Shown: piece by piece, positions 1 through 32,000 of the stretch
How positions within the stretch are numbered: position 1 is the stretch's first letter
How the letters are laid out: each line of letters opens with the position of its first letter
Source: Nitrosospira multiformis ATCC 25196
GTDB lineage: Bacteria; Pseudomonadota; Gammaproteobacteria; Burkholderiales; Nitrosomonadaceae
Reading direction: 5' to 3'
Assembly (NCBI RefSeq): GCF_000196355.1
Contig: NC_007614.1
Span: 390,001-422,000, forward strand
Length of the DNA stretch: 32,000 nucleotides
Notes under the pieces: generated by a model
What the model was told of the DNA's origin: nothing
Database searches by the model: none
Seen by the model: only the letters and a program-made list of their open reading frames with translations
Translations under genes and position numbers: made by a program

Positions 1-942
1 ATGGCCGCGGCAACTGCCTACAGTTCTCATGGCGTGCAGATGATCCCGTTCTACATTTACTATTCGATGTTCGGCTTCCAGCGCGTGGGGGATCTTTGCT
101 GGGCGGCGGGAGACATGCGCTGCCGCGGCTTCCTGCTGGGGGGCACTGCCGGCCGCACCACACTGAATGGCGAGGGATTGCAGCATGAGGACGGTCACAG
201 CCATCTGGCGGCATCGACTGTTCCCAATTGCATATCCTATGACCCGACCTTTGCCTACGAACTCACGGTCATTATCCGGGATGGCCTGCGCCGCATGTGC
301 GAAATGCAGGAGGATGTCTATTACTACATCACAGTGATGAACGAAAACTATTCGCATCCGGAAATGCCTGCAGGGGCGGAAGAAGGAATTCTGAAAGGCA
401 TGTACCTGTTCCGTGAAGGCAAGCCGGCAGGAGAAAAGGATTCCGGGTTGCGTGTTCAATTGCTCGGGTCCGGCGCCATTCTGCGCGAGGTGATTGCTGC
501 GGCTGAAATACTGGAGGAGGAATTCGGTGTGACGGGTGATATCTGGAGTGTAACCAGCTTTACCCAGTTGAGACGCGAAGCGCTGGCGACAACGCGCTGG
601 AACATGCTGCACCCCACAGAACCGGCAAGGCTGTCGCACGTCGGCACGTGTCTCAAGGACCGGGAAGGTCCAGTGGTGGCGGCTACGGACTACATGAAGA
701 TTTTTGCCGACCAGATACGTGAATTTATTCCGGGGCGATACAAGGTGCTGGGTACAGATGGATTCGGACGTTCCGATACGCGCGAGCAATTGCGCCGCTT
801 CTTCGAGGTCGACCGCCATTACATTACGATAGCCGCTCTGAAAGCGCTGGCCGAAGATGGCAGAATCGAGGCGGAAAGGGTGGCGCAGGCCATGGGCAAA
901 TTCGGCCTCGATCCTGATAAACCCAATCCGATGACCATATAA
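1..942 (+). CDS. aceE: Pyruvate dehydrogenase E1 component, C-terminal 313 aa (5'-truncated by window edge)
   Basis: The ORF is open from base 1. Its sequence (...GLQHEDGHSHL...GTDGFGRSDTREQLRRFFEVD...) is typical of the C-terminal part of homodimeric AceE. It sits directly upstream of an E2 gene. Confidence 0.95.
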   Translation: MAAATAYSSHGVQMIPFYIYYSMFGFQRVGDLCWAAGDMRCRGFLLGGTAGRTTLNGEGLQHEDGHSHLAASTVPNCISYDPTFAYELTVIIRDGLRRMCEMQEDVYYYITVMNENYSHPEMPAGAEEGILKGMYLFREGKPAGEKDSGLRVQLLGSGAILREVIAAAEILEEEFGVTGDIWSVTSFTQLRREALATTRWNMLHPTEPARLSHVGTCLKDREGPVVAATDYMKIFADQIREFIPGRYKVLGTDGFGRSDTREQLRRFFEVDRHYITIAALKALAEDGRIEAERVAQAMGKFGLDPDKPNPMTI

Positions 943-1163
943 GAAGGCGGCAGTGAACTTTTGGGCGCGGAGAAGGCTAGACAACAGGACCGGAGCGCTG
1001 CGTCGTTTGACCTTGTTCTTCATTGAGCCGCCAATTGCAAATTGGAACTGGGGGAACGGCGAACTGCACTACCAGGAGTCGGAGCGCTTGAAAGGCGGGA
1101 TCCTCCTGCTGTGATCATTTCGTTGTGGAAAGCCGGGATTATCTAATACGAGAAGGAAGAGGC

Positions 1164-2516
1164 GTGGCGGAGACTAAACAGGTATTGATTCCCGATATTG
1201 GCGACTTTAAAGACGTTCCCATAATAGAAGTGCTGGTGAAAGCCGGCGATTCGATCAAGGCGGAAGACTCCCTGATTGTGCTTGAATCGGACAAGGCCAC
1301 CATAGAAGTGCCTTCTCCTTTTGCTGGCATAATCAGAGAGTTATCCGTAAAGGTGGGCGATAAGGTATCGGAAGGTTCGCCCATCCTGACACTGGAAGCT
1401 TCAGAAGCGGAGCAAGCGCCGCCCGCTGAGCCACGAGAAGCGGCACCCGCTTCAACGCCGGCTCCCGCTCCAACCACCGCTTCTCCGGAACAGGCGCCGC
1501 GGCCGGCGACGCAACCTCGTGCGCAATCCCAATCTTCTGCGCAACCCCAATCATCGGGTTCTTCTCCACGCTCTGCATTCGTTCCTTCTCCGATAGATGA
1601 AGCTACGTTTGCGAAGGCACACGCCAGTCCTTCGGTTCGACGCTTTGCGCGCGAACTTGGCGTGAATCTGGGGCTGGTAAAGGGTAGCGGTGCCAAGCAG
1701 CGCATTCTCAAGGAAGATGTGCAGTCTTTTGTCAAGACTGAACTCTCCAAGCCAAGGGGTAGCGGGACCGAGCTCAATCTGCTGCCCTGGCCTCAACCCG
1801 ATTTTGCGAAATTCGGTCCCGTGGAATTTAAGCCGCTATCGCGGATCAAAAAAATATCCGGAGCGAATCTGCACCGCAACTGGGTCATGATTCCACACGT
1901 GACGCAGTTCGACGAAGCGGATATTACCGAGCTGGAAACCCTGCGCAAGGAAACAAACGAATCTTCAAAAGAAGAAGGGGTGAAAGTTACTCTGCTCGCG
2001 TTTCTCCTGCGGGCTTCGATAGCGGCCCTAAAGAAGTTTCCCGAGTTCAATGCCTCGCTGACCAGTGAAGGTGATGAAATGAATCTCGTGGTCAAGAATT
2101 ATTACCATCTCGGCTTTGCAGCGGATACACCTCATGGACTGGTGGTCCCCGTGATTCGGGATGTGGAAAAGAAAGGGGTCATCGCCATTGCCAAGGAAAT
2201 GTCTGATCTCGCAGCTTCGGCGCGGGCAGGCAAACTCAAGCCCACCGATATGCAGGGGGCGAGTTTTACCATTTCCAGCCTCGGGGGCATCGGCGGCACT
2301 GCGTTCACGCCCATTATCAATGCGCCGGAAGTGGCGATTCTCGGTGTCTCGCGCGCAGTGATGAAGCCTGTTTATCGGGATGGCGAATTTGTCCCGCGCC
2401 TGATGCTGCCATTATCCCTTTCCTATGATCATAGAGTAATCGACGGGGCGACAGCAGCGCGCTTTACGACGCACCTGGTCGAAGTGCTGGCTGATCTGCG
2501 TCGTGTGCTGTTGTAA
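1164..2516 (+). CDS. aceF: Dihydrolipoamide acetyltransferase (E2) of pyruvate dehydrogenase. It has a single lipoyl domain, a Pro/Ala-rich linker, an E3-binding domain and a catalytic domain.
   Basis: Lipoyl-lysine motif LESDKATIEVPS. PSBD-like segment SPSVRRFARELGVNL. Catalytic motif SLSYDHRVIDGATAARF. I prefer the GTG at 1164, which follows GAAGGAAGAGGC and gives M-AETKQVLIPDIG, over the track start at 1125. Confidence 0.93.
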   Translation: MAETKQVLIPDIGDFKDVPIIEVLVKAGDSIKAEDSLIVLESDKATIEVPSPFAGIIRELSVKVGDKVSEGSPILTLEASEAEQAPPAEPREAAPASTPAPAPTTASPEQAPRPATQPRAQSQSSAQPQSSGSSPRSAFVPSPIDEATFAKAHASPSVRRFARELGVNLGLVKGSGAKQRILKEDVQSFVKTELSKPRGSGTELNLLPWPQPDFAKFGPVEFKPLSRIKKISGANLHRNWVMIPHVTQFDEADITELETLRKETNESSKEEGVKVTLLAFLLRASIAALKKFPEFNASLTSEGDEMNLVVKNYYHLGFAADTPHGLVVPVIRDVEKKGVIAIAKEMSDLAASARAGKLKPTDMQGASFTISSLGGIGGTAFTPIINAPEVAILGVSRAVMKPVYRDGEFVPRLMLPLSLSYDHRVIDGATAARFTTHLVEVLADLRRVLL

Positions 2517-2620
2517 AACACAGATTATTCATGGAAAGCGGGGAAGGCAAGTGAAGACAGCTGCCGGCTTTTTTGTCCGCTTGAGCAGCTTCGCATGACC
2601 AGCGTTGTTCCCGCCCGATA

Positions 2621-3301
2621 ATGAATGATTTCCCCGTTTCTCCGGTTGGTGTTTTTGGAGGTACCTTCGATCCCGTTCACTATGGGCACTTGCGAATCGC
2701 CGAAGAAATTGCCGAGCTGGTAGGGTTGAGGGAAATGCGTTTTGTTCCTGCCGGAATTCCCCGGCTACGCCGCGGTCCGGAAGCGTCATTGGAACATAGG
2801 GTGGAAATGGTCCGCCGGGCCATCGATGGAAATTCCCGTTTTATTCTCGATGAACGAGAGGTAGTACGCGGGGGGGTGAGCTACAGCGTGGATACGTTGC
2901 GCGAACTCAGGCAGGAACTGGGGAAGGATATCGTACTCTGCTTCGTTACGGGAGCCGATGCATTCATAAGGCTGGCCGAGTGGCACAGGTGGCGGGAATT
3001 GTTCGGGTTATGTCACTTCATTATTGCTGCTCGCCCCGGTCATCTGCTTTCCGCGGAGAACAGACCGTCGCCCGCAGCGCTGCCGCAGGAATTGGAAGAG
3101 GAATGCAGGGAGCGCTGGACGTCGAGTGCAGAGATTCTTAAATATGCACCCGGGGGCTTGATCTTTACTGCGCAGACGACATTGCTGGATATTTCGGCAA
3201 CGGCCATTCGCAAACGTGTCGCCTCAGGGAAAAGTATCCGTTATCTGGTTCCCGAGAGTACTCGGGATTATATTGCTGCTAATGATCTGTATCGGGAATA
3301 A
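2621..3301 (+). CDS. nadD: Nicotinate-nucleotide adenylyltransferase
   Basis: N-terminal GVFGGTFDPVHYGHL (HxGH nucleotidyltransferase motif) and a C-terminal ISATAIR motif. The nadD-rsfS-rlmH gene order is conserved. Confidence 0.9.
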   Translation: MNDFPVSPVGVFGGTFDPVHYGHLRIAEEIAELVGLREMRFVPAGIPRLRRGPEASLEHRVEMVRRAIDGNSRFILDEREVVRGGVSYSVDTLRELRQELGKDIVLCFVTGADAFIRLAEWHRWRELFGLCHFIIAARPGHLLSAENRPSPAALPQELEEECRERWTSSAEILKYAPGGLIFTAQTTLLDISATAIRKRVASGKSIRYLVPESTRDYIAANDLYRE

Positions 3302-3303
3302 CG

Positions 3304-3780
3304 ATGACGCCGGCCAAATTGATAAAAACCGTTGTTGCGGCGCTGGACGAAATCAAGGCGCGTGACGTGGAAGTACTCGATGTCAAAAAACTGACAGCCT
3401 TGTTCGATCGGATGATCATCGCCAGCGGCGATTCCACGCGGCAGACACGGGCAATCGCGAACAATGTGGTCGAGAAAGTCAAGGCGGCGGGTGGCATGGT
3501 TTACGGTGTGGAAGGCGAAAATAACGGGGAATGGATATTGGTTGATCTCGGCGACGTGCTGGTGCATGTCATGCAGACCGCGGTGCGCGCCCATTACAAT
3601 CTTGAGGAGTTGTGGGCACACGCTGCCAGGATCAACAAAATATCCGAAAACACGAGCAGGAAGAAGCCGGTCGCAAGACCGCCTGTCGCTGAAGAAGGGG
3701 AGACAGGACCTGTGACTCCTGCGAAGACCAGAAAAGCCAGAGTCAGCCGAGCGAAGACCAATCCGGATGACGAGAGGTAA
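3304..3780 (+). CDS. rsfS: Ribosomal silencing factor RsfS with a ~45-aa basic, low-complexity C-terminal extension
   Basis: The core ...DVEVLDVKKLTALFDRMIIASGDSTRQTRAIANNV...WILVDLGDVLVHVMQ...R..YNLEELW is typical of RsfS/IojAP. The start lies 2 nt after the nadD stop. Confidence 0.85.
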   Translation: MTPAKLIKTVVAALDEIKARDVEVLDVKKLTALFDRMIIASGDSTRQTRAIANNVVEKVKAAGGMVYGVEGENNGEWILVDLGDVLVHVMQTAVRAHYNLEELWAHAARINKISENTSRKKPVARPPVAEEGETGPVTPAKTRKARVSRAKTNPDDER

Positions 3781-3868
3781 AGGAAATATGGGAGCGAGCG
3801 CCAAGTTCCCCGCGTGGGCGTCTCTCGAACAAACTCTTCCCGGAGCATTGGATAGGCGTGTTTTCAGA

Positions 3869-3899
3869 ATGAAATTCCTTGTCGCATGAAATTCCTCGT
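3869..3899 (+). repeat. Tandem duplication (17-nt period) of the rlmH start: ATGAAATTCCTtGT at 3869-3882 and ATGAAATTCCTcGT at 3886-3899
   Basis: Read directly from the sequence. The two copies match at 13 of 14 positions. The first copy opens a mini-frame whose TGA overlaps the rlmH ATG (ATGA). Confidence 0.8.
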
Positions 3900-4356
3900 T
3901 TATGCGGTGGGACATAAAATGCCGGAGTGGATTGCCGCGGGTTTTCAGGAATATGCCAAACGGATGCCACGTGAGGCGAATATCGAGCTTCTGGAAATCA
4001 AGCCTGAGAGACGGGATAGCGGAAAAAAAGTGGAACAGCTGCTGGCCGCCGAGGGCGCACGTATCCGTGCGCTGCTGCCTTCCAATTGTCGGCTTGTGGT
4101 AATGGACGAGCGCGGGAGCCAATGGACTACCGCCGGTTTGGCCCATGCCATTGGCAGTTGGATGAAGGATGGAGGTGACACCGCGTTCCTCATTGGCGGT
4201 GCCGACGGGCTAGATCCGGCCCTCAGGAATGCGGCGGATGAAGTCCTGGCGTTATCTGCCCTGACACTTCCTCATGGGCTGGTTCGAATTCTGCTGGCGG
4301 AACAACTCTACCGCGCGATATCGCTGATCAAGGGTCATCCTTATCATCGCGCATAA
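3886..4356 (+). CDS. rlmH: 23S rRNA (pseudouridine1915-N3)-methyltransferase RlmH (SPOUT family)
   Basis: It is 156 aa, the typical RlmH length. It begins [22 protein letters not shown] and ends ...FLIGGADGL...[31 protein letters not shown]. Confidence 0.9.
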
Positions 4357-4407
4357 AAAATAACAATGTAACAGAAGTAACTGCGCTCCCGTAAGCATTC
4401 ACTCCGC

Positions 4408-5031
4408 ATGACTTTTGTGGAAAATCGCATCTATCTTGCTTCCCGCAGTCCCCGCCGGCAGGAATTATTAAAGCAGATCGGCGTGGACTTCATGGTTTTA
4501 CCGTTGCGCGAAGCTTTGCCCCGGATACCGGATGTGGATGAAACTCCGCTGCCGCAGGAGTCGCCGCCGGAGTATGTCGAACGGATTGCGCGCGTTAAAG
4601 CGGAAACGGGGCGAAAGCGGATGAGTGAGCGAGGTTGGGCAGATTTCCCGGTTTTGGGAGCGGATACAGCGGTGGTATTGAACGGCAGGATTTTTGGCAA
4701 GCCCGAAAATCCCCTCCATGCAAAGCAAATGCTGCGGGCCTTGTCCGGCCAGATTCATGAGGTTTTGACGGCGGCTGCCGTGGCAGCGGGAAATGGAACC
4801 CGGGTTTGTCTGTCCAGATCGAGTGTCCGATTCCGCAATCTCGGCGAGCAGGAAATCGATCATTACCTCGCTTGTGACGAGGCATATGACAAGGCAGGCG
4901 CTTATGCAATTCAGGGCAGGGCAGCGGTTTTTATCTCGGGGATTTCCGGCAGTTATAGCGGTGTCGTCGGATTGCCACTGTTTGAGACGGCGCAATTGCT
5001 TGAAGAATCCGCTATAAGAATATTTCAGTGA
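4408..5031 (+). CDS. maf: Maf-family nucleoside triphosphate pyrophosphatase (septum formation inhibitor-like)
   Basis: N-terminal IYLASRSPRRQELLKQIGV, then GADTAVVLNGRIFGKP and KAGAYAIQG motifs. The maf-rng gene order is conserved. Confidence 0.85.
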   Translation: MTFVENRIYLASRSPRRQELLKQIGVDFMVLPLREALPRIPDVDETPLPQESPPEYVERIARVKAETGRKRMSERGWADFPVLGADTAVVLNGRIFGKPENPLHAKQMLRALSGQIHEVLTAAAVAAGNGTRVCLSRSSVRFRNLGEQEIDHYLACDEAYDKAGAYAIQGRAAVFISGISGSYSGVVGLPLFETAQLLEESAIRIFQ

Positions 5032-5055
5032 GCCGCAATAAAAGCCGGATCTCTT

Positions 5056-6507
5056 ATGTCTTGTGAAATTCTTATCAATGTTACCCCCCAGGAAACGCGT
5101 GTCGCGGTGGTCGAGCATGGCGCCGTCCAGGAACTGCACATAGAGCGCACCAGCAATTGCGGCATAGTGGGCAATATATATAACGGGCGCGTAATCCGGG
5201 TGCTGCCGGGGATGCAATCCGCTTTCGTGGATATCGGTCTCGAACGGGCTGCTTTTCTCCACCTCGCTGATATCTGGCGCTTGCGGCAGAGTGAAGACGC
5301 TGATAAACCGATTGAACAGCTGTTATACGAAGGAAAAAATATCCTCGTCCAGGTTATCAAGGATTCAATCGGTGCCAAGGGTGCCCGCCTGTCGACTCAG
5401 GTCAGTATTGCGGGCCGTTTGCTGGTTTATCTGCCCCAAGTATCGCATATCGGCATTTCCCAGCGCATCGAAGATGAAACCGAACGGAAGTCGTTGCGTG
5501 AAAAACTGAAACATTTGTTGCCAGCCGCGGAAGAGGGAGGATTCATTATCCGTACCGTGGCGGAAGCGGCAAGTGAACAGGATCTGCAAACGGATATCGA
5601 GTACTTGCACAAGCTATGGCGCGATATCAAGGAAAAATCCCTGATTTCCCAGCCGGCCTTACTGTATCAGGACCTGAATCTGAGTTTCCGCGTCTTGCGC
5701 GACTTCATCAGTGATGATACGACTCGCATTCTGGTGGATTCGCGGGAAACTTTCCAGAAGATGGCGACCTTTGCACGAGTGTATATGGCCAACGTAGTGG
5801 AGCGCCTCGATCATTATGCGGGGGAGCGCCCTTTGTTCGAGTTGTATGGGGTGGAAGATGAAATCGAGAAAGCCCTGGCGAGGCGTGTCGACCTGAAGTC
5901 CGGGGGTTATTTGATCATTGATCAGACCGAGGCGCTTACCACCATCGATGTAAATACTGGGGGATTCATCGGCGTACGCAGTTTTGACGATACCATTTTC
6001 AAAACGAATCTCGAAGCGGCCCAGGTCATTGCGCGCCAACTCCGTCTTCGAAATCTGGGAGGCATTATCATTATCGACTTCATAGATATGGAGAGCGCGG
6101 AACACCAGAATGCCGTTCTCAGCGAATTCAAGAAGTCGTTGATGAAAGACCGGACTCACATGACGGTGAACGGTTTCACCGCCCTCGGACTCGTGGAAAT
6201 GACGCGCAAGCGGACGCGGGAGAGTCTGGCGCACATTTTGTGTGAAACCTGCCCGACTTGCCAAGGCCGCAGCAAAGTCCGGACGGCCCAGACCATGTGC
6301 TATGAAATCCTAAGGGAACTGCTGCGGGAATCCCGTCAGTTCGATGCGCGTGAATTCCGCATTGTGGCTTCACAGCAGGTAATCGATCTGTTTCTCGACG
6401 AAGAATCCCAAAGCCTGGCGCAACTTGCCGATTTTATCGCCAAACCCATCAGTCTTCAGGTGGAGGGGACGTATACCCAGGAACAATATGACCTGATTCT
6501 CATGTAG
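5056..6507 (+). CDS. rng: Ribonuclease G (RNase E/G family, short form)
   Basis: At 483 aa it has the size of RNase G and is far shorter than RNase E. It has an S1-like N-terminus (ILINVTPQETRVAVVE...GNIYNGRV.RVLPGMQSAFVDIG), the catalytic-core motifs TEALTTIDVNTG and IIIIDFIDM, and the zinc-link motif CxxCxG (CETCPTCQG). Confidence 0.9.
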   Translation: MSCEILINVTPQETRVAVVEHGAVQELHIERTSNCGIVGNIYNGRVIRVLPGMQSAFVDIGLERAAFLHLADIWRLRQSEDADKPIEQLLYEGKNILVQVIKDSIGAKGARLSTQVSIAGRLLVYLPQVSHIGISQRIEDETERKSLREKLKHLLPAAEEGGFIIRTVAEAASEQDLQTDIEYLHKLWRDIKEKSLISQPALLYQDLNLSFRVLRDFISDDTTRILVDSRETFQKMATFARVYMANVVERLDHYAGERPLFELYGVEDEIEKALARRVDLKSGGYLIIDQTEALTTIDVNTGGFIGVRSFDDTIFKTNLEAAQVIARQLRLRNLGGIIIIDFIDMESAEHQNAVLSEFKKSLMKDRTHMTVNGFTALGLVEMTRKRTRESLAHILCETCPTCQGRSKVRTAQTMCYEILRELLRESRQFDAREFRIVASQQVIDLFLDEESQSLAQLADFIAKPISLQVEGTYTQEQYDLILM

Positions 6508-7321
6508 CAGGTTTCACGGCAATAATCCCCTGGGGTCCGCTCCCTGAATATTCATTTTCTATCCCGGGCAGGCCGTTTCCTGTTTCCGGAAGGTTCCTTT
6601 TTATATCCTCTGTGATAACGTCATAGAGCGGCCGCAGGTTGGGTCTCATACCTTTTATCGTTCCACTGACACTCATCATTGAGGGAACGCGTATACCATG
6701 ATGCTCGACGGGGGGACCGATGAACTTAAGGTCGAACCCGAGTTTGGCGAAATGCAGTGCAAGGCGCTCTTCAGTCAGAATGAACAAAGTCTCGATTTTA
6801 TGCAGGCGCGCCAGTTCGAAGGTACCTAAATAAAGGCTGATTGGAATGTAAGGAAAGCGCCGAGATTGTGCTACTCCGAAATCTTCATCCGCGATGTCGA
6901 TCGCTTTGCTCGCCTCGCCTTTACGTCTTCGGTAACTGGCAACGACAGCCAGACGTGATACCTCTGCGATATGATGGCGGGGTAACAGCGCGGGATCGAT
7001 AATCGACCGGTCCAATGTATCAGCGCAGGTTATCTCAAAGGGTAAAGGATAATCAGGATCCTTCGGCCGGGGAGAGATTATGCGCGCGCAGCCAATGAAC
7101 TCTTGTGTCTGGACATTGCGTAACAAAAAGTGTAGCGAGTCAATATCATACTCATCGCTTTCTCGCCTATCCCGCTGAAGGGGCTCAAATTTGAGATCCT
7201 CGCAATAAACCTCATGCCGGATCCGGTGAACCTCATCTTTTAATTCGTCCGAAAACGCGGGTACGATTTCAAAGTACCTCTTGAATGCATGACCCAGATC
7301 AAGTATTTCGGTTAGAGACAT
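6500..7321 (-). CDS. N-acyl amino acid synthase-like GNAT of the PEP-CTERM/exosortase-system-associated acyltransferase type (distantly related to FeeM and LuxI)
   Basis: The N-terminus ...FKRYFEIVPAFSDELKDEVHRIRHEVYCEDLKFEP and the central ...HIAEVSRLAVVASYRRR match my recollection of the TIGR03694-type family. The gene lies in a block with prsT and a PEP-CTERM gene. Its 3' end overlaps the rng 3' end by 8 nt in convergent orientation. Confidence 0.78.
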   Translation of the reverse strand: MSLTEILDLGHAFKRYFEIVPAFSDELKDEVHRIRHEVYCEDLKFEPLQRDRRESDEYDIDSLHFLLRNVQTQEFIGCARIISPRPKDPDYPLPFEITCADTLDRSIIDPALLPRHHIAEVSRLAVVASYRRRKGEASKAIDIADEDFGVAQSRRFPYIPISLYLGTFELARLHKIETLFILTEERLALHFAKLGFDLKFIGPPVEHHGIRVPSMMSVSGTIKGMRPNLRPLYDVITEDIKRNLPETGNGLPGIENEYSGSGPQGIIAVKPAT

Positions 7322-7450
7322 GTTTCAGCCAACGGCAGTTTTCTCTGATACTTTAGGACGAAGCGAAAATATTCCGGGTTGAGACTTTCTTGCAGGAAGT
7401 TACCCCTGTTAACACGGAAGCGAACAGGTACCATTTACGTAAAACGAATT

Positions 7451-7483
7451 AAAGGCCGGTTTCAGAGCCTTTGTTGTTTTTTT
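7451..7483. terminator. Intrinsic-terminator-like hairpin just downstream of the LolA-like gene, potentially bidirectional
   Basis: AAAGGC (7451-7456) pairs with GCCTTT (7467-7472) around a 10-nt loop. On the + strand the hairpin is followed by GTTGTTTTTTT. On the - strand it is followed by AATTCGTTTT. It starts about 30 nt past the stop of the 7502..8263 gene. Confidence 0.6.
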
Positions 7484-7501
7484 ATGAGTCTCGTGATAGC
7501 C

Positions 7502-8263
7502 CTAGTCGAGTTTCTTTAAATAATCTTTGGTGAAAACCTTATCCGGAAGATCGCGCTGTTTCATTCCCGAGTATTCGAGTACCGATTGTTCACCTGTGCG
7601 CAAGGCATCTTCCATGACAAGACGGGTTGGACGCAACGCTCCATGGAGCATCTGGAATTTCTCGTACCGGGCGGTTTTGAGTAGACGGTCGGACAGTGAG
7701 TAGAATTCCGCTCGATAAGGCCAGAAATTTGATTGCCCAACCCAATACAAAACCTTATGATAAGTCACTCCACGGTCGACCCCTGTGAGTTCCAGCACGT
7801 AATACTTTTCGCCCTCGATAACGTCTGTGCGCAAAATTTTAGCGTTGTAATCCCCGGCAAAATTTGCGCGAGCCAAGTCCCCATTTGCTACTTGGCCGGT
7901 AAGCCGCTGGGACAGGGATAGACGTACGGGCTGGGAGACTTCCGGCATGAATATCCACAGATCTCGCCCTTTCAGCAATAAAATCTGACCTCGTTCCGAA
8001 GCTGGCTCCGTGGTCATCACTACGCTATTTTCGTTACCCTTGGATAAGACCCTGTACTTGCGCCAATCTTCCGGTTGACCCGGAGCGGTTGTGTTAATGG
8101 TGACGTCGACCTGAAAACTCTCTCGCGGGAATCGTATCTGATCAGCCTTTTCCAGAATTGTTTGAGCCAGCTCAGTATCATTTGTGTCTGCTATTGCGGT
8201 TGGCACCGCAATAGCAAATAGGAGAATCACCGTTAATAAGTATTGCTCAGAATTTTTTTGCAT
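7502..8263 (-). CDS. Periplasmic LolA-like protein (annotated in this family as 'outer membrane lipoprotein-sorting protein')
   Basis: Sec signal peptide (LLTVILLFAIAVPTAIA/DT) with no lipobox Cys. The body (...IRFPRESFQVDVTINT...YRVLSKG.ENSVVMTTEP..ERGQILLLKGRDLWIFMP....PVRLSLSQRL.GQV.NGD...) resembles the LolA_like family, which usually sits beside FtsX/ABC or RND exporters. Confidence 0.7.
   Translation of the reverse strand: MQKNSEQYLLTVILLFAIAVPTAIADTNDTELAQTILEKADQIRFPRESFQVDVTINTTAPGQPEDWRKYRVLSKGNENSVVMTTEPASERGQILLLKGRDLWIFMPEVSQPVRLSLSQRLTGQVANGDLARANFAGDYNAKILRTDVIEGEKYYVLELTGVDRGVTYHKVLYWVGQSNFWPYRAEFYSLSDRLLKTARYEKFQMLHGALRPTRLVMEDALRTGEQSVLEYSGMKQRDLPDKVFTKDYLKKLD
8190..8216 (+). 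promoter_or_regulatory. Perfect 10-bp-stem inverted repeat (GCTATTGCGG / CCGCAATAGC) whose loop and 3' arm read TGGCAC-CGCAA-TAGCA. This is a sigma-54-like -24/-12 element with one mismatch, about 105 nt upstream of the ABC ATPase ATG.
   Basis: Read directly. The GG-N10-GC spacing is correct. The -12 box is TAGCA where the consensus is TTGCA. The element lies inside the signal-peptide codons (AIAVPTAIA) of the divergent LolA-like gene. Confidence 0.3.
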
Positions 8264-8320
8264 GTTCAGTTCCTATCATGAATGCCAACTACTACAGGGA
8301 TTACCGGTCGGGGGATTTTT

Positions 8321-9055
8321 ATGAGTGACACGGGCATTGTGCACCTCGAGAATGTTTCCAAAGATTACATCCTTGGTGAGCAGAAAGTCCAGGCATTGAA
8401 AGACATTACGTTAGATATCGCCTCCGGCGCTTTCCTCGCTATTGCAGGTCCATCCGGCAGTGGCAAGTCAACGCTGCTCAATCTGATTGGTTGTATTGAT
8501 ACGCCCACCGCCGGCAAAGTTTTAATCAACGGTCAGGATATCAGCGGCCGTACTCCGGATGACCTGTCCGGGCTCAGGGCAAGAACTATCGGGTTTGTTT
8601 TTCAGACGTTCAATCTGTTTCCCGTTCTCTCTGCTGAGGAGAACGTCGAGTATCCGTTGCTGCAATTCAGGGAATTGAAGACAGCAGAGCGCCGCATCCG
8701 GGTTGCTGAATATCTCGATATCGTCGGTTTGTCCAGGTTTGCCCGGCATCGGCCGAACCAGCTCAGCGGAGGGCAACGTCAGCGTGTAGCGATTGCACGG
8801 GCACTGGCAACGCATCCGAAAATAGTATTGGCTGACGAGCCTACTGCCAATCTTGATCATGCGACAGGTGAAGGCATCCTGGAGCTGATGAAGAATATCA
8901 ACGACAAATTTGAGACAACCTTTATTTTTTCCACTCATGATTCGCGTGTCATGGCGATCGCGGACAATGTAATCCATATCCAAGATGGTCAGATCGTGCA
9001 ACGGGAAATTCGCAAGGAGAAATCCATGCACGTTATTGAACATAGGGATAGATAG
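8321..9055 (+). CDS. ABC transporter ATP-binding protein, LolD/MacB-type
   Basis: Walker A GPSGSGKST, signature LSGGQRQRVAIARAL, Walker B IVLADEPTANLD and H-loop STHD. I prefer the ATG at 8321 (MSDTGIVHLENVSKDY, preceded by GGGGGA) over the track start at 8282. Confidence 0.9.
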   Translation: MSDTGIVHLENVSKDYILGEQKVQALKDITLDIASGAFLAIAGPSGSGKSTLLNLIGCIDTPTAGKVLINGQDISGRTPDDLSGLRARTIGFVFQTFNLFPVLSAEENVEYPLLQFRELKTAERRIRVAEYLDIVGLSRFARHRPNQLSGGQRQRVAIARALATHPKIVLADEPTANLDHATGEGILELMKNINDKFETTFIFSTHDSRVMAIADNVIHIQDGQIVQREIRKEKSMHVIEHRDR

Positions 9056-9082
9056 ATGTGAAAAAGGTGACTTCCAAAGGTA

Positions 9083-10795
9083 ATGACGAAAGTAGCGCCG
9101 ATGAGTTACGGAATTAGGGGCGTATATCTGATAAGCCTAAAGGCACTGCTTGTTGTAAGGTCGATCAGCTTTGCAGGGGAGGCGCAGGTTCAGCTTCCGG
9201 ATGCTGCAAAACCGGTACCTGTTATCTACGACGCGAATGAGGACCGTACAACACCTGCCGAGCCTTTGATGCTCACTTTGTCTTTAGCGATGGGAACGTC
9301 CCCCGCTCGTCCGGTACGGGAGCCGGATGATAGAGCGGGCGCTGTGGTTTCGCAGGGGGAGAATGTGGAGAGAAGGCTGGGTGAGGAGAAGCCTTTGCTA
9401 TTGTCCGTATCACCTTCTCTTTCTTTTATTTCGGCTCCTGCAGCAAAAGATCATGAGATAAATCTGAGCAGAGAACCTGCCCCTGTCATTGCTGCCGGGA
9501 ACGATGCGGAGAGCGAGTTCACGTCGCGGGAAGCATTATTTGGCGACGATTTGGGTCAAGAGCAAAAGCCATCAAAACCTATGCCTGCCTGGAAGAGGTT
9601 GGTGACTGGGTGGAGGGGTTTTTCCCAGCTGGAAATCGCGGACACTTATACTGACCCCGAGCATTTATCGAAAGCAAAGCTTCGAACGGAGCTATCGCGC
9701 ACGGGACAGTTCAACGAAAACATAAAATGGAAAATAAGCGGTCGCTTCGACTATGACGCAGCTTATGACCTGTCCAGTTTTTATCCACACGCGGTCCGTC
9801 AGGATCAACGCTACCAGTTTTTCGTCCGAGAAAATTATCTTGATGTCTCGGCTGGCGATTTTGATTTCCGTCTCGGTCGTCAGCATGTGATATGGGGCGA
9901 GATGGTGGGACTGTTCTTTGCGGACGTGGTATCCGCGAAGGACTTGCGGGAATTTGTCCTGCCTGCCTTTGACATATTGCGCATTCCCCAATGGGCGGCG
10001 CGCGCGGAATATTCGAAGGGGGATTCCCATGCTGAAGTGGTGTGGATTCCTGTGCCGACTCTTGACGAAATTGGAAAGCCGGGAGCGGATTTCTATCCCG
10101 GTCCCTTGCGCGGAGTAGCTACCTATCTTCCAGAAGATCGCTCCGGGCGGAATATCGCGAACTCCAACTATGGGGTGCGTTTATCGCACCTTGTAAATGG
10201 CTGGGATATTTCGGGTTTCTACTACCACAGCCTGGATTCGTCGCCTACGTTCTATCGCATCGGTGGCCCGCTTGACCCTCCTGTCTTCCAGCCCCGTCAT
10301 GATGAGATTGACCAGGTGGGTGGAACCCTTTCGAAAGACTTCGGCTCAATCGTTTTAAAAGGCGAACTGATTTATACAGATGGACGCAAATTCAACGTCA
10401 CGCGACCCACCGCAATGAATGGGTTGGTCAGGCAGAATACGCTCGACTATGTTATAGGCCTGGATTTCAGTTTGCCTGCCGAAACCCGCTTGAATCTGCA
10501 GTTCTTTCAGCGTGTCTTTTTTACGCATGACCCGGATCTCCCTCTGGACCGGCTTGAGAATGGCGCCAGCATTCTGCTCAATGGCAAGCTCTCCCCCAAG
10601 ATTGAGGCTCAAGCTTTACTGATCCACAGTCTGAATCGTAGCGACTGGATGTTCCGGCCTCGATTATCCTGGAATTTCCAACCGAACTGGCGTTGGGCGG
10701 TTGGAGCAGACGTATTTGGCGGTCCACCTATTGGTCTGTTTGGCCGTTTCGATCATGCCGACCGCGTCTATACCGAATTGCGGTATTCATTCTGA
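9083..10795 (+). CDS. Putative outer-membrane beta-barrel protein, DUF1302-like, with a ~170-aa low-complexity N-terminal region
   Basis: The motif FRLGRQHVIWGEMVGLFFADVV resembles the DUF1302 hallmark (lRlGrQvvsWGE). The C-terminal half alternates aromatic and polar residues, and the protein ends ...YTELRYSF with the terminal Phe typical of BAM substrates. The start and signal peptide are uncertain. Confidence 0.6.
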   Translation: MTKVAPMSYGIRGVYLISLKALLVVRSISFAGEAQVQLPDAAKPVPVIYDANEDRTTPAEPLMLTLSLAMGTSPARPVREPDDRAGAVVSQGENVERRLGEEKPLLLSVSPSLSFISAPAAKDHEINLSREPAPVIAAGNDAESEFTSREALFGDDLGQEQKPSKPMPAWKRLVTGWRGFSQLEIADTYTDPEHLSKAKLRTELSRTGQFNENIKWKISGRFDYDAAYDLSSFYPHAVRQDQRYQFFVRENYLDVSAGDFDFRLGRQHVIWGEMVGLFFADVVSAKDLREFVLPAFDILRIPQWAARAEYSKGDSHAEVVWIPVPTLDEIGKPGADFYPGPLRGVATYLPEDRSGRNIANSNYGVRLSHLVNGWDISGFYYHSLDSSPTFYRIGGPLDPPVFQPRHDEIDQVGGTLSKDFGSIVLKGELIYTDGRKFNVTRPTAMNGLVRQNTLDYVIGLDFSLPAETRLNLQFFQRVFFTHDPDLPLDRLENGASILLNGKLSPKIEAQALLIHSLNRSDWMFRPRLSWNFQPNWRWAVGADVFGGPPIGLFGRFDHADRVYTELRYSF

Positions 10796-10826
10796 TTGAT
10801 TTCAGAAGCAAGTACTTTATATACCT

Positions 10827-12038
10827 TTATATATTCTGTCGTAGCGCATCAACAACGGGGGTGCGCGAGATATGCCTCCCGGGAACGATAGCCGCCGATA
10901 CTGTTGCTGCTATACCGATGGCAAAGGATGCCAGCAAAACGCCGGGGACAATCTGGATGTGGGCTGTATAGCCAAGGTTGGAATTTGGAGGCGGCGGCAT
11001 CGAGATACCGATCGCAGAGATAATAAGCGCGAGGCCAATTCCGAGTCCGAGCCCGAGGCCGCTGCCGATCACTCCCAGTAGGAAGTTTTCCGTGATGATC
11101 AATTGGAATACTTCGTTTCTGCGGTTGCCCAGGGCCATCATTGTGCCGAATTCTCCTGTTCTTTCAAAAGCACTCATGTTGACACTGTTCAGGACCCCGA
11201 GCAGAACCATGATAAGGATAATCAGTTGCAGAAAACCTAGCTGGCGTCCATAAAGTTCTACCGTTTTTTCGTAGAAATCGTTGAGTTCGATCCACGTTTT
11301 GATCTCCAGCCCCAAAGTCTCTAACTGTTCTTTTAGCAGCCCTGCAATACGAAATGTATCGTCCGTTTTTTTCAGTGAGATGACCAGTGCATTAACGCCT
11401 TGCGTGCCCAGCAACTCCTGGGACGCGGCGAGCGGAATTCTTATTGCTCTAGCATCATAATCACTGGAGAAACTCTTGAATACGCCGACGACCTCCAGAT
11501 CAATGGTGTTTAATGCTCCTTCCAGTGTATTTGCCAGCAGGGTTACGTGATCGCCGGGTTTCAGCTTCAATTCCTGGGCGACGCCCACCCCGATAGCGAT
11601 ACCGAACTTATCCGTGTTTTGCAGTTGACGCCCCGAGATGATCGAGACGGAGCTTCCAAGCGCCGCTTCTTTCGCTGGTTCTACACCCTCTCCAATGATG
11701 GGAAGGTCAGCCCGGCCGTTATTGAGCAGGGCCGAGAAATTGAGTCGCGCCATTACGCTATCGATACCCTCGTTATTCATGATACGCCGTTTAATGGCCT
11801 CGTCATCCGTTATCAGATATCTCTCCGGGGCGTGCGCTCCGGCAGCAAAAAAACCTTCCTTGTAGACTTGCAGATGACCGGATCGAGAGTGGATAAGAGC
11901 CTCCGATAAAGTAACGAAAATATCGTTCACCCAGCCGCCAGCAAGAACAAGAGCTACCACGCCGCTCACGATCGCCGCCAGAGTCATTGCGGTGTGTGAT
12001 TTCTGTCGAAAAATATTTCGAAAGGCCAGTCTGAGCAT
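10827..12038 (-). CDS. ABC transporter permease, FtsX/MacB-LolC/E family (paralog 2)
   Basis: N-terminal LAFRNIFRQKSHT followed by TM1, a large periplasmic domain, and a C-terminal FtsX domain (...NMSAFERTGEFGTMMALGNRRNEVFQLIITENFLLGVIGSGLG...). At 403 aa its size is comparable to LolC/LolE. Confidence 0.85.
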   Translation of the reverse strand: MLRLAFRNIFRQKSHTAMTLAAIVSGVVALVLAGGWVNDIFVTLSEALIHSRSGHLQVYKEGFFAAGAHAPERYLITDDEAIKRRIMNNEGIDSVMARLNFSALLNNGRADLPIIGEGVEPAKEAALGSSVSIISGRQLQNTDKFGIAIGVGVAQELKLKPGDHVTLLANTLEGALNTIDLEVVGVFKSFSSDYDARAIRIPLAASQELLGTQGVNALVISLKKTDDTFRIAGLLKEQLETLGLEIKTWIELNDFYEKTVELYGRQLGFLQLIILIMVLLGVLNSVNMSAFERTGEFGTMMALGNRRNEVFQLIITENFLLGVIGSGLGLGLGIGLALIISAIGISMPPPPNSNLGYTAHIQIVPGVLLASFAIGIAATVSAAIVPGRHISRTPVVDALRQNI

Positions 12039-12054
12039 TATTCACTTTTCCGAA

Positions 12055-13284
12055 TTATCTATTGTGACGTAGCGCATCCACTATCTGCATGCGGGATGCC
12101 TTCCAGGCTGGGTATATACTGGCAGTGAGCGTTGCGCCGATCGCAAGCAAAAGGGATTCGAATGCAATATTCCACGTGACAAGTATTTCGCCCGTATAGC
12201 CACGGGTCGTCCCTGGGGGGGGCGGCATCGGGATCCCTATGCTCGATATCATGGCAGCCAGCGCTACCCCTATCGTAACCCCGAGCAGGCCGCCGAAACC
12301 GCCGAGCAGAATGCCTTCGCTTAGGAAGCGTCGGAGAACGTCGATGCGTCTGGCGCCAAGCGCCATATCAGTACCAATTTCCCCGATCCGCTCCATTACC
12401 GACATCGTCATGGCATTCAAAATGGCAAGAAGGATGATGAAGGCGATTATCAGCTTGAGGCCATGGATTTGTTTTGTAAACAAAGCCACGGTCTTATTGT
12501 AGAAATCAGCCAGGACATACCAGGGAACCACCTCGAAATCGCTCTTTTGCAATGAATCGCGTAATCTTTGGAGTACAGTATCGGTCTTCGCTGTGTCATT
12601 CAACAACACTACCCATACGTGAGAACCTTTGACCCGGAGGAGTTGGCGGGCTGTTTCGATCGGCATGCGTAGGGCGATATCGTCGTAAGACTTGTTTACA
12701 GTGGAGAACAATCCCCGGACAGTGACCTCAACCGCATTGACGCCCCTTGATGCGGTACTCGCCAATAGCACAACCTTATCGCCAATGTTTACGTTGAGGT
12801 TGCGGCCAAGACCCACACCTAGAATAATGCCCTTCGGGGCATCTACTGAAAGATTTTCACCCGCAGAAATTTCCACCGAGCCGCTGAGAATGGCCTTTTC
12901 CTCTGGGATGACTCCTTCTCCAACAAATGAAAGAGTTGCGTCTCCGTGACTGATCAGACCGCCAAAGGAGAGGCGGGGGATGATGGTCTTGATTTGAGCT
13001 GGACCGTTTGCCGGTTCCAGTTCAGGAATTGCATCCGGTAAAAGATAAGCGTATGGATCAGCTTTTCCTGCTTCCTGATAGCCCGGTCTGCTGATCTGGA
13101 TATGGCCGAGTTGCGACTGGATGGTGGCTTCCTGCATGCCCCAGAATATCCACTCGATAAAGCCCGCTGCAAGGATCAGGGCGATAATGCCAAACGTAAC
13201 CGCGCCCACAGCGATGGCGCTGCGACGCTTGTGCCGCACCATATTTCGAAATGCAAGCAAAAAGTCGAGCCGAATACGATCCAC
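12055..13284 (-). CDS. ABC transporter permease, FtsX/MacB-LolC/E family (paralog 1)
   Basis: It has the same architecture as the downstream paralog (LAFRNMVRHKRRS...; ...MSVMERIGEIGTDMALGARRIDVLRRFLSEGILLGGFGG...). The GTG start is preceded by AAGGA. It lies 16 nt upstream of the second permease gene. Confidence 0.85.
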   Translation of the reverse strand: MDRIRLDFLLAFRNMVRHKRRSAIAVGAVTFGIIALILAAGFIEWIFWGMQEATIQSQLGHIQISRPGYQEAGKADPYAYLLPDAIPELEPANGPAQIKTIIPRLSFGGLISHGDATLSFVGEGVIPEEKAILSGSVEISAGENLSVDAPKGIILGVGLGRNLNVNIGDKVVLLASTASRGVNAVEVTVRGLFSTVNKSYDDIALRMPIETARQLLRVKGSHVWVVLLNDTAKTDTVLQRLRDSLQKSDFEVVPWYVLADFYNKTVALFTKQIHGLKLIIAFIILLAILNAMTMSVMERIGEIGTDMALGARRIDVLRRFLSEGILLGGFGGLLGVTIGVALAAMISSIGIPMPPPPGTTRGYTGEILVTWNIAFESLLLAIGATLTASIYPAWKASRMQIVDALRHNR

Positions 13285-13338
13285 CCTCTATATCCTTCTG
13301 CTCAGTGCGCGCTGCCACATCGCGCTATCGCCCGGGAG

Positions 13339-13370
13339 AACAGGGGAACGAGTTAACAGGGAAACGAGTT
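13339..13370. repeat. Tandem 16-nt direct repeat AACAGGGGAACGAGTT / AACAGGGAAACGAGTT in the divergent permease/glycosyltransferase intergenic region
   Basis: Read directly. The two copies match at 15 of 16 positions. The repeat lies 55-86 nt upstream of the permease GTG (13284) on the other strand. Confidence 0.75.
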
Positions 13371-13474
13371 CTCTGCTTGCGCCTGGCAGCAGCGCACGAA
13401 CTGTAACGATAGGATCGGAATTGATCATTGTCGCTCAAGCCTTATCCAGGATAGACCGTTAATGCCGGATCGAG

Positions 13475-13498
13475 ATAATCCCTGCGCTGCAGGATTAT
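13475..13498. promoter_or_regulatory. Inverted repeat ATAATCC-N10-GGATTAT, a candidate operator about 135-155 nt upstream of the glycosyltransferase start
   Basis: Read directly: two 7-bp perfect arms. Confidence 0.35.
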
Positions 13499-13630
13499 GC
13501 TGAGAAAAATTCCATTGAGGCGACTTCCAATCTTACCCCAGGCGGAAGGTACGATGCACATCGATACGCCCCTGATTTCAGGATGGAAGTATGATACGAA
13601 ATAATTCTCAACGTAAAAGGTATTATTACC

Positions 13631-14857
13631 GTGACGAAGCCGCAAATGGAAACCGGAAATAAGCCGATTATTCTTCTAGTGGCTGAAGCAGTCACCCTTG
13701 CGCATTTCGGTCGAATCGTGACGTTGGCGAGAGCCCTTGATTCTAACAAGTATGAAGTGGTTGTCGCCTCGGATCCCCGTTATCTTGATTTAGACGCGCC
13801 ACTGAACTGCACGTTCCATCCTATTCGGTCTATTCCCTCAGCCGAATTTGCGCTAGCCCTTGCTCGGGGAAAACCAGTGTATAGCCTTGAAACCCTCTCC
13901 CGTTATATCGAAGATGATCTGGCGCTGCTTGATCTCGTCAGACCTGCTCTCGTCGTGGGAGATTTCAGACTATCTCTGGCCGTGAGCGCGCCGCTACGGA
14001 AAATTCCATTTGCCACCGTAGTCAACGCCTACTGGAGCCCCTATGCAGTGACCCGCTACCCTGTTCCCGATCTTCCGGTGACCCGCATTCTCGGTATCAC
14101 ACTTGCGCAAAAATTATTCGATATTATCAGACCCGTTGCCTTCGCCCTCCATGCCAGGCCCTTGAACCGGTTGCGTCGACGTTTCGGATTGACCCCTTTG
14201 AAGCAGGATATCAGAAACACATACACGTGGGCGGATTACACTTTATACGCGGACATCCCGGAAGTAGTGCCTGCGCTTAATTTACCTCCCCACCATCGCT
14301 ATCTTGGTCCAATACTCTGGTCCGCCGCCATCTCTCTGCCTGCATGGTGGGACTGCTTACCCGAAGACAAACCGGTGGTATTTCTAAGCCTGGGGAGCTC
14401 GGGCATGGCAGCACTTCTGCCAATGGCTCTTGCCGCCTTATCACAACTTGCGATCACAGTTGTCGTAGCCACTGCAAGAAAAATTACCATAGATGAGGTT
14501 CCAGCGAATGCATATGTTACTGATTACCTGCCATTGGACCGGGTTGCTTCACGCTTGAAAATAGTGATCAGCAACGGCGGCAGCCTGACTACGTATCAGG
14601 CGCTTTCAAGCGGAGTGCCGGTGATCGGCCTGTGTTCGAACCTGGATCAACTGCTGAATATGAATGCAGTGCAGCAGTTGGGGGCCGCTATTACCTTGCA
14701 TTGCGCTCGGATATCCGTCACTGACCTTGTGATGGCTGTAACCGCAATGCTGGATAATCCATCGTATGGACGAGCAGCAATCAAGATAAGCCAGATCTTG
14801 GCAGAATCGGATGCTAAACAGCGTTTTCGGGAATTTGTGGTGCAGGTACTTCATTAA
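13631..14857 (+). CDS. GT1-family (GT-B, UDP-glycosyltransferase / MGT-like) glycosyltransferase
   Basis: The C-terminal sugar-donor signature IVISNGGSLTTYQALSSGVPVIGLCSNLDQ fits the UDPGT pattern ([HNQ]-x-G...P...D-Q). The N-terminus LLVAEAVTLAHFGRIVTLARAL is typical of MGT/UGT enzymes acting on lipophilic acceptors. The start could be the GTG at 13631 or the ATG at 13646. Confidence 0.75.
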   Translation: MTKPQMETGNKPIILLVAEAVTLAHFGRIVTLARALDSNKYEVVVASDPRYLDLDAPLNCTFHPIRSIPSAEFALALARGKPVYSLETLSRYIEDDLALLDLVRPALVVGDFRLSLAVSAPLRKIPFATVVNAYWSPYAVTRYPVPDLPVTRILGITLAQKLFDIIRPVAFALHARPLNRLRRRFGLTPLKQDIRNTYTWADYTLYADIPEVVPALNLPPHHRYLGPILWSAAISLPAWWDCLPEDKPVVFLSLGSSGMAALLPMALAALSQLAITVVVATARKITIDEVPANAYVTDYLPLDRVASRLKIVISNGGSLTTYQALSSGVPVIGLCSNLDQLLNMNAVQQLGAAITLHCARISVTDLVMAVTAMLDNPSYGRAAIKISQILAESDAKQRFREFVVQVLH

Positions 14858-14912
14858 AAAAAGAAGGTGTAAAAACTTGCTGGATAATTGGCGGCGATAA
14901 GGAGACAACTGG

Positions 14913-15725
14913 ATGGATCATCAATACACAACACTTGAGAGAAATCGATATTTCGAGGTGCTTGGCGGTTTGAACGTGGAAAATCGCGGCGACAATAAAG
15001 TTGCGATGCTCTCGGAACTTGATATGACATCGGCGCAGGCATTGCGGACTTCCGTCGACCGGCAGACCGGCATCAAACCCTCGTACACTGCGATTGTAGC
15101 CAAGGCAGTTTCAATAGCCTTGCGAGAGCATCCATATGCTAACCGAATGGCAGTGGAACGTTTGTTCTGGAAGCGCATCCTGCAATTGCATGACGTGCAT
15201 ATGACAATTGCGGTAGAACGTGACCGGCCGGGTATCGAACAGGCCGTGTTCGCAGGTACGATCAGGGATACTGACAAGCTGGATGTAGCTGCCATCACCA
15301 AAGAGTTGCAAAGCTTGGCGCAGTCAACAGAAGAAACCAACGAACGCTGGCGACTGCTCAAGCGTATGGTTGAGACCCTTCCGCCCGCTTTGGCTCGCCG
15401 GTTAATATCGATTCCGCGTTGGCTTCCAGATCAGTGGATCAAGCATCGAGGCGGCTCAGTCATGATTTCATCGCCCGCCAAATATGGGGTGGATATGATG
15501 GTTGCGAACTGGCCATGGCCGATCGGCTATTCTTTCGGCTTGGTGAAAGACCGGGTGATCGCGGTGGAGGGTGCGGCGCAGGTAAGACCCACCATGGTTC
15601 TCACCATGAGTTTCGATCGTCGGCTAATGGGGGGAGCACCGGCTGCCCGGTTTTTTCGCACAGTATGCGAACATATAGAGCATGCGGAACGGGATATGGC
15701 TTTACCTGTGAACATCCCTTCATAG
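14913..15725 (+). CDS. Stand-alone 2-oxoacid dehydrogenase E2-type (CAT-fold) acyltransferase domain protein with a non-canonical active site
   Basis: At 270 aa it has no lipoyl or E3-binding domain. The C-terminal LTMSFDRRLMGGAPAARFF aligns to aceF LSLSYDHRVIDGATAARF from this same window, giving His to Arg and Asp to Gly. A strong SD (AAGGAG) precedes the ATG. Confidence 0.75.
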   Translation: MDHQYTTLERNRYFEVLGGLNVENRGDNKVAMLSELDMTSAQALRTSVDRQTGIKPSYTAIVAKAVSIALREHPYANRMAVERLFWKRILQLHDVHMTIAVERDRPGIEQAVFAGTIRDTDKLDVAAITKELQSLAQSTEETNERWRLLKRMVETLPPALARRLISIPRWLPDQWIKHRGGSVMISSPAKYGVDMMVANWPWPIGYSFGLVKDRVIAVEGAAQVRPTMVLTMSFDRRLMGGAPAARFFRTVCEHIEHAERDMALPVNIPS

Positions 15726-15810
15726 CAGCTTCGCTCCAAGGTTGGATCTGGCAACCCGCGAAGCGAATAACGTGCTGCATGAGACAGGAGTTCAATATCT
15801 CCAGCACGAC

Positions 15811-15839
15811 AATGAAAAGGCCACCCCGACAGGGTGGCC
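15811..15839 (-). terminator. Rho-independent terminator of the PEP-CTERM protein gene
   Basis: A perfect 8-bp GC-rich stem (GGCCACCC, 15819-15826, paired with GGGTGGCC, 15832-15839) with a 5-nt loop. On the - strand it is followed by TTTTCATT. It begins about 30 nt past the stop at 15870. Confidence 0.7.
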
Positions 15840-15869
15840 CGAAGAGTGAATGCGATAACCGCTGTTTAC

Positions 15870-16709
15870 TCAGGTGCGACGACGGCCCGTGAAGGCAAAA
15901 CCAAGCAGACCGATACCCATCAGAGCTAAAATGCCGGGCTCCGGCACTTCTCCGTGAGTAAAACCTTGTGATCCATCGGTTTGGATTACAAAACTCGATG
16001 CAGTGTCAGCCCCGGTGGCAACTCCGTCAAATGCTGCCGGCCGCGTATAGGATGGCGCACTCTGGCCGGGGAACTGAAGCGAGGCTTGAAACTGAGTGCC
16101 TGCCAACGCCGGATTCACATACGTGTTATTAGTGAAGGTGACCGTTCCGAACAGAAAACCGCCGCCCGTGCCGAGTACGGCCGGCCCGGGAATCGCACCG
16201 GTTGCAGAGAAGGTGCTGAAACCGCTATCCCATGTTCCACTCAGTATGTTCACCCCGTCGAGAAAGCCCGTCCCGGTGGACTGGTTCGCATCAGGACTGG
16301 AATCAAGGAAAATCCGCCATGATCCGCTGTTCGTGGTGATATCGATGCTGGAGCACCCATCGTTCGCGCAAGTCGCGGTCTGTGTAAGCGTCTGAAAGGT
16401 GGTTACTTCGTACGTTCCATTTTGGGAGCCAGGAGCCGCCACAAATAGATTATTCGTCGGGGAAGTGGTGTTGATGACACCTGCAAAGGCTTGATACGTC
16501 AAGGTGAAGGTATCGCTATCACCTTGCATGTTGGCACCGGTCAGGTCAAACCCCTGAACCCAGCCGCCACCATTTGAATGCCAGTCGAAGCCTGTAAAAT
16601 TTTGCAGTACTCCATCTGCGCTGAATGTGTCCAGGGTTGCGGAATATCCAATGGCGGGACCACCCAGCAATACTGCAGCCATTGATAAATTGATGAGCTT
16701 TTTATTCAC
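15870..16709 (-). CDS. PEP-CTERM-anchored secreted protein (Thr/Gly/Ser/Asn-rich; possibly related to flocculation-type PepA proteins)
   Basis: N-terminal signal peptide (MNKKLINLSMAAVLLGGPAIGYSA). The C-terminus has the VPEP motif, a hydrophobic helix and a basic tail (VPEPGILALMGIGLLGFAFTGRRRT), which is the textbook PEP-CTERM sorting signal. The GTG start is preceded by GGGGAGAG. Confidence 0.9.
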   Translation of the reverse strand: MNKKLINLSMAAVLLGGPAIGYSATLDTFSADGVLQNFTGFDWHSNGGGWVQGFDLTGANMQGDSDTFTLTYQAFAGVINTTSPTNNLFVAAPGSQNGTYEVTTFQTLTQTATCANDGCSSIDITTNSGSWRIFLDSSPDANQSTGTGFLDGVNILSGTWDSGFSTFSATGAIPGPAVLGTGGGFLFGTVTFTNNTYVNPALAGTQFQASLQFPGQSAPSYTRPAAFDGVATGADTASSFVIQTDGSQGFTHGEVPEPGILALMGIGLLGFAFTGRRRT

Positions 16710-16766
16710 GATTCTCTCCCCATAGCAATAACGATAAAAGAAGCTGTTTGTTTCAGGTTATACCCA

Positions 16767-16782
16767 AGCAATCCCTATGCCA
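16767..16782 (-). promoter_or_regulatory. Sigma-54 (-24/-12) promoter TGGCAT-AGGGA-TTGCT driving the PEP-CTERM gene
   Basis: On the - strand it reads TGGCATAGGGATTGCT, against the consensus TGGCAC-N5-TTGCW. The GG-N10-GC spacing is exact. The predicted TSS near 16756 gives a ~47-nt leader. An AT-rich tract lies upstream. Confidence 0.75.
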
Positions 16783-17377
16783 TCTTTTATATTATTTTAT
16801 TTAAGTTTTAATATCAGTTACTTATCAATCCTCGACTCTCTTGCATCCAGATTGAAGTCTCAAGGTGTAAGAAATATCGACAGCGCTCCTGCTTTTGTGC
16901 TTCTTCCAAAGCATTTTCGATACCTTTGTGAGGGCTTTTTCAGGAGTCGTGGTTGCTGGATATCCTGGTGCCAATCCCGTTGTGGGGCGATATAGAGTAT
17001 AGCCAATTACAGGGAGGGAATCATGGGACGAGTATTACGAGTATCATATGGCTGTTGCCCGTGAGGTCATAACATTTCCCGGCTTCCCGGATTAGAAGGG
17101 CAAGATTCCAAGAAAACTCAAGCAATGCCATCCGACCGGTCTTTCTCCGCCTGAAACACTTGCGGAGCAGGCCATTCGCGCCAGAAACAGCCAGCATTCC
17201 TTGCTGTAATCGAGATAAGACGGACCACTCTCGGGCTCGGGGATTCAAAATCCCCGGGGACTGCATCCTGAATCGACAGTCAGCAAATAGCCACCAGATT
17301 CCTCATTGTTCCAGACTTCGGAAGGAGACAAGTATTCCCCCAGACTTGCCAATGAATGAAGCGGGCGAACGGGCATA

Positions 17378-19432
17378 TTAAGCTCCTGCCCTCAGGCGCC
17401 AAAGCATCTGCTCCAGCTCGAGCCGGATAGACCGCGAAGCGGGTCTTTTGCCAGCCCCGATGCGCCCCATGAAAACGGCTCTGGTCGCGACTTCTTCTCC
17501 CAGAATATGACCAAGCCGTCGGGTCAGTGAGGTGGCGAGTGTAATGCATTGTTTTGTCTTCGAAAAGGGAATACTTTCACGACTATAACGTGCAAAAACC
17601 AGAGGAGTTATTTCCGGCTGCAGCTGCAGGCCAAGTTTAGTTGCTGTAAGCCAGAAGCGCTGCATAACGCGTCCTGCGCTCACGTAGTCATCGATGGATC
17701 GAGGCGCGTGAGGCGCCAGGATAACGAAATGCCCGCCACAGGCCATGGCGGGGATCAAATCCATCTGGAGACGCGGTGCCCAGGTTCCCGCCAAAAAAGT
17801 GTTAAAAAATTCGACACGATCCCAGCTTCCCATGATCCAATGCATTAACCGGGCTGTAAATGGATCAACTCCGAGTGCCTGGTCAGGTACTTTATCTGCG
17901 CTATAGCGGGAGTTCCATTGTATGATGGCGCGGTGCACCTGATAGGCTTCAGGCATAATCAGACGCAATTTTGCATTGTCGAACAGGAACCGGGCCATTT
18001 CCAGACGCCTGGAAAAACCCTCCAGCCACAAGATGTCGTACTGGGGTTTCACTGCAGCCTCTAGCGCACTCTTTTCTCTCCCGGTTAAAGGCCGCGTACT
18101 CATGGGGCGGCGTTGAACGCTGCGATAGCGTATATAAGGAATAAGCGGATCGGGCTTAAGATGCGGGTCACTCCCGAAATGGATATCGAAGGTTGGCTTC
18201 GTATCGGAACAATCGGGACGCCGCTGGATACTTGTTTTTAGGCCATGGCCCGTAGCGGCAATAGATATGGTTTCCAGCAATGCGCCGATTGAAATTTGAC
18301 TAGGACGTCCATCCAGGTCATAGACGCAGTGATCACGGGTGTCGAAACCGTGTATTGTCAGGGAATTGTCCCCGACGATCTGGAACCGCCAAGGCTGGGT
18401 ATTGTCTCCGCTCGGCGCCCACCTGGCAAGATCGAGGATTTGCTCGATTAATGTATATGACTTGAGCTCGGGTGGCCTTTTACTTTCGTCCTCACAGCCT
18501 GTCGATTCAGAGGGAATGATAGTACCCGTGGAAGAATAGGGCTCCGGATCTCCGAAGAGCTTGTTAGTATTTTTTTTGCTCAGGCGACGCCTTGCAATTG
18601 CGAGACTGAACTGCTGGAGAGGATTGCTGTTCCCGCCCGGACGCCAGGTACGGATCAGTTTATTGCGGTAGGCGTCGAAATGAACTCCATGTGGAGCGGC
18701 CAAAACCGTACCGCGATTCAGCAGGATCTTCAGAGCTTCAGTAGCTGCAATACCCGCGCAGAGTTGGCAACCCATTATCGTTGAGGGACCGCGGCGTTCC
18801 TTGAGATTGATGCTGGAGGGATCCAGCAGGTAACGGGCATGGAGACCAGTGGGCGCGAGTCCTATCAAGAAACGGAGGGCCTTTTCCACCTCGGGTAGAT
18901 CACCCCACTGAAAATACTCTTCGAAGGTCATTTTGCCAGGCAGGAAATTCAATAATGCCGATCCCATGCCTAAAGGAGCGGCCGTGATGGCGGGAATACC
19001 TCGCTCCTCACAGGCCGAAAACGTTACTGCGCGAGCTGAAAAGGCGAAAAAGTCGAGACCATCGATATACAGATCAACGTCCTCGAAAAATTCCGGCAAA
19101 TTATCCGGATTGACGCCCCGAGGAAAGATTTTGATATTCAGTTCCGGATTGATATCTCGTGCCATTGCGGCTAAAACCTCGCTCTTTGGCCGATTGAGGC
19201 TCGAGACCGTGGCGCCTACCTGGCGGTTGAAATTGACCAGATCAAAAACATCAAAATCCGCAATATGAAATGCGCCAATCCCCAGCCGAGCCAAGGTCAG
19301 CAGATGAATACCCCCTACGCCGCCCAGACCGGCAATTGCAATGCGTTTGTACCGTAGAATTTCCTGTTCGACAGGTGTTACCCACCCAATATTGCGGGAG
19401 GTGGCCTCACGATATGAGAAATCCTGAACCAT
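17378..19432 (-). CDS. Fusion protein: N-terminal ThiF/MoeB/HesA-type E1-like adenylyltransferase domain and C-terminal nitroreductase-fold (Acg/MoeY-like tandem) domain
   Basis: N-terminal Rossmann motif IAIAGLGGVGG, the FNRQ arginine-finger region and a DGLD motif. The C-terminal half begins LDLARWAPSGDNTQPWRF, the hallmark of Acg-type nitroreductase-like proteins. The overall ThiF+nitroreductase layout recalls mycobacterial MoeY (Rv1355c), from memory. Confidence 0.85.
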   Translation of the reverse strand: MVQDFSYREATSRNIGWVTPVEQEILRYKRIAIAGLGGVGGIHLLTLARLGIGAFHIADFDVFDLVNFNRQVGATVSSLNRPKSEVLAAMARDINPELNIKIFPRGVNPDNLPEFFEDVDLYIDGLDFFAFSARAVTFSACEERGIPAITAAPLGMGSALLNFLPGKMTFEEYFQWGDLPEVEKALRFLIGLAPTGLHARYLLDPSSINLKERRGPSTIMGCQLCAGIAATEALKILLNRGTVLAAPHGVHFDAYRNKLIRTWRPGGNSNPLQQFSLAIARRRLSKKNTNKLFGDPEPYSSTGTIIPSESTGCEDESKRPPELKSYTLIEQILDLARWAPSGDNTQPWRFQIVGDNSLTIHGFDTRDHCVYDLDGRPSQISIGALLETISIAATGHGLKTSIQRRPDCSDTKPTFDIHFGSDPHLKPDPLIPYIRYRSVQRRPMSTRPLTGREKSALEAAVKPQYDILWLEGFSRRLEMARFLFDNAKLRLIMPEAYQVHRAIIQWNSRYSADKVPDQALGVDPFTARLMHWIMGSWDRVEFFNTFLAGTWAPRLQMDLIPAMACGGHFVILAPHAPRSIDDYVSAGRVMQRFWLTATKLGLQLQPEITPLVFARYSRESIPFSKTKQCITLATSLTRRLGHILGEEVATRAVFMGRIGAGKRPASRSIRLELEQMLWRLRAGA

Positions 19433-19504
19433 TACCCGGGCCGATCAGTAGGAATAGGGGAGCAATTTGAGGTGAGCTATATATGATGTGAATGATAGCA
19501 TCAA

Positions 19505-19521
19505 TGCCAAATGCTTTGGCA
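19505..19521. promoter_or_regulatory. Perfect inverted repeat TGCCAAA-TGC-TTTGGCA in the 162-nt spacer between the FeeM-like and ThiF-nitroreductase genes
   Basis: Read directly: 7-bp arms and a 3-nt spacer, set in an AT-rich spacer. Confidence 0.5.
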
Positions 19522-19594
19522 GGGAAGACTGATGGAAAAATATCAGCTTCAAGGGCAGAAAAATTGCAGAAGTTAAAAAGCATGTACGTGAATT

Positions 19595-20413
19595 TCACGC
19601 AGAGGGTACCCAGACACCCCCGGTTTTCAGTCGCTCAGTAATGTTACCTTCATCCTCTGCGGAAAAAAAATAGGGGTAAAAAGATCTTTCGTTACCGTGT
19701 TGCTCCATCAATCCGCCGAATTTCCCAATTTGTTCGGCCATATATTCAAGTTTCACCCTAAGCAGCACCGCAGGTGCGTCAACACGGGTGCAAACTCGCT
19801 CTTCGGCAATCTGCCTGCATCCCAGCATTCTTTTATAGAAACCAGCGTGACGAGGGTTTACTTCTACCACCCAGTCAGTAAAACCATGGATATTTGCCGC
19901 ATAGATATAGCAAACATGAATCAGTGAAGCAAAAACCCGGGGAGGTACATTATCATCAATTGCAAGTCTGGAAGGTTCACACAGCCTTCGTCCCTGCGCC
20001 CGCAACTCATTCAGTTCGTCACCAAAATTCTCATCCGCGGGCAACGATGAATTGCCATCCACACACAAGGTCATGGTGCCTACTGTCTGGTTTGCGGTTT
20101 CAGCGATCAATGTAATCCTGTTAGGCTCGTTGATGACCGGCATATCAACAGAATAACCTCTCCAGGAATACCTTTTTTTTATGAGCAAGCTCGCGGCTTC
20201 ACGCTGATCTTCTGAATTAGCCATTCGAATATGAAAGCGCTGTTGATCGATAGAATGAGTGCGAACAGACTTGGAATCATGTTTCCCAATACAAATATCC
20301 TGCCACCGATAAGGAGACTCGAATGAAATTATCGCTTCGCTATCTTCACTATCATGAGGCAGAAAGTTATATCTGTGGGTAATGAGAGCATAAAATGGTT
20401 GAAAGATATGCAT
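19595..20413 (-). CDS. FeeM-like long-chain N-acyl amino acid synthase (GNAT fold), second and divergent copy in the island
   Basis: ...IRMANSEDQREAASLLIKKRYSWRGYS...TLIAE..NQTVGTMTLCVD....LPADENF..EL..LR..GRRLCEPSRLAID...VEVNPRHAGFYKRMLG resembles FeeM/NasY-type enzymes. The start is moved to the ATG at 20413 (MHIFQ..., SD GAGGA 8 nt upstream) because the track start (TTG at 20455) lies inside the sigma-54 promoter. Confidence 0.72.
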   Translation of the reverse strand: MHIFQPFYALITHRYNFLPHDSEDSEAIISFESPYRWQDICIGKHDSKSVRTHSIDQQRFHIRMANSEDQREAASLLIKKRYSWRGYSVDMPVINEPNRITLIAETANQTVGTMTLCVDGNSSLPADENFGDELNELRAQGRRLCEPSRLAIDDNVPPRVFASLIHVCYIYAANIHGFTDWVVEVNPRHAGFYKRMLGCRQIAEERVCTRVDAPAVLLRVKLEYMAEQIGKFGGLMEQHGNERSFYPYFFSAEDEGNITERLKTGGVWVPSA

Positions 20414-20454
20414 GTAGTTTATCCTCGTATAGCACTGAAGGTAAAAAACAAGCA

Positions 20455-20470
20455 AGCAATATCCATGCCA
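20455..20470 (-). promoter_or_regulatory. Sigma-54 (-24/-12) promoter TGGCAT-GGATA-TTGCT driving the FeeM-like / ThiF-nitroreductase operon
   Basis: On the - strand it reads TGGCATGGATATTGCT. Its half-sites are identical to those of the promoter at 16767-16782. The predicted TSS near 20444 gives a ~31-nt leader to the ATG at 20413. Confidence 0.75.
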
Positions 20471-20523
20471 TCTTTATATCGTGAGCTTTATCAGCTATCT
20501 AGCTATGTGTGTTACCGCACAGA

Positions 20524-20556
20524 CTGGATAACTGTCTCCTGTTGGAGACAGTCCAG
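20524..20556. promoter_or_regulatory. Strong inverted repeat CTGG-ATA-ACTGTCTCC-TGTT-GGAGACAGT-CCAG. It is a candidate enhancer (bEBP) site for the sigma-54 promoter and/or an RNA hairpin downstream of prsT.
   Basis: Read directly: a 9-bp perfect core plus a 4-bp outer stem. Its centre is about 97 nt upstream of the predicted TSS at ~20444 and about 115 nt downstream of the prsT stop. No U-tract follows it on either strand. Confidence 0.45.
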
Positions 20557-20656
20557 ATGCGATATCAAGTAGCTCACTGAAATTAAAAGGATTATTGATG
20601 TCGCCGGGATGAGACAGGGGTTGGTCGATAAGCGACTGATTTTGCGTGTTTTCACA

Positions 20657-23446
20657 CTACTGTATCCGCTCAAGAAGAGCTCTGGCTTCATCTATGCCTG
20701 AAAAGGTTTTTCCAGTAGCCAGAATTTGCTCAAGCTCTTTACGCGCCTGGCTTTTATTGCCAGATTTAACCAGTGCGGATGCAAAATGGTAGCGGATTTC
20801 CCCTGCTTGAGGCGCCAAAGAAGCGGCTTTCTGTAAAAGCGGTAGAGCTCGCGCGATATTTTCCTGCTCCAGCAGTACCCAACCCAGCGTATCCAGTACT
20901 GCCGGGTTTTCCGTAGCAAGCTGGTATGCCTTTTCCGCGTATTCCAAGGCCCTGGGGTCCTTTTGACGCTGATAAGCGGTAGCCAGGTTATTAAGCGCCG
21001 GAGCAAATTTCGGTTGTTCTTTCAGGACAGTTTGATATTGCTCCACTGCAGCAGCCAGTTTTCCCTCTGTGAGAAACGTATCCGCGAGGTACATTCGAGC
21101 AGATAAATCATTCGGGTGTTTTTTCAGCCATTCGATCAAGCGAAGGTCTGCCTCCTTATCTTTTCCAGCCTGCCTGAGCGATGCGTGCAGCTTGATCAAC
21201 AAGGGCGAGGTTTTATTAACCGCGAATGCCTGTTCATAGGCGCTTGCGGCAAGCGCGGGTTTTTTCTGTTTCAGCAACAGATCGCCCTCTGCTATATAAC
21301 CTGCGGGTGACCCTTTATGCTGCTTCTGAACTTGGCGCGCCATCGCGATTGCTTTCTCATAATTACCCTGTTCTGCTTCAATGTCGATCTGCGCCAATTG
21401 CGCAGCCAGATAATCGGGTTTTATAGCCAGCGATTTTTTCAGCGCATCTGATGCGGCGGAGAGGTTCCGCATTGCCATATGAATGGAGGCGATGCGGAAT
21501 TGAACAAGCGGGGATTCCGGTTGTACGACAGCGAGCCGGGCGTAGCTCTCCAAGGCACTCGATTTGTCATTGTTAGCTAGTTGAGCCTGTGCCAGTAAAT
21601 CCAGCACAGCGGAGTCCTTGGAATGTGTCCCCTCCAGTTTCTTGGCGAGAGCCAGGGCCTTCTGCTTTTCGCCCAAACGCAGATAATGTGTTCCAAGCAG
21701 GATGGCCGGCTGAAGGACATCCGGATTTGCTTGCATTGCACGCTCCAGCCACTCGGTAGCCTTCTGGTTCTGTCCCTGGTTGACAGCAAGACCCGCCAGC
21801 GCGACCATGGCCTGGATATTCTTCTTGTCCTTTTCCAGAATTGCTTCAAAGCGTTTTCTTGCGGCATCCGGTTTTTTATCCTGAATGTCGAGTCGTGCGA
21901 GATTTGCTATAGTCGGAAAATAGTTTGGTTGAATAGCAAGCGCTTTCTCAAAGCTCGCTCTTGCATTCGCTATATCGTTCTTGCCAAGATACACGCCGCC
22001 TTTCAGGTTTTGAATGAGGGGATTATCAGGATTCTCCTTCTCCAATGCCTTTACCGCGGCGAGCGCCTTGTCGAATTCTTTGAGGCGTAAATGGGTCATG
22101 ACCAGCAACACTCCTGCCCGCGGCGATTTGGGGTCGAGTTTTGTCGCTGTTTCCAGTTCGGAGATGGCCCGGGCGTTTTCCCCCTGCCCCAACCTGCTCA
22201 TGCTTAAAGCGGTATGAAGCATCGCACTTCTCGGTGCGATATCGCTGGCCATTTCAAAGTATTCCGTGGCTTTCGCAAAATCCTTGGCTTGCATGTAAGC
22301 TTCCCCAGCCAAGGCGAATAACTGGGGATCCTCTTTCACATTTTTGAGCGGTGGGGTCAGGATGTCGATCGCGCGTTTCGTCTCGCCATTTTTTAACAGC
22401 GCGGAAGCAAGCAGCTTGCGCGCGTAGATGTTTCCGGGATCTTTCTCCAGATAATGTTTCAGGTGTTGTTCCGCCTGGGGCATGGATCCGAGAGCAAACT
22501 GGACTGCGCCCGCGAGCAACACGCTGGGCATGTGATCTGGCGACTTGCTGAGTACCTGCTGGAGCGATTCCAGCGCGGCAGCGGGCTTTTGCTGGCTGAA
22601 ATCGAGCAAAGCCTGGGTATAAAACACCATCAAGCTGGGACTGATCTTCCGTGCCGCGTCGATATCTGCCTTTGCCGCCTCGAACTTGCCCGTTCCAATT
22701 TCGATGAATGCTTTGTTGATATAGGCAATGGCTGCGTTCGGTTTCAGCTTTACCACCTGGTCATACGCCGCCAGAGCTTCCCCGGATTTGCCTTGCATCC
22801 GCAGAAGGTCGCCCCTGAACAACCAGGCCTCGACATTTTGTGGGCTCCGGGAAACCGCCTGCTCCGAGAAATGGGTTGCGCCTTCCACATCCCTTTGAAC
22901 CAGGGAATATTTCGCCAAGCCGATCAGTGCGTCGGCAGAATCGGGATTGTGTCCGAGCGCTTGCTCGAACAGTGCCTTTGCTTCCGCGGTCTTGCCCAAT
23001 CCGAGCTGTGCATTCCCCCGGAGCGTAAGTATCTGCGCCGACTTTGTTTTGTCGGCCAGTTCTTTCGTTTCATCCAGGATTTGTTGATAGGCGCCTAGCC
23101 TGAGCAGGGCTTGTCCGAGTTCAGGCAGCACCTTGCCCGCATCCATTCCCAAGCTCAACGCCTTGCGAAGCTCCTTCTCCGCGGACTGAAAATCCCCAGT
23201 CTTGTTGTATATTGCGCCAAGCAGATATCGCGCTTCCGAATTATCCGGGTTCTGCTGCAAGGCATTTTTTAGCTGGATGATGGCTGACTTGTGATCCCCG
23301 CTTTCTTCGTAGCGCTTCGCATCCGCCATCAGTTTCACCGGATCCACCGCTTTGTTACAGCCTTGCATGCTGCTCACGGTGAGGGCGGCAGCGATTGCAA
23401 GCGTCAGCCCAGTCTTTTTTAAAACAGTCTTTCTAAAAGCGCGCAT
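20657..23446 (-). CDS. prsT: PEP-CTERM system TPR-repeat lipoprotein PrsT
   Basis: About 929 aa of tandem TPR repeats behind a lipoprotein signal (LTLAIAAALTVSSMQGC). The size and architecture match the PrsT family (TIGR02917 as I recall). I prefer the ATG at 23446 (MRAFRKTVLKK, SD GGAGAAGGGA) over the track start at 23488. Confidence 0.85.
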   Translation of the reverse strand: MRAFRKTVLKKTGLTLAIAAALTVSSMQGCNKAVDPVKLMADAKRYEESGDHKSAIIQLKNALQQNPDNSEARYLLGAIYNKTGDFQSAEKELRKALSLGMDAGKVLPELGQALLRLGAYQQILDETKELADKTKSAQILTLRGNAQLGLGKTAEAKALFEQALGHNPDSADALIGLAKYSLVQRDVEGATHFSEQAVSRSPQNVEAWLFRGDLLRMQGKSGEALAAYDQVVKLKPNAAIAYINKAFIEIGTGKFEAAKADIDAARKISPSLMVFYTQALLDFSQQKPAAALESLQQVLSKSPDHMPSVLLAGAVQFALGSMPQAEQHLKHYLEKDPGNIYARKLLASALLKNGETKRAIDILTPPLKNVKEDPQLFALAGEAYMQAKDFAKATEYFEMASDIAPRSAMLHTALSMSRLGQGENARAISELETATKLDPKSPRAGVLLVMTHLRLKEFDKALAAVKALEKENPDNPLIQNLKGGVYLGKNDIANARASFEKALAIQPNYFPTIANLARLDIQDKKPDAARKRFEAILEKDKKNIQAMVALAGLAVNQGQNQKATEWLERAMQANPDVLQPAILLGTHYLRLGEKQKALALAKKLEGTHSKDSAVLDLLAQAQLANNDKSSALESYARLAVVQPESPLVQFRIASIHMAMRNLSAASDALKKSLAIKPDYLAAQLAQIDIEAEQGNYEKAIAMARQVQKQHKGSPAGYIAEGDLLLKQKKPALAASAYEQAFAVNKTSPLLIKLHASLRQAGKDKEADLRLIEWLKKHPNDLSARMYLADTFLTEGKLAAAVEQYQTVLKEQPKFAPALNNLATAYQRQKDPRALEYAEKAYQLATENPAVLDTLGWVLLEQENIARALPLLQKAASLAPQAGEIRYHFASALVKSGNKSQARKELEQILATGKTFSGIDEARALLERIQ

Positions 23447-23612
23447 GTAAATTCCCTTCTCCGAATCAGCGACCAGGTCCACCTTCAAACTTATGCATTC
23501 CTGCAGCCGGCACTCAACTTTACACCTCTGCGCAATCCCCGTGAAACGGGGACCATCCGGTTTTCAGGAGGACAATCGATACCGAGGCTTTCCATTGGTT
23601 TTGCCACTACTA

Positions 23613-23783
23613 TTACGGGTTCCCCAGCCTGAATATAAAGTGCGACAGGATAAGCTCATTCGCCCCGGCTTCCTTGATATCCGCGCTCAAATGGCGAAGT
23701 TCGAGTAACTTGGCGTAGAAATATAGCAAGAGATCAAGGTATTGTGTAGAAAAGATGATCTCGTGCTTCCGGTTCGTTTGCAT
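23613..23783 (-). CDS. Hypothetical small protein, 56 aa (MQTNRKHEIIFSTQYLDLLLYFYAKLLELRHLSADIKEAGANELILSHFIFRLGNP). It is below the 60-aa cutoff of the supplied ORF track.
   Basis: I found it by hand-translating the suhB-prsT gap. The sequence is helix-like and amphipathic and has a coding-like third-position bias. It has no convincing SD, and a junk-looking 71-aa ORF is open on the opposite strand. Confidence 0.35.
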   Translation of the reverse strand: MQTNRKHEIIFSTQYLDLLLYFYAKLLELRHLSADIKEAGANELILSHFIFRLGNP

Positions 23784-23888
23784 TGGTTATCGGTATTCGC
23801 CTGAGGCCGCGGAGCAGCGTAGCCTATAGTATTGTATTGCGAGATTCGCATGGAGGCTGTGGACTAGAAGTTTTCCTCTCAAAGCTCA

Positions 23889-23914
23889 CAGGAGGAAACT
23901 CCTGCCTATCTTTT
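23889..23914 (+). other. Hairpin CAGGAG-GAAA-CTCCTG followed by CCTATCTTTT. It is terminator-like on the + strand and lies within a cluster of mutually exclusive inverted repeats.
   Basis: Read directly. Overlapping alternative pairings are TTTCCTC (23872-78) with GAGGAAA (23892-98), and CTCACAG (23885-91) with CTGTGAG (23935-41). Confidence 0.35.
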
Positions 23915-23950
23915 CGCGTTTCGAAGCTGTGAGTCGGCCAGGGCCGCAAG

Positions 23951-24733
23951 CTATCGATGTGCGCGTACCCAGTCGCGCCATTGCATGAAAAGATTCAGAT
24001 CAAGGGCAGCAATGGCTGAGCGCTGCCAGAGGGGCTCGGTCCAGAAATCATCTTCGTTCAAACCGCACATGTGACCGCCTGCTTCTTCCAGAATCAGGCT
24101 GCCTGCGGCATAGTCCCATAGTTTCTGACCGCCGTGCAGATACAGGTCAAAGCGTCCGGCAGCGGTGTAACACCATTCCAGAGCACAGGAGCCGAAGTTG
24201 CGCTGGGAAGAAAACGGCTTTGCCGTAGAGACTTCCTGGGCTAGCCTGCGGCCGAGCCGTTTCAGATCCACGCTCGCAATAGCCGCACAGAGCGGCGGTA
24301 CATCTTCCTTTATCGGCAATTTTTCCCCATTCAGGAATGCGCCCCTGCCTTTTTCGGCATAGAACATTTCATCCGCCACTGGATTGTAAACCACTCCCAG
24401 AACGCTTCTCCCCTGTCGCATCAGTGCCACAGAAACGGCAAAGTAGGACAAACCATTGACGAAATTGGAAGTTCCGTCTATCGGATCCATGCACCAAAGT
24501 CCCGCCTCGCCTTCCCGCCAGTGTGCGACCTGCTCGTTTTCCGTCATTTCTTCTCCAACCACTGGACCGGGATAGATCTTCCTCAGCTCGCGCGCGAGCG
24601 CTTCCTGTGTGGCAAGATCAGCTTCCGTGAACAGGCTTCCATCGACCTTGCGCTGGCGCGCAACTTTCATATAGCGCGGCAGAATTTCCTGCTGGGCAAC
24701 TGCTTTGACGGCAGCGATAACTGCATCAATCAC
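23951..24733 (-). CDS. suhB: Inositol monophosphatase family protein (SuhB-like)
   Basis: Motifs GEE (metal site), WCMDPIDGTSNF and the C-terminal WDYAAG, in a 260-aa protein. Confidence 0.85.
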   Translation of the reverse strand: MIDAVIAAVKAVAQQEILPRYMKVARQRKVDGSLFTEADLATQEALARELRKIYPGPVVGEEMTENEQVAHWREGEAGLWCMDPIDGTSNFVNGLSYFAVSVALMRQGRSVLGVVYNPVADEMFYAEKGRGAFLNGEKLPIKEDVPPLCAAIASVDLKRLGRRLAQEVSTAKPFSSQRNFGSCALEWCYTAAGRFDLYLHGGQKLWDYAAGSLILEEAGGHMCGLNEDDFWTEPLWQRSAIAALDLNLFMQWRDWVRAHR

Positions 24734-24736
24734 CGG

Positions 24737-25294
24737 CTAATCCGCTCGCCATTTGATGGAGCAGCCGATGCTGGGAATCTGGTCCTTCGGACCACCGCCG
24801 GTGCGGGCCACCTGAAGCATTCCTTCGAAAAGGTCGCGCCGCGCATCCACCGGCGCGGCTTCCTTCCGGGAAGCATCCAGGCGGCCGCGATACTGCAATT
24901 CGAGCTTGTGATTGAAGCCGAAAAAATCCGGCGTGCAGACTGCGCCATATGCCTTTGCTACTTCCTGCGTTTCATCCCAGACATAGGGAAAGGGGTAGGC
25001 ATATTCCCGGGCTACGCGCCCCATGTTTTCAAATGAGTCCTCGGGGTAGTCCGATGGATCGTTGGACATGATTGCGATAGCACCGATACCCTGCTCACGC
25101 AATTCCTTGACGTCGCGGATGATGCGTTCGCGCACGGCCTTCACATAAGGACAATGATTGCAGATGAACATCACCAGCAATCCTTTTTCACCCTTGACTG
25201 AGGCCAGATTGTAATGTTTTCCATCTACTCCCGGTAAATTGAAATCAATTGCTTTCCAGCCGAAATCACAGACTGGTGTTTCCAGGCTCGCCAT
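24737..25294 (-). CDS. Thioredoxin-fold protein (AhpC/TSA-TlpA-like) with a CxxC-type motif C-N-H-C
   Basis: ...GLLVMFICNHCPYVKAV... in a 185-aa protein. Its stop lies 3 nt before the suhB start, so it is probably co-transcribed with suhB. Confidence 0.7.
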   Translation of the reverse strand: MASLETPVCDFGWKAIDFNLPGVDGKHYNLASVKGEKGLLVMFICNHCPYVKAVRERIIRDVKELREQGIGAIAIMSNDPSDYPEDSFENMGRVAREYAYPFPYVWDETQEVAKAYGAVCTPDFFGFNHKLELQYRGRLDASRKEAAPVDARRDLFEGMLQVARTGGGPKDQIPSIGCSIKWRAD

Positions 25295-25518
25295 ATTTTT
25301 CCCCCAGATTTCATTTCCTTATAACGAATACCAGATGTCGTTTCCTGCGCTATTCGGGCAGAAGCCGAGCAGTGTCTTTTCGCAGAAGCTTGTCGTGCGG
25401 ATATAATTGAAAGCAGCGCGGCCATCTCGACAGCGTTTGTTCAAGCAGGACTGCTGAGACCCAATACTATCATGAGAAAGGCGCATTGATCGCTCCACCG
25501 TCCGATACTGAATATGCA

Positions 25519-26286
25519 ATGACGCTTCCCCGCTTTTACTGCCCTATCGAAATTCTTGCGGGACAGACCCTGGAATTGCCCTCAGCAGTTGCGCATCATG
25601 CCGCTCGCGTCCTGAGACTCGAGGCAGGCGATGAAGTCGTGTTGTTCAATGGCGACGGTGGAGAATTCACGTGTGTCATTTTGCGAGCCAGCAAGCAGGG
25701 TGTGGATGTTGTCGTCGAAAGGCATGTACAGGTCGAGCGCGAATCCCCGCTTACCATTCTGCTTGCTCAAGCGGTGTGCATGGGTGAAAAGATGGACTGG
25801 ATCGTGCAGAAAGCAGTGGAACTGGGTGTAACCCGGATTCAGCCTCTCATTACCAAGCAGAGTGTCGTGAGACTTGGCGGCGAACGCGGGGAAAAACGCG
25901 TGAGCCATTTGCAAAAAGTCGTTATCTCCGCATGCGAGCAATGCGGCAGAAACCATGTGCCGGAAGTGCTGCCGCTCGCGACCCTCCGGAACTGGCTGGG
26001 TAGGCAAACCGAAGCACGCAGAATGTCCAGTGACAGTCTTTCCCCCGATGCTTGCTTCATGCTCTCGCCTTTTGCAACAAAGGGTTTGCGGGATTTCAAG
26101 CACTCTTCGAATATCGGCTCGATCATTTTGCTCGTGGGGCCCGAAGGAGGGTTTACCCAGGATGAGGAAGCGGCTGCAATGGTTGCGGGTTTCATTCCAT
26201 TGCGTCTGGGTCACCGCATACTGCGAACGGAGAGCGCCGCACTGGCGGCAGTGGGAGCAATGCAGGCGCTATGGGGTGATTATTGA
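25519..26286 (+). CDS. rsmE: 16S rRNA (uracil1498-N3)-methyltransferase RsmE
   Basis: The N-terminus MTLPRFYCP...L....HH..VLRL..GD.V.LFNG.G and the C-terminus ...LVGPEGGF...E........GF....LG.RILRTE.A match RsmE. I prefer the ATG at 25519 over the TTG at 25486. Confidence 0.85.
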   Translation: MTLPRFYCPIEILAGQTLELPSAVAHHAARVLRLEAGDEVVLFNGDGGEFTCVILRASKQGVDVVVERHVQVERESPLTILLAQAVCMGEKMDWIVQKAVELGVTRIQPLITKQSVVRLGGERGEKRVSHLQKVVISACEQCGRNHVPEVLPLATLRNWLGRQTEARRMSSDSLSPDACFMLSPFATKGLRDFKHSSNIGSIILLVGPEGGFTQDEEAAAMVAGFIPLRLGHRILRTESAALAAVGAMQALWGDY

Positions 26287-26288
26287 TC

Positions 26289-27617
26289 ATGGATTTTGTG
26301 ACCTGGTTCCGGTCGGTAGCGCCTTATATCAACAGCTTCCGTCATAAAGTTTTCGTAGTCGCTTTCGGCGGGGAAGTCGTTGCGGACGGGAAATTCATCG
26401 AACTCGTACACGATCTCAATCTGCTCGCCAGCTTAGGCGTACGTCTGGTGCTGGTGCACGGTGCGCGCCCACAGATCGAGTCGCGCTTAAACGAACATGA
26501 TCTGCAGACGACATATATACGGGGTATGCGCGTCACCGATGCGGCTGCGTTGCAGTGTGTCAAGGAATCGATAGGGCGGGTACGTGTCGAAATCGAAGCG
26601 CTGCTGTCAATGGGTTTGCCGAATTCACCGATGGCCAACGCTGCAATTCGCGTCGCCAGCGGCAACTTTGTTACTGCACGGCCAATCGGCGTGATAGAGG
26701 GTATTGACCTGATGCATACCGGAGAAGTACGCAAGGTGGATATTTCCGCCATCCGCTCGCGGCTCGAGCAGGGTGAGTTGGCATTACTGTCGCCGCTTGG
26801 CTACTCCCCTACCGGCGAGATCTTTAATTTGACACTGGAAAATGTCGCAGCTGAGGCTGCAATCGCTCTCAAGGCCGAGAAACTCATATTTCTGATGGAT
26901 ACCCAGGGGATCGAAAAGAGCACTGCAGACAGCGAACAGGCGTTGCTGCTGCGGGAACTGACGGTGGGGGAGGGCAGGAGCCTACTTAAGGAGTTTGGGA
27001 GGAAAATGGTACAACTTGCCGAGGATGCGCAGCTTTATCTGCCTTTTGCCCTGCACGCCTGTGAACGCGGAGTATCGCGCGTCCACCTCATAAGCCGGCA
27101 CGTGGATGGCGCTATTTTACAGGAGCTATTCACCCACAGCGGCATCGGGACAATGATATCCGAAGGTCCGTTGCAAAACCTGCGGGATGCCCGAATAGAG
27201 GACGTGGGCGCGATTTTGCAACTGATCGAGCCTCTCGAAGCGGACGGGACGTTGGTGCGGCGGAGTCGCGAGTTGCTGGAGATGGAGATTGATCGTTTCG
27301 TCGTGATCGAGCATGATCGCATGATTGTCGGCTGTGCGGCGCTCTATCCTTTTCCGGACGACATGGCGGGCGAGCTCGCCTGTCTTACCGTTCATCCTGA
27401 CTATCGTAGTGCGGGCTGTGGAGATGCGCTGCTCAAGGCTATCGAGGCGAAGGCGAGATCCCAGGGCAGTAAAAAACTGTTCGTCCTTACCACCCGGACA
27501 GCCCACTGGTTCGTCGAGCGCGGCTTCCTTTCAGCAGACGTCAGTCAATTACCCAAGGTGAAGCAGGGGCTATACAATTATCAACGGCGCTCGAAGGTAT
27601 TTATGAAACCCCTTTAA
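26289..27617 (+). CDS. argA: Amino-acid N-acetyltransferase (N-acetylglutamate synthase); amino-acid-kinase domain plus C-terminal GNAT domain
   Basis: [23 protein letters not shown] resembles the E. coli ArgA N-terminus. The C-terminal GNAT region contains the motif [14 protein letters not shown]. The ATG at 26289 begins 3 nt after the rsmE stop; the track's TTG at 26283 would overlap rsmE by 4 nt. Confidence 0.9.
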
Positions 27618-27724
27618 CCAGCCCTCAGATTCTGGCTGCTGGAGCGACTATCCTGTCGCGTAATCAAACGGTGCGGCGCACGGCGCTCTGGTGGTCTGCC
27701 TTTTGTTATATTTCGGAGACAGCA

Positions 27725-27997
27725 ATGGGAAGAACCGTAAATTGCATCAAGCTCGGGCGGGAGCTGGAAGGTCTGGATTTTCCGCCTTATCCTGGCGAGC
27801 TGGGAAAGCGTATTTTTGAGAATGTCTCGAAAGAGGCATGGGCGGGCTGGATCAGGCACCAAACCATGCTGGTCAACGAGTATCATTTGAATCTGTCGGA
27901 CATCAAGGCGCGCAAATATCTGGCCGAACAGCTGGATGCGTATTTCTTTGGAAGCGGTGCGGAACAACCTCGCGGCTATGTGCCTCTTGCCAAATAA
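27725..27997 (+). CDS. yggX: Fe(2+)-trafficking / oxidative-damage protection protein YggX
   Basis: A 90-aa protein, [52 protein letters not shown]..., that aligns along its whole length with E. coli YggX as I recall it. Confidence 0.9.
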
Positions 27998-28051
27998 TGT
28001 CGGAGAGCACGGCAGCTTGAAGTGATTGCATTGGATATATTCAGAGACGGC

Positions 28052-30127
28052 ATGACCGATTCCAGAGCTTCCGGTCAATTCCTCAATCGAGAGGTTGGCC
28101 AGATTGAATTCAACCGAAGGGTGCTTGCCCAAGCGGAAAATGAGGAAACCCCCCTTCTTGAGCGCCTGAAGTTTCTTTGCATTGTCAGCAGTAACCTGGA
28201 CGAGTTCTTCGAGGTTCGTGTCGCGGGGATCAAGGAGCAGATCAAACTCGATACACGCGGTTTTGATCCAGCTGGCATGCTACCGCATCAGATATTCAAA
28301 TTGGTGAGCGAGCAGGCGCATGCGCTGGTGGCGCGGCAGTACGCGTTGCTGAACCAGCAGATTTTGCCCGGCCTTGCCAATGAGGGAATCCATTTTCTGC
28401 GGCGCGCGACCTGGAATGACGCACAGCGCACGTGGATCAAGTCTTACTTCTTTCGCGAAATGATGCCGGTGCTGACTCCCATCGGTCTTGACATTTCACA
28501 CCCCTTTCCTCGAGTGCTTAACAAGAGTCTGAATTTTGCAGTAGAACTCGAGGGCAAGGACGCCTTCGGGCGTAATTCCGGAGTTGCCATCGTGCAGGCC
28601 CCGCGCGTGCTGCCCAGGCTGATTCAGTTGCCGCCTGAAATCAGCAGCAGCACTTATAATTTCGTGTTTCTCTCTTCCATCCTGCATGCACACGTAGGGG
28701 AATTATTCGCCGGGATGAATGTGCTCGGCTGCTATCAATTCCGCGCCACGCGCAATAGCGATCTGTTCGTGGATGAGGAAGAGGTCAAGAATCTGCGCAT
28801 TGCGCTACAGGGTGAACTGCCGCAGCGCCATTTCGGCAACGCGGTGAGACTGGAAGTGGCGGACAACTGTCCCCCGCATATGTCGGCCTTTCTGCTGGAG
28901 CAGCTCGGCCTTGCCCAGGAGGATTTCTATCAGGTAGAGGGGCCCGTAAACCTGGCGCGGATGATGCACGTCTTCGAACGTATAGACCGGCCTGATCTGC
29001 GATATCTGTCTTTCATCCCGGGTTTGCCGCTGACGCTGCAAAAGAAAAAAGCGTCCGACATTTTTCAGTTGATTCGCAAGAACGATATCCTGTTACACCA
29101 TCCCTATCAGTCGTTTCAGCCGGTGATTCATTTTCTCCAGCAGGCTGCAACCGATCCCGATGTGGTCGCCATCAAGCAGACCGTATATCGTACCGGTGCC
29201 GATTCCCAGGTCATGACCGCCCTTATCGCCGCTGCGAGCAGCGGAAAAGAGGTCACCGTGGTGGTGGAGCTGCTGGCCCGGTTTGATGAAGAGGCCAATA
29301 TCAACTGGGCCAGCCGGCTGGAGAATGTGGGGGCGCATGTGGTGTATGGAGTGGTAGGCCATAAGACACATGCAAAGATGGCAATGATAGTGCGGCGTGA
29401 GGAGGGCAGCCTTCGGCGTTACGTGCATGTCGGCACCGGCAATTATCATGCCAGCACCGCCCGGCTTTATACCGATTTCGGCTTGTTCAGCTGCCAGGAG
29501 GATTTCTGCGCCGATGTGAACGAGGTTTTCACGCAGCTTACGGGACTGGGCAAGGCGGGAAAACTCAAATATCTCTGGCAATCTCCCTTCAGTTTCCATA
29601 GCCAGATGATCGCCTCCATTGAGAACGAAGCCCAGAATGCGAAAGCAGGAAAGCCTGCCCGAATTATCGCAAAGATGAACGCATTGCTGGAACCGGGGGT
29701 TATCAAGGCCCTCTATGCCGCTTCCGAGGCAGGCGTAAAGATCGATCTCATTGTTCGCGGGGTTTGCGCCCTGCGGCCCGGCATCAAAGGGCTCTCGGAG
29801 AACATTCGGGTACGCTCCATTATCGGCCGCTTTCTCGAGCACAGCCGGATTTTCTATTTTCGCAATGGCGGTGCTTACGATATCTACCTTTCCAGCGCCG
29901 ACTGGATGGATCGAAACTTTTTTCGAAGGATCGAGATCTGCTTTCCGGTTCTGGAGCCAAAGCTGAAAAAGCGCGTGCTCGAGGAAGGTCTGTATGTATT
30001 TCTGAAGGACAATTGCCAAGCCTGGGAAATGGACAGCGAGGGTCGTTATCATCTGAGGCAGTCCGGTCAGCGCAAGAAGCAAAGTGCTCAGGAGACGCTG
30101 CTGATGGAACTGGCCGCCGCGCAATAG
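28052..30127 (+). CDS. ppk: Polyphosphate kinase 1
   Basis: FLNREVGQIEFNRRVLAQAE..TPLLERLKFLCIVSSNLDEFFEVRV, then ...GHKTHAKMAMIVRRE (the phosphohistidine region) and two C-terminal PLD-like domains. I prefer the ATG at 28052 (691 aa) over the GTG at 28022. Confidence 0.95.
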   Translation: MTDSRASGQFLNREVGQIEFNRRVLAQAENEETPLLERLKFLCIVSSNLDEFFEVRVAGIKEQIKLDTRGFDPAGMLPHQIFKLVSEQAHALVARQYALLNQQILPGLANEGIHFLRRATWNDAQRTWIKSYFFREMMPVLTPIGLDISHPFPRVLNKSLNFAVELEGKDAFGRNSGVAIVQAPRVLPRLIQLPPEISSSTYNFVFLSSILHAHVGELFAGMNVLGCYQFRATRNSDLFVDEEEVKNLRIALQGELPQRHFGNAVRLEVADNCPPHMSAFLLEQLGLAQEDFYQVEGPVNLARMMHVFERIDRPDLRYLSFIPGLPLTLQKKKASDIFQLIRKNDILLHHPYQSFQPVIHFLQQAATDPDVVAIKQTVYRTGADSQVMTALIAAASSGKEVTVVVELLARFDEEANINWASRLENVGAHVVYGVVGHKTHAKMAMIVRREEGSLRRYVHVGTGNYHASTARLYTDFGLFSCQEDFCADVNEVFTQLTGLGKAGKLKYLWQSPFSFHSQMIASIENEAQNAKAGKPARIIAKMNALLEPGVIKALYAASEAGVKIDLIVRGVCALRPGIKGLSENIRVRSIIGRFLEHSRIFYFRNGGAYDIYLSSADWMDRNFFRRIEICFPVLEPKLKKRVLEEGLYVFLKDNCQAWEMDSEGRYHLRQSGQRKKQSAQETLLMELAAAQ

Positions 30128-30198
30128 AGGCGGTAGTTCTCAGGAATTTGGCGTTATGCCCTGGCAGTAAATAGCCGCTCCGATAATCGGAAAAAACC

Positions 30199-31758
30199 AT
30201 GCCGCTCGAAATCGAACTCAAATTAAGATTATCACCCGAGGACGTCGGCCGGCTTCGAGGTGATCCGTTACTGACATCGCTTACTGTCTCCCGCCCCGTT
30301 AGCCAGAAACTTTTCACTGCCTATTACGACACACCTGATCTGTATCTTCAGAGGCATCAGATGGCGCTCCGGTTGCGACATATCGGAAGAAAATGGATAC
30401 AGTCCATCAAAGGAGGGGGGGAAGCTGCTCTTGGATTGCATCAGCGTCACGAATGGGAATCCATGGTGCCGACAGGGCGACCCGATTTCTCTCAAATAAC
30501 CGATCCGTCTCTCATCCGCCTGTTCGACGGTGCCGAATCGCACGGTCAATTATGTGTTCTGTTTACGACCGACTTCCAGCGCAGCAAGCGCGTGTTGCGC
30601 CTGGTGGACGGAAGCGAGATCGAATTTTCGCTGGATCGGGGAGTGATCAGAACGCCGGCTGATTTTACCAGCGAGATTTGTGAAATCGAGCTCGAACTGA
30701 AGTCGGGAAGTGCGCAGTCGCTATACCAGTTCGCGCTGGATATATTGCACATCGTTCCTTTCAGATTGGAAAACACAAGCAAAGCCGAGCGGGGCTATAG
30801 ACTCGTTACCGGCTTCAAACCCACGCCCATCAGGGCGGCAGCTGTTCGACTCGAAACGGAAATGAAATTGGGCGAAGCCATCAAGGTGATCGCTTGGAAT
30901 TGCCTGGATCACTTGCATGGCAACGAGGCAGGCATGCTACAACACCAGGATCCGGAGTATCTGCACCAGATGCGCGTGGCATTACGCAGGATACGTACAG
31001 CCCGCCGTGTTTTTGCCCGGGCATTTGCTGCAACCGGGTTTGCTTCTGCCACCTCGGACTTGAAATGGCTATCGCGTTCCCTCGGGGGGGCGCGGGACTG
31101 GGACGTATTCGTATCGGAAACATTAAGCGAAGTGAGGAATTACTTTCATGAGCGCCCCGGTATTTTTGCCTTATGGGAAGAGTGCGAGCAGATACGGCAA
31201 AACCACAATGAGGCGGCATGTGAGGCGGTAGGATCTACCCGATACACGGAGGCAATGCTGAGGCTGGGGGCTTGGCTGAACGCTGAAATCCGGCTTCTGG
31301 CACCTGATTCGCAGCAGAGTGAATTGCGAAAGACTGGGTTGGAATGGCCGGTGAAGAAATTCGCAGACAGTGCGCTGTCGCATGGGCACGAAAAATTGAA
31401 AAAGTATTACAAAAGGGCGGAAGGGCAGAGTTCAGAGGCGGTACATGCCCTGCGCATTGCGGTGAAAGAACAGCGATATACCGCTGAATTTTTCTCAGAC
31501 CTGTATCGCCGAAAAAGGGTGAAGCGCTACATCAAGTCTCTGACTGGGTTGCAGGAAACGCTGGGCGCGGTAATTGATACTACCGTGACCGAACGATTGC
31601 TGAATGAAGTCGGAGTTGCTGAAGGCAGGGACGAGAATGACGGCATGTGCGAGGCAAGGGGTATTGTCCTCGGTTGGACCGTCCAGCGTGGACTGATGAA
31701 AAGAAGTGAGCTTGATGAGATATGGGGGGATTTCGCGAAAAAGGAAGTGTTCTGGTAG
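30199..31758 (+). CDS. CYTH (triphosphate tunnel metalloenzyme) plus CHAD two-domain protein
   Basis: The N-terminal EIELKLRL is the ExExK CYTH signature. The C-terminal ~300 aa are helical and rich in His and Arg (...YLHQMRVALRRIRTARRVF...VHALRIAVKEQRYTAEFF...), as in CHAD domains. Confidence 0.85.
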   Translation: MPLEIELKLRLSPEDVGRLRGDPLLTSLTVSRPVSQKLFTAYYDTPDLYLQRHQMALRLRHIGRKWIQSIKGGGEAALGLHQRHEWESMVPTGRPDFSQITDPSLIRLFDGAESHGQLCVLFTTDFQRSKRVLRLVDGSEIEFSLDRGVIRTPADFTSEICEIELELKSGSAQSLYQFALDILHIVPFRLENTSKAERGYRLVTGFKPTPIRAAAVRLETEMKLGEAIKVIAWNCLDHLHGNEAGMLQHQDPEYLHQMRVALRRIRTARRVFARAFAATGFASATSDLKWLSRSLGGARDWDVFVSETLSEVRNYFHERPGIFALWEECEQIRQNHNEAACEAVGSTRYTEAMLRLGAWLNAEIRLLAPDSQQSELRKTGLEWPVKKFADSALSHGHEKLKKYYKRAEGQSSEAVHALRIAVKEQRYTAEFFSDLYRRKRVKRYIKSLTGLQETLGAVIDTTVTERLLNEVGVAEGRDENDGMCEARGIVLGWTVQRGLMKRSELDEIWGDFAKKEVFW

Positions 31759-31861
31759 CCGCCCCAGCCTGCCGGGGTGGTGATTGCAAGTGCAAGATCG
31801 GGGCCAGCCGGCAGCTCTGGAAGTTCGAGCAATTCGACCGGGCACTTTAGCCTCCGGTAAT

Positions 31862-31892
31862 AAAAAGGCGAACCGTATCGGCTCGCCTTTTA
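31862..31892. terminator. Bidirectional rho-independent terminator
   Basis: AAAAGGCGA (31863-31871) pairs with TCGCCTTTT (31883-31891) around an 11-nt loop. A/T runs on both sides mean it can terminate the CYTH-CHAD transcript on the + strand and a convergent - strand gene. Confidence 0.7.
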
Positions 31893-31964
31893 TCCCGTTC
31901 GAATTCCAGTTGCTTATAAAACCAGCGCTGGCGGTTGAACTGGTGGAACTGTCAGTTTGCCTGA

Positions 31965-32000
31965 TTACTTGATGACGGCTTTCAATTCCCCCTTCGCGTA
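31965..32000 (-). CDS. Possible 3' end of a - strand gene running off the window (...YAKGELKAVIK*)
   Basis: The frame is open to the window edge and ends at the TAA at 31965-31967, about 70 nt from the bidirectional terminator. Only 11 codons are visible and the product is unknown. Confidence 0.25.
   Translation of the reverse strand, partial: YAKGELKAVIK

Follow-up and report, generated by a model that had tools for sequence, protein, structure and literature searches.

The stretch of DNA analysed here (the window) comprises 32,000 nucleotides of Nitrosospira multiformis ATCC 25196 (NC_007614.1, positions 390,001 to 422,000). Within it, a block of about 17 kb (6500-23488) lies between rng and a minus-strand gene at 23951-24733. 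The latter had been called suhB in an earlier note on this sequence; it does belong to the inositol-monophosphatase family, but its scores fall below every equivalog cutoff, including that of SuhB. For the block itself, profile HMM searches with scores compared to cutoffs, as the note had proposed, bore out each of its family assignments at its coordinates: TIGR03694, FeeM, LolA_like, DUF1302, FtsX/MacB_PCD, ThiF, Nitroreductase, 2-oxoacid_dh, UDPGT, PepA and PrsT were all matched. The term “island” could not be kept in the sense of a mobile element: the block is a conserved locus of Nitrosospira. Its synteny extends to N. multiformis Nl7 and Nl18 and to related MAGs, its GC content is 0.511 where the flanks have 0.545 and 0.542, and no tRNA gene was found within it.

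The gene at 17378-19432 (minus strand) was classified as an oxzB-type oxazolone synthetase gene. It encodes a predicted ThiF cyclodehydratase domain (PF00899, 135 bits, residues 13-265) and a predicted nitroreductase/FMN desaturase domain (PF00881, 46 bits, together with an Acg-family match, residues 328-606) in one polypeptide, which also matches PRK08223 with 437 bits (cutoff 266). In structural comparison, it matches Acg (2ymv), AclA and TcdA best. The adenylation site is intact, as G35, G37, G38, G40, G41, R70, K83, D124 and D127 are invariant in an alignment of 14 homologues. Going by the phmmer register and the ThiF literature, they would map onto R70, K83 and D127 of ThiF. Proteins of Rheinheimera pacifica (loci L066 and L071), from strains which may differ from the one expressed by de Rond et al. 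(bioRxiv 10.1101/2020.06.11.147165), share the same NCBIfam profile and 49-50% identity over residues 4-677, i.e., the full length. OxzB converts N-acyl amino acids to N-acyl oxazolones (de Rond et al.; PMC12856293), and oxazolones were formed when the oxzAB pair of R. pacifica was expressed in a foreign host (de Rond et al.). Judged by its sequence, the protein is a homologue of OxzB, a ThiF-nitroreductase oxazolone synthetase, and the generic tailoring role assumed before for this E1-nitroreductase fusion has to be given up.

The oxzB homologue is preceded, 162 bp upstream on the same strand, by a gene for a FeeM-type synthase of N-acyl amino acids (NAS; 19595-20413, minus strand; PF21926, 181.8 bits, cutoff 27), which occupies the position of oxzA. 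Both proteins are matched by one model, PRK14852 (989 positions), whose positions 75-233 correspond to the NAS and 314-779 to the ThiF-nitroreductase protein. The R. pacifica gene that takes this position falls into another GNAT subfamily, TIGR03694 (242 bits). This family, that of OxzA, is named “PEP-CTERM/exosortase system-associated acyltransferase” and has a member in the block as well, at 6500-7321 (minus strand; 261.4 bits, cutoff 111.95). As had been suspected, the two GNATs of the block are unrelated by BLASTP (E = 0.74).

Next to the TIGR03694 gene are five genes of a putative exporter (7502-13284). The first encodes a LolA-like periplasmic carrier (7502-8263, minus strand; PF17131, 167 bits), whose N-terminus reads as a signal peptide without a lipobox; its orthologues (58-96% identity) sit in a constant trio of DUF1302, ABC and LolA-like genes. 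An ABC ATPase of the LolD/MacB/DevA type follows (8282-9055, plus strand; PF00005, 123 bits), the true start of which is probably at about 8321. The DUF1302 protein (9083-10795, plus strand; PF06980, 50 bits, cutoff 23) is a putative outer-membrane beta-barrel; AmeA, another DUF1302 protein, is the predicted outer-membrane part of an efflux system for hydrophobic compounds (PMC6394551). Two FtsX/MacB_PCD permease subunits complete the set, both with PF02687 and PF12704: the LolC/E-like subunit a with four TM-like segments (10827-12038, minus strand) and subunit b (12055-13284, minus strand). Membership in LolCDE/LolA was considered and rejected, since no equivalog-level match was obtained: the permeases reach 83 and 95 bits with the lolCE model TIGR02212 (cutoff 362), the ATPase 216 bits with the LolD model TIGR02211 (cutoff 308), and the carrier matches PF17131 only. 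The exporter may work like Lol, yet it is not a member of it.

Two further plus-strand genes encode a GT1-family glycosyltransferase and a stand-alone protein with an E2/CAT fold. The glycosyltransferase (13631-14857) is above cutoff for PF06722 (52.5 bits, EryCIII-like) and PF00201 (45.9 bits, UDPGT) and below it for specific NCBIfam subfamilies (MGT 68.7 bits, cutoff 260); it has the C-terminal nucleotide-sugar-binding domain of the UDPGT/EryCIII/MGT type. The E2-like protein (14913-15725; PF00198, 2-oxoacid_dh, 78 bits) belongs to a family of about 253 proteins. The altered active site described earlier is real: the canonical DHRxxDG reads FDRRLMGG, the catalytic His being replaced, and FDRR is found in all 119 homologues that could be aligned across the motif (of 120 listed), with a conserved insert common to the family. 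An assignment as a 2-oxoacid dehydrogenase E2 acyltransferase was discarded, as the motif is lost and the 270 aa protein consists of the catalytic fold only, without lipoyl and subunit-binding domains; the genuine E2 of the window is AceF (1125-2516). Thus, of the proposed “E2/CAT-fold acyltransferase” the fold and the altered site hold, but acyltransferase activity is doubtful because the catalytic His is missing.

The remaining two genes belong to the XrtA/PEP-CTERM system. pepA (15870-16709, minus strand) encodes a flocculation-associated PEP-CTERM protein (NF033554, 166 bits, cutoff 80) in whose sequence a signal peptide and the tail VPEP...RRRT can be recognised, and is followed by an intrinsic terminator (15819-15840, minus strand) formed by a hairpin with a 10-bp stem, seven pairs of which are GC, and a T-run. 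prsT (20657-23488, minus strand) encodes the TPR protein of the system (TIGR02917, 952.3 bits, cutoff 312.2). In agreement with the earlier observation, exosortase, prsK and prsR were not found within the window, and the system is incomplete here. Presumably, the exosortase gene lies outside the window in the N. multiformis genome, because PEP-CTERM upstream regions of this species were among those analysed by Haft et al. (PMC1569441).

Both transcription units with a suspected sigma-54 promoter do carry one, intergenic and correctly oriented: TGGCATAGGGATTGCT upstream of pepA (16767-16782, minus strand) and TGGCATGGATATTGCT upstream of the feeM-oxzB unit (20455-20470, minus strand). These -24/-12 elements have the core AAAGATGGCAT...ATTGCTTG in common, but the promoters are not the same, as their upstream elements differ. 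For pepA, the upstream activator site GTCGATATTTCTTACA (16866-16881, minus strand), a predicted PrsR site occurring once in the window, agrees with the TTTACA-containing motif 1 of Haft et al. The layout published for PEP-CTERM genes consists of motif 1, a spacer of 32-92 nt and a -24/-12 motif (Haft 2006, PMC1569441); the spacer of pepA is 83 nt. In related loci, a sigma-54 motif is found upstream of 40 of the 51 PepA-type genes, with about 3 expected by chance. Motif 1 occurs in 25 of 39 promoters of PepA-type genes, where it precedes the -24 element by 77-114 nt (background 0.024 per kb). Motif 1 was not found at the feeM promoter despite its sigma-54 site. A dyad, TGTGCGGTAACACACA (TGT-N10-ACA; 20506-20521, minus strand), is a candidate activator site there; it differs from motif 1 and was rejected as an instance of it. 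The dyad is conserved as TGTGCG-N4-CRCAC in loci L005, L006 and L007, and the feeM sigma-54 promoter itself upstream of feeM in these three and L018 only.

Related loci were collected with three independent anchors, and partners were counted by BLASTP and a regular expression; the counts below therefore refer to loci that are not phylogenetically independent. The OxzB-anchored set contains 50 loci, each flanked by 8 kb or more of sequence in either direction. A PEP-CTERM gene, of the PepA or EDSAP-1 family, is present in 39 of them (within 500 bp in 19), a GNAT in 38 (within 500 bp in 28), a PrsT homologue in 26, a GT1 gene in 22 (within 500 bp in 11 of these), an acyltransferase in 15, all of which also have GT1, and the exporter set in 11. 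Anchoring on the E2-like protein recovers GT1, which always adjoins the E2-like gene in these loci, as well as PepA, the FtsX pair, the LolA-like/ABC/DUF1302 set, the ThiF-nitroreductase protein and PrsT. With the LolA-like carrier as anchor, another part of the system occurs in 30 of 36 loci; the DUF1302 gene accompanies the ABC and LolA-like genes in 32, and a GNAT, mostly TIGR03694-like, starts within 1.5 kb of the carrier gene in 18. The same partners are thus recovered from all three anchors in many beta- and gammaproteobacteria, among them Nitrosospira, Methyloversatilis, Sulfuricella, Dechloromonas, Propionivibrio, Zoogloea, Ferribacterium, Ca. Tenderia and many further gammaproteobacteria. 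In R. pacifica, the oxzAB pair adjoins pepA, prsT and two exosortase-A-associated genes.

The gene set is therefore syntenic in other genomes, where it forms a graded recurrent system. Its core consists of a NAS, the ThiF/nitroreductase protein and a PEP-CTERM gene of the PepA or EDSAP-1 type. PrsT and GT1 form a frequent layer, the dedicated exporter (LolA-like, ABC, DUF1302 and two FtsX proteins) a less frequent one; given their counts among the OxzB loci, exporter and GT1 are accessories and not obligatory. The genes that vary encode tailoring enzymes of the kind usual in a small-molecule pathway, among them GT1, either the E2-like protein or a membrane hexapeptide acyltransferase, and also a methyltransferase, a GMC oxidoreductase and an SDR. 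That the genes are unrelated and owe their shared place between rng and the Nitrosospira phosphatase gene to chance would accord with their several transcription units, their differing orientations and a PrsR motif on pepA only. Nevertheless, this is highly improbable, as the same gene set was retrieved from three independent anchors across many genera, and synteny contradicts it. The cooperation of the genes suggested before thus survives as far as a chance neighbourhood is concerned, whereas the role of the OxzB homologue and the novelty of the core had to be corrected.

Taken together, we think it probable that the block makes, modifies and exports an N-acyl-oxazolone-type lipid, is expressed together with the floc protein PepA and constitutes a satellite of the Nitrosospira XrtA/PEP-CTERM system. 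We infer that it is one oxazolone-derived lipid which these genes produce, glycosylate and export. Going by close homology to characterised enzymes, the FeeM-type NAS (19595-20413), and possibly also the TIGR03694/OxzA-type enzyme (6500-7321), would acylate an amino acid, most likely an aromatic one by analogy with characterised systems. The ThiF domain of the OxzB homologue would then adenylate the free carboxylate and close the oxazolone ring, and its FMN nitroreductase-fold domain would subsequently desaturate the C-alpha/C-beta bond. The conserved neighbourhood suggests the later steps. GT1 may add a sugar; the E2-fold protein, in place of which relatives carry a membrane hexapeptide acyltransferase, may bind, scaffold or transfer by a mechanism proposed to be non-canonical because the catalytic His is missing. 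The MacB/LolCDE-type ABC machine (two FtsX permeases and the ATPase) would extract the product from the inner membrane, and the LolA-like carrier and the DUF1302 barrel would take it outward. Expression would be governed at pepA by motif 1, sigma-54 and its own terminator, and at feeM-oxzB by the same core promoter with the other upstream dyad; sigma-54 and motif-1 regulation have a basis in the literature (PMC1569441; PMC9850573). Disruption of a PEP-CTERM-associated NAS in Methylomonas LW13 led to the loss of a polysaccharide band (PMC11072679). When flanking genes were added to oxzAB in E. coli, the product profile remained unchanged (de Rond et al.), an observation which counts against a joint pathway. 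Further points against it are the feeM promoter without motif 1, the catalytic His missing from the E2-like protein and a weak structure model (pLDDT 63.8).

Alternatively, the block might serve two functions: OxzAB would make a small oxazolone or N-acyl-dehydro-amino-acid, while PepA would be glycosylated or acylated by GT1 and the acyltransferase (E2-like or hexapeptide) and, once processed by the exosortase, would be handled like a Lol cargo by the LolA-like/ABC/DUF1302 machine and brought to the outer membrane. Three processed bands of PepA in Aquincola (PMC9850573) and the tight adjacency of GT1, acyltransferase and PepA in many loci are in line with this. Moreover, a Zoogloea locus (L085) with GT1, the E2-like gene, PepA and two FtsX permeases, and a Ferribacterium locus (L086) with the first three and the LolA-like/ABC/DUF1302 trio, have no NAS or OxzB within 10 kb; both equally fit a module serving PepA and not a lipid. 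On the other hand, enzymes of the GT1 family (UDPGT/MGT-type) typically act on small, lipophilic acceptors, and no signal peptide was found on this GT1, whereas PepA is a Sec substrate. In at least 16 loci, a TIGR03694 NAS is the immediate neighbour of the LolA-like gene; elsewhere the ABC set gives way to transporters of a lipid type (MMPL in Ca. Tenderia, RND in Stieleria), and the variants with GMC oxidoreductase, SDR or methyltransferase resemble small-molecule tailoring. We consider such a division of labour rather unlikely.

The product might also be a diffusible signal, surfactant or antibiotic which is released to the medium, like stieleriacines or tyrazolones, and is co-regulated with the floc and EPS programme without a physical role at the surface. 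The block does contain export machinery, stieleriacines occur in culture supernatants and alter biofilm composition (PMC7293339), and a role as stress signal has been suggested for oxazolones, whose hydrolysis half-life is in the range of hours (de Rond et al.). However, adjacency to the PepA or EDSAP-1 family in 39 of the 50 loci, at 500 bp or less in 19, is hard to explain by co-regulation alone, and the LolA-like carrier and the outer-membrane barrel suggest a very hydrophobic cargo delivered to the outer membrane; release to the medium is, in our view, decidedly unlikely. A more speculative reading, in which we place little confidence, builds on the nature of N-acyl oxazolones (azlactones) as pre-activated acyl donors. 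Made in the cytoplasm, possibly glycosylated, and shielded from water on the LolA-like route to the outer membrane, they might on arrival combine with PepA or exopolysaccharide through an amine or a hydroxyl, with no need for ATP, and the floc matrix would become covalently lipidated or cross-linked. The thought rests on the adjacency of NAS, OxzB and PepA, the electrophilicity and hours-long half-life of oxazolones and the processing of PepA; the E2-fold protein with its invariant His-to-Arg change could then be a ring-opening transferase. If true, the oxazolone would supply the chemical partner that is missing from the exosortase system.

To return to the oxazolone-type lipid exported alongside PepA, parts of it have precedents. 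For the core, the earlier impression that no such system had been reported is mistaken: OxzB-type oxazolone synthetases were described in 2020/21 (bioRxiv 10.1101/2020.06.11.147165), NAS were linked to exosortase/PEP-CTERM in 2011 (Craig et al., J Bacteriol 193:5707, as cited in PMC4897644 and PMC11072679), and a Stieleria cluster combines NAS, a ThiF-like protein, an oxidoreductase and a PEP-CTERM gene (PMC7293339). We found no paper that joins the threads of oxazolone lipids, the NAS/PEP-CTERM link, PepA/PrsT and the exporter; the preprint version of de Rond et al. mentions neither PEP-CTERM nor exosortase, and NAS, OxzB, GT1 and exporter are not discussed in the study of the floc locus (PMC9850573).

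With OxzA/OxzB of Pseudoalteromonas rubra, R. pacifica and others, the block shares the ThiF-nitroreductase architecture and a NAS gene directly upstream on the same strand. Nitrosospira has a TIGR03694 (OxzA-family) NAS too, yet 10 kb away beside the exporter, with the FeeM-type PF21926 enzyme in the oxzA position; in addition, its operon has a sigma-54 promoter, and GT1, the E2-like protein, the ABC/LolA-like/DUF1302 exporter, PepA and PrsT are attached. TyzACB/TrzAS of Mycobacterium tuberculosis (PMC10404671; PMC12856293) follow the same logic of NAS, ThiF cyclase and flavin-dependent desaturase. Rv1355c/TrzS has the same fused architecture, the “Rv1355c family” model NF005901 matches the 17378-19432 protein with 175 bits, below its cutoff of 476, and the two proteins have the same nearest structure, Acg (2YMV), as reported for TrzS (PMC12856293). 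However, TrzAS is actinobacterial and without exosortase context, whereas the Nitrosospira protein groups with proteobacterial OxzB relatives. The PEP-CTERM-associated NAS (Craig, Cherry and Brady 2011, as cited above; TIGR03694) are matched by the above-cutoff TIGR03694 member together with PepA and PrsT.

The stieleriacine (N-acyl dehydrotyrosine) cluster of Stieleria maiorica, which adjoins EPS genes (PMC7293339; PMC12479983), likewise has NAS, a ThiF/TcdA-like enzyme, a nitroreductase-type oxidoreductase, a PEP-CTERM gene and exporters. It differs in being planctomycetal, in having ThiF and nitroreductase as separate genes, in its RND pumps, methyltransferase and desaturase and in lacking GT1; its reported products are ring-opened dehydrotyrosines. 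The exporter resembles LolCDE-LolA and MacB-type systems in its two FtsX/MacB_PCD permeases, ATPase and LolA-fold periplasmic protein, and AmeABCD (DUF1302, LolA-superfamily and RND proteins; PMC6394551) in its DUF1302 protein, predicted to be in the outer membrane in both. In contrast to Lol, it scores far below all Lol equivalog cutoffs, has no LolB, and its carrier is PF17131 rather than LolA. Finally, the floc locus pepA-prsT known from Aquincola tertiaricarbonis and Zoogloea (PMC9850573) is paralleled by PepA and PrsT above cutoff and by pepA as a single-gene unit with sigma-54 promoter and terminator, but in Nitrosospira prsT and pepA are separated by feeM and oxzB. The Nitrosospira block combines an oxazolone-lipid pathway of a known type with GT1, an odd acyltransferase, an exporter of its own and PepA, a floc protein, and this arrangement suggests a role for oxazolone lipids that can be tested.

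The family assignments that the earlier note had made for this block all hold at its coordinates. Its first GNAT (6500-7321, reverse strand) is a member of TIGR03694, the exosortase-associated family of N-acyl amino acid synthases (NAS; score 261, cutoff 112), and the second (19595-20413, reverse) matches FeeM (PF21926, 182); they had been called unrelated-looking, and BLASTP indeed detects no similarity between them (E = 0.74). Between the two lie genes for a LolA_like protein (PF17131, 167; 7502-8263, reverse), an ABC ATPase (family match; 8282-9055, forward), a DUF1302 protein (50, cutoff 23; 9083-10795, forward), two permeases matching the FtsX and MacB_PCD families (10827-12038 and 12055-13284, both reverse), a glycosyltransferase of the UDPGT/EryCIII-like type (GT1, family match; 13631-14857, forward), a protein of 2-oxoacid_dh (E2) fold (78; 14913-15725, forward), PepA (NF033554; 166, cutoff 80; 15870-16709, reverse) and a protein with ThiF and nitroreductase family matches (17378-19432, reverse). 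PrsT (TIGR02917; 952, cutoff 312) follows at 20657-23488 on the reverse strand. The LolA-like and ATPase genes are divergent, and the spacer between them (8264-8320 region) measures 18 bp by the called ORFs, or some 57 bp with the ATPase start placed at the Met aligned with the family models.

The left flank consists of housekeeping genes (aceE', aceF, nadD, rsfS, rlmH, maf, rng), and the right flank of an inositol-monophosphatase-family gene, a redoxin gene, rsmE, argA, ppk1 and a CYTH-CHAD gene. The right neighbour had been named suhB, a name which is not justified since the product of 23951-24733 (reverse) reaches no equivalog cutoff; its top-scoring models, CysQ and HisN, are below theirs as well. 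The polyphosphate-related pair at 28022-31758, ppk1 followed by the two-domain CYTH-CHAD gene (30199-31758), has no connection to the block. Neither tRNA genes nor Rfam matches were found within the window. A mobile island was considered and rejected, as GC falls only slightly and Nitrosospira keeps the locus throughout. The ThiF-nitroreductase protein (684 aa) is 94% identical to an N. multiformis protein, and the entire block is syntenic in strain Nl7 (locus L005).

The two-domain ThiF-nitroreductase enzyme OxzB was characterised in 2020/21 as the first oxazolone synthetase (de Rond et al., bioRxiv 10.1101/2020.06.11.147165). In that work, OxzA N-acylates tyrosine or phenylalanine and OxzB with ATP forms 4-arylidene-2-alkyl-oxazol-5-ones (tyrazolones and phenazolones), on the evidence of in vitro work with P. 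rubra and of heterologous expression for four more species, Rheinheimera pacifica among them. Mycobacterial TyzACB and the fused TrzS (Rv1355c) perform the same chemistry on tyrosine and tryptophan; in TrzS, cyclisation comes first, followed by FMN- and O2-dependent desaturation (PMC12856293). Over residues 4-677, the window protein and its R. pacifica counterpart (loci L066 and L071) share 49-50% identity, and both give the same NCBIfam profile. The R. pacifica gene in oxzA position is a TIGR03694 member (242 bits); thus, the OxzA family is the "PEP-CTERM/exosortase system-associated acyltransferase" family. Moreover, R. pacifica oxzAB is directly followed by pepA (95 bits, cutoff 80) with a sigma-54 promoter, and then by prsT (508, cutoff 312). 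In L066 (9211-20415), the order is oxzA, oxzB, pepA, prsT and a UDP-ManNAc dehydrogenase gene, after which come the exosortase-A-associated acyl-CoA ligase TIGR03098 and the PLP decarboxylase TIGR03099. An AlphaFold2 model of the window's OxzB homologue (14-sequence alignment; pLDDT 63.8, pTM 0.49) was used for domain-level Foldseek matches only.

Both the FeeM-type and the ThiF-nitroreductase protein of the window match the 989-position NCBIfam model PRK14852. This sole evidence of fusion implies that a triple FeeM-ThiF-nitroreductase protein would exist in some organism; none was present among the best 150 FeeM-type matches of an exhaustive representative search, all of 124-335 aa. Separate adjacent genes for ThiF (approx. 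292 aa, PRK08223-like) and nitroreductase were seen in Janthinobacterium, Dechloromonas, Propionivibrio, Thiobacillus and others (e.g., L076, 10004-10882, and L012, 9995-10870). In Sedimenticola hydrogenitrophicus (8444-9682 of its locus), a cyclic-nucleotide-binding domain forms one fused protein with the FeeM-type NAS encoded upstream of oxzB, a hint that a second messenger controls the synthase directly.

Recurrence of the gene set was assessed from three independent anchors, with synteny scored by BLASTP and by a regular expression for PEP-CTERM tails, over loci that are not phylogenetically independent. For the OxzB-type anchor, one genome per species was scanned, the best 80 loci of 567 relatives were kept, and four further loci were added via exact-protein look-ups. 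Neighbours were counted in the 50 loci with at least 8 kb on either side. A PEP-CTERM gene of 270-350 aa is present in 39 of these (19 within 500 bp) and a GNAT in 38 (28 within 500 bp), followed by PrsT (26), GT1 (22), an acyltransferase (15, all with GT1) and three or more exporter parts (11); EPS genes of the classical XrtA type were found in 20. The large PEP-CTERM family is not sampled at random by these neighbours: PepA scores above cutoff in Herbaspirillum, Thiobacillus, Pseudocolwellia, Methyloversatilis, Zoogloea and Rheinheimera, and EDSAP-1 in Janthinobacterium and Ectothiorhodospira. For the E2-like anchor, the contexts of three distant family members were compared, namely Zoogloea (GT1, E2-like, PEP-CTERM, FtsX, FtsX), Ferribacterium (LolA-like, ABC, DUF1302, GT1, E2-like, PEP-CTERM) and a Burkholderiales MAG (LolA-like, ABC, DUF1302, FtsX, FtsX, ThiF-nitroreductase, GT1, E2-like, others, PrsT). 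The LolA-like anchor was followed on metagenome contigs; in the 36 loci that span 9 kb or more, the trio of DUF1302, ABC and LolA-like genes is almost invariable, and 30 contain at least one other part of the system. Chance neighbourhood alone is contradicted by this synteny and is excluded, as the set recurs from each of the three anchors. What emerges is a graded system built of modules: NAS, ThiF/nitroreductase and PepA or EDSAP-1 form the core, PrsT and GT1 with acyltransferase are frequent accessories, and the ABC exporter is less frequent.

Several positions are occupied by non-homologous replacements. In 15 loci, N. multiformis Nl18 among them, a membrane hexapeptide acyltransferase takes the place of the E2-like protein. 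Candidatus Tenderia has an MMPL transporter in place of the ABC set, some loci have additional GMC oxidoreductase, SDR or methyltransferase genes, and 24 loci encode ThiF and nitroreductase separately. Small-molecule pathways whose tailoring varies typically look like this. The strongest rival reading is that GT1, acyltransferase and exporter act for the PepA protein itself; modules of this type occur in Zoogloea and Ferribacterium with neither NAS nor OxzB within 10 kb, and Aquincola PepA is visibly processed. However, a NAS gene adjoins the LolA-like gene in many loci (a GNAT starts at most 1.5 kb from it in 18 LolA-anchored loci), other genomes substitute lipid-type transporters for the ABC set, and the variable genes resemble small-molecule tailoring enzymes.

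Strain Nl18 lacks the E2-like gene and carries GMC oxidoreductase, SDR and membrane hexapeptide acyltransferase genes between oxzB and pepA (12017-15394 of its locus); tailoring genes are exchanged between strains within one species. The Ca. Tenderia electrophaga locus (7822-20599) reads two TIGR03694 NAS genes, oxzB, the MMPL transporter gene, GT1, hexapeptide acyltransferase, PEP-CTERM gene and PrsT, and adjoins EPS genes of the Wza and chain-length types; one kind of transporter has given way to another and the remaining gene set is retained.

The altered active site noted for the E2-like protein is a family property. Its motif is FDRRLMGG, where true E2 enzymes have DHRxxDG, and FDRR is kept in all 119 motif-aligning homologues among the 120 listed, which argues against decay. 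The stand-alone family, about 253 proteins, further shares a conserved insert of approx. 40 aa with invariant R, W, P, P and W residues, which ends in an invariant HRGG. The family has the appearance of a working subfamily that is as yet uncharacterised, not of an E2 in decay, and its invariant His-to-Arg change is hereby flagged. In relatives of the locus, the membrane hexapeptide acyltransferase gene lies between oxzB and pepA; tblastn found no remnant of it in 16710-17377, the corresponding 668 bp intergenic region of the window. The promoter-distal half of this region has an 81-aa ORF (17021-17266) with no family match.

The earlier note saw the same sigma-54 promoter on two transcription units. 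This applies to the core promoter: sites are present upstream of pepA (TGGCATAGGGATTGCT, 16767-16782, reverse) and feeM (TGGCATGGATATTGCT, 20455-20470, reverse), and the extended sequence AAAGATGGCAT...ATTGCTTG is common to both. A loose sigma-54 consensus is not significant alone in the window (6 found, 4.5 expected), and the reality of the sites is settled by context. Of 51 PepA-type genes in related loci, 40 have a sigma-54 site at most 250 nt upstream, compared to about 3 predicted from a background of 0.185 per kb per strand. In addition, motif 1 (GTCGATATTTCTTACA, 16866-16881), found once in the window, lies 83 nt upstream of the -24 element of pepA, and 25 of 39 PepA-type promoters have a 16-mer of this class at an upstream distance of 77 to 114 nt (background 0.024 per kb). 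The pepA region has the motif 1, spacer and motif 2 architecture which Haft et al. (PMC1569441) found at proteobacterial PEP-CTERM genes, in an analysis that included N. multiformis, and assigned to PrsR. RpoN dependence of the Aquincola pepA promoter was shown by experiment (PMC9850573). A strong terminator follows pepA at 15819-15840.

The sameness does not extend to activator sites. Motif 1 is absent from the feeM promoter, where a TGT-N10-ACA dyad (TGTGCGGTAACACACA, 20506-20521, reverse), kept in loci L005, L006 and L007, is found instead, and an enhancer common to both promoters was rejected. A perfect inverted repeat with 9-bp arms (ACTGTCTCC AACA GGAGACAGT; 20531-20552, reverse) also lies upstream of the feeM promoter. 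As neither the dyad nor the repeat is PrsR motif 1, an activator other than that of motif 1 may drive feeM-oxzB. The feeM sigma-54 site is kept in only 4 of 23 loci, those of the Nitrosospira lineage and of a single Sulfuricella MAG.

Mature PepA/EDSAP-1 proteins (alignment A2 of 46 PEP-CTERM neighbours) contain 0.76% Lys and 0.96% Arg, and the window PepA has no Lys past its signal peptide. Selection against stray acylation was dropped as an explanation because Arg is equally low; Lys is scarce since these proteins are extremely poor in basic residues generally. Their composition is acidic, with S, T, N, G, Q and A abundant.

As to novelty, the key enzyme had been described before and the link between NAS genes and exosortases is published, which narrows the claim of an undescribed combination. 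According to later papers that cite it, the work of Craig et al. (2011) connected NAS genes with the exosortase system, and why these genes track it is a question standing since then. In Methylomonas LW13, disruption of an exosortase-associated NAS gene abolished a polysaccharide band, which complementation restored (PMC11072679), one piece of genetic evidence that the NAS matters for the matrix. For the stieleriacine cluster, Kallscheuer et al. (2020; PMC7293339) noted that a PEP-CTERM gene is accompanied by a TcdA-like enzyme, an oxidoreductase and RND pumps. De Rond et al., in the preprint version, name neither PEP-CTERM nor exosortase, so the R. pacifica context is absent there; a 2025 stieleriacine paper and a ThiF review likewise mention neither, and a full-text literature search returned nothing on exosortase with ThiF and nitroreductase or on PEP-CTERM with DUF1302. 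What the block adds is an oxzAB-type pathway integrated into the PrsT/PepA part of an exosortase system and equipped with a sugar transferase, an unusual E2-fold protein and an exporter of its own. Two threads are joined here: the OxzA family is TIGR03694, and oxzAB-type genes adjoin pepA/prsT in many Proteobacteria, to which a subset of genomes adds glycosyltransferase, acyltransferase and a dedicated envelope-spanning exporter. The physiological role of bacterial oxazolone lipids has been called "a major unresolved question" (PMC12856293), and the association offers a testable answer both to their purpose and to why NAS genes follow exosortases. The genetically tractable floc formers Zoogloea, Aquincola and Methyloversatilis allow concrete experiments, with a bearing on the aggregation of nitrifiers and activated-sludge bacteria.

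That the genes cooperate and that the lipid derives from an acyl amino acid is well supported. By close homology, the NAS would produce an N-acyl amino acid, which the OxzB homologue would adenylate, cyclise and desaturate to an N-acyl oxazolone. GT1-type enzymes usually use small lipophilic acceptors, and the neighbourhood suggests that GT1 puts a sugar on the product, with the FDRR protein probably acting otherwise than by canonical His-dependent acyl transfer. A second rival reading takes the product for a released signal or surfactant. A location at the cell surface, as proposed in the earlier note, is one possible end point of the product. The gene neighbourhood points to a passage of the hydrophobic product across the envelope via the two FtsX/MacB_PCD permeases and ATPase, the signal-peptide-bearing LolA-like protein and the DUF1302 protein, and a lipid is the likely cargo of this exporter subfamily. 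No Lol equivalog model reached its cutoff in the window; the exporter is therefore not Lol, and may function in a Lol-like manner. A DUF1302 and LolA-superfamily pair is likewise part of the monoterpene efflux system of Castellaniella (PMC6394551).

Follow-up and report, generated by a model that had tools for sequence, protein, structure and literature searches.

Does the soil nitrifier Nitrosospira multiformis ATCC 25196 carry, beside its expected lipoprotein-sorting machinery, another Lol-like route across its envelope, and what would such a route carry? The window analysed here, a 32,000-nt stretch of its genome, contains five ORFs at 7502–13284 that a first-pass annotation had read as a second, complete Lol-like pathway. 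The coordinates and strands given there for all five were borne out, as was the geometry: the carrier gene is divergent from the ATPase gene and the barrel gene behind it, and the two permease genes run towards that of the barrel. The five genes are as follows.

7502–8263, minus strand: periplasmic LolA-fold carrier, TP_0789-like and of the "LolA3" type (253 aa; PF17131 LolA_like)
8282–9055, plus strand: type VII ABC ATPase of the LolD/MacB-NBD/DevA clade (257 aa; ABC_tran)
9083–10795, plus strand: DUF1302-family outer-membrane beta-barrel with a signal peptide (570 aa; PF06980)
10827–12038, minus strand: FtsX-type permease B, with a MacB_PCD periplasmic domain and 4 TM (403 aa; second gene of the pair)
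12055–13284, minus strand: FtsX-type permease A, MacB_PCD and FtsX (409 aa; first gene of the pair)

We consider it somewhat better than an even chance that this module serves, as an accessory route across the envelope, to export an amphiphilic acyl-amide lipid and is assembled from Lol-type and DUF1302/DUF1329-type parts. Gene content, family memberships, folds and co-conservation in two clades were observed directly; each step of transport, the nature of the cargo and which way it is moved we infer from genomics alone.

Profile searches with the ATPase gave 122.7 bits against ABC_tran (Pfam), with the Walker A, signature motif, Walker B and H-loop all intact, and its top NCBIfam models were LolD, MacB NBD and DevA, in agreement with the LolD/MacB type proposed at first; the scores against LolD (TIGR02211; 216 bits, cut-off 307.75) and DevA (211.6 bits, cut-off 295.8) stayed below the cut-offs. 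Its true start is likely the ATG at 8321 (244 aa), which is preceded by GGGGGA and agrees with the start used in public assemblies. The two permeases are indeed paralogous, sharing 39% identity over 399 residues without gaps (E = 4e-78). Permease A matched FtsX at 64 bits and MacB_PCD at 54 bits, and permease B at 66 and 64 bits (Pfam); against lolCE (TIGR02212; cut-off 362 bits) they reached 94.6 and 83 bits, respectively. The top PDB match of permease A was LolC (3e-12), with MacB at 2e-11, and that of permease B was LolE (E = 6e-16). We infer that permeases A and B form a heterodimer.

Such matches might also befit a DevBCA-type exporter or a pump of the MacAB-TolC type (efflux or resistance), with the adaptor and outer-membrane duct encoded elsewhere and the LolA-like and barrel genes as mere neighbours, since the ATPase scores against the MacB NBD and DevA almost equal its LolD score and the match of permease A to MacB is only slightly poorer than that to LolC. 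However, profile matches revealed no HlyD-type (membrane-fusion) or TolC-type gene in the window island, nor any membrane-fusion protein or TolC gene among the conserved neighbours of either of the two clades compared below. Moreover, NBD and permease are separate proteins here, and carrier, barrel, ATPase and permease remain linked even where the carriers share only ~35% identity, for which mere neighbourhood is insufficient. A pump of this kind is, in our estimate, very unlikely.

The carrier matched PF17131 LolA_like at 167 bits (cut-off 30; Pfam) and is 75% identical to PDB 3BUU (NE2245). As the first-pass annotation had it, a signal peptide is present: the Sec-type signal at the N-terminus (MQKNSEQYLLTVILLFAIAVPTAIA/DT) contains no Cys and therefore no lipobox, which is likewise absent in 90 of 94 carrier-family representatives; the mature protein is predicted to be soluble. 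Target-normalised Foldseek TM values of its AF2 model (pLDDT 79.5) were 0.92 against 3BUU and 0.73–0.77 against 9TP6, 4Z48 and 3BK5, in contrast to 0.47–0.55 against canonical LolA. By its model, the carrier thus has a LolA-superfamily fold, nearest to DUF1329 and Porphyromonas gingivalis LolA3 (TM about 0.7–0.75). The likeness to Lol proposed earlier therefore holds for the parts list (an ATPase of LolD type encoded on its own, a pair of paralogous FtsX permeases with 4 TM each, and a LolA-fold protein that is soluble) but less so for the carrier fold.

The barrel matched PF06980 DUF1302 at 50 bits (cut-off 23.2; Pfam) and ends in ...TELRYSF, with the beta-signal ...RYSF, consistent with the DUF1302-like barrel that had been suggested to take the place of LolB. 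Its start is probably 9101, which gives the 564 aa called in public assemblies. An N-terminal stretch of about 190 aa is disordered; in the AF2 model, residues 1–214 are disordered and residues about 300–550 (pLDDT 62–90) form roughly 16–18 strands, with 16–18-stranded porins as the top Foldseek matches (TMt about 0.5). Confidence in this model is only moderate, which counts against the export reading. Neither Pfam profiles nor Foldseek revealed POTRA or Omp85-type features in the barrel.

With a parts list the same as that of Lol except for LolB, the module might be taken for a divergent housekeeping lipoprotein pathway. However, every NCBIfam Lol equivalog cut-off is widely missed, the carrier matches PF17131 rather than the LolA family and resembles LolA in fold only at a TM of about 0.5, and a pattern-limited scan covering representatives of 185,579 species gave 390 matches, with the module in a restricted range of lineages. 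Gene order is fluid, accessory biosynthetic genes surround the module, and the literature places LolB in beta-proteobacteria. The first reading of this locus had also held that it is not housekeeping Lol, and we regard such a role as extremely improbable: the scores lie far under the LolC/E/D equivalog cut-offs, the occurrence is sporadic and the location is an accessory island. The N. multiformis ATCC 25196 genome is expected to contain canonical lolA, lolB and lolCDE (or lolDF) at other loci.

To assess co-conservation, carrier loci from 80 betaproteobacterial genomes were compared, 51 of them with full flanks. An ATPase orthologue was present in 80/80 loci and a barrel orthologue was found in 75/80 (48/51 with full flanks); the permease pair was present in 40/80 (30/51). 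The absence of permeases from the neighbourhood of the other 21 of the 51 full-flank loci counts against the export reading, and it is uncertain whether the pathway is "complete", as originally described, with the permease genes more than 10 kb off in many genomes. In three loci (L008, L017 and L022), the ATPase gene directly follows the permease A–permease B genes on the same strand; this relocation ties the ATPase to the permeases. Accumulibacter retains only the synthase described below and the carrier, divergent from ATPase and barrel, a reduced set which points to synthase, carrier, ATPase and barrel as the functional core.

A distant clade, with carriers about 35% identical to that of N. 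multiformis, has the barrel immediately 3' of the carrier in 28/31 loci, and the first possible barrel start lies −44 to +9 nt from the carrier stop in 42/42 loci, which suggests that the two genes are translationally coupled. The ATPase and a single permease were each found in 13/14 loci. The co-conservation that had been proposed as a check is thus observed, the genes forming a module in each of two clades distant from one another; strong family matches together with co-conservation across genomes are far beyond chance.

What the module would carry is suggested by its neighbours, which had been described as lipid-forming enzymes and PEP-CTERM genes; both are real.

6500–7321, minus strand: PEP-CTERM/exosortase-associated acyltransferase of the N-acyl amino acid synthase family (TIGR03694), directly 3' of the carrier gene
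13631–14857, plus strand: GT1 (MGT-like) glycosyltransferase
14913–15725, plus strand: stand-alone 2-oxoacid_dh-type acyltransferase (E2-like)
15870–16709, minus strand: PepA, flocculation-associated PEP-CTERM protein (NF033554)
17378–19432, minus strand: ThiF-like adenylating domain fused to a nitroreductase/FMN domain (Pfam ThiF and Nitroreductase; PRK08223)
19595–20455, minus strand: FeeM-type N-acyl amino acid synthase (PF21926), with a sigma-54-type promoter upstream
20657–23488, minus strand: PrsT, TPR lipoprotein of the XrtA/PEP-CTERM regulatory system (TIGR02917), at the island edge

The enzyme beside the carrier gene, presumed to make the cargo lipid, reached 261 bits against TIGR03694 (cut-off 112; NCBIfam) and also matched Acetyltransf_5 (Pfam), with weak matches to Autoind_synth and FeeM. 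A TIGR03694 synthase lies directly 3' of the carrier and co-directional with it in 42/80 loci (median gap ~109 nt). The FeeM-type synthase matched PF21926 at 181.8 bits and PDB 2G0B (FeeM) at E = 1e-10; its true start is probably near 20413, with a promoter-like sigma-54 site at 20455–20470. The ThiF–nitroreductase fusion (437 bits against PRK08223) probably tailors what FeeM makes, and one NCBIfam model, PRK14852, covers FeeM, ThiF and nitroreductase. FeeM adjoins the module in 11/80 loci and a ThiF–nitroreductase lies near it in 29/80; GT1 (14/80) and the E2-like gene (4/80) are additions confined to particular lineages, with a possible role in modifying the lipid. Within the distant clade, FeeM synthase genes adjoin the module in L093, L094, L098 and L125, ThiF–nitroreductase genes lie near it in L098 and L103, and L098 has a compact divergent cluster of FeeM-PilZ, ThiF and nitroreductase against ATPase, FtsX, LolA_like and DUF1302. 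Other sub-lineages have Mpo1-like and penicillin-amidase (AHL-acylase family) neighbours. Three observations count against the export reading: neither a TIGR03694 nor a FeeM synthase lay within 10 kb in 17/51 full-flank loci, a weak search of the distant clade detected a synthase close to the carrier in just 2/14 full-flank loci, and sigma-54 sites of the FeeM/PepA type were not found conserved 5' of the transporter genes. The gene neighbourhood, the sole basis for an acyl-amide cargo, nevertheless fits the hydrophobic small molecule of the earlier proposal through its tight N-acyl amino acid synthase linkage; the lipid-modified protein offered there as the alternative is weakly supported.

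In that alternative, the module would be a private Lol-like route to the outer membrane either for PEP-CTERM proteins that exosortase would furnish with a lipid at the C-terminus, the acceptor or anchor being the N-acyl amino acid or something derived from it, or for a dedicated lipoprotein subset. The module shares its island with PepA (166 bits against NF033554, cut-off 80; NCBIfam) and PrsT (952 bits against TIGR02917, cut-off 312), TIGR03694 is exosortase-associated by NCBIfam definition, and the sigma-54 promoter of PepA (TGGCATAGGGATTGCT; 16767–16782, 58 nt 5' of the start) is near-identical to that of FeeM. LolA-fold proteins carry lipoprotein acyl chains, and the Borrelia BBJ23-29 cluster has been interpreted as such a private route for lipoproteins or lipid-modified proteins (PMC13078400). 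However, just 3/80 loci have PepA close to the module and 7/80 have PrsT there, which makes PepA island context outside the conserved module, and the Accumulibacter core has no PEP-CTERM gene nearby. In the distant clade, genomes with module and synthase genes, L098 included, had no PrsR or PrsK match above cut-off. The barrel's want of POTRA or Omp85-type features also speaks against protein cargo, as do the carrier's nearest structural kin, DUF1329 and LolA3, neither of which is linked to lipoprotein sorting; nor does LolA3 bind LolB. We hold a lipid-modified protein to be an improbable cargo.

For export of an acyl-amide lipid, the following sequence may be envisaged. The lipid, most likely a fatty one of N-acyl-amino-acid type bound for the cell surface, would come from the neighbouring enzymes, namely the TIGR03694 synthase by the carrier gene and FeeM with its ThiF–nitroreductase partner nearby, and in Nitrosospira GT1 and the acyltransferase may tailor the product further. 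It would arrive at the periplasmic leaflet of the inner membrane, perhaps by spontaneous flip-flop, where the permease heterodimer and a dimer of the LolD-like ATPase would extract it by type VII ABC mechanotransmission. The soluble LolA-fold carrier would then receive the lipid and dock on, or stably partner, the DUF1302 barrel, which would deliver the lipid to the outer membrane or past it. No type VII ABC transporter is known to carry substrates across the inner membrane, and because the synthase is cytoplasmic this scheme is one step short, which counts against the export reading and likewise makes it uncertain that the pathway is complete. Given that the Nitrosospira module lies inside a PEP-CTERM/PrsT floc island, the lipid, once exported, probably helps to form matrix or flocs.

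The same parts could handle hydrophobic compounds in another way, the barrel and LolA-fold pair serving their uptake, retrograde traffic or turnover, as discussed before for DUF1302/DUF1329, while the ABC complex inserts or removes them at the inner membrane or, as a mechanotransmitter, drives a periplasmic partner instead of a shuttle. Pseudomonas DUF1302/DUF1329 mutants have catabolic (fatty-ester) phenotypes, which could mean uptake or hydrolysis instead of export; the P. putida mutants show a defect on fatty esters, and a function as esterase or in uptake has been put forward. The carrier fold is nearest DUF1329, the carrier–barrel translational coupling predicted in the distant clade suggests a stable complex over a free shuttle, YbbAP-TesA and FtsEX are type VII ABCs that serve periplasmic enzymes, and a penicillin-amidase/AHL-acylase-type gene is a neighbour at some loci. 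However, the recurring neighbours (two synthase families, ThiF–nitroreductase and GT) are biosynthetic, not catabolic, and importer-type parts (a substrate-binding protein, type I/II permeases) are not linked. As a chemolithoautotroph, Nitrosospira hardly needs to take up lipids. Uptake or turnover is accordingly unlikely in our judgement.

As an export route, the module would be an unstudied variant of Lol-like lipid export routes already known. Known systems of its kind are the Lol-like export of aryl polyenes and flexirubin and the DUF1302/DUF1329/RND system. Canonical Lol uses LolB as the acceptor, whereas the N. multiformis module has a DUF1302 barrel instead, and since the carrier is structurally closer to the DUF1329/LolA3 type, the outer-membrane half of the module is nearest to the DUF1302/DUF1329 pair, not to LolA–LolB.

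All five open reading frames that the first-pass annotation had read as a second, complete Lol-like trans-envelope pathway were present, on the strands and at the coordinates it assigned to them:

7502–8263, minus strand, periplasmic carrier (LolA-like protein)
8282–9055, plus strand, ABC ATPase
9083–10795, plus strand, DUF1302-type barrel
10827–12038, minus strand, FtsX permease PermB
12055–13284, minus strand, FtsX permease PermA

The carrier matched the PF17131 (LolA_like) profile over its full length with 167 bits (gathering score, 30). This was its sole Pfam match; the LolA family (PF03548) gave none, nor did NCBIfam. The protein is 75% identical to the crystallized NE2245 of Nitrosomonas europaea (PDB 3BUU), and its signal peptide contains no Cys, in agreement with the proposed LolA-like protein lacking a lipobox. 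Foldseek analysis of its AF2 model (pLDDT 79.5) retrieved LolA-superfamily proteins without exception, with target-normalized TM values of 0.92 for 3BUU, 0.73–0.77 for P. gingivalis LolA3 (9TP6) and Vibrio 3BK5, 0.71–0.77 for D. piger DUF1329 (4Z48), and 0.47–0.55 at most for canonical LolA proteins. The protein has the unclosed beta-barrel (half-barrel) fold and helical lid of a LolA-type chaperone and is predicted to be soluble, with a type I signal peptide. A homology search with a diverse profile listed matches mostly from the same betaproteobacterial clade. Structures of PF17131 carriers of the LolA3/TP_0789-like type have been solved, while their partner and function were still open in work of 2025–2026; deletion of LolA3 gave no phenotype, and LolA3 did not bind LolB.

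The ATPase retained every ABC motif, and its scores were nearly equal for LolD (216 bits; TIGR02211 equivalog cut-off, 307.75), the MacB nucleotide-binding domain (NBD; 215.5 bits) and DevA (211.6 bits), all under the curated NCBIfam cut-offs. Its true start is probably the ATG at 8321, with a GGGGGA ribosome-binding site; the resulting 244-aa product is the one called in public assemblies. PermA and PermB, each with MacB_PCD and FtsX domains (Pfam), are paralogues sharing 39% identity in a gap-free alignment. They scored 94.6 and 83 bits, respectively, with the LolC/E equivalog TIGR02212 (cut-off, 362), and 30–66 bits with the LolE and LolC exception models (cut-offs, 439–540). In architecture the transporter is of the LolCDE type, with a separate NBD gene and two paralogous four-TM FtsX permeases bearing a large periplasmic domain. 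The periplasmic domains aligned best with LolE, LolC and LolF, and more weakly with MacB. At the Hook/Pad region of LolC, PermA 176–188 aligned with LolC 167–179 without gaps, so that length but not sequence was conserved; PermB is 5 residues shorter than LolE at the aligned position.

These scores, together with the carrier having no LolA-family match, leave next to no credence for the reading of the module as the housekeeping Lol system, and on this point the curated tests, all of which fell short, bore out the earlier annotation. The near-equal MacB score of the ATPase brings up a MacAB-type pump, which needs an adaptor and an outer-membrane duct. The NBD is encoded by a separate gene, and adaptor and duct are missing: no HlyD or OEP family was found among the window ORFs, and no HlyD- or TolC-type gene occurred in the island or among conserved neighbours in either of the two clades described below. 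We consider such a pump very unlikely. Lol-type parts that miss the Lol cut-offs, combined with the lack of an adaptor and duct, place the module in neither the Lol nor the MacAB–TolC family.

Both permeases carry an M-P-P-P-P motif at residues ~345–352, where a short periplasmic loop joins TM3 to TM4. Of 76 betaproteobacterial permease orthologues, 74 keep this motif; the single permease of the distant clade lacks it and has P-G-A-S/T instead. The start codons of carrier and ATPase lie 57 nt apart in the window (8264–8320), and about 10–88 nt apart in 74/76 loci, with starts extrapolated from alignments. At this distance the divergent promoters must overlap, either mutually or with coding sequence. 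This gap showed no conserved motif, either in the window (8264–8320) or in the near-clade loci (L001–L080).

The barrel protein scored 50 bits with PF06980 (DUF1302; gathering score, 23.2) over profile positions 84–429 of 541 and ends in RYSF, which upholds its annotation as a DUF1302-like outer-membrane barrel. All barrel homologues carried PF06980; the barrel of the distant-clade metagenome locus L098 scored 39.7 bits. The AF2 model, of moderate confidence (mean pLDDT 55; 62–90 over residues ~300–550), showed roughly 16–18 strands, and the protein, which has a signal peptide and ends in an aromatic beta-signal, appears to be of the large (~18-strand) DUF1302 type. Foldseek returned generic porin-size matches only (TMt about 0.5), so the structure gave no mechanistic clue. 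The model and these matches fit published work, according to which DUF1302 proteins form 18-strand barrels and none has a solved structure (PMC13499233); the role of DUF1302 barrels is disputed. Residues 1–190 (9083–9650) form a disordered, Pro/Ala/Glu-rich N-terminal extension with pLDDT <50, and homologues in Nitrosomonas and other genera, ~460–475 aa long, lack most of these ~190 residues. One possibility is that it serves as a periplasm-spanning tether.

Co-conservation was analyzed in a near-clade scan, limited by pattern and to one genome per species and seeded with a six-carrier alignment. All relatives returned were at least 66% identical, and the window proteins were searched against all ORFs of the loci holding the best 80 of 390. 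These loci came from Nitrosomonadaceae, Accumulibacter, Propionivibrio, Azonexus, Gallionellaceae, Sterolibacterium and Chitinimonas; two were N. multiformis strains (L001, 99% identity; L002, 98%). Here and in the other locus analyses, gene starts were extrapolated from alignments.

Genes found with the carrier in the best 80 of 390 near-clade loci, and in the full-flank subset (51 loci, each flanked by 9 kb or more on both sides)
ATPase: 80/80
Barrel: 75/80; full-flank 48/51
Permease pair: 40/80; full-flank 30/51
TIGR03694 synthase, directly downstream of the carrier and co-directional: 42/80; full-flank 26/51
ThiF-nitroreductase: 29/80; full-flank 22/51
GT1: 14/80; full-flank 10/51
FeeM: 11/80; full-flank 9/51
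PrsT: 7/80
PepA: 3/80

The co-conservation expected of a five-gene pathway held for the ATPase (80/80) and the barrel (75/80), but the permease pair accompanied the carrier in only 40 of these best 80 of 390 loci. In three loci (L008, L017 and L022) the ATPase gene was relocated behind PermA-PermB on the same strand, which ties the ATPase to these permeases. The median gap from the carrier stop to the start of the TIGR03694 gene was about 109 nt. In Accumulibacter, including the complete genome L072, the synthase and carrier genes were divergent from those of ATPase and barrel; only these remained together, and no permease gene was found within 10 kb of the core. No further gene family conserved across lineages was found in the near-clade loci. 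The Accumulibacter core (L072 11692–19027, and other loci) is flanked by genes for an HDOD-histidine kinase, a response-regulator-PAS-GGDEF-EAL protein and a VanZ-domain protein, a signalling neighbourhood that hints at c-di-GMP control.

A scan of metagenomes, likewise restricted by its search pattern and with seed carriers about 35% identical to the window carrier, yielded 56 distant-clade loci of 32–55% GC. The barrel gene immediately followed the carrier gene in 28 of 31 loci with enough sequence, and its first possible start lay at −44 to +9 nt from the carrier stop in 42/42 loci; such proximity suggests translational coupling of a stoichiometric pair. Loci with adequate flanks contained the ATPase (13/14) and a single permease (13/14), so the PermA/PermB heterodimer appears as a betaproteobacterial elaboration. 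In L098, a compact cluster places FeeM-PilZ, ThiF and nitroreductase genes divergently from ATPase, FtsX, LolA_like and DUF1302 genes, with no above-cut-off match to PrsR or PrsK. Co-conservation in both clades indicates that the four-part transport cassette is ancient, and the distant-clade context that its tie to enzymes for acyl-amide lipids recurs irrespective of PEP-CTERM genes. Among the distant-clade neighbours, one sub-lineage (L084, L088–L101) has a VanZ-like gene divergent from the carrier and an Mpo1-like gene between barrel and permease, and four of its loci contain a penicillin-amidase/AHL-acylase-family gene. The VanZ-like, Mpo1-like (2-hydroxy fatty acid dioxygenase family) and amidase neighbours would all fit a metabolism of acyl lipids or acyl amides. 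A search for additional conserved gene families among the neighbours in this clade found none.

In the window, the module lies in an island (6500–23488) flanked by housekeeping genes (PDH E2, Maf and RNase G on one side; CysQ, RsmE, ArgA and PPK on the other). A gene for a GT1 glycosyltransferase also lies within the island, as do the following features:

6500–7321, minus strand, TIGR03694 PEP-CTERM/exosortase system-associated acyltransferase, directly downstream of the carrier (261 bits vs 112)
14913–15725, plus strand, stand-alone 2-oxoacid_dh-type acyltransferase
15870–16709, minus strand, PepA, flocculation PEP-CTERM protein (166 bits vs 80)
17378–19432, minus strand, ThiF-nitroreductase fusion (ThiF-NR)
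19595–20455, minus strand, FeeM-type N-acyl amino acid synthase (PF21926, 181.8 bits vs 27; PDB 2G0B, E = 1e-10)
20657–23488, minus strand, PrsT (952 bits vs 312)

By the curated HMM cut-offs, which both exceed, the TIGR03694 protein and FeeM are predicted N-acyl amino acid synthases; the former also showed weak similarity to AHL synthases. No exosortase, PrsK or PrsR gene was found in the window; Nmul_A2521 has been listed as EpsH (Haft 2006). The combination of FeeM with a ThiF-like adenylating enzyme (PRK08223) and an FMN protein of the Acg/nitroreductase type is recurrent (17378–20455; L098 4692–7889), with a pairwise fusion in the window and separate genes in L098, and NCBIfam PRK14852 (989 aa) covers all three in a single protein. 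FeeM of L098 is fused to a c-di-GMP-binding PilZ domain. One possibility for the chemistry of the trio is adenylation and dehydrogenation of an N-acyl amino acid. The acyltransferase at 14913–15725 is a lone 2-oxoacid dehydrogenase E2 catalytic (CAT-like) domain beside GT1, without lipoyl and E3-binding domains; such a gene occurred in only 4 of the best 80 of 390 related loci, and the true PDH E2 lies at 1125–2516 of the same window. GC content dips to 0.46–0.50 within the island (7000–9000 and 19000–21000) against 0.53–0.57 in the flanks. The order of synthase, RNase G, Maf and PDH E2 genes is kept in 13–17 loci of Nitrosospira and Nitrosovibrio; any acquisition must therefore be older than this group.

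Two sigma-54-type promoters, at 16767–16782 and 20455–20470 (both minus strand), are almost identical over an extended sequence, AAAGATGGCAT-N5-ATTGCTTG. The first precedes PepA by 58 nt. The second immediately precedes the FeeM/ThiF-NR operon, and its position implies a FeeM start near 20413 and not at the TTG at 20455. A TGT-N11/12-ACA element lies 60–85 nt further upstream of each promoter (near 16866–16882 and 20531–20548), that of FeeM being a perfect palindrome, CTGTCTCC-AACA-GGAGACAG. This layout matches motif 1 and motif 2 of PEP-CTERM genes (Haft 2006). It suggests that FeeM and ThiF-NR belong to the same PrsR-type regulon. A sigma-54-like site upstream of the ATPase (TGGCACCGCAATAGCA, 8201–8216) was considered as a link of the module to this regulon and rejected as chance, since only the two N. 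multiformis strains L001 and L002 have it and any such site occurred in 3/80 loci. Over the whole window, 21 sigma-54-like sites were found and 18 expected, which is no excess. Generic promoter and terminator scans of 6300–17400 gave counts not above shuffled expectation, and the window contained no Rfam matches and no tRNAs. Within that terminator scan, as a whole not above chance, two hairpins stood out. One, weak and terminator-like, separates the carrier and TIGR03694 genes (7451–7472, minus strand), where it may make read-through partial in this strain; the other, strong, GC-rich and with a T-rich tail, directly follows PepA (15818–15840, minus strand).

The module is best described as a Lol-like export system for a specialized lipid, composed of a type VII ABC extractor, a LolA3/DUF1329-type carrier and a DUF1302 barrel; a literature search found no published description of this gene set. 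The route below is inferred at every step, cargo and direction included. A lipid, once at the outer leaflet of the inner membrane, would be extracted by PermA/PermB and the ATPase through type VII mechanotransmission and handed to the soluble carrier, which would pass it on to the DUF1302 barrel; the barrel would insert it into the outer membrane or release it beyond. The cargo is likely a small acyl-amide lipid rather than triacylated proteins. A lipidated protein as cargo is unlikely, for PepA and PrsT are seldom near the module and the PEP-CTERM context is undetectable in the distant clade. We give still less weight to a reading of the module as the envelope-transit machinery of the PEP-CTERM/exosortase system, in which exosortase would attach an N-acyl amino acid, or its ThiF-activated derivative, to the cleaved PEP-CTERM C-terminus, and extractor, carrier and barrel would take the lipid anchor or the lipidated proteins to the surface; if true, this would constitute a bacterial "C-terminal lipoprotein" pathway parallel to Lol. 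A role in uptake or turnover, as debated for DUF1302/DUF1329 proteins, is unlikely and a poor fit with the biosynthetic neighbours.

The co-conservation described here gives PF17131 carriers and DUF1302 barrels a concrete, testable partner set. We propose a fifth functional class of type VII ABC systems, combining an extractor, a LolA-fold carrier and a barrel for a small-lipid substrate. It may provide a surface route for N-acyl amino acids in floc- or biofilm-forming nitrifiers and polyphosphate accumulators (Nitrosospira, Nitrosomonas and Accumulibacter), genera that matter in wastewater treatment.

Compared with LolCDE–LolA–LolB of E. coli, the module shares a separate LolD-clade ATPase, a paralogous pair of four-TM FtsX permeases with MacB_PCD, a soluble LolA-superfamily carrier, and the presumed logic of inner-membrane extraction, periplasmic chaperoning and outer-membrane delivery. 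It differs in scoring far under the equivalog cut-offs, in its PF17131 carrier with a larger sheet, in having an integral DUF1302 barrel as acceptor where Lol has the lipoprotein LolB, and in being accessory, sporadic and linked to lipid biosynthesis genes. DevBCA exports heterocyst glycolipids. Both YbbAP–TesA and DevBCA–HgdD resemble the module in using a type VII ABC transporter to extract or export substrates that are hydrophobic or glycolipids (YbbAP: PMC12646458); however, their partners are the periplasmic hydrolase TesA, or a membrane-fusion protein with a TolC-like duct (DevB/HgdD), with neither a LolA-fold carrier nor a DUF1302 barrel. The Borrelia lp38 cluster BBJ23–BBJ29 differs in its Omp85/BamA-like barrel, homodimeric permease and plasmid location; lipoproteins are its favoured cargo, and that proposal is purely computational, as is ours. 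In another precedent from the literature, a Methylomonas mutant did not form its polysaccharide band (PMC11072679; PMC7293339).

P. gingivalis LolA3 (9TP6) has the same Pfam family and fold as the carrier and lacks a LolB pairing. In Bacteroidota, PF17131-family proteins, named "outer membrane lipoprotein-sorting protein" in databases, are encoded in iron-starvation operons that also specify an MMPL transporter and ABC ATPases. These LolA3-type operons resemble the module in joining a carrier gene to those of a membrane transporter and ABC ATPases, and differ in the MMPL transporter and induction by iron starvation; a DUF1302 barrel or synthase gene is unreported there. The DUF1302/DUF1329/BNR-repeat/RND (COG1033) set of Pseudomonas, Shewanella and others likewise pairs a DUF1302 barrel with a LolA/LolB-fold periplasmic partner, with genetic linkage to an inner-membrane transporter and hydrophobic substrates. 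Its DUF1302, DUF1329, BNR and RND proteins are cofit, and export of an envelope component was proposed (bioRxiv 10.1101/072470); a DUF1302–DUF1329 complex was predicted with an ipTM of 0.84 (PMC13499233). The module differs from this set in its engine (type VII ABC, not RND/MMPL), its carrier (PF17131, not PF07044) and its linkage to N-acyl amino acid synthases instead of catabolic/LuxR contexts, and no BNR or RND gene was found in the window. Aryl polyene and flexirubin clusters, which encode their own LolA-like and LolB-like proteins (ApeL/ApeM/ApeN and LolA2/LolB2, respectively), also dedicate a LolA-like chaperone to the lipid of the adjacent cluster, with proposed outer-membrane localization (PMC8253772; PMC11885536). 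Where the module has an ABC extractor and a beta-barrel, these clusters rely on an RND transporter and a lipoprotein resembling LolB (DUF3261 or LolB2), and their chemistry is that of polyenes, whereas that proposed here is of acyl-amides.

What the first reader, a model, noticed from the sequence alone, without database searches (positions are those of the whole stretch)
17378..19432. E1-like (ThiF) adenylyltransferase fused to an Acg-type nitroreductase fold, co-transcribed with an acyl-amino-acid synthase and lacking the usual partners
The sequence shows a ThiF/MoeB nucleotide-binding half (GLGGVGG, FNRQ, DGLD) joined by a ~45-aa Ser/Thr/Pro/Glu linker to a ~345-aa nitroreductase-like half that opens with APSGDNTQPWRF. 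E1-like enzymes activate a carboxylate by adenylation. Examples are the C-termini of ThiS/MoaD, the MccA heptapeptide and the pantocin precursor. I could not find a ThiS/MoaD-like ORF ending in Gly-Gly, a YcaO or a recognisable precursor peptide nearby. The gene sits 162 nt downstream of the FeeM-like gene behind a shared sigma-54 promoter. My inference is that the free carboxylate of an N-acyl amino acid is the adenylation substrate. That would allow esterification, amidation or cyclisation, with the flavoenzyme-like half doing a redox step. The same domain order exists in mycobacterial MoeY, whose function is, as far as I know, also unresolved.
Basis: partly seen in the sequence, partly recalled or inferred. 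Interest (0 to 1): 0.75.

Follow-up and report, generated by a model that had tools for sequence, protein, structure and literature searches.

The report
Known oxazolone synthetase (OxzB) in Nitrosospira

Summary
Window 17378-19432 (-) is one 684-aa ORF with a ThiF domain, a disordered linker of about 34 aa, and an Acg-type nitroreductase domain. It lies 162 nt downstream of a FeeM-type N-acyl amino acid synthase, which has an exact sigma-54 site upstream.

It is not new. The protein is 45% identical over its full length to Pseudoalteromonas rubra OxzB and 48% identical to Colwellia chukchiensis OxzB. OxzB is the "oxazolone synthetase" of de Rond, Asay and Moore. [quoted passage not shown]

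The mycobacterial MoeY (Rv1355c) was characterised in 2025 as TrzS, an N-acyl tryptazolone synthase.

Across 82 related loci, a synthase gene lies within 10 kb in 65. No ThiS/MoaD-like gene or conserved peptide gene occurs.

Some features are less described. The pathway sits inside an XrtA/PEP-CTERM locus with PrsT, PepA, a glycosyltransferase and a Lol-like exporter. The adjacent synthase is FeeM-type rather than OxzA-type. The 162-nt spacer is unusually conserved.

Verdict: an uncharacterised member of a known enzyme family, of low to moderate interest.

The parts
17378..19432 (-). oxzB-like gene: ThiF-nitroreductase (FDO) fusion, 684 aa
   Evidence: ORF. Domains. 45% identity to P. rubra OxzB and 48% to C. 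chukchiensis OxzB. AF2 model pLDDT 89.
18569..19432 (-). ThiF-like cyclase/adenylation domain (aa 1-288)
   Evidence: Pfam ThiF E 2e-39. It aligns in register with E. coli ThiF, with G35xGxxG, D59, R70, K83 and D127 matching. All of these are invariant or nearly invariant in 81 homologues. The best match by sequence among solved structures is TcdA (E 3e-15).
18467..18568 (-). Disordered interdomain linker (aa 289-322)
   Evidence: pLDDT below 50. Length and sequence vary among homologues.
17381..18466 (-). Acg-type nitroreductase / flavin-dependent oxidase domain (aa 323-684)
   Evidence: NCBIfam Acg family E 7e-34. Foldseek match to 2ymv, target TM 0.74. Invariant S341, N344, Q346, W348, R437, R441, R490, H568, Q591, Q605, R657, R667, S668 and R670.
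19433..19594 (-). 162-nt spacer between the synthase gene and oxzB; a conserved non-coding element of unknown role
   Evidence: 90% identical to N. multiformis Nl18, against 79% and 74% for the flanking genes and 67% upstream. It contains several short palindromes. No Rfam match. RNA folding z-score is -1.2.
19595..20413 (-). FeeM-type N-acyl amino acid synthase, presumed to supply the OxzB substrate
   Evidence: Pfam FeeM E 1e-53. It matches the N-terminal part of NCBIfam PRK14852, a 989-position model whose later part the ThiF-nitroreductase protein matches. It is not detectably similar by BLASTP to C. chukchiensis OxzA.
20455..20470 (-). Sigma-54 (-24/-12) promoter motif TGGCATGGATATTGCT
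   Evidence: Exact consensus match. It is conserved at the same place in L003, L004, L005 and L013.
20657..23488 (-). PrsT, the XrtA/PEP-CTERM system TPR lipoprotein
   Evidence: TIGR02917, 952 bits against a cut-off of 312. Found within 10 kb of oxzB in about 29 of 82 loci.
15870..16709 (-). PepA-like flocculation-associated PEP-CTERM protein, with its own sigma-54 site at 16767-16782
   Evidence: NF033554, 166 bits against a cut-off of 80. Sigma-54 site.
13631..14857 (+). MGT/UDPGT-family glycosyltransferase, a recurrent neighbour of oxzB
   Evidence: Pfam and NCBIfam matches. Found within 10 kb in 31 of 82 loci, often directly downstream. It forms a 24-locus cluster in de novo clustering.
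7502..13284 (.). Lol-like export module: LolA_like (7502-8263 -), ABC ATPase (8282-9055 +), DUF1302 (9083-10795 +) and two FtsX/MacB permeases (10827-12038 -, 12055-13284 -)
   Evidence: Co-located with oxzB in 16-20 of 82 loci.
6500..7321 (-). Second N-acyl amino acid synthase, TIGR03694 type; this is the true OxzA homologue
   Evidence: TIGR03694, 261 bits against a cut-off of 112. 33% identity, E 9e-43, to C. chukchiensis OxzA, which itself scores 272 bits on TIGR03694.

Best explanation
The gene encodes an OxzB-type oxazolone synthetase. [quoted passage not shown] The likely source is the FeeM-type enzyme encoded 162 nt upstream, and possibly also the TIGR03694-type enzyme at 6500-7321. 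The ThiF half adenylates the free carboxylate with ATP. The amide oxygen attacks the acyl-adenylate and closes a saturated oxazol-5(4H)-one ring. The FMN-containing Acg-type half then removes the alpha and beta hydrogens using O2, giving a conjugated 2-alkyl-4-arylidene-oxazol-5-one (a tyrazolone, phenazolone or tryptazolone type lipid). No ubiquitin-like carrier or peptide substrate is involved.

Shown here: domain architecture, orthology to characterised enzymes, conserved ATP-site residues and gene context. Inferred from orthologues: the chemistry. Unknown: the amino acid, the acyl chain and the physiological role. Expression is probably under RpoN (sigma-54) as part of the XrtA/PEP-CTERM regulon.
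For: - Full-length similarity to experimentally validated OxzB proteins: P. rubra (P0256, WP_010386455) 45% identity, 622 bits; C. chukchiensis 48% identity, 674 bits.
- Published biochemistry. OxzB needs ATP and converts N-decanoyl-tyrosine to nonyl-tyrazolone. oxzAB pairs from alpha-, beta- and gammaproteobacteria make oxazolones in E. coli. For TrzS, the D217A variant abolishes cyclisation, R540A and Q651A impair desaturation, and the reaction needs FMN and O2.
- The ATP-site residues align in register with E. coli ThiF and are conserved in 81 homologues: G35xGxxG, R70, K83 and D127 are invariant, and D59 is nearly invariant (90% or more).
- The closest solved structure by sequence is TcdA, the ThiF-family cyclodehydratase of an N-carbamoyl amino acid.
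- The AF2 model plus Foldseek confirm ThiF and Acg folds.
[quoted passage not shown] It is divergent in 10, downstream in 4 and elsewhere within 10 kb in 12.
- The NCBIfam model PRK14852 (989 positions) is matched at positions 75-233 by the window's FeeM-type synthase and at 314-779 by the ThiF-nitroreductase protein. This implies a synthase-ThiF-nitroreductase triple fusion in some genomes.
- There is no Gly-Gly carrier gene and no conserved small ORF.
Against: - No assay was done on this protein. 45-48% identity leaves room for a different amino acid or a different fate of the product.
- The adjacent synthase is FeeM-type (Pfam PF21926). BLASTP detects no similarity to the characterised C. 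chukchiensis OxzA.
- I could not confirm that any experimentally tested oxzAB pair, such as that of Undibacterium pigrum, uses a FeeM-type partner.
- The FMN-site residues of TrzS (R540, Q651) could not be mapped onto this protein, because no TrzS sequence was available.
- In producers of N-acyl dehydrotyrosines, no oxazolones have been observed. The oxazolone may therefore be an intermediate rather than the end product.
Confidence: 0.85

Rival explanations
1. The first steps are the same, but the oxazolone is not the end product. It is a reactive azlactone that is opened by water to give an N-acyl dehydroamino acid, or by a hydroxyl or amine nucleophile. Further steps could include glycosylation by the neighbouring MGT-type glycosyltransferase, export by the Lol-like module, and attachment to exopolysaccharide or to PEP-CTERM proteins.
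For: - The glycosyltransferase lies within 10 kb in 31 of 82 loci and is often directly downstream. The Lol-like module occurs in 16-20 loci.
- PEP-CTERM system markers occur in at least 38 of 55 full-length loci.
- The characterised C. chukchiensis oxzAB pair lies beside a PEP-CTERM protein gene, PrsT-like genes and the exosortase EpsH gene.
- Oxazolones hydrolyse within hours at pH 8.
- Producers of dehydrotyrosine lipids carry synthase, ThiF and nitroreductase genes, yet no oxazolone has been seen in them.
- Disrupting an exosortase-associated N-acyl amino acid synthase abolishes a polysaccharide band in Methylomonas LW13.
Against: [quoted passage not shown]
- No glycosylated or conjugated oxazolone has been reported in the papers read.
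- 17 of 55 full-length loci have no PEP-CTERM marker nearby, and P. rubra-like locus L054 is among them.
- Gene proximity is not evidence of a chemical link.
Confidence: 0.3
2. A classical ThiF/MoeB/MoeY-type E1 that adenylates a ThiS/MoaD-like sulfur carrier for thiamine or molybdopterin synthesis, as many database names suggest.
For: Database names given to homologues include 'molybdopterin/thiamine biosynthesis adenylyltransferase', 'ThiS adenylyltransferase' and 'MoeY'. The ThiF fold and ATP site are intact.
Against: - No Gly-Gly-terminated carrier gene in the window, and no conserved small ORF in 82 loci.
- No rhodanese domain.
- Scores on the ThiF and MoeB equivalog models are far below their cut-offs, for example 80 against 275.
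- The single CxxC (C222/C225) is not kept in the characterised OxzB proteins.
- MoeY itself is now known to be TrzS.
Confidence: 0.02
3. A RiPP or TOMM-like enzyme in which the E1-like domain binds or activates a ribosomal peptide and the nitroreductase domain acts like a SagB/McbC dehydrogenase.
For: E1-like and nitroreductase-fold proteins cooperate in azole-peptide biosynthesis (established knowledge). MccB and PaaA appear among the fold matches.
Against: - No YcaO among the ORFs scanned.
- No recurrent precursor-like ORF in 82 loci.
- Orthologues act on small molecules.
Confidence: 0.02

Closest known systems
OxzB oxazolone synthetase of Pseudoalteromonas rubra and Colwellia chukchiensis (de Rond, Asay and Moore; bioRxiv 10.1101/2020.06.11.147165)
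   Same: Same ThiF-linker-nitroreductase architecture and similar length (650-664 aa against 684 aa). Identity is 45-48% over the full length. The ATP-site residues are conserved. [quoted passage not shown] In C. chukchiensis, PEP-CTERM, PrsT and exosortase genes also lie next door.
   Different: The adjacent synthase here is FeeM-type (PF21926), not OxzA/TIGR03694-type. The OxzA-type gene sits 11 kb away. A sigma-54 promoter and a conserved 162-nt spacer replace the tight oxzAB junction. The product and its specificity are unknown.
TrzS (Rv1355c, formerly MoeY) with TrzA (Rv1356c) of mycobacteria (PMC12856293)
   Same: A fused ThiF-like cyclase plus flavin-dependent oxidase, with an upstream acyltransferase. 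It carries out ATP-dependent cyclisation followed by O2-dependent desaturation of an N-acyl amino acid.
   Different: It is a distinct subfamily. The window protein scores 175 bits on the Rv1355c-family model, whose cut-off is 476. In the published sequence network, TrzS and OxzB fall in different subclusters. TrzS uses tryptophan and short acyl chains and comes from actinobacteria.
TyzA/TyzB/TyzC of M. tuberculosis (PMC10404671) and the split ThiF plus nitroreductase pairs of N-acyl dehydrotyrosine producers (PMC12479983)
   Same: The same three activities: acyltransferase, ThiF-like cyclase and flavin-dependent oxidase. About 23 of the 82 related loci found here are likewise split into two genes.
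   Different: The enzymes are separate polypeptides, and the order of cyclisation and desaturation is not obligate. In the window the two are fused.
TcdA (tRNA threonylcarbamoyladenosine dehydratase)
   Same: It is the closest solved structure by sequence (E 3e-15). It is a ThiF-family enzyme that uses ATP to cyclodehydrate an N-carbamoyl amino acid carboxylate.
   Different: It acts on tRNA, has no flavin domain and has no partner synthase.

Membership tests
OxzB oxazolone synthetase (ThiF-FDO fusion) | N-terminal ThiF domain fused to a C-terminal Acg-type nitroreductase (FDO) domain | tested here: met
   Pfam and NCBIfam matches. AF2 model with two domains. Foldseek matches to ThiF and Acg.
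OxzB oxazolone synthetase (ThiF-FDO fusion) | Full-length homology to a biochemically characterised OxzB | tested here: met
   45% identity, 622 bits, to P. rubra OxzB. 48% identity, 674 bits, to C. chukchiensis OxzB. Both alignments run end to end.
OxzB oxazolone synthetase (ThiF-FDO fusion) | Intact ATP-binding and adenylation residues, including the Asp equivalent to TrzS D217 / ThiF D127 | tested here: met
   G35xGxxG, D59, R70, K83 and D127 align in register with E. coli ThiF. They are invariant or nearly invariant in 81 homologues.
OxzB oxazolone synthetase (ThiF-FDO fusion) | Intact FMN site in the FDO domain (TrzS R540 and Q651 equivalents) | tested here: inconclusive
   Many invariant Arg, Gln and Ser residues are present: R437, R441, R490, Q591, Q605, R657, R667, S668 and R670. 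The Acg fold is confirmed. No TrzS sequence or ligand-bound model was available to map the exact residues.
OxzB oxazolone synthetase (ThiF-FDO fusion) | N-acyltransferase gene (oxzA) adjacent, typically upstream on the same strand | tested here: met
   A synthase gene lies 162 nt upstream on the same strand. It is FeeM-type rather than OxzA/TIGR03694-type. An OxzA-type gene is present at 6500-7321.
OxzB oxazolone synthetase (ThiF-FDO fusion) | ATP- and O2-dependent conversion of an N-acyl amino acid into an unsaturated oxazolone | not testable with these tools
   This needs expression and LC-MS or UV assays.
ThiF/MoeB sulfur-carrier-activating E1 | Cognate ubiquitin-like carrier (ThiS/MoaD) ending in Gly-Gly encoded nearby | tested here: not met
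   No such ORF in the window. No recurrent small ORF or Gly-Gly family in 82 loci.
ThiF/MoeB sulfur-carrier-activating E1 | Passes the ThiF or MoeB equivalog models; zinc-binding CxxC pairs or a rhodanese domain | tested here: not met
   80 bits against a cut-off of 275 on TIGR02356, and 72 against 449 on the MoeB model. There is only one CxxC (C222/C225), and it is not conserved in characterised OxzB proteins. No rhodanese domain.
TrzS / Rv1355c family | Score above the NCBIfam PRK07877 cut-off | tested here: not met
   175 bits against a cut-off of 476. The protein is a homologue in a different subfamily.
TOMM/azole-peptide machinery (E1-like + YcaO + SagB dehydrogenase) | YcaO cyclodehydratase and a precursor peptide gene in the cluster | tested here: not met
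   No YcaO match among the ORFs scanned. No conserved short ORF.
XrtA/PEP-CTERM system accessory genes | Co-location with PrsT, PEP-CTERM proteins, PrsK or exosortase genes, and an RpoN-type promoter | tested here: met
   PrsT and PepA flank the gene pair. Exact sigma-54 sites precede both the synthase gene and pepA. Markers occur in at least 38 of 55 full-length loci. EpsH lies next to the characterised C. chukchiensis oxzAB pair. The RpoN dependence of PEP-CTERM genes is described in PMC9850573.

The most novel reading that the evidence does not exclude
Oxazolone biosynthesis is a working arm of the XrtA/PEP-CTERM exosortase system and not a free-standing secondary-metabolite pair. In this reading it is switched on by PrsK/PrsR and RpoN together with the PEP-CTERM proteins. 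Its electrophilic azlactone lipid, or a glycosylated or hydrolysed derivative, is exported by the co-located Lol-like module. It then contributes to floc or matrix assembly, in the boldest version by acylating exopolysaccharide or exosortase substrates. If true, this would give a chemical function to the long-unexplained 'exosortase-associated acyltransferase' family TIGR03694. The characterised C. chukchiensis OxzA belongs to that family.
Probability: 0.25. Interest if true: 0.6.

Novelty: new member of a known kind. Interest (0 to 1): 0.25.

Why it matters
For annotation: thousands of proteins now labelled 'ThiF family adenylyltransferase', 'nitroreductase family protein', 'MoeY' or 'thiamine biosynthesis protein' could be renamed oxazolone synthetase (OxzB-like). 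Their partner TIGR03694 'exosortase-associated acyltransferases' are OxzA-type N-acyl amino acid synthases.

For biology: the role of bacterial oxazolones is unknown, and so is the role of N-acyl amino acid synthases in exosortase loci. This locus joins the two questions. It shows an RpoN-type promoter, PrsT and PepA neighbours, a recurrent glycosyltransferase and a Lol-like exporter. The same pattern holds in many Beta- and Gammaproteobacteria, including an ammonia oxidiser whose aggregation matters in soils and wastewater.

Tried and rejected
1. Craig, Cherry and Brady 2011 (N-acyl amino acid synthases linked to PEP-CTERM) could not be read because it is not held. Haft 2006 does not mention ThiF or nitroreductase.
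2. I tried to identify the Undibacterium pigrum OxzB, the tested betaproteobacterial enzyme, to learn whether a FeeM-type partner has been validated. It was not named among the hits.
3. The TrzS residues R540 and Q651 could not be mapped, because no TrzS sequence was available.
4. An Rfam scan of the window found nothing. RNA folding of the conserved 162-nt spacer is no better than shuffled sequence (z -1.18), so a structured RNA is not supported. The sigma-54-like TGGCAT in the spacer has the wrong spacing (read).
5. Clustering of 883 small ORFs around 82 oxzB loci found no family outside near-identical Janthinobacterium genomes. Seven ORFs end in Gly-Gly, and none recurs.
6. The 63-aa ORF 19407-19598, which spans the spacer, was considered as a carrier or precursor. 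It was rejected because it does not end in Gly-Gly and has no homologue in the other loci.
7. The sulfur-carrier E1 and TOMM readings were rejected (see the membership tests).
8. My first script for synthase adjacency timed out. My first sigma-54 regular expression had an index error. Both were rerun correctly.
Full report
**Observation.** Window 17378-19432 (- strand) is a single 684-aa ORF.
- Pfam finds ThiF at residues 13-265 (E 2e-39) and Nitroreductase (E 7e-12).
- NCBIfam finds the Acg-family FMN oxidoreductase at 332-606 (E 7e-34) and the Rv1355c family (E 2e-51).
- An AlphaFold2 model built on 81 homologues is confident (pLDDT 89.2, pTM 0.87). It shows two folded domains joined by a disordered stretch at 289-322.
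- Foldseek returns E. coli ThiF (target TM about 0.8) and M. smegmatis Acg 2ymv (target TM 0.74).
- The upstream gene 19595-20413 (-) is a Pfam FeeM N-acyl amino acid synthase (E 1e-53). The gap between the two genes is exactly 162 nt.
- An exact sigma-54 consensus, TGGCAT-N5-TTGCT, lies at 20455-20470 (-). A second exact site at 16767-16782 (-) precedes the next gene downstream.

The source is a Nitrosospira; the best hit is 94% identical to a N. multiformis protein.

**What it is.** A literature search showed that this domain fusion is already characterised.
[quoted passage not shown] They named it OxzB.
- OxzA is an N-acyltransferase encoded immediately upstream. Together, OxzA and OxzB make 2-alkyl-4-arylidene-oxazol-5-ones, which the authors named tyrazolones and phenazolones.
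- oxzAB pairs from P. rubra, Rheinheimera, Colwellia chukchiensis, Skermanella and Undibacterium gave these products in E. coli.
- Purified P. rubra OxzB converted N-decanoyl-tyrosine into nonyl-tyrazolone, and only when ATP was present (bioRxiv 10.1101/2020.06.11.147165).
- In mycobacteria, the split TyzACB system makes N-acyl tyrazolones (PMC10404671).
- Also in mycobacteria, the fused TrzS makes N-acyl tryptazolones. It binds FMN. ATP-dependent cyclisation comes first, followed by O2-dependent desaturation. The D217A variant abolishes the cyclase activity, and R540A and Q651A impair the oxidase activity (PMC12856293).
- Producers of N-acyl dehydrotyrosines (stieleriacines, thalassotalic acids and kyonggic acids) carry the same trio of synthase, ThiF and nitroreductase genes (PMC7293339, PMC12479983).

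**Membership tested here.**
- I recovered the P. rubra protein (P0256, WP_010386455, locus tag PRUB_a0533) and the C. chukchiensis protein (P0142) from the protein collection.
- The window protein aligns end to end with both: 45% identity (622 bits) and 48% identity (674 bits).
- The ThiF half aligns in register with E. coli ThiF. G35-x-G-x-x-G, D59, R70, K83 and D127 coincide with the ThiF ATP-site residues. They are invariant or nearly invariant in 81 homologues.
- The best match by sequence among solved structures is TcdA. TcdA is the ThiF-family enzyme that cyclodehydrates an N-carbamoyl amino acid, which is chemically the nearest precedent.
- The FDO half keeps a dense set of invariant Arg, Gln, Ser and His residues. 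I could not map the two mutated TrzS residues onto it, so I list the FMN site as inconclusive.
- The protein is not a TrzS-family member: it scores 175 bits against a cut-off of 476.
- It fails the ThiF and MoeB equivalog models by a wide margin.

- No ORF of 40 aa or more ending in Gly-Gly exists in the window, apart from one embedded in another gene.
- I clustered 883 small ORFs from 82 related loci spanning Alpha-, Beta- and Gammaproteobacteria, Planctomycetota, Omnitrophota and Myxococcota. No family recurred beyond near-identical genomes.
- No YcaO was seen among the ORFs scanned.
[quoted passage not shown] It lies directly upstream on the same strand in 39 loci, divergent in 10, downstream in 4 and elsewhere within 10 kb in 12.
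- NCBIfam model PRK14852 (989 positions) is matched by the synthase at positions 75-233 and by the ThiF-nitroreductase protein at 314-779. This implies natural triple fusions.
- The ThiF and nitroreductase halves are fused in about 59 loci and are separate genes in about 23, even among close relatives.

**What differs from the published description.**
1. *The adjacent synthase is a true FeeM-family protein.* BLASTP detects no similarity between it and the characterised C. chukchiensis OxzA (E 0.26).
   - The OxzA-type gene of the window is at 6500-7321, 11 kb away. It scores 261 bits on TIGR03694 and is 33% identical (E 9e-43) to C. chukchiensis OxzA.
   - C. chukchiensis OxzA is itself a TIGR03694 "PEP-CTERM/exosortase system-associated acyltransferase".
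   - FeeM-type partners occur in the betaproteobacterial loci. TIGR03694-type partners predominate in the gammaproteobacterial loci.
2. *The gene pair is embedded in an XrtA/PEP-CTERM locus.*
   - PrsT (952 bits) lies just upstream and a PepA-like PEP-CTERM protein lies downstream.
   - At least 38 of 55 full-length related loci carry a PEP-CTERM system marker within 10 kb.
   - The experimentally characterised C. chukchiensis oxzAB pair sits beside a PEP-CTERM protein gene, two PrsT-like genes and the exosortase EpsH gene.
   - The sigma-54 site before the synthase gene is conserved in the nearest relatives. Other exact sites precede pepA-like genes. This is consistent with the known RpoN dependence of PEP-CTERM genes (PMC9850573).
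3. *Two other gene sets recur near oxzB.* One is an MGT-family glycosyltransferase, found in 31 of 82 loci and often directly downstream. The other is a Lol-like module of LolA_like, an ABC ATPase, two FtsX permeases and DUF1302, found in 16-20 loci. De Rond et al. mention glycosyltransferase neighbours only in passing.
4. *No paper in the held library contains both "oxazolone" and "exosortase" in a related sense*.

**Mechanism and confidence.**
- Most likely (0.85): an N-acyl, probably aromatic, amino acid is adenylated on its carboxylate by the ThiF half. It cyclises to a saturated oxazolone and is then desaturated by the FMN half using O2.
- The architecture, orthology, ATP-site conservation and gene context are shown here. 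The chemistry is inferred from orthologues. The substrate identity and the biological role are unknown.
- The main open alternative is not exclusive of this. The oxazolone may be a reactive intermediate that is hydrolysed, glycosylated, exported or conjugated within the exosortase system. Genetic evidence that an exosortase-associated synthase is needed for a polysaccharide band in Methylomonas fits that idea but does not involve OxzB directly.

**Verdict.** That chemistry was published in 2020/2021 and extended to MoeY in 2025. The locus is an uncharacterised member of a known family. Its modest residual interest lies in the regulatory and genomic coupling to the PEP-CTERM system.

Noticed in passing
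window 19433-19594 (- strand): The 162-nt spacer between the FeeM-type synthase gene and oxzB is 90% identical to N. multiformis Nl18. The flanking coding sequences are only 79% and 74% identical, and the region upstream of the synthase gene is 67% identical. The spacer holds several short palindromes (GCCAAAGCATTTGGC, CTGAT...ATCAG, TGATG...CATCA) and a weak terminator-like hairpin at the FeeM stop codon. It has no Rfam match, and its folding energy is unremarkable. It may be an operator or an internal promoter.
   Followed up: partly
window 6500-7321 (- strand): [quoted passage not shown] It, rather than the gene next to oxzB, is the homologue of the characterised OxzA. The locus therefore has two unrelated-looking synthases that might feed one OxzB.
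   Followed up: partly
window 7502-13284: This is a Lol-like lipid or lipoprotein export set: LolA_like, a LolD/MacB-like ATPase, a DUF1302 outer-membrane protein and two LolC/E-like FtsX permeases. It travels with oxzB in 16-20 of 82 loci. Its cargo is unknown.
   Followed up: partly
window 13631-14857 (+) and 14913-15725 (+): An MGT/UDPGT-family glycosyltransferase recurs next to oxzB in many phyla, including Planctomycetales and Sandaracinus loci. The neighbouring 270-aa protein has a 2-oxoacid-dehydrogenase-type (CAT-like) acyltransferase domain. In the 82 related loci scanned, that protein matched only the closest Nitrosospira locus, L003.
   Followed up: partly
window 16767-16782 (- strand); loci L002, L003, L042, L052, L055: Exact sigma-54 consensus sites lie just upstream of PepA-like PEP-CTERM protein genes in the window and in several related loci. 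This fits an RpoN/PrsKR regulon.
   Followed up: partly
loci L009-L012, L015, L018, L021, L031, L048, L052, L053, L068, L080, L082 and others: In about 23 of 82 loci the ThiF and nitroreductase halves are separate adjacent genes of about 290 aa and about 360 aa. This includes relatives 57-64% identical to the fused window protein, so fusion or fission has happened repeatedly. NCBIfam PRK08223 (296 aa, named 'hypothetical protein') is the stand-alone ThiF form.
   Followed up: partly
locus L075 (uncultured Planctomycetales), 4168-19956: Seven ORFs matching my N-acyl amino acid synthase profile surround one oxzB, which is followed by an ABC ATPase, an FtsX permease and a LolA-like gene. The arrangement recalls the four-synthase stieleriacine cluster of Stieleria maiorica.
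   Followed up: no
loci L009-L012 and L080 (Janthinobacterium): No N-acyl amino acid synthase gene lies within 10 kb of the split ThiF and nitroreductase genes. An EDSAP-1 family PEP-CTERM protein gene lies directly downstream. The source of the substrate there is unclear.
   Followed up: no

Follow-up and report, generated by a model that had tools for sequence, protein, structure and literature searches.

Two genes that lie 3.7 kb apart in Nitrosospira multiformis, one for a surface protein and one for a predicted N-acyl amino acid synthase, are each preceded by a −24/−12 element. Do they also answer to the same activator? Both are found in the window, by which we mean the whole stretch of 32,000 nucleotides that was analysed. 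A sequence-only reading of this DNA had predicted that a single enhancer-binding protein (EBP) would control them. Proteobacterial PEP-CTERM genes have a regulatory region in which motif 1, a 17-mer with TTTACA as its last letters that is the predicted PrsR site, is separated by 62.8 ± 10.6 nt from motif 2, a sigma-54 motif; PrsK/PrsR are the regulators to which the region has been assigned (Haft et al. 2006, PMC1569441). All three of PrsK, PrsR and PrsT are present in N. multiformis (Table 1 of the same paper), with prsK and prsR (Nmul_A2672 and Nmul_A2671) far from prsT (Nmul_A0376). PrsT is encoded in the window and PrsK and PrsR outside it. In Aquincola, pepA has a mapped start and is RpoN1-dependent, while prsT does not need RpoN1 (PMC9850573). 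The genes that concern us are as follows.

15870..16709, minus strand: pepA, flocculation-associated PEP-CTERM protein gene (NF033554, PF07589)
17378..19432, minus strand: ThiF-NTR, a ThiF/E1-like adenylyltransferase and nitroreductase-like (Acg-type) fusion of 684 aa
19595..20413, minus strand: FeeM-family N-acyl amino acid synthase-like gene, 272 aa (PF21926, PDB 2G0B)
20657..23488, minus strand: prsT, XrtA/PEP-CTERM system TPR protein, 943 aa (TIGR02917)

The FeeM-like protein matches PF21926 with an E value of 1e-53 (182 bits, cutoff 27) and FeeM itself (PDB 2G0B) with 1e-10, and it belongs by homology to the FeeM-type N-acyl amino acid synthases, whose activity we predict for it. It has no TIGR03694 match, and BLASTP found no similarity to the window's TIGR03694 paralogue, a separate gene at 6500-7321 (261 bits against a cutoff of 112). 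PepA scores 166 bits against NF033554 (cutoff 80) and also matches PF07589; its gene has a terminator at 15818-15840 and is separated from ThiF-NTR by about 600 nt. An N. multiformis protein shares 94% identity with ThiF-NTR. PrsT scores 952 bits against TIGR02917 (cutoff 312) and is 88% identical to its counterpart in strain Nl18. Its gene lies directly upstream of the FeeM-like gene on the same strand.

The gap of 244 nt between the prsT stop (20657) and the FeeM-like ATG (20413) houses TGGCATGGATATTGCT, the 16-mer that the sequence-only reading had singled out as a promoter. It is present on the minus strand (20470..20455), with GG at 20469-20468 and GC at 20457-20456, and it faces the FeeM-like gene from 41 nt before the ATG; that this gene is its target is certain. 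TGGCAT-GGATA-TTGCT preserves the 10-nt GG/GC spacing of TGGCAC-N5-TTGCW, and the element is intergenic and at a usual distance from the start codon. Transcription would be expected to start near 20445, leaving a 5′ UTR of about 31 nt that contains the following element, kept as ACGAGGAG in the orthologous loci L001 and L002.

20422..20426, minus strand: ribosome-binding site GAGGA, 8 nt 5′ of the FeeM-like ATG

For scoring we used a sigma-54 weight matrix that approximates the Barrios-type consensus and has a maximum of 20.5 bits. On this approximate scale, TGGCATGGATATTGCT reaches 18.8 of 20.5 bits, the highest sigma-54 score in the window. The same approximate matrix was applied to 300 Markov-random sequences of 32 kb, in which the best score per sequence averaged 14.2 bits (95th percentile 17.0, maximum 18.9); 18.8 bits was attained in about 1 of 300. 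Sites of at least 16 bits number three in the window, against 0.13 expected. A matrix scan had been proposed as a check, and strong matches to the approximate matrix are rare, not common, in this Markov background. The second of the three sites belongs to pepA.

16767..16782, minus strand: sigma-54 promoter of pepA, TGGCATAGGGATTGCT, 16.6 bits with the approximate matrix

The half-sites of the two promoters match, as had been claimed, and the context they have in common goes further than was first noted (AAAGATGGCAT...ATTGCTTG). We rejected the idea that both are copies of a duplicated cassette, since the extended AAAGA...CTTG similarity is absent from relatives. The third site, TGGCATGATAATTGCC (29453..29438), contradicts the earlier statement that the window holds no other comparable site: it scores 16.1 bits, is a perfect TGGCA-N6-TTGC and lies antisense in ppk. 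It coincides with in-frame ppk codons, GGC AAT TAT CAT GCC, and these conserved G-N-Y-H-A codons account for the match, so we rejected it as a regulatory site. No credible downstream gene was found for it, and no enhancer box near it (29438-29453). The two look-alikes of the earlier reading are weak, as it had said. One (8201-8216), with TAGC at −12 and a score of 12.1 bits, falls in a hairpin within the signal-peptide coding region of a divergent LolA-like gene; in the other (23494-23509, CGGCTGCAGGAATGCA), only the GG and GC dinucleotides fit and the score is below 8 bits.

We then compared 80 loci with FeeM-like relatives from species-representative genomes (L001-L080; the window locus is "win"), taking for each FeeM-like gene the highest sigma-54 score on its own strand in the 350 nt upstream, with a threshold of at least 14 bits. 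Such a site precedes the gene in 7/7 Nitrosospira-type loci, compared with 0.8% of background 360-nt windows. Many of the supporting loci here and below are orthologous, so their counts are not independent observations. The −24/−12 elements of the seven loci are:

L001: TGGCATGGATATTGCT
L002: CGGCATGGATATTGCT
L003: TGGCATAGATATTGCT
L004: TGGCATAAAACTTGCT
L006: TGGCACAAAAATTGCT
L007: TGGCATGGTTCTTGCT
L011: TGGTACAAAAATTGCT

A metagenomic locus, L118, likewise keeps the element upstream of its FeeM-like gene. In the alignment, the spacers vary among loci (GGATA, AGATA, AAAAC, AAAAA, GGTTC) and the flanks have diverged, and several of the seven genes are paralogues without prsT upstream. This pattern fits selection on the −24/−12 element itself. 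Strong sites also occur about 620 nt upstream in the Nitrosomonas MAGs L009 and L019 and the metagenome contig L125. No sigma-54 site was found within 350 nt upstream in about 70 Oxalobacteraceae loci, nor in L005 and L013, and FeeM orthologues in Oxalobacteraceae, Methylophilaceae, Herbaspirillum and Ca. Tenderia have neither a sigma-54 site nor the upstream palindrome described below. The expectation that orthologues would keep a −24/−12 element is therefore borne out in the Nitrosospira-type loci and fails in the Oxalobacteraceae and other loci; predicted sigma-54 control of the FeeM-like gene is conserved within the Nitrosomonadaceae and lineage-restricted, not universal. TGGCATGGATATTGCT is very probably a functional sigma-54 promoter of this gene, a conclusion on which its position and orientation, its score and its conservation in orthologues as well as paralogues converge.

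The −24/−12 half-sites are common to every sigma-54 promoter, and activator specificity lies in the enhancer. Identical half-sites thus point to the same sigma factor only and not to the same activator. Upstream of the FeeM-like promoter we found two copies of an 18-nt palindrome with the consensus TGTCTC-N6-GAGACA, which we call box A, and a third palindrome of a different type between them and the promoter.

20506..20521, no strand: third palindrome, TGTGCGGTAACACACA (TGTGCG-N4-CGCACA type)
20533..20550, no strand: proximal box A, TGTCTCCAACAGGAGACA, centre about 73 bp upstream of the −24 GG, 62 nt from TGGC
20599..20616, no strand: distal box A, TGTCTCATCCCGGCGACA (1 mismatch), centre about 139 bp upstream of the −24 GG, 128 nt from TGGC

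The two box A copies, 66 bp apart, recur in the closest orthologues. L001, L002 and L118 have the proximal one at an unchanged distance, and a proximal copy or a half-site of the GGAGACAGT type is present in L001, L002, L004, L006, L007, L011 and L118, the half-site taking the proximal position in L004, L006 and L011. The distal copy, with a gap of 115-132 nt, is found in the window, L001, L002, L004, L009, L019, L118 and L125; in L006 and L011 it has 2 mismatches. The distance from box A to the −24/−12 element is fixed across the window, L001, L002, L004, L006, L007, L009, L011, L019, L118 and L125. With at most 1 mismatch, box A lies upstream of 5/80 FeeM genes, compared with about 0.11 expected, and only 2 further copies occur in the remaining 1.14 Mb (chance, about 0.002 per kb). 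Its stems are constant in sequence and its loops variable, which argues for a protein-binding site and not an RNA hairpin. An Rfam search of 15700-20700 and of the Nitrosomonas leader returned nothing meaningful. We take the two position-locked palindromes to be predicted protein-binding sites tied to the FeeM-like promoter, placed where upstream activators of sigma-54 promoters bind. The third palindrome is kept only in prsT-linked orthologues (the window, L001, L002 and L003), not in paralogues, and may be the site of a second regulator.

The pepA promoter has a different upstream element, the PEP-CTERM box (box B), which is motif 1 of Haft and the predicted PrsR site.

16866..16882, minus strand: box B, TGTCGATATTTCTTACA, 83 nt from the pepA TGGC

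This arrangement follows the order of Haft, with motif 1, spacer and motif 2. Box B has the 17-nt consensus TGTCGA-N5-TTTACA, and box B followed after 61-83 nt by a sigma-54 site precedes PEP-CTERM genes in the window, L001, L002, L003, L006 and L011 and also in L118, L177 and L178. Upstream of the FeeM-like promoter in the window there is no box B with up to 2 mismatches and no motif 1 ending in TTTACA at 32-92 nt, and the gene downstream encodes a FeeM-family acyltransferase instead of a PEP-CTERM protein. None of the 80 loci has box B upstream of its FeeM gene. There is no crossover: box B stands before PEP-CTERM genes and box A before FeeM-like genes. The two boxes differ in length (18 nt for A, 17 nt for B), half-sites, copy number and promoter distance (51-65 plus 115-132 nt for A, 61-83 nt for B), and they are alike in beginning with TGTC and closing with ACA. 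Within the ThiF-NTR gene, 17-mers that resemble box B were rejected as regulatory, as conserved codons for RV(E/D)FFNT explain them.

This split bears directly on the prediction of a single EBP, which does not follow from the sequence because the enhancers differ: pepA and 6-8 other genes have box B, whereas the FeeM-like gene and 8-10 others have box A. We think it probable that the FeeM-like gene has a sigma-54 promoter with its own two-site enhancer and an activator distinct from that of pepA. Under this model, sigma-54 holoenzyme would sit at 20470-20455 as a closed complex, and the promoter, dependent on RpoN, would stay silent until an ATP-dependent EBP acted on that complex. An NtrC-family activator would bind both TGTCTC-N6-GAGACA palindromes, with centres about 73 and 139 bp upstream, and their 66-bp separation would suit two dimers that come together to form the active oligomer. 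Remodelling of the complex would then yield a transcript running from near 20445 through the FeeM-like gene and probably on into the ThiF/nitroreductase fusion gene. The lipid module and pepA would both need sigma-54 but most likely different activators, and different activators would mean different signals.

Alternatively, PrsR alone could drive both the pepA and FeeM-like promoters, making the surface protein and the lipid pathway a single PEP-CTERM regulon. The same sigma factor and near-identical core elements would agree with this, as would the location of the FeeM-like gene, which immediately follows prsT and is 3.7 kb away from pepA, the presence of prsT near FeeM-like genes in most of the 80 genomes examined, the TGTC and ACA ends of both boxes and the published genetic tie of N-acyl amino acid synthases to the PEP-CTERM system. 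We nevertheless consider it unlikely: boxes A and B segregate by gene class without exception, with box B at 0/80 FeeM genes and the two boxes unlike in length, half-site, copy number and promoter distance, and the lineages that carry box B before PEP-CTERM genes have FeeM genes without a sigma-54 site. The TGTC...ACA frame common to both boxes also leaves room for one activator of relaxed specificity serving both promoters, which seems improbable to us.

Doubtful, too, is a reading in which the −24/−12 element works but the palindromes are operators for a repressor or other protein, or remnants of prsT termination, with the activator bound elsewhere or acting from solution. The palindromes could form hairpins and lie just downstream of prsT, the third palindrome (20506-20521) suggests that more than one protein may bind here, and in L179 two copies of box A stand beside FeeM and ThiF-NTR genes with no good sigma-54 site. 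The L179 pattern implies that the box-A-binding protein need not be an EBP everywhere. Against this reading, the distance to the promoter is held in L004, L006, L007, L009, L011 and L019, where prsT is not upstream, and a T-run follows neither copy; on these grounds we rejected prsT terminators as the identity of box A. The stem sequence is also conserved and not co-varying, and a pair of sites 70-140 bp upstream with about 66 bp between them has the usual geometry of an NtrC-type enhancer. Last, a chance or non-productive sigma-54 site, with transcription of the FeeM-like gene coming either from a sigma-70 promoter that escaped recognition or from prsT by read-through, is very improbable: although intragenic, non-productive sites are described as common in E. 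coli (PMC4591121) and the window itself has a good-scoring site without a plausible target (29438-29453), the score is met in only about 1 of 300 random windows, the element is kept in 7/7 Nitrosospira-type loci, paralogues included, amid diverged flanks, and it has a position-locked partner in box A.

How far would transcription from this promoter extend? The earlier reading had it drive an operon of both genes. That it serves the FeeM-like gene is very probable, and ThiF-NTR is probably the second gene of the unit; the two are on one strand with no conserved terminator between them, which makes co-transcription plausible. However, the 162-nt spacer between them is nearly identical in the window and L001, exceeding the conservation of the surrounding coding sequence, and it contains sigma-70-like hexamers (TTGGCA-16-CATCAT, 19510-19483). 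ThiF-NTR may therefore have an additional promoter of its own, and the case for the full operon is weaker than first stated.

The pairing of the two genes is itself conserved. FeeM-like and ThiF-NTR genes stand side by side in L001, L002, L003, L005, L007 and L118. They do so too, in tandem or divergently, in L176-L179, loci of Ca. Tenderia, Methylophilaceae, Herbaspirillum and a gammaproteobacterial MAG; three of these four have PEP-CTERM, PrsT-like TPR or polysaccharide-export genes nearby, and L179 has none. No FeeM-ThiF-NTR fusion protein was found among the top 120 ThiF-NTR homologues, and the one sign of a fusion is that a single NCBIfam model of 989 residues, NF011425, is matched by both proteins, each in a different part. 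We judge the two to be a conserved functional pair whose usual neighbours are PEP-CTERM, PrsT or EPS genes. The proposed tie between this module and its PEP-CTERM neighbourhood thus agrees with the conserved linkage to PrsT and PEP-CTERM genes, and it had already been published: a genetic link between N-acyl amino acid synthases and PEP-CTERM is attributed to Craig, Cherry & Brady 2011 in PMC11072679, a paper that studied a methanotroph mutant of a gene for such a synthase. The link between lipid chemistry and PEP-CTERM is not new.

Among known systems, the FeeM-like promoter most invites comparison with the PEP-CTERM region of Haft, with which it has in common the sigma factor, a near-identical core (TGGCAY-N5-TTGCTT), proximity to prsT and pepA, and an upstream element of the form TGTC...ACA. 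It departs from that region in having no motif 1 (TGTCGA-N5-TTTACA), in having instead an 18-nt palindrome in two copies at other distances, and in serving an acyltransferase rather than a PEP-CTERM protein. NtrC/NifA-type promoters have tandem palindromic upstream activator sequences, such as the NifA UAS TGT-N10-ACA. Like these, the FeeM-like promoter combines a −24/−12 core with two TGT...ACA dyads about 70-140 bp upstream, and the distance between the dyads is close to a whole number of helical turns. Unlike them, it has the half-site TGTCTC with a 12-nt inner spacing, its activator is not encoded nearby, and its target is a lipid/secondary-metabolite module, not nitrogen metabolism. The gene product resembles the TIGR03694 acyltransferases in being a GNAT/LuxI-like acyltransferase encoded in a PEP-CTERM/PrsT/EPS locus; it differs in that the sigma-54-driven gene is of the FeeM subfamily (PF21926) and is paired with a ThiF/nitroreductase fusion. 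Our literature search, which was incomplete in coverage, yielded no report of N-acyl amino acid synthase genes under sigma-54 control and none of a TGTCTC-N6-GAGACA enhancer, and no activator to which TGTCTC/GAGACA is assigned. PEP-CTERM is not mentioned in Francke 2011 (PMC3162934).

An unbiased scan of metagenomes for TGTCTC-N8-GACA, a gap of 110-138 nt and then TGGCAY-N5-TTGCT gave 95 loci with box A and a −24/−12 element, 6 or 7 of which are followed by FeeM-family genes. This yield is far above what so small a family would contribute by chance. Distant FeeM-family genes, 33-49% identical to the window protein, were recovered at L088, L129, L157 and L161, including one from a TARA ocean sample, along with those of L118 (87%) and L125 (63%). 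Many matches lie inside long ORFs and are probably chance; an apparent PEP-CTERM C-terminal pattern in L114 is also within a long ORF and looks spurious. Other targets are an acyl-CoA ligase, glycosyltransferases, a WbaP-like sugar transferase, UDP-galactopyranose mutase, an EBP, a kinase and, judged by C-terminal sequence alone, GGDEF-like proteins. No PEP-CTERM protein was evident among the inspected downstream ORFs. Several scan loci have an EBP gene within about 1-5 kb. Because the TGTC...GACA frame also occurs near unrelated EBP genes in metagenomes, it appears to be a common type of EBP site and would not by itself name the activator. The EBP signature GAFTGA was found neither in the window nor in L001-L080, and the predicted activator of the FeeM-like promoter is not encoded in the window.

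Beyond this one locus, we tentatively suggest that the Nitrosomonadaceae and some uncultured marine and freshwater PEP-CTERM loci may have a second sigma-54 regulon, with box A as its "FeeM box" enhancer and a dedicated activator. The mistake that the locus invites, and that the comparison of enhancers corrects, is to suppose that a common −24/−12 core implies a common activator. A conserved synthase promoter whose enhancer is unlike the PEP-CTERM box makes the regulatory logic testable: box A and the PEP-CTERM box are two defined DNA probes with which to search for the activators, and on the two-enhancer reading it should be possible to uncouple expression of the cargo from synthesis of the lipid. 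Bacteria of soil, sediment and activated sludge widely possess the PEP-CTERM/exosortase system, which is required for floc formation. If such a regulon exists, the partner still missing for exosortase-processed proteins, be it an acceptor, an anchor or a signal, could be the lipid product, and cargo and lipid would then be gated by one sigma factor in response to separate signals.

Besides the enhancer and the −24/−12 element, two further features near the FeeM-like gene merit attention:

20506-20521: palindrome TGTGCGGTAACACACA (TGTGCG-N4-CGCACA type), between the enhancer and the −24 element
19433-19594: spacer between the FeeM-like gene and the ThiF/nitroreductase fusion gene (ThiF-NTR)

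The palindrome is kept in the window and in L001, L002 and L003, the prsT-linked orthologues, and is not conserved in paralogous FeeM promoters. The spacer hardly differs from its counterpart in N. multiformis Nl18 (L001), although the FeeM protein is just 77% identical. It includes sigma-70-like hexamers (TTGGCA-16-CATCAT, 19510-19483) and may harbor a regulatory element, such as an internal promoter.

In the Nitrosomonas-type loci L009, L019 and L125, box A (TGTCTC-N6-GAGACA) and a strong sigma-54 site lie ahead of a leader of approximately 600 nt. The regions concerned are as follows:

L009: 7217-8000
L019: 1572-2420
L125: 11030-10255, minus strand

The three loci share 85% identity in the leader, which contains no convincing ORF and has no match in Rfam. 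At its end, directly before the FeeM start codon, is a strong terminator hairpin (z −4.3) with U7 after it. Box A and the sigma-54 site would drive the leader, which could be of the attenuator type or a separate small RNA.

Other FeeM-like genes may be controlled differently. Among the Oxalobacteraceae loci (L012-L080), the FeeM-like genes of Janthinobacterium, Duganella and Massilia have no sigma-54 sites. In many of them a stretch containing GGGAACTT precedes the gene by about 30-100 nt, and the TPR gene prsT is convergent, 3-4 kb downstream. A different, lineage-specific regulator is suggested. In a gammaproteobacterial MAG (L179), the 800-nt divergent region between the FeeM-like and ThiF-NTR genes contains box A twice:

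L179 6319-6336: box A, first copy
L179 6742-6759: box A, second copy

No good −24/−12 element was found in this region, and the putative box-A-binding protein may not always act via sigma-54.

The window also contains three sequences that resemble these regulatory elements:

29438-29453, minus: sigma-54 match TGGCATGATAATTGCC, 16.1 bits, within ppk (28022-30127)
17800-17816, minus: 17-mer TGTCGAATTTTTTAACA, like the PEP-CTERM box, inside the ThiF-NTR coding sequence
about 17120-17140, minus: GGATGGCATTGCTTGAG, in the 600 nt that separate ThiF-NTR from the pepA enhancer

The first, the third high-scoring sigma-54 match of the window, is antisense to the polyphosphate kinase gene and in frame with G-N-Y-H-A codons. 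It has neither an enhancer box nor a plausible target gene. The ppk match is probably a coding by-product, although binding of sigma-54 inside genes is known from E. coli (PMC4591121). The 17-mer occurs at the same codon position in ThiF-NTR of distant lineages (L003, L007, L177, L179), encoding the conserved peptide RV(E/D)FFNT with both phenylalanines always TTT TTT. The 190 nt downstream contain no sigma-54 site, and codon constraint most likely accounts for its recurrence. Finally, GGATGGCATTGCTTGAG resembles both promoter half-sites (GATGGCAT and TGCTTG) fused without a spacer; it cannot act as a −24/−12 element and may be a relic or have arisen by chance.

The remainder of the island (6500-15725) has the look of a cluster for lipid or glycolipid export and encodes the following:

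6500-7321: TIGR03694 exosortase-associated acyltransferase
7502-8263: LolA-like protein
8282-9055: ABC ATPase
9083-10795: DUF1302 protein
10827-13284: two FtsX/LolCE-like permeases
13631-14857: UDPGT/EryCIII-type glycosyltransferase
14913-15725: 2-oxoacid-dehydrogenase-type acyltransferase

In Ca. Tenderia (L176), genes for an MMPL transporter and a 408-aa glycosyltransferase belonging to the same Pfam families come after the ThiF-NTR gene.
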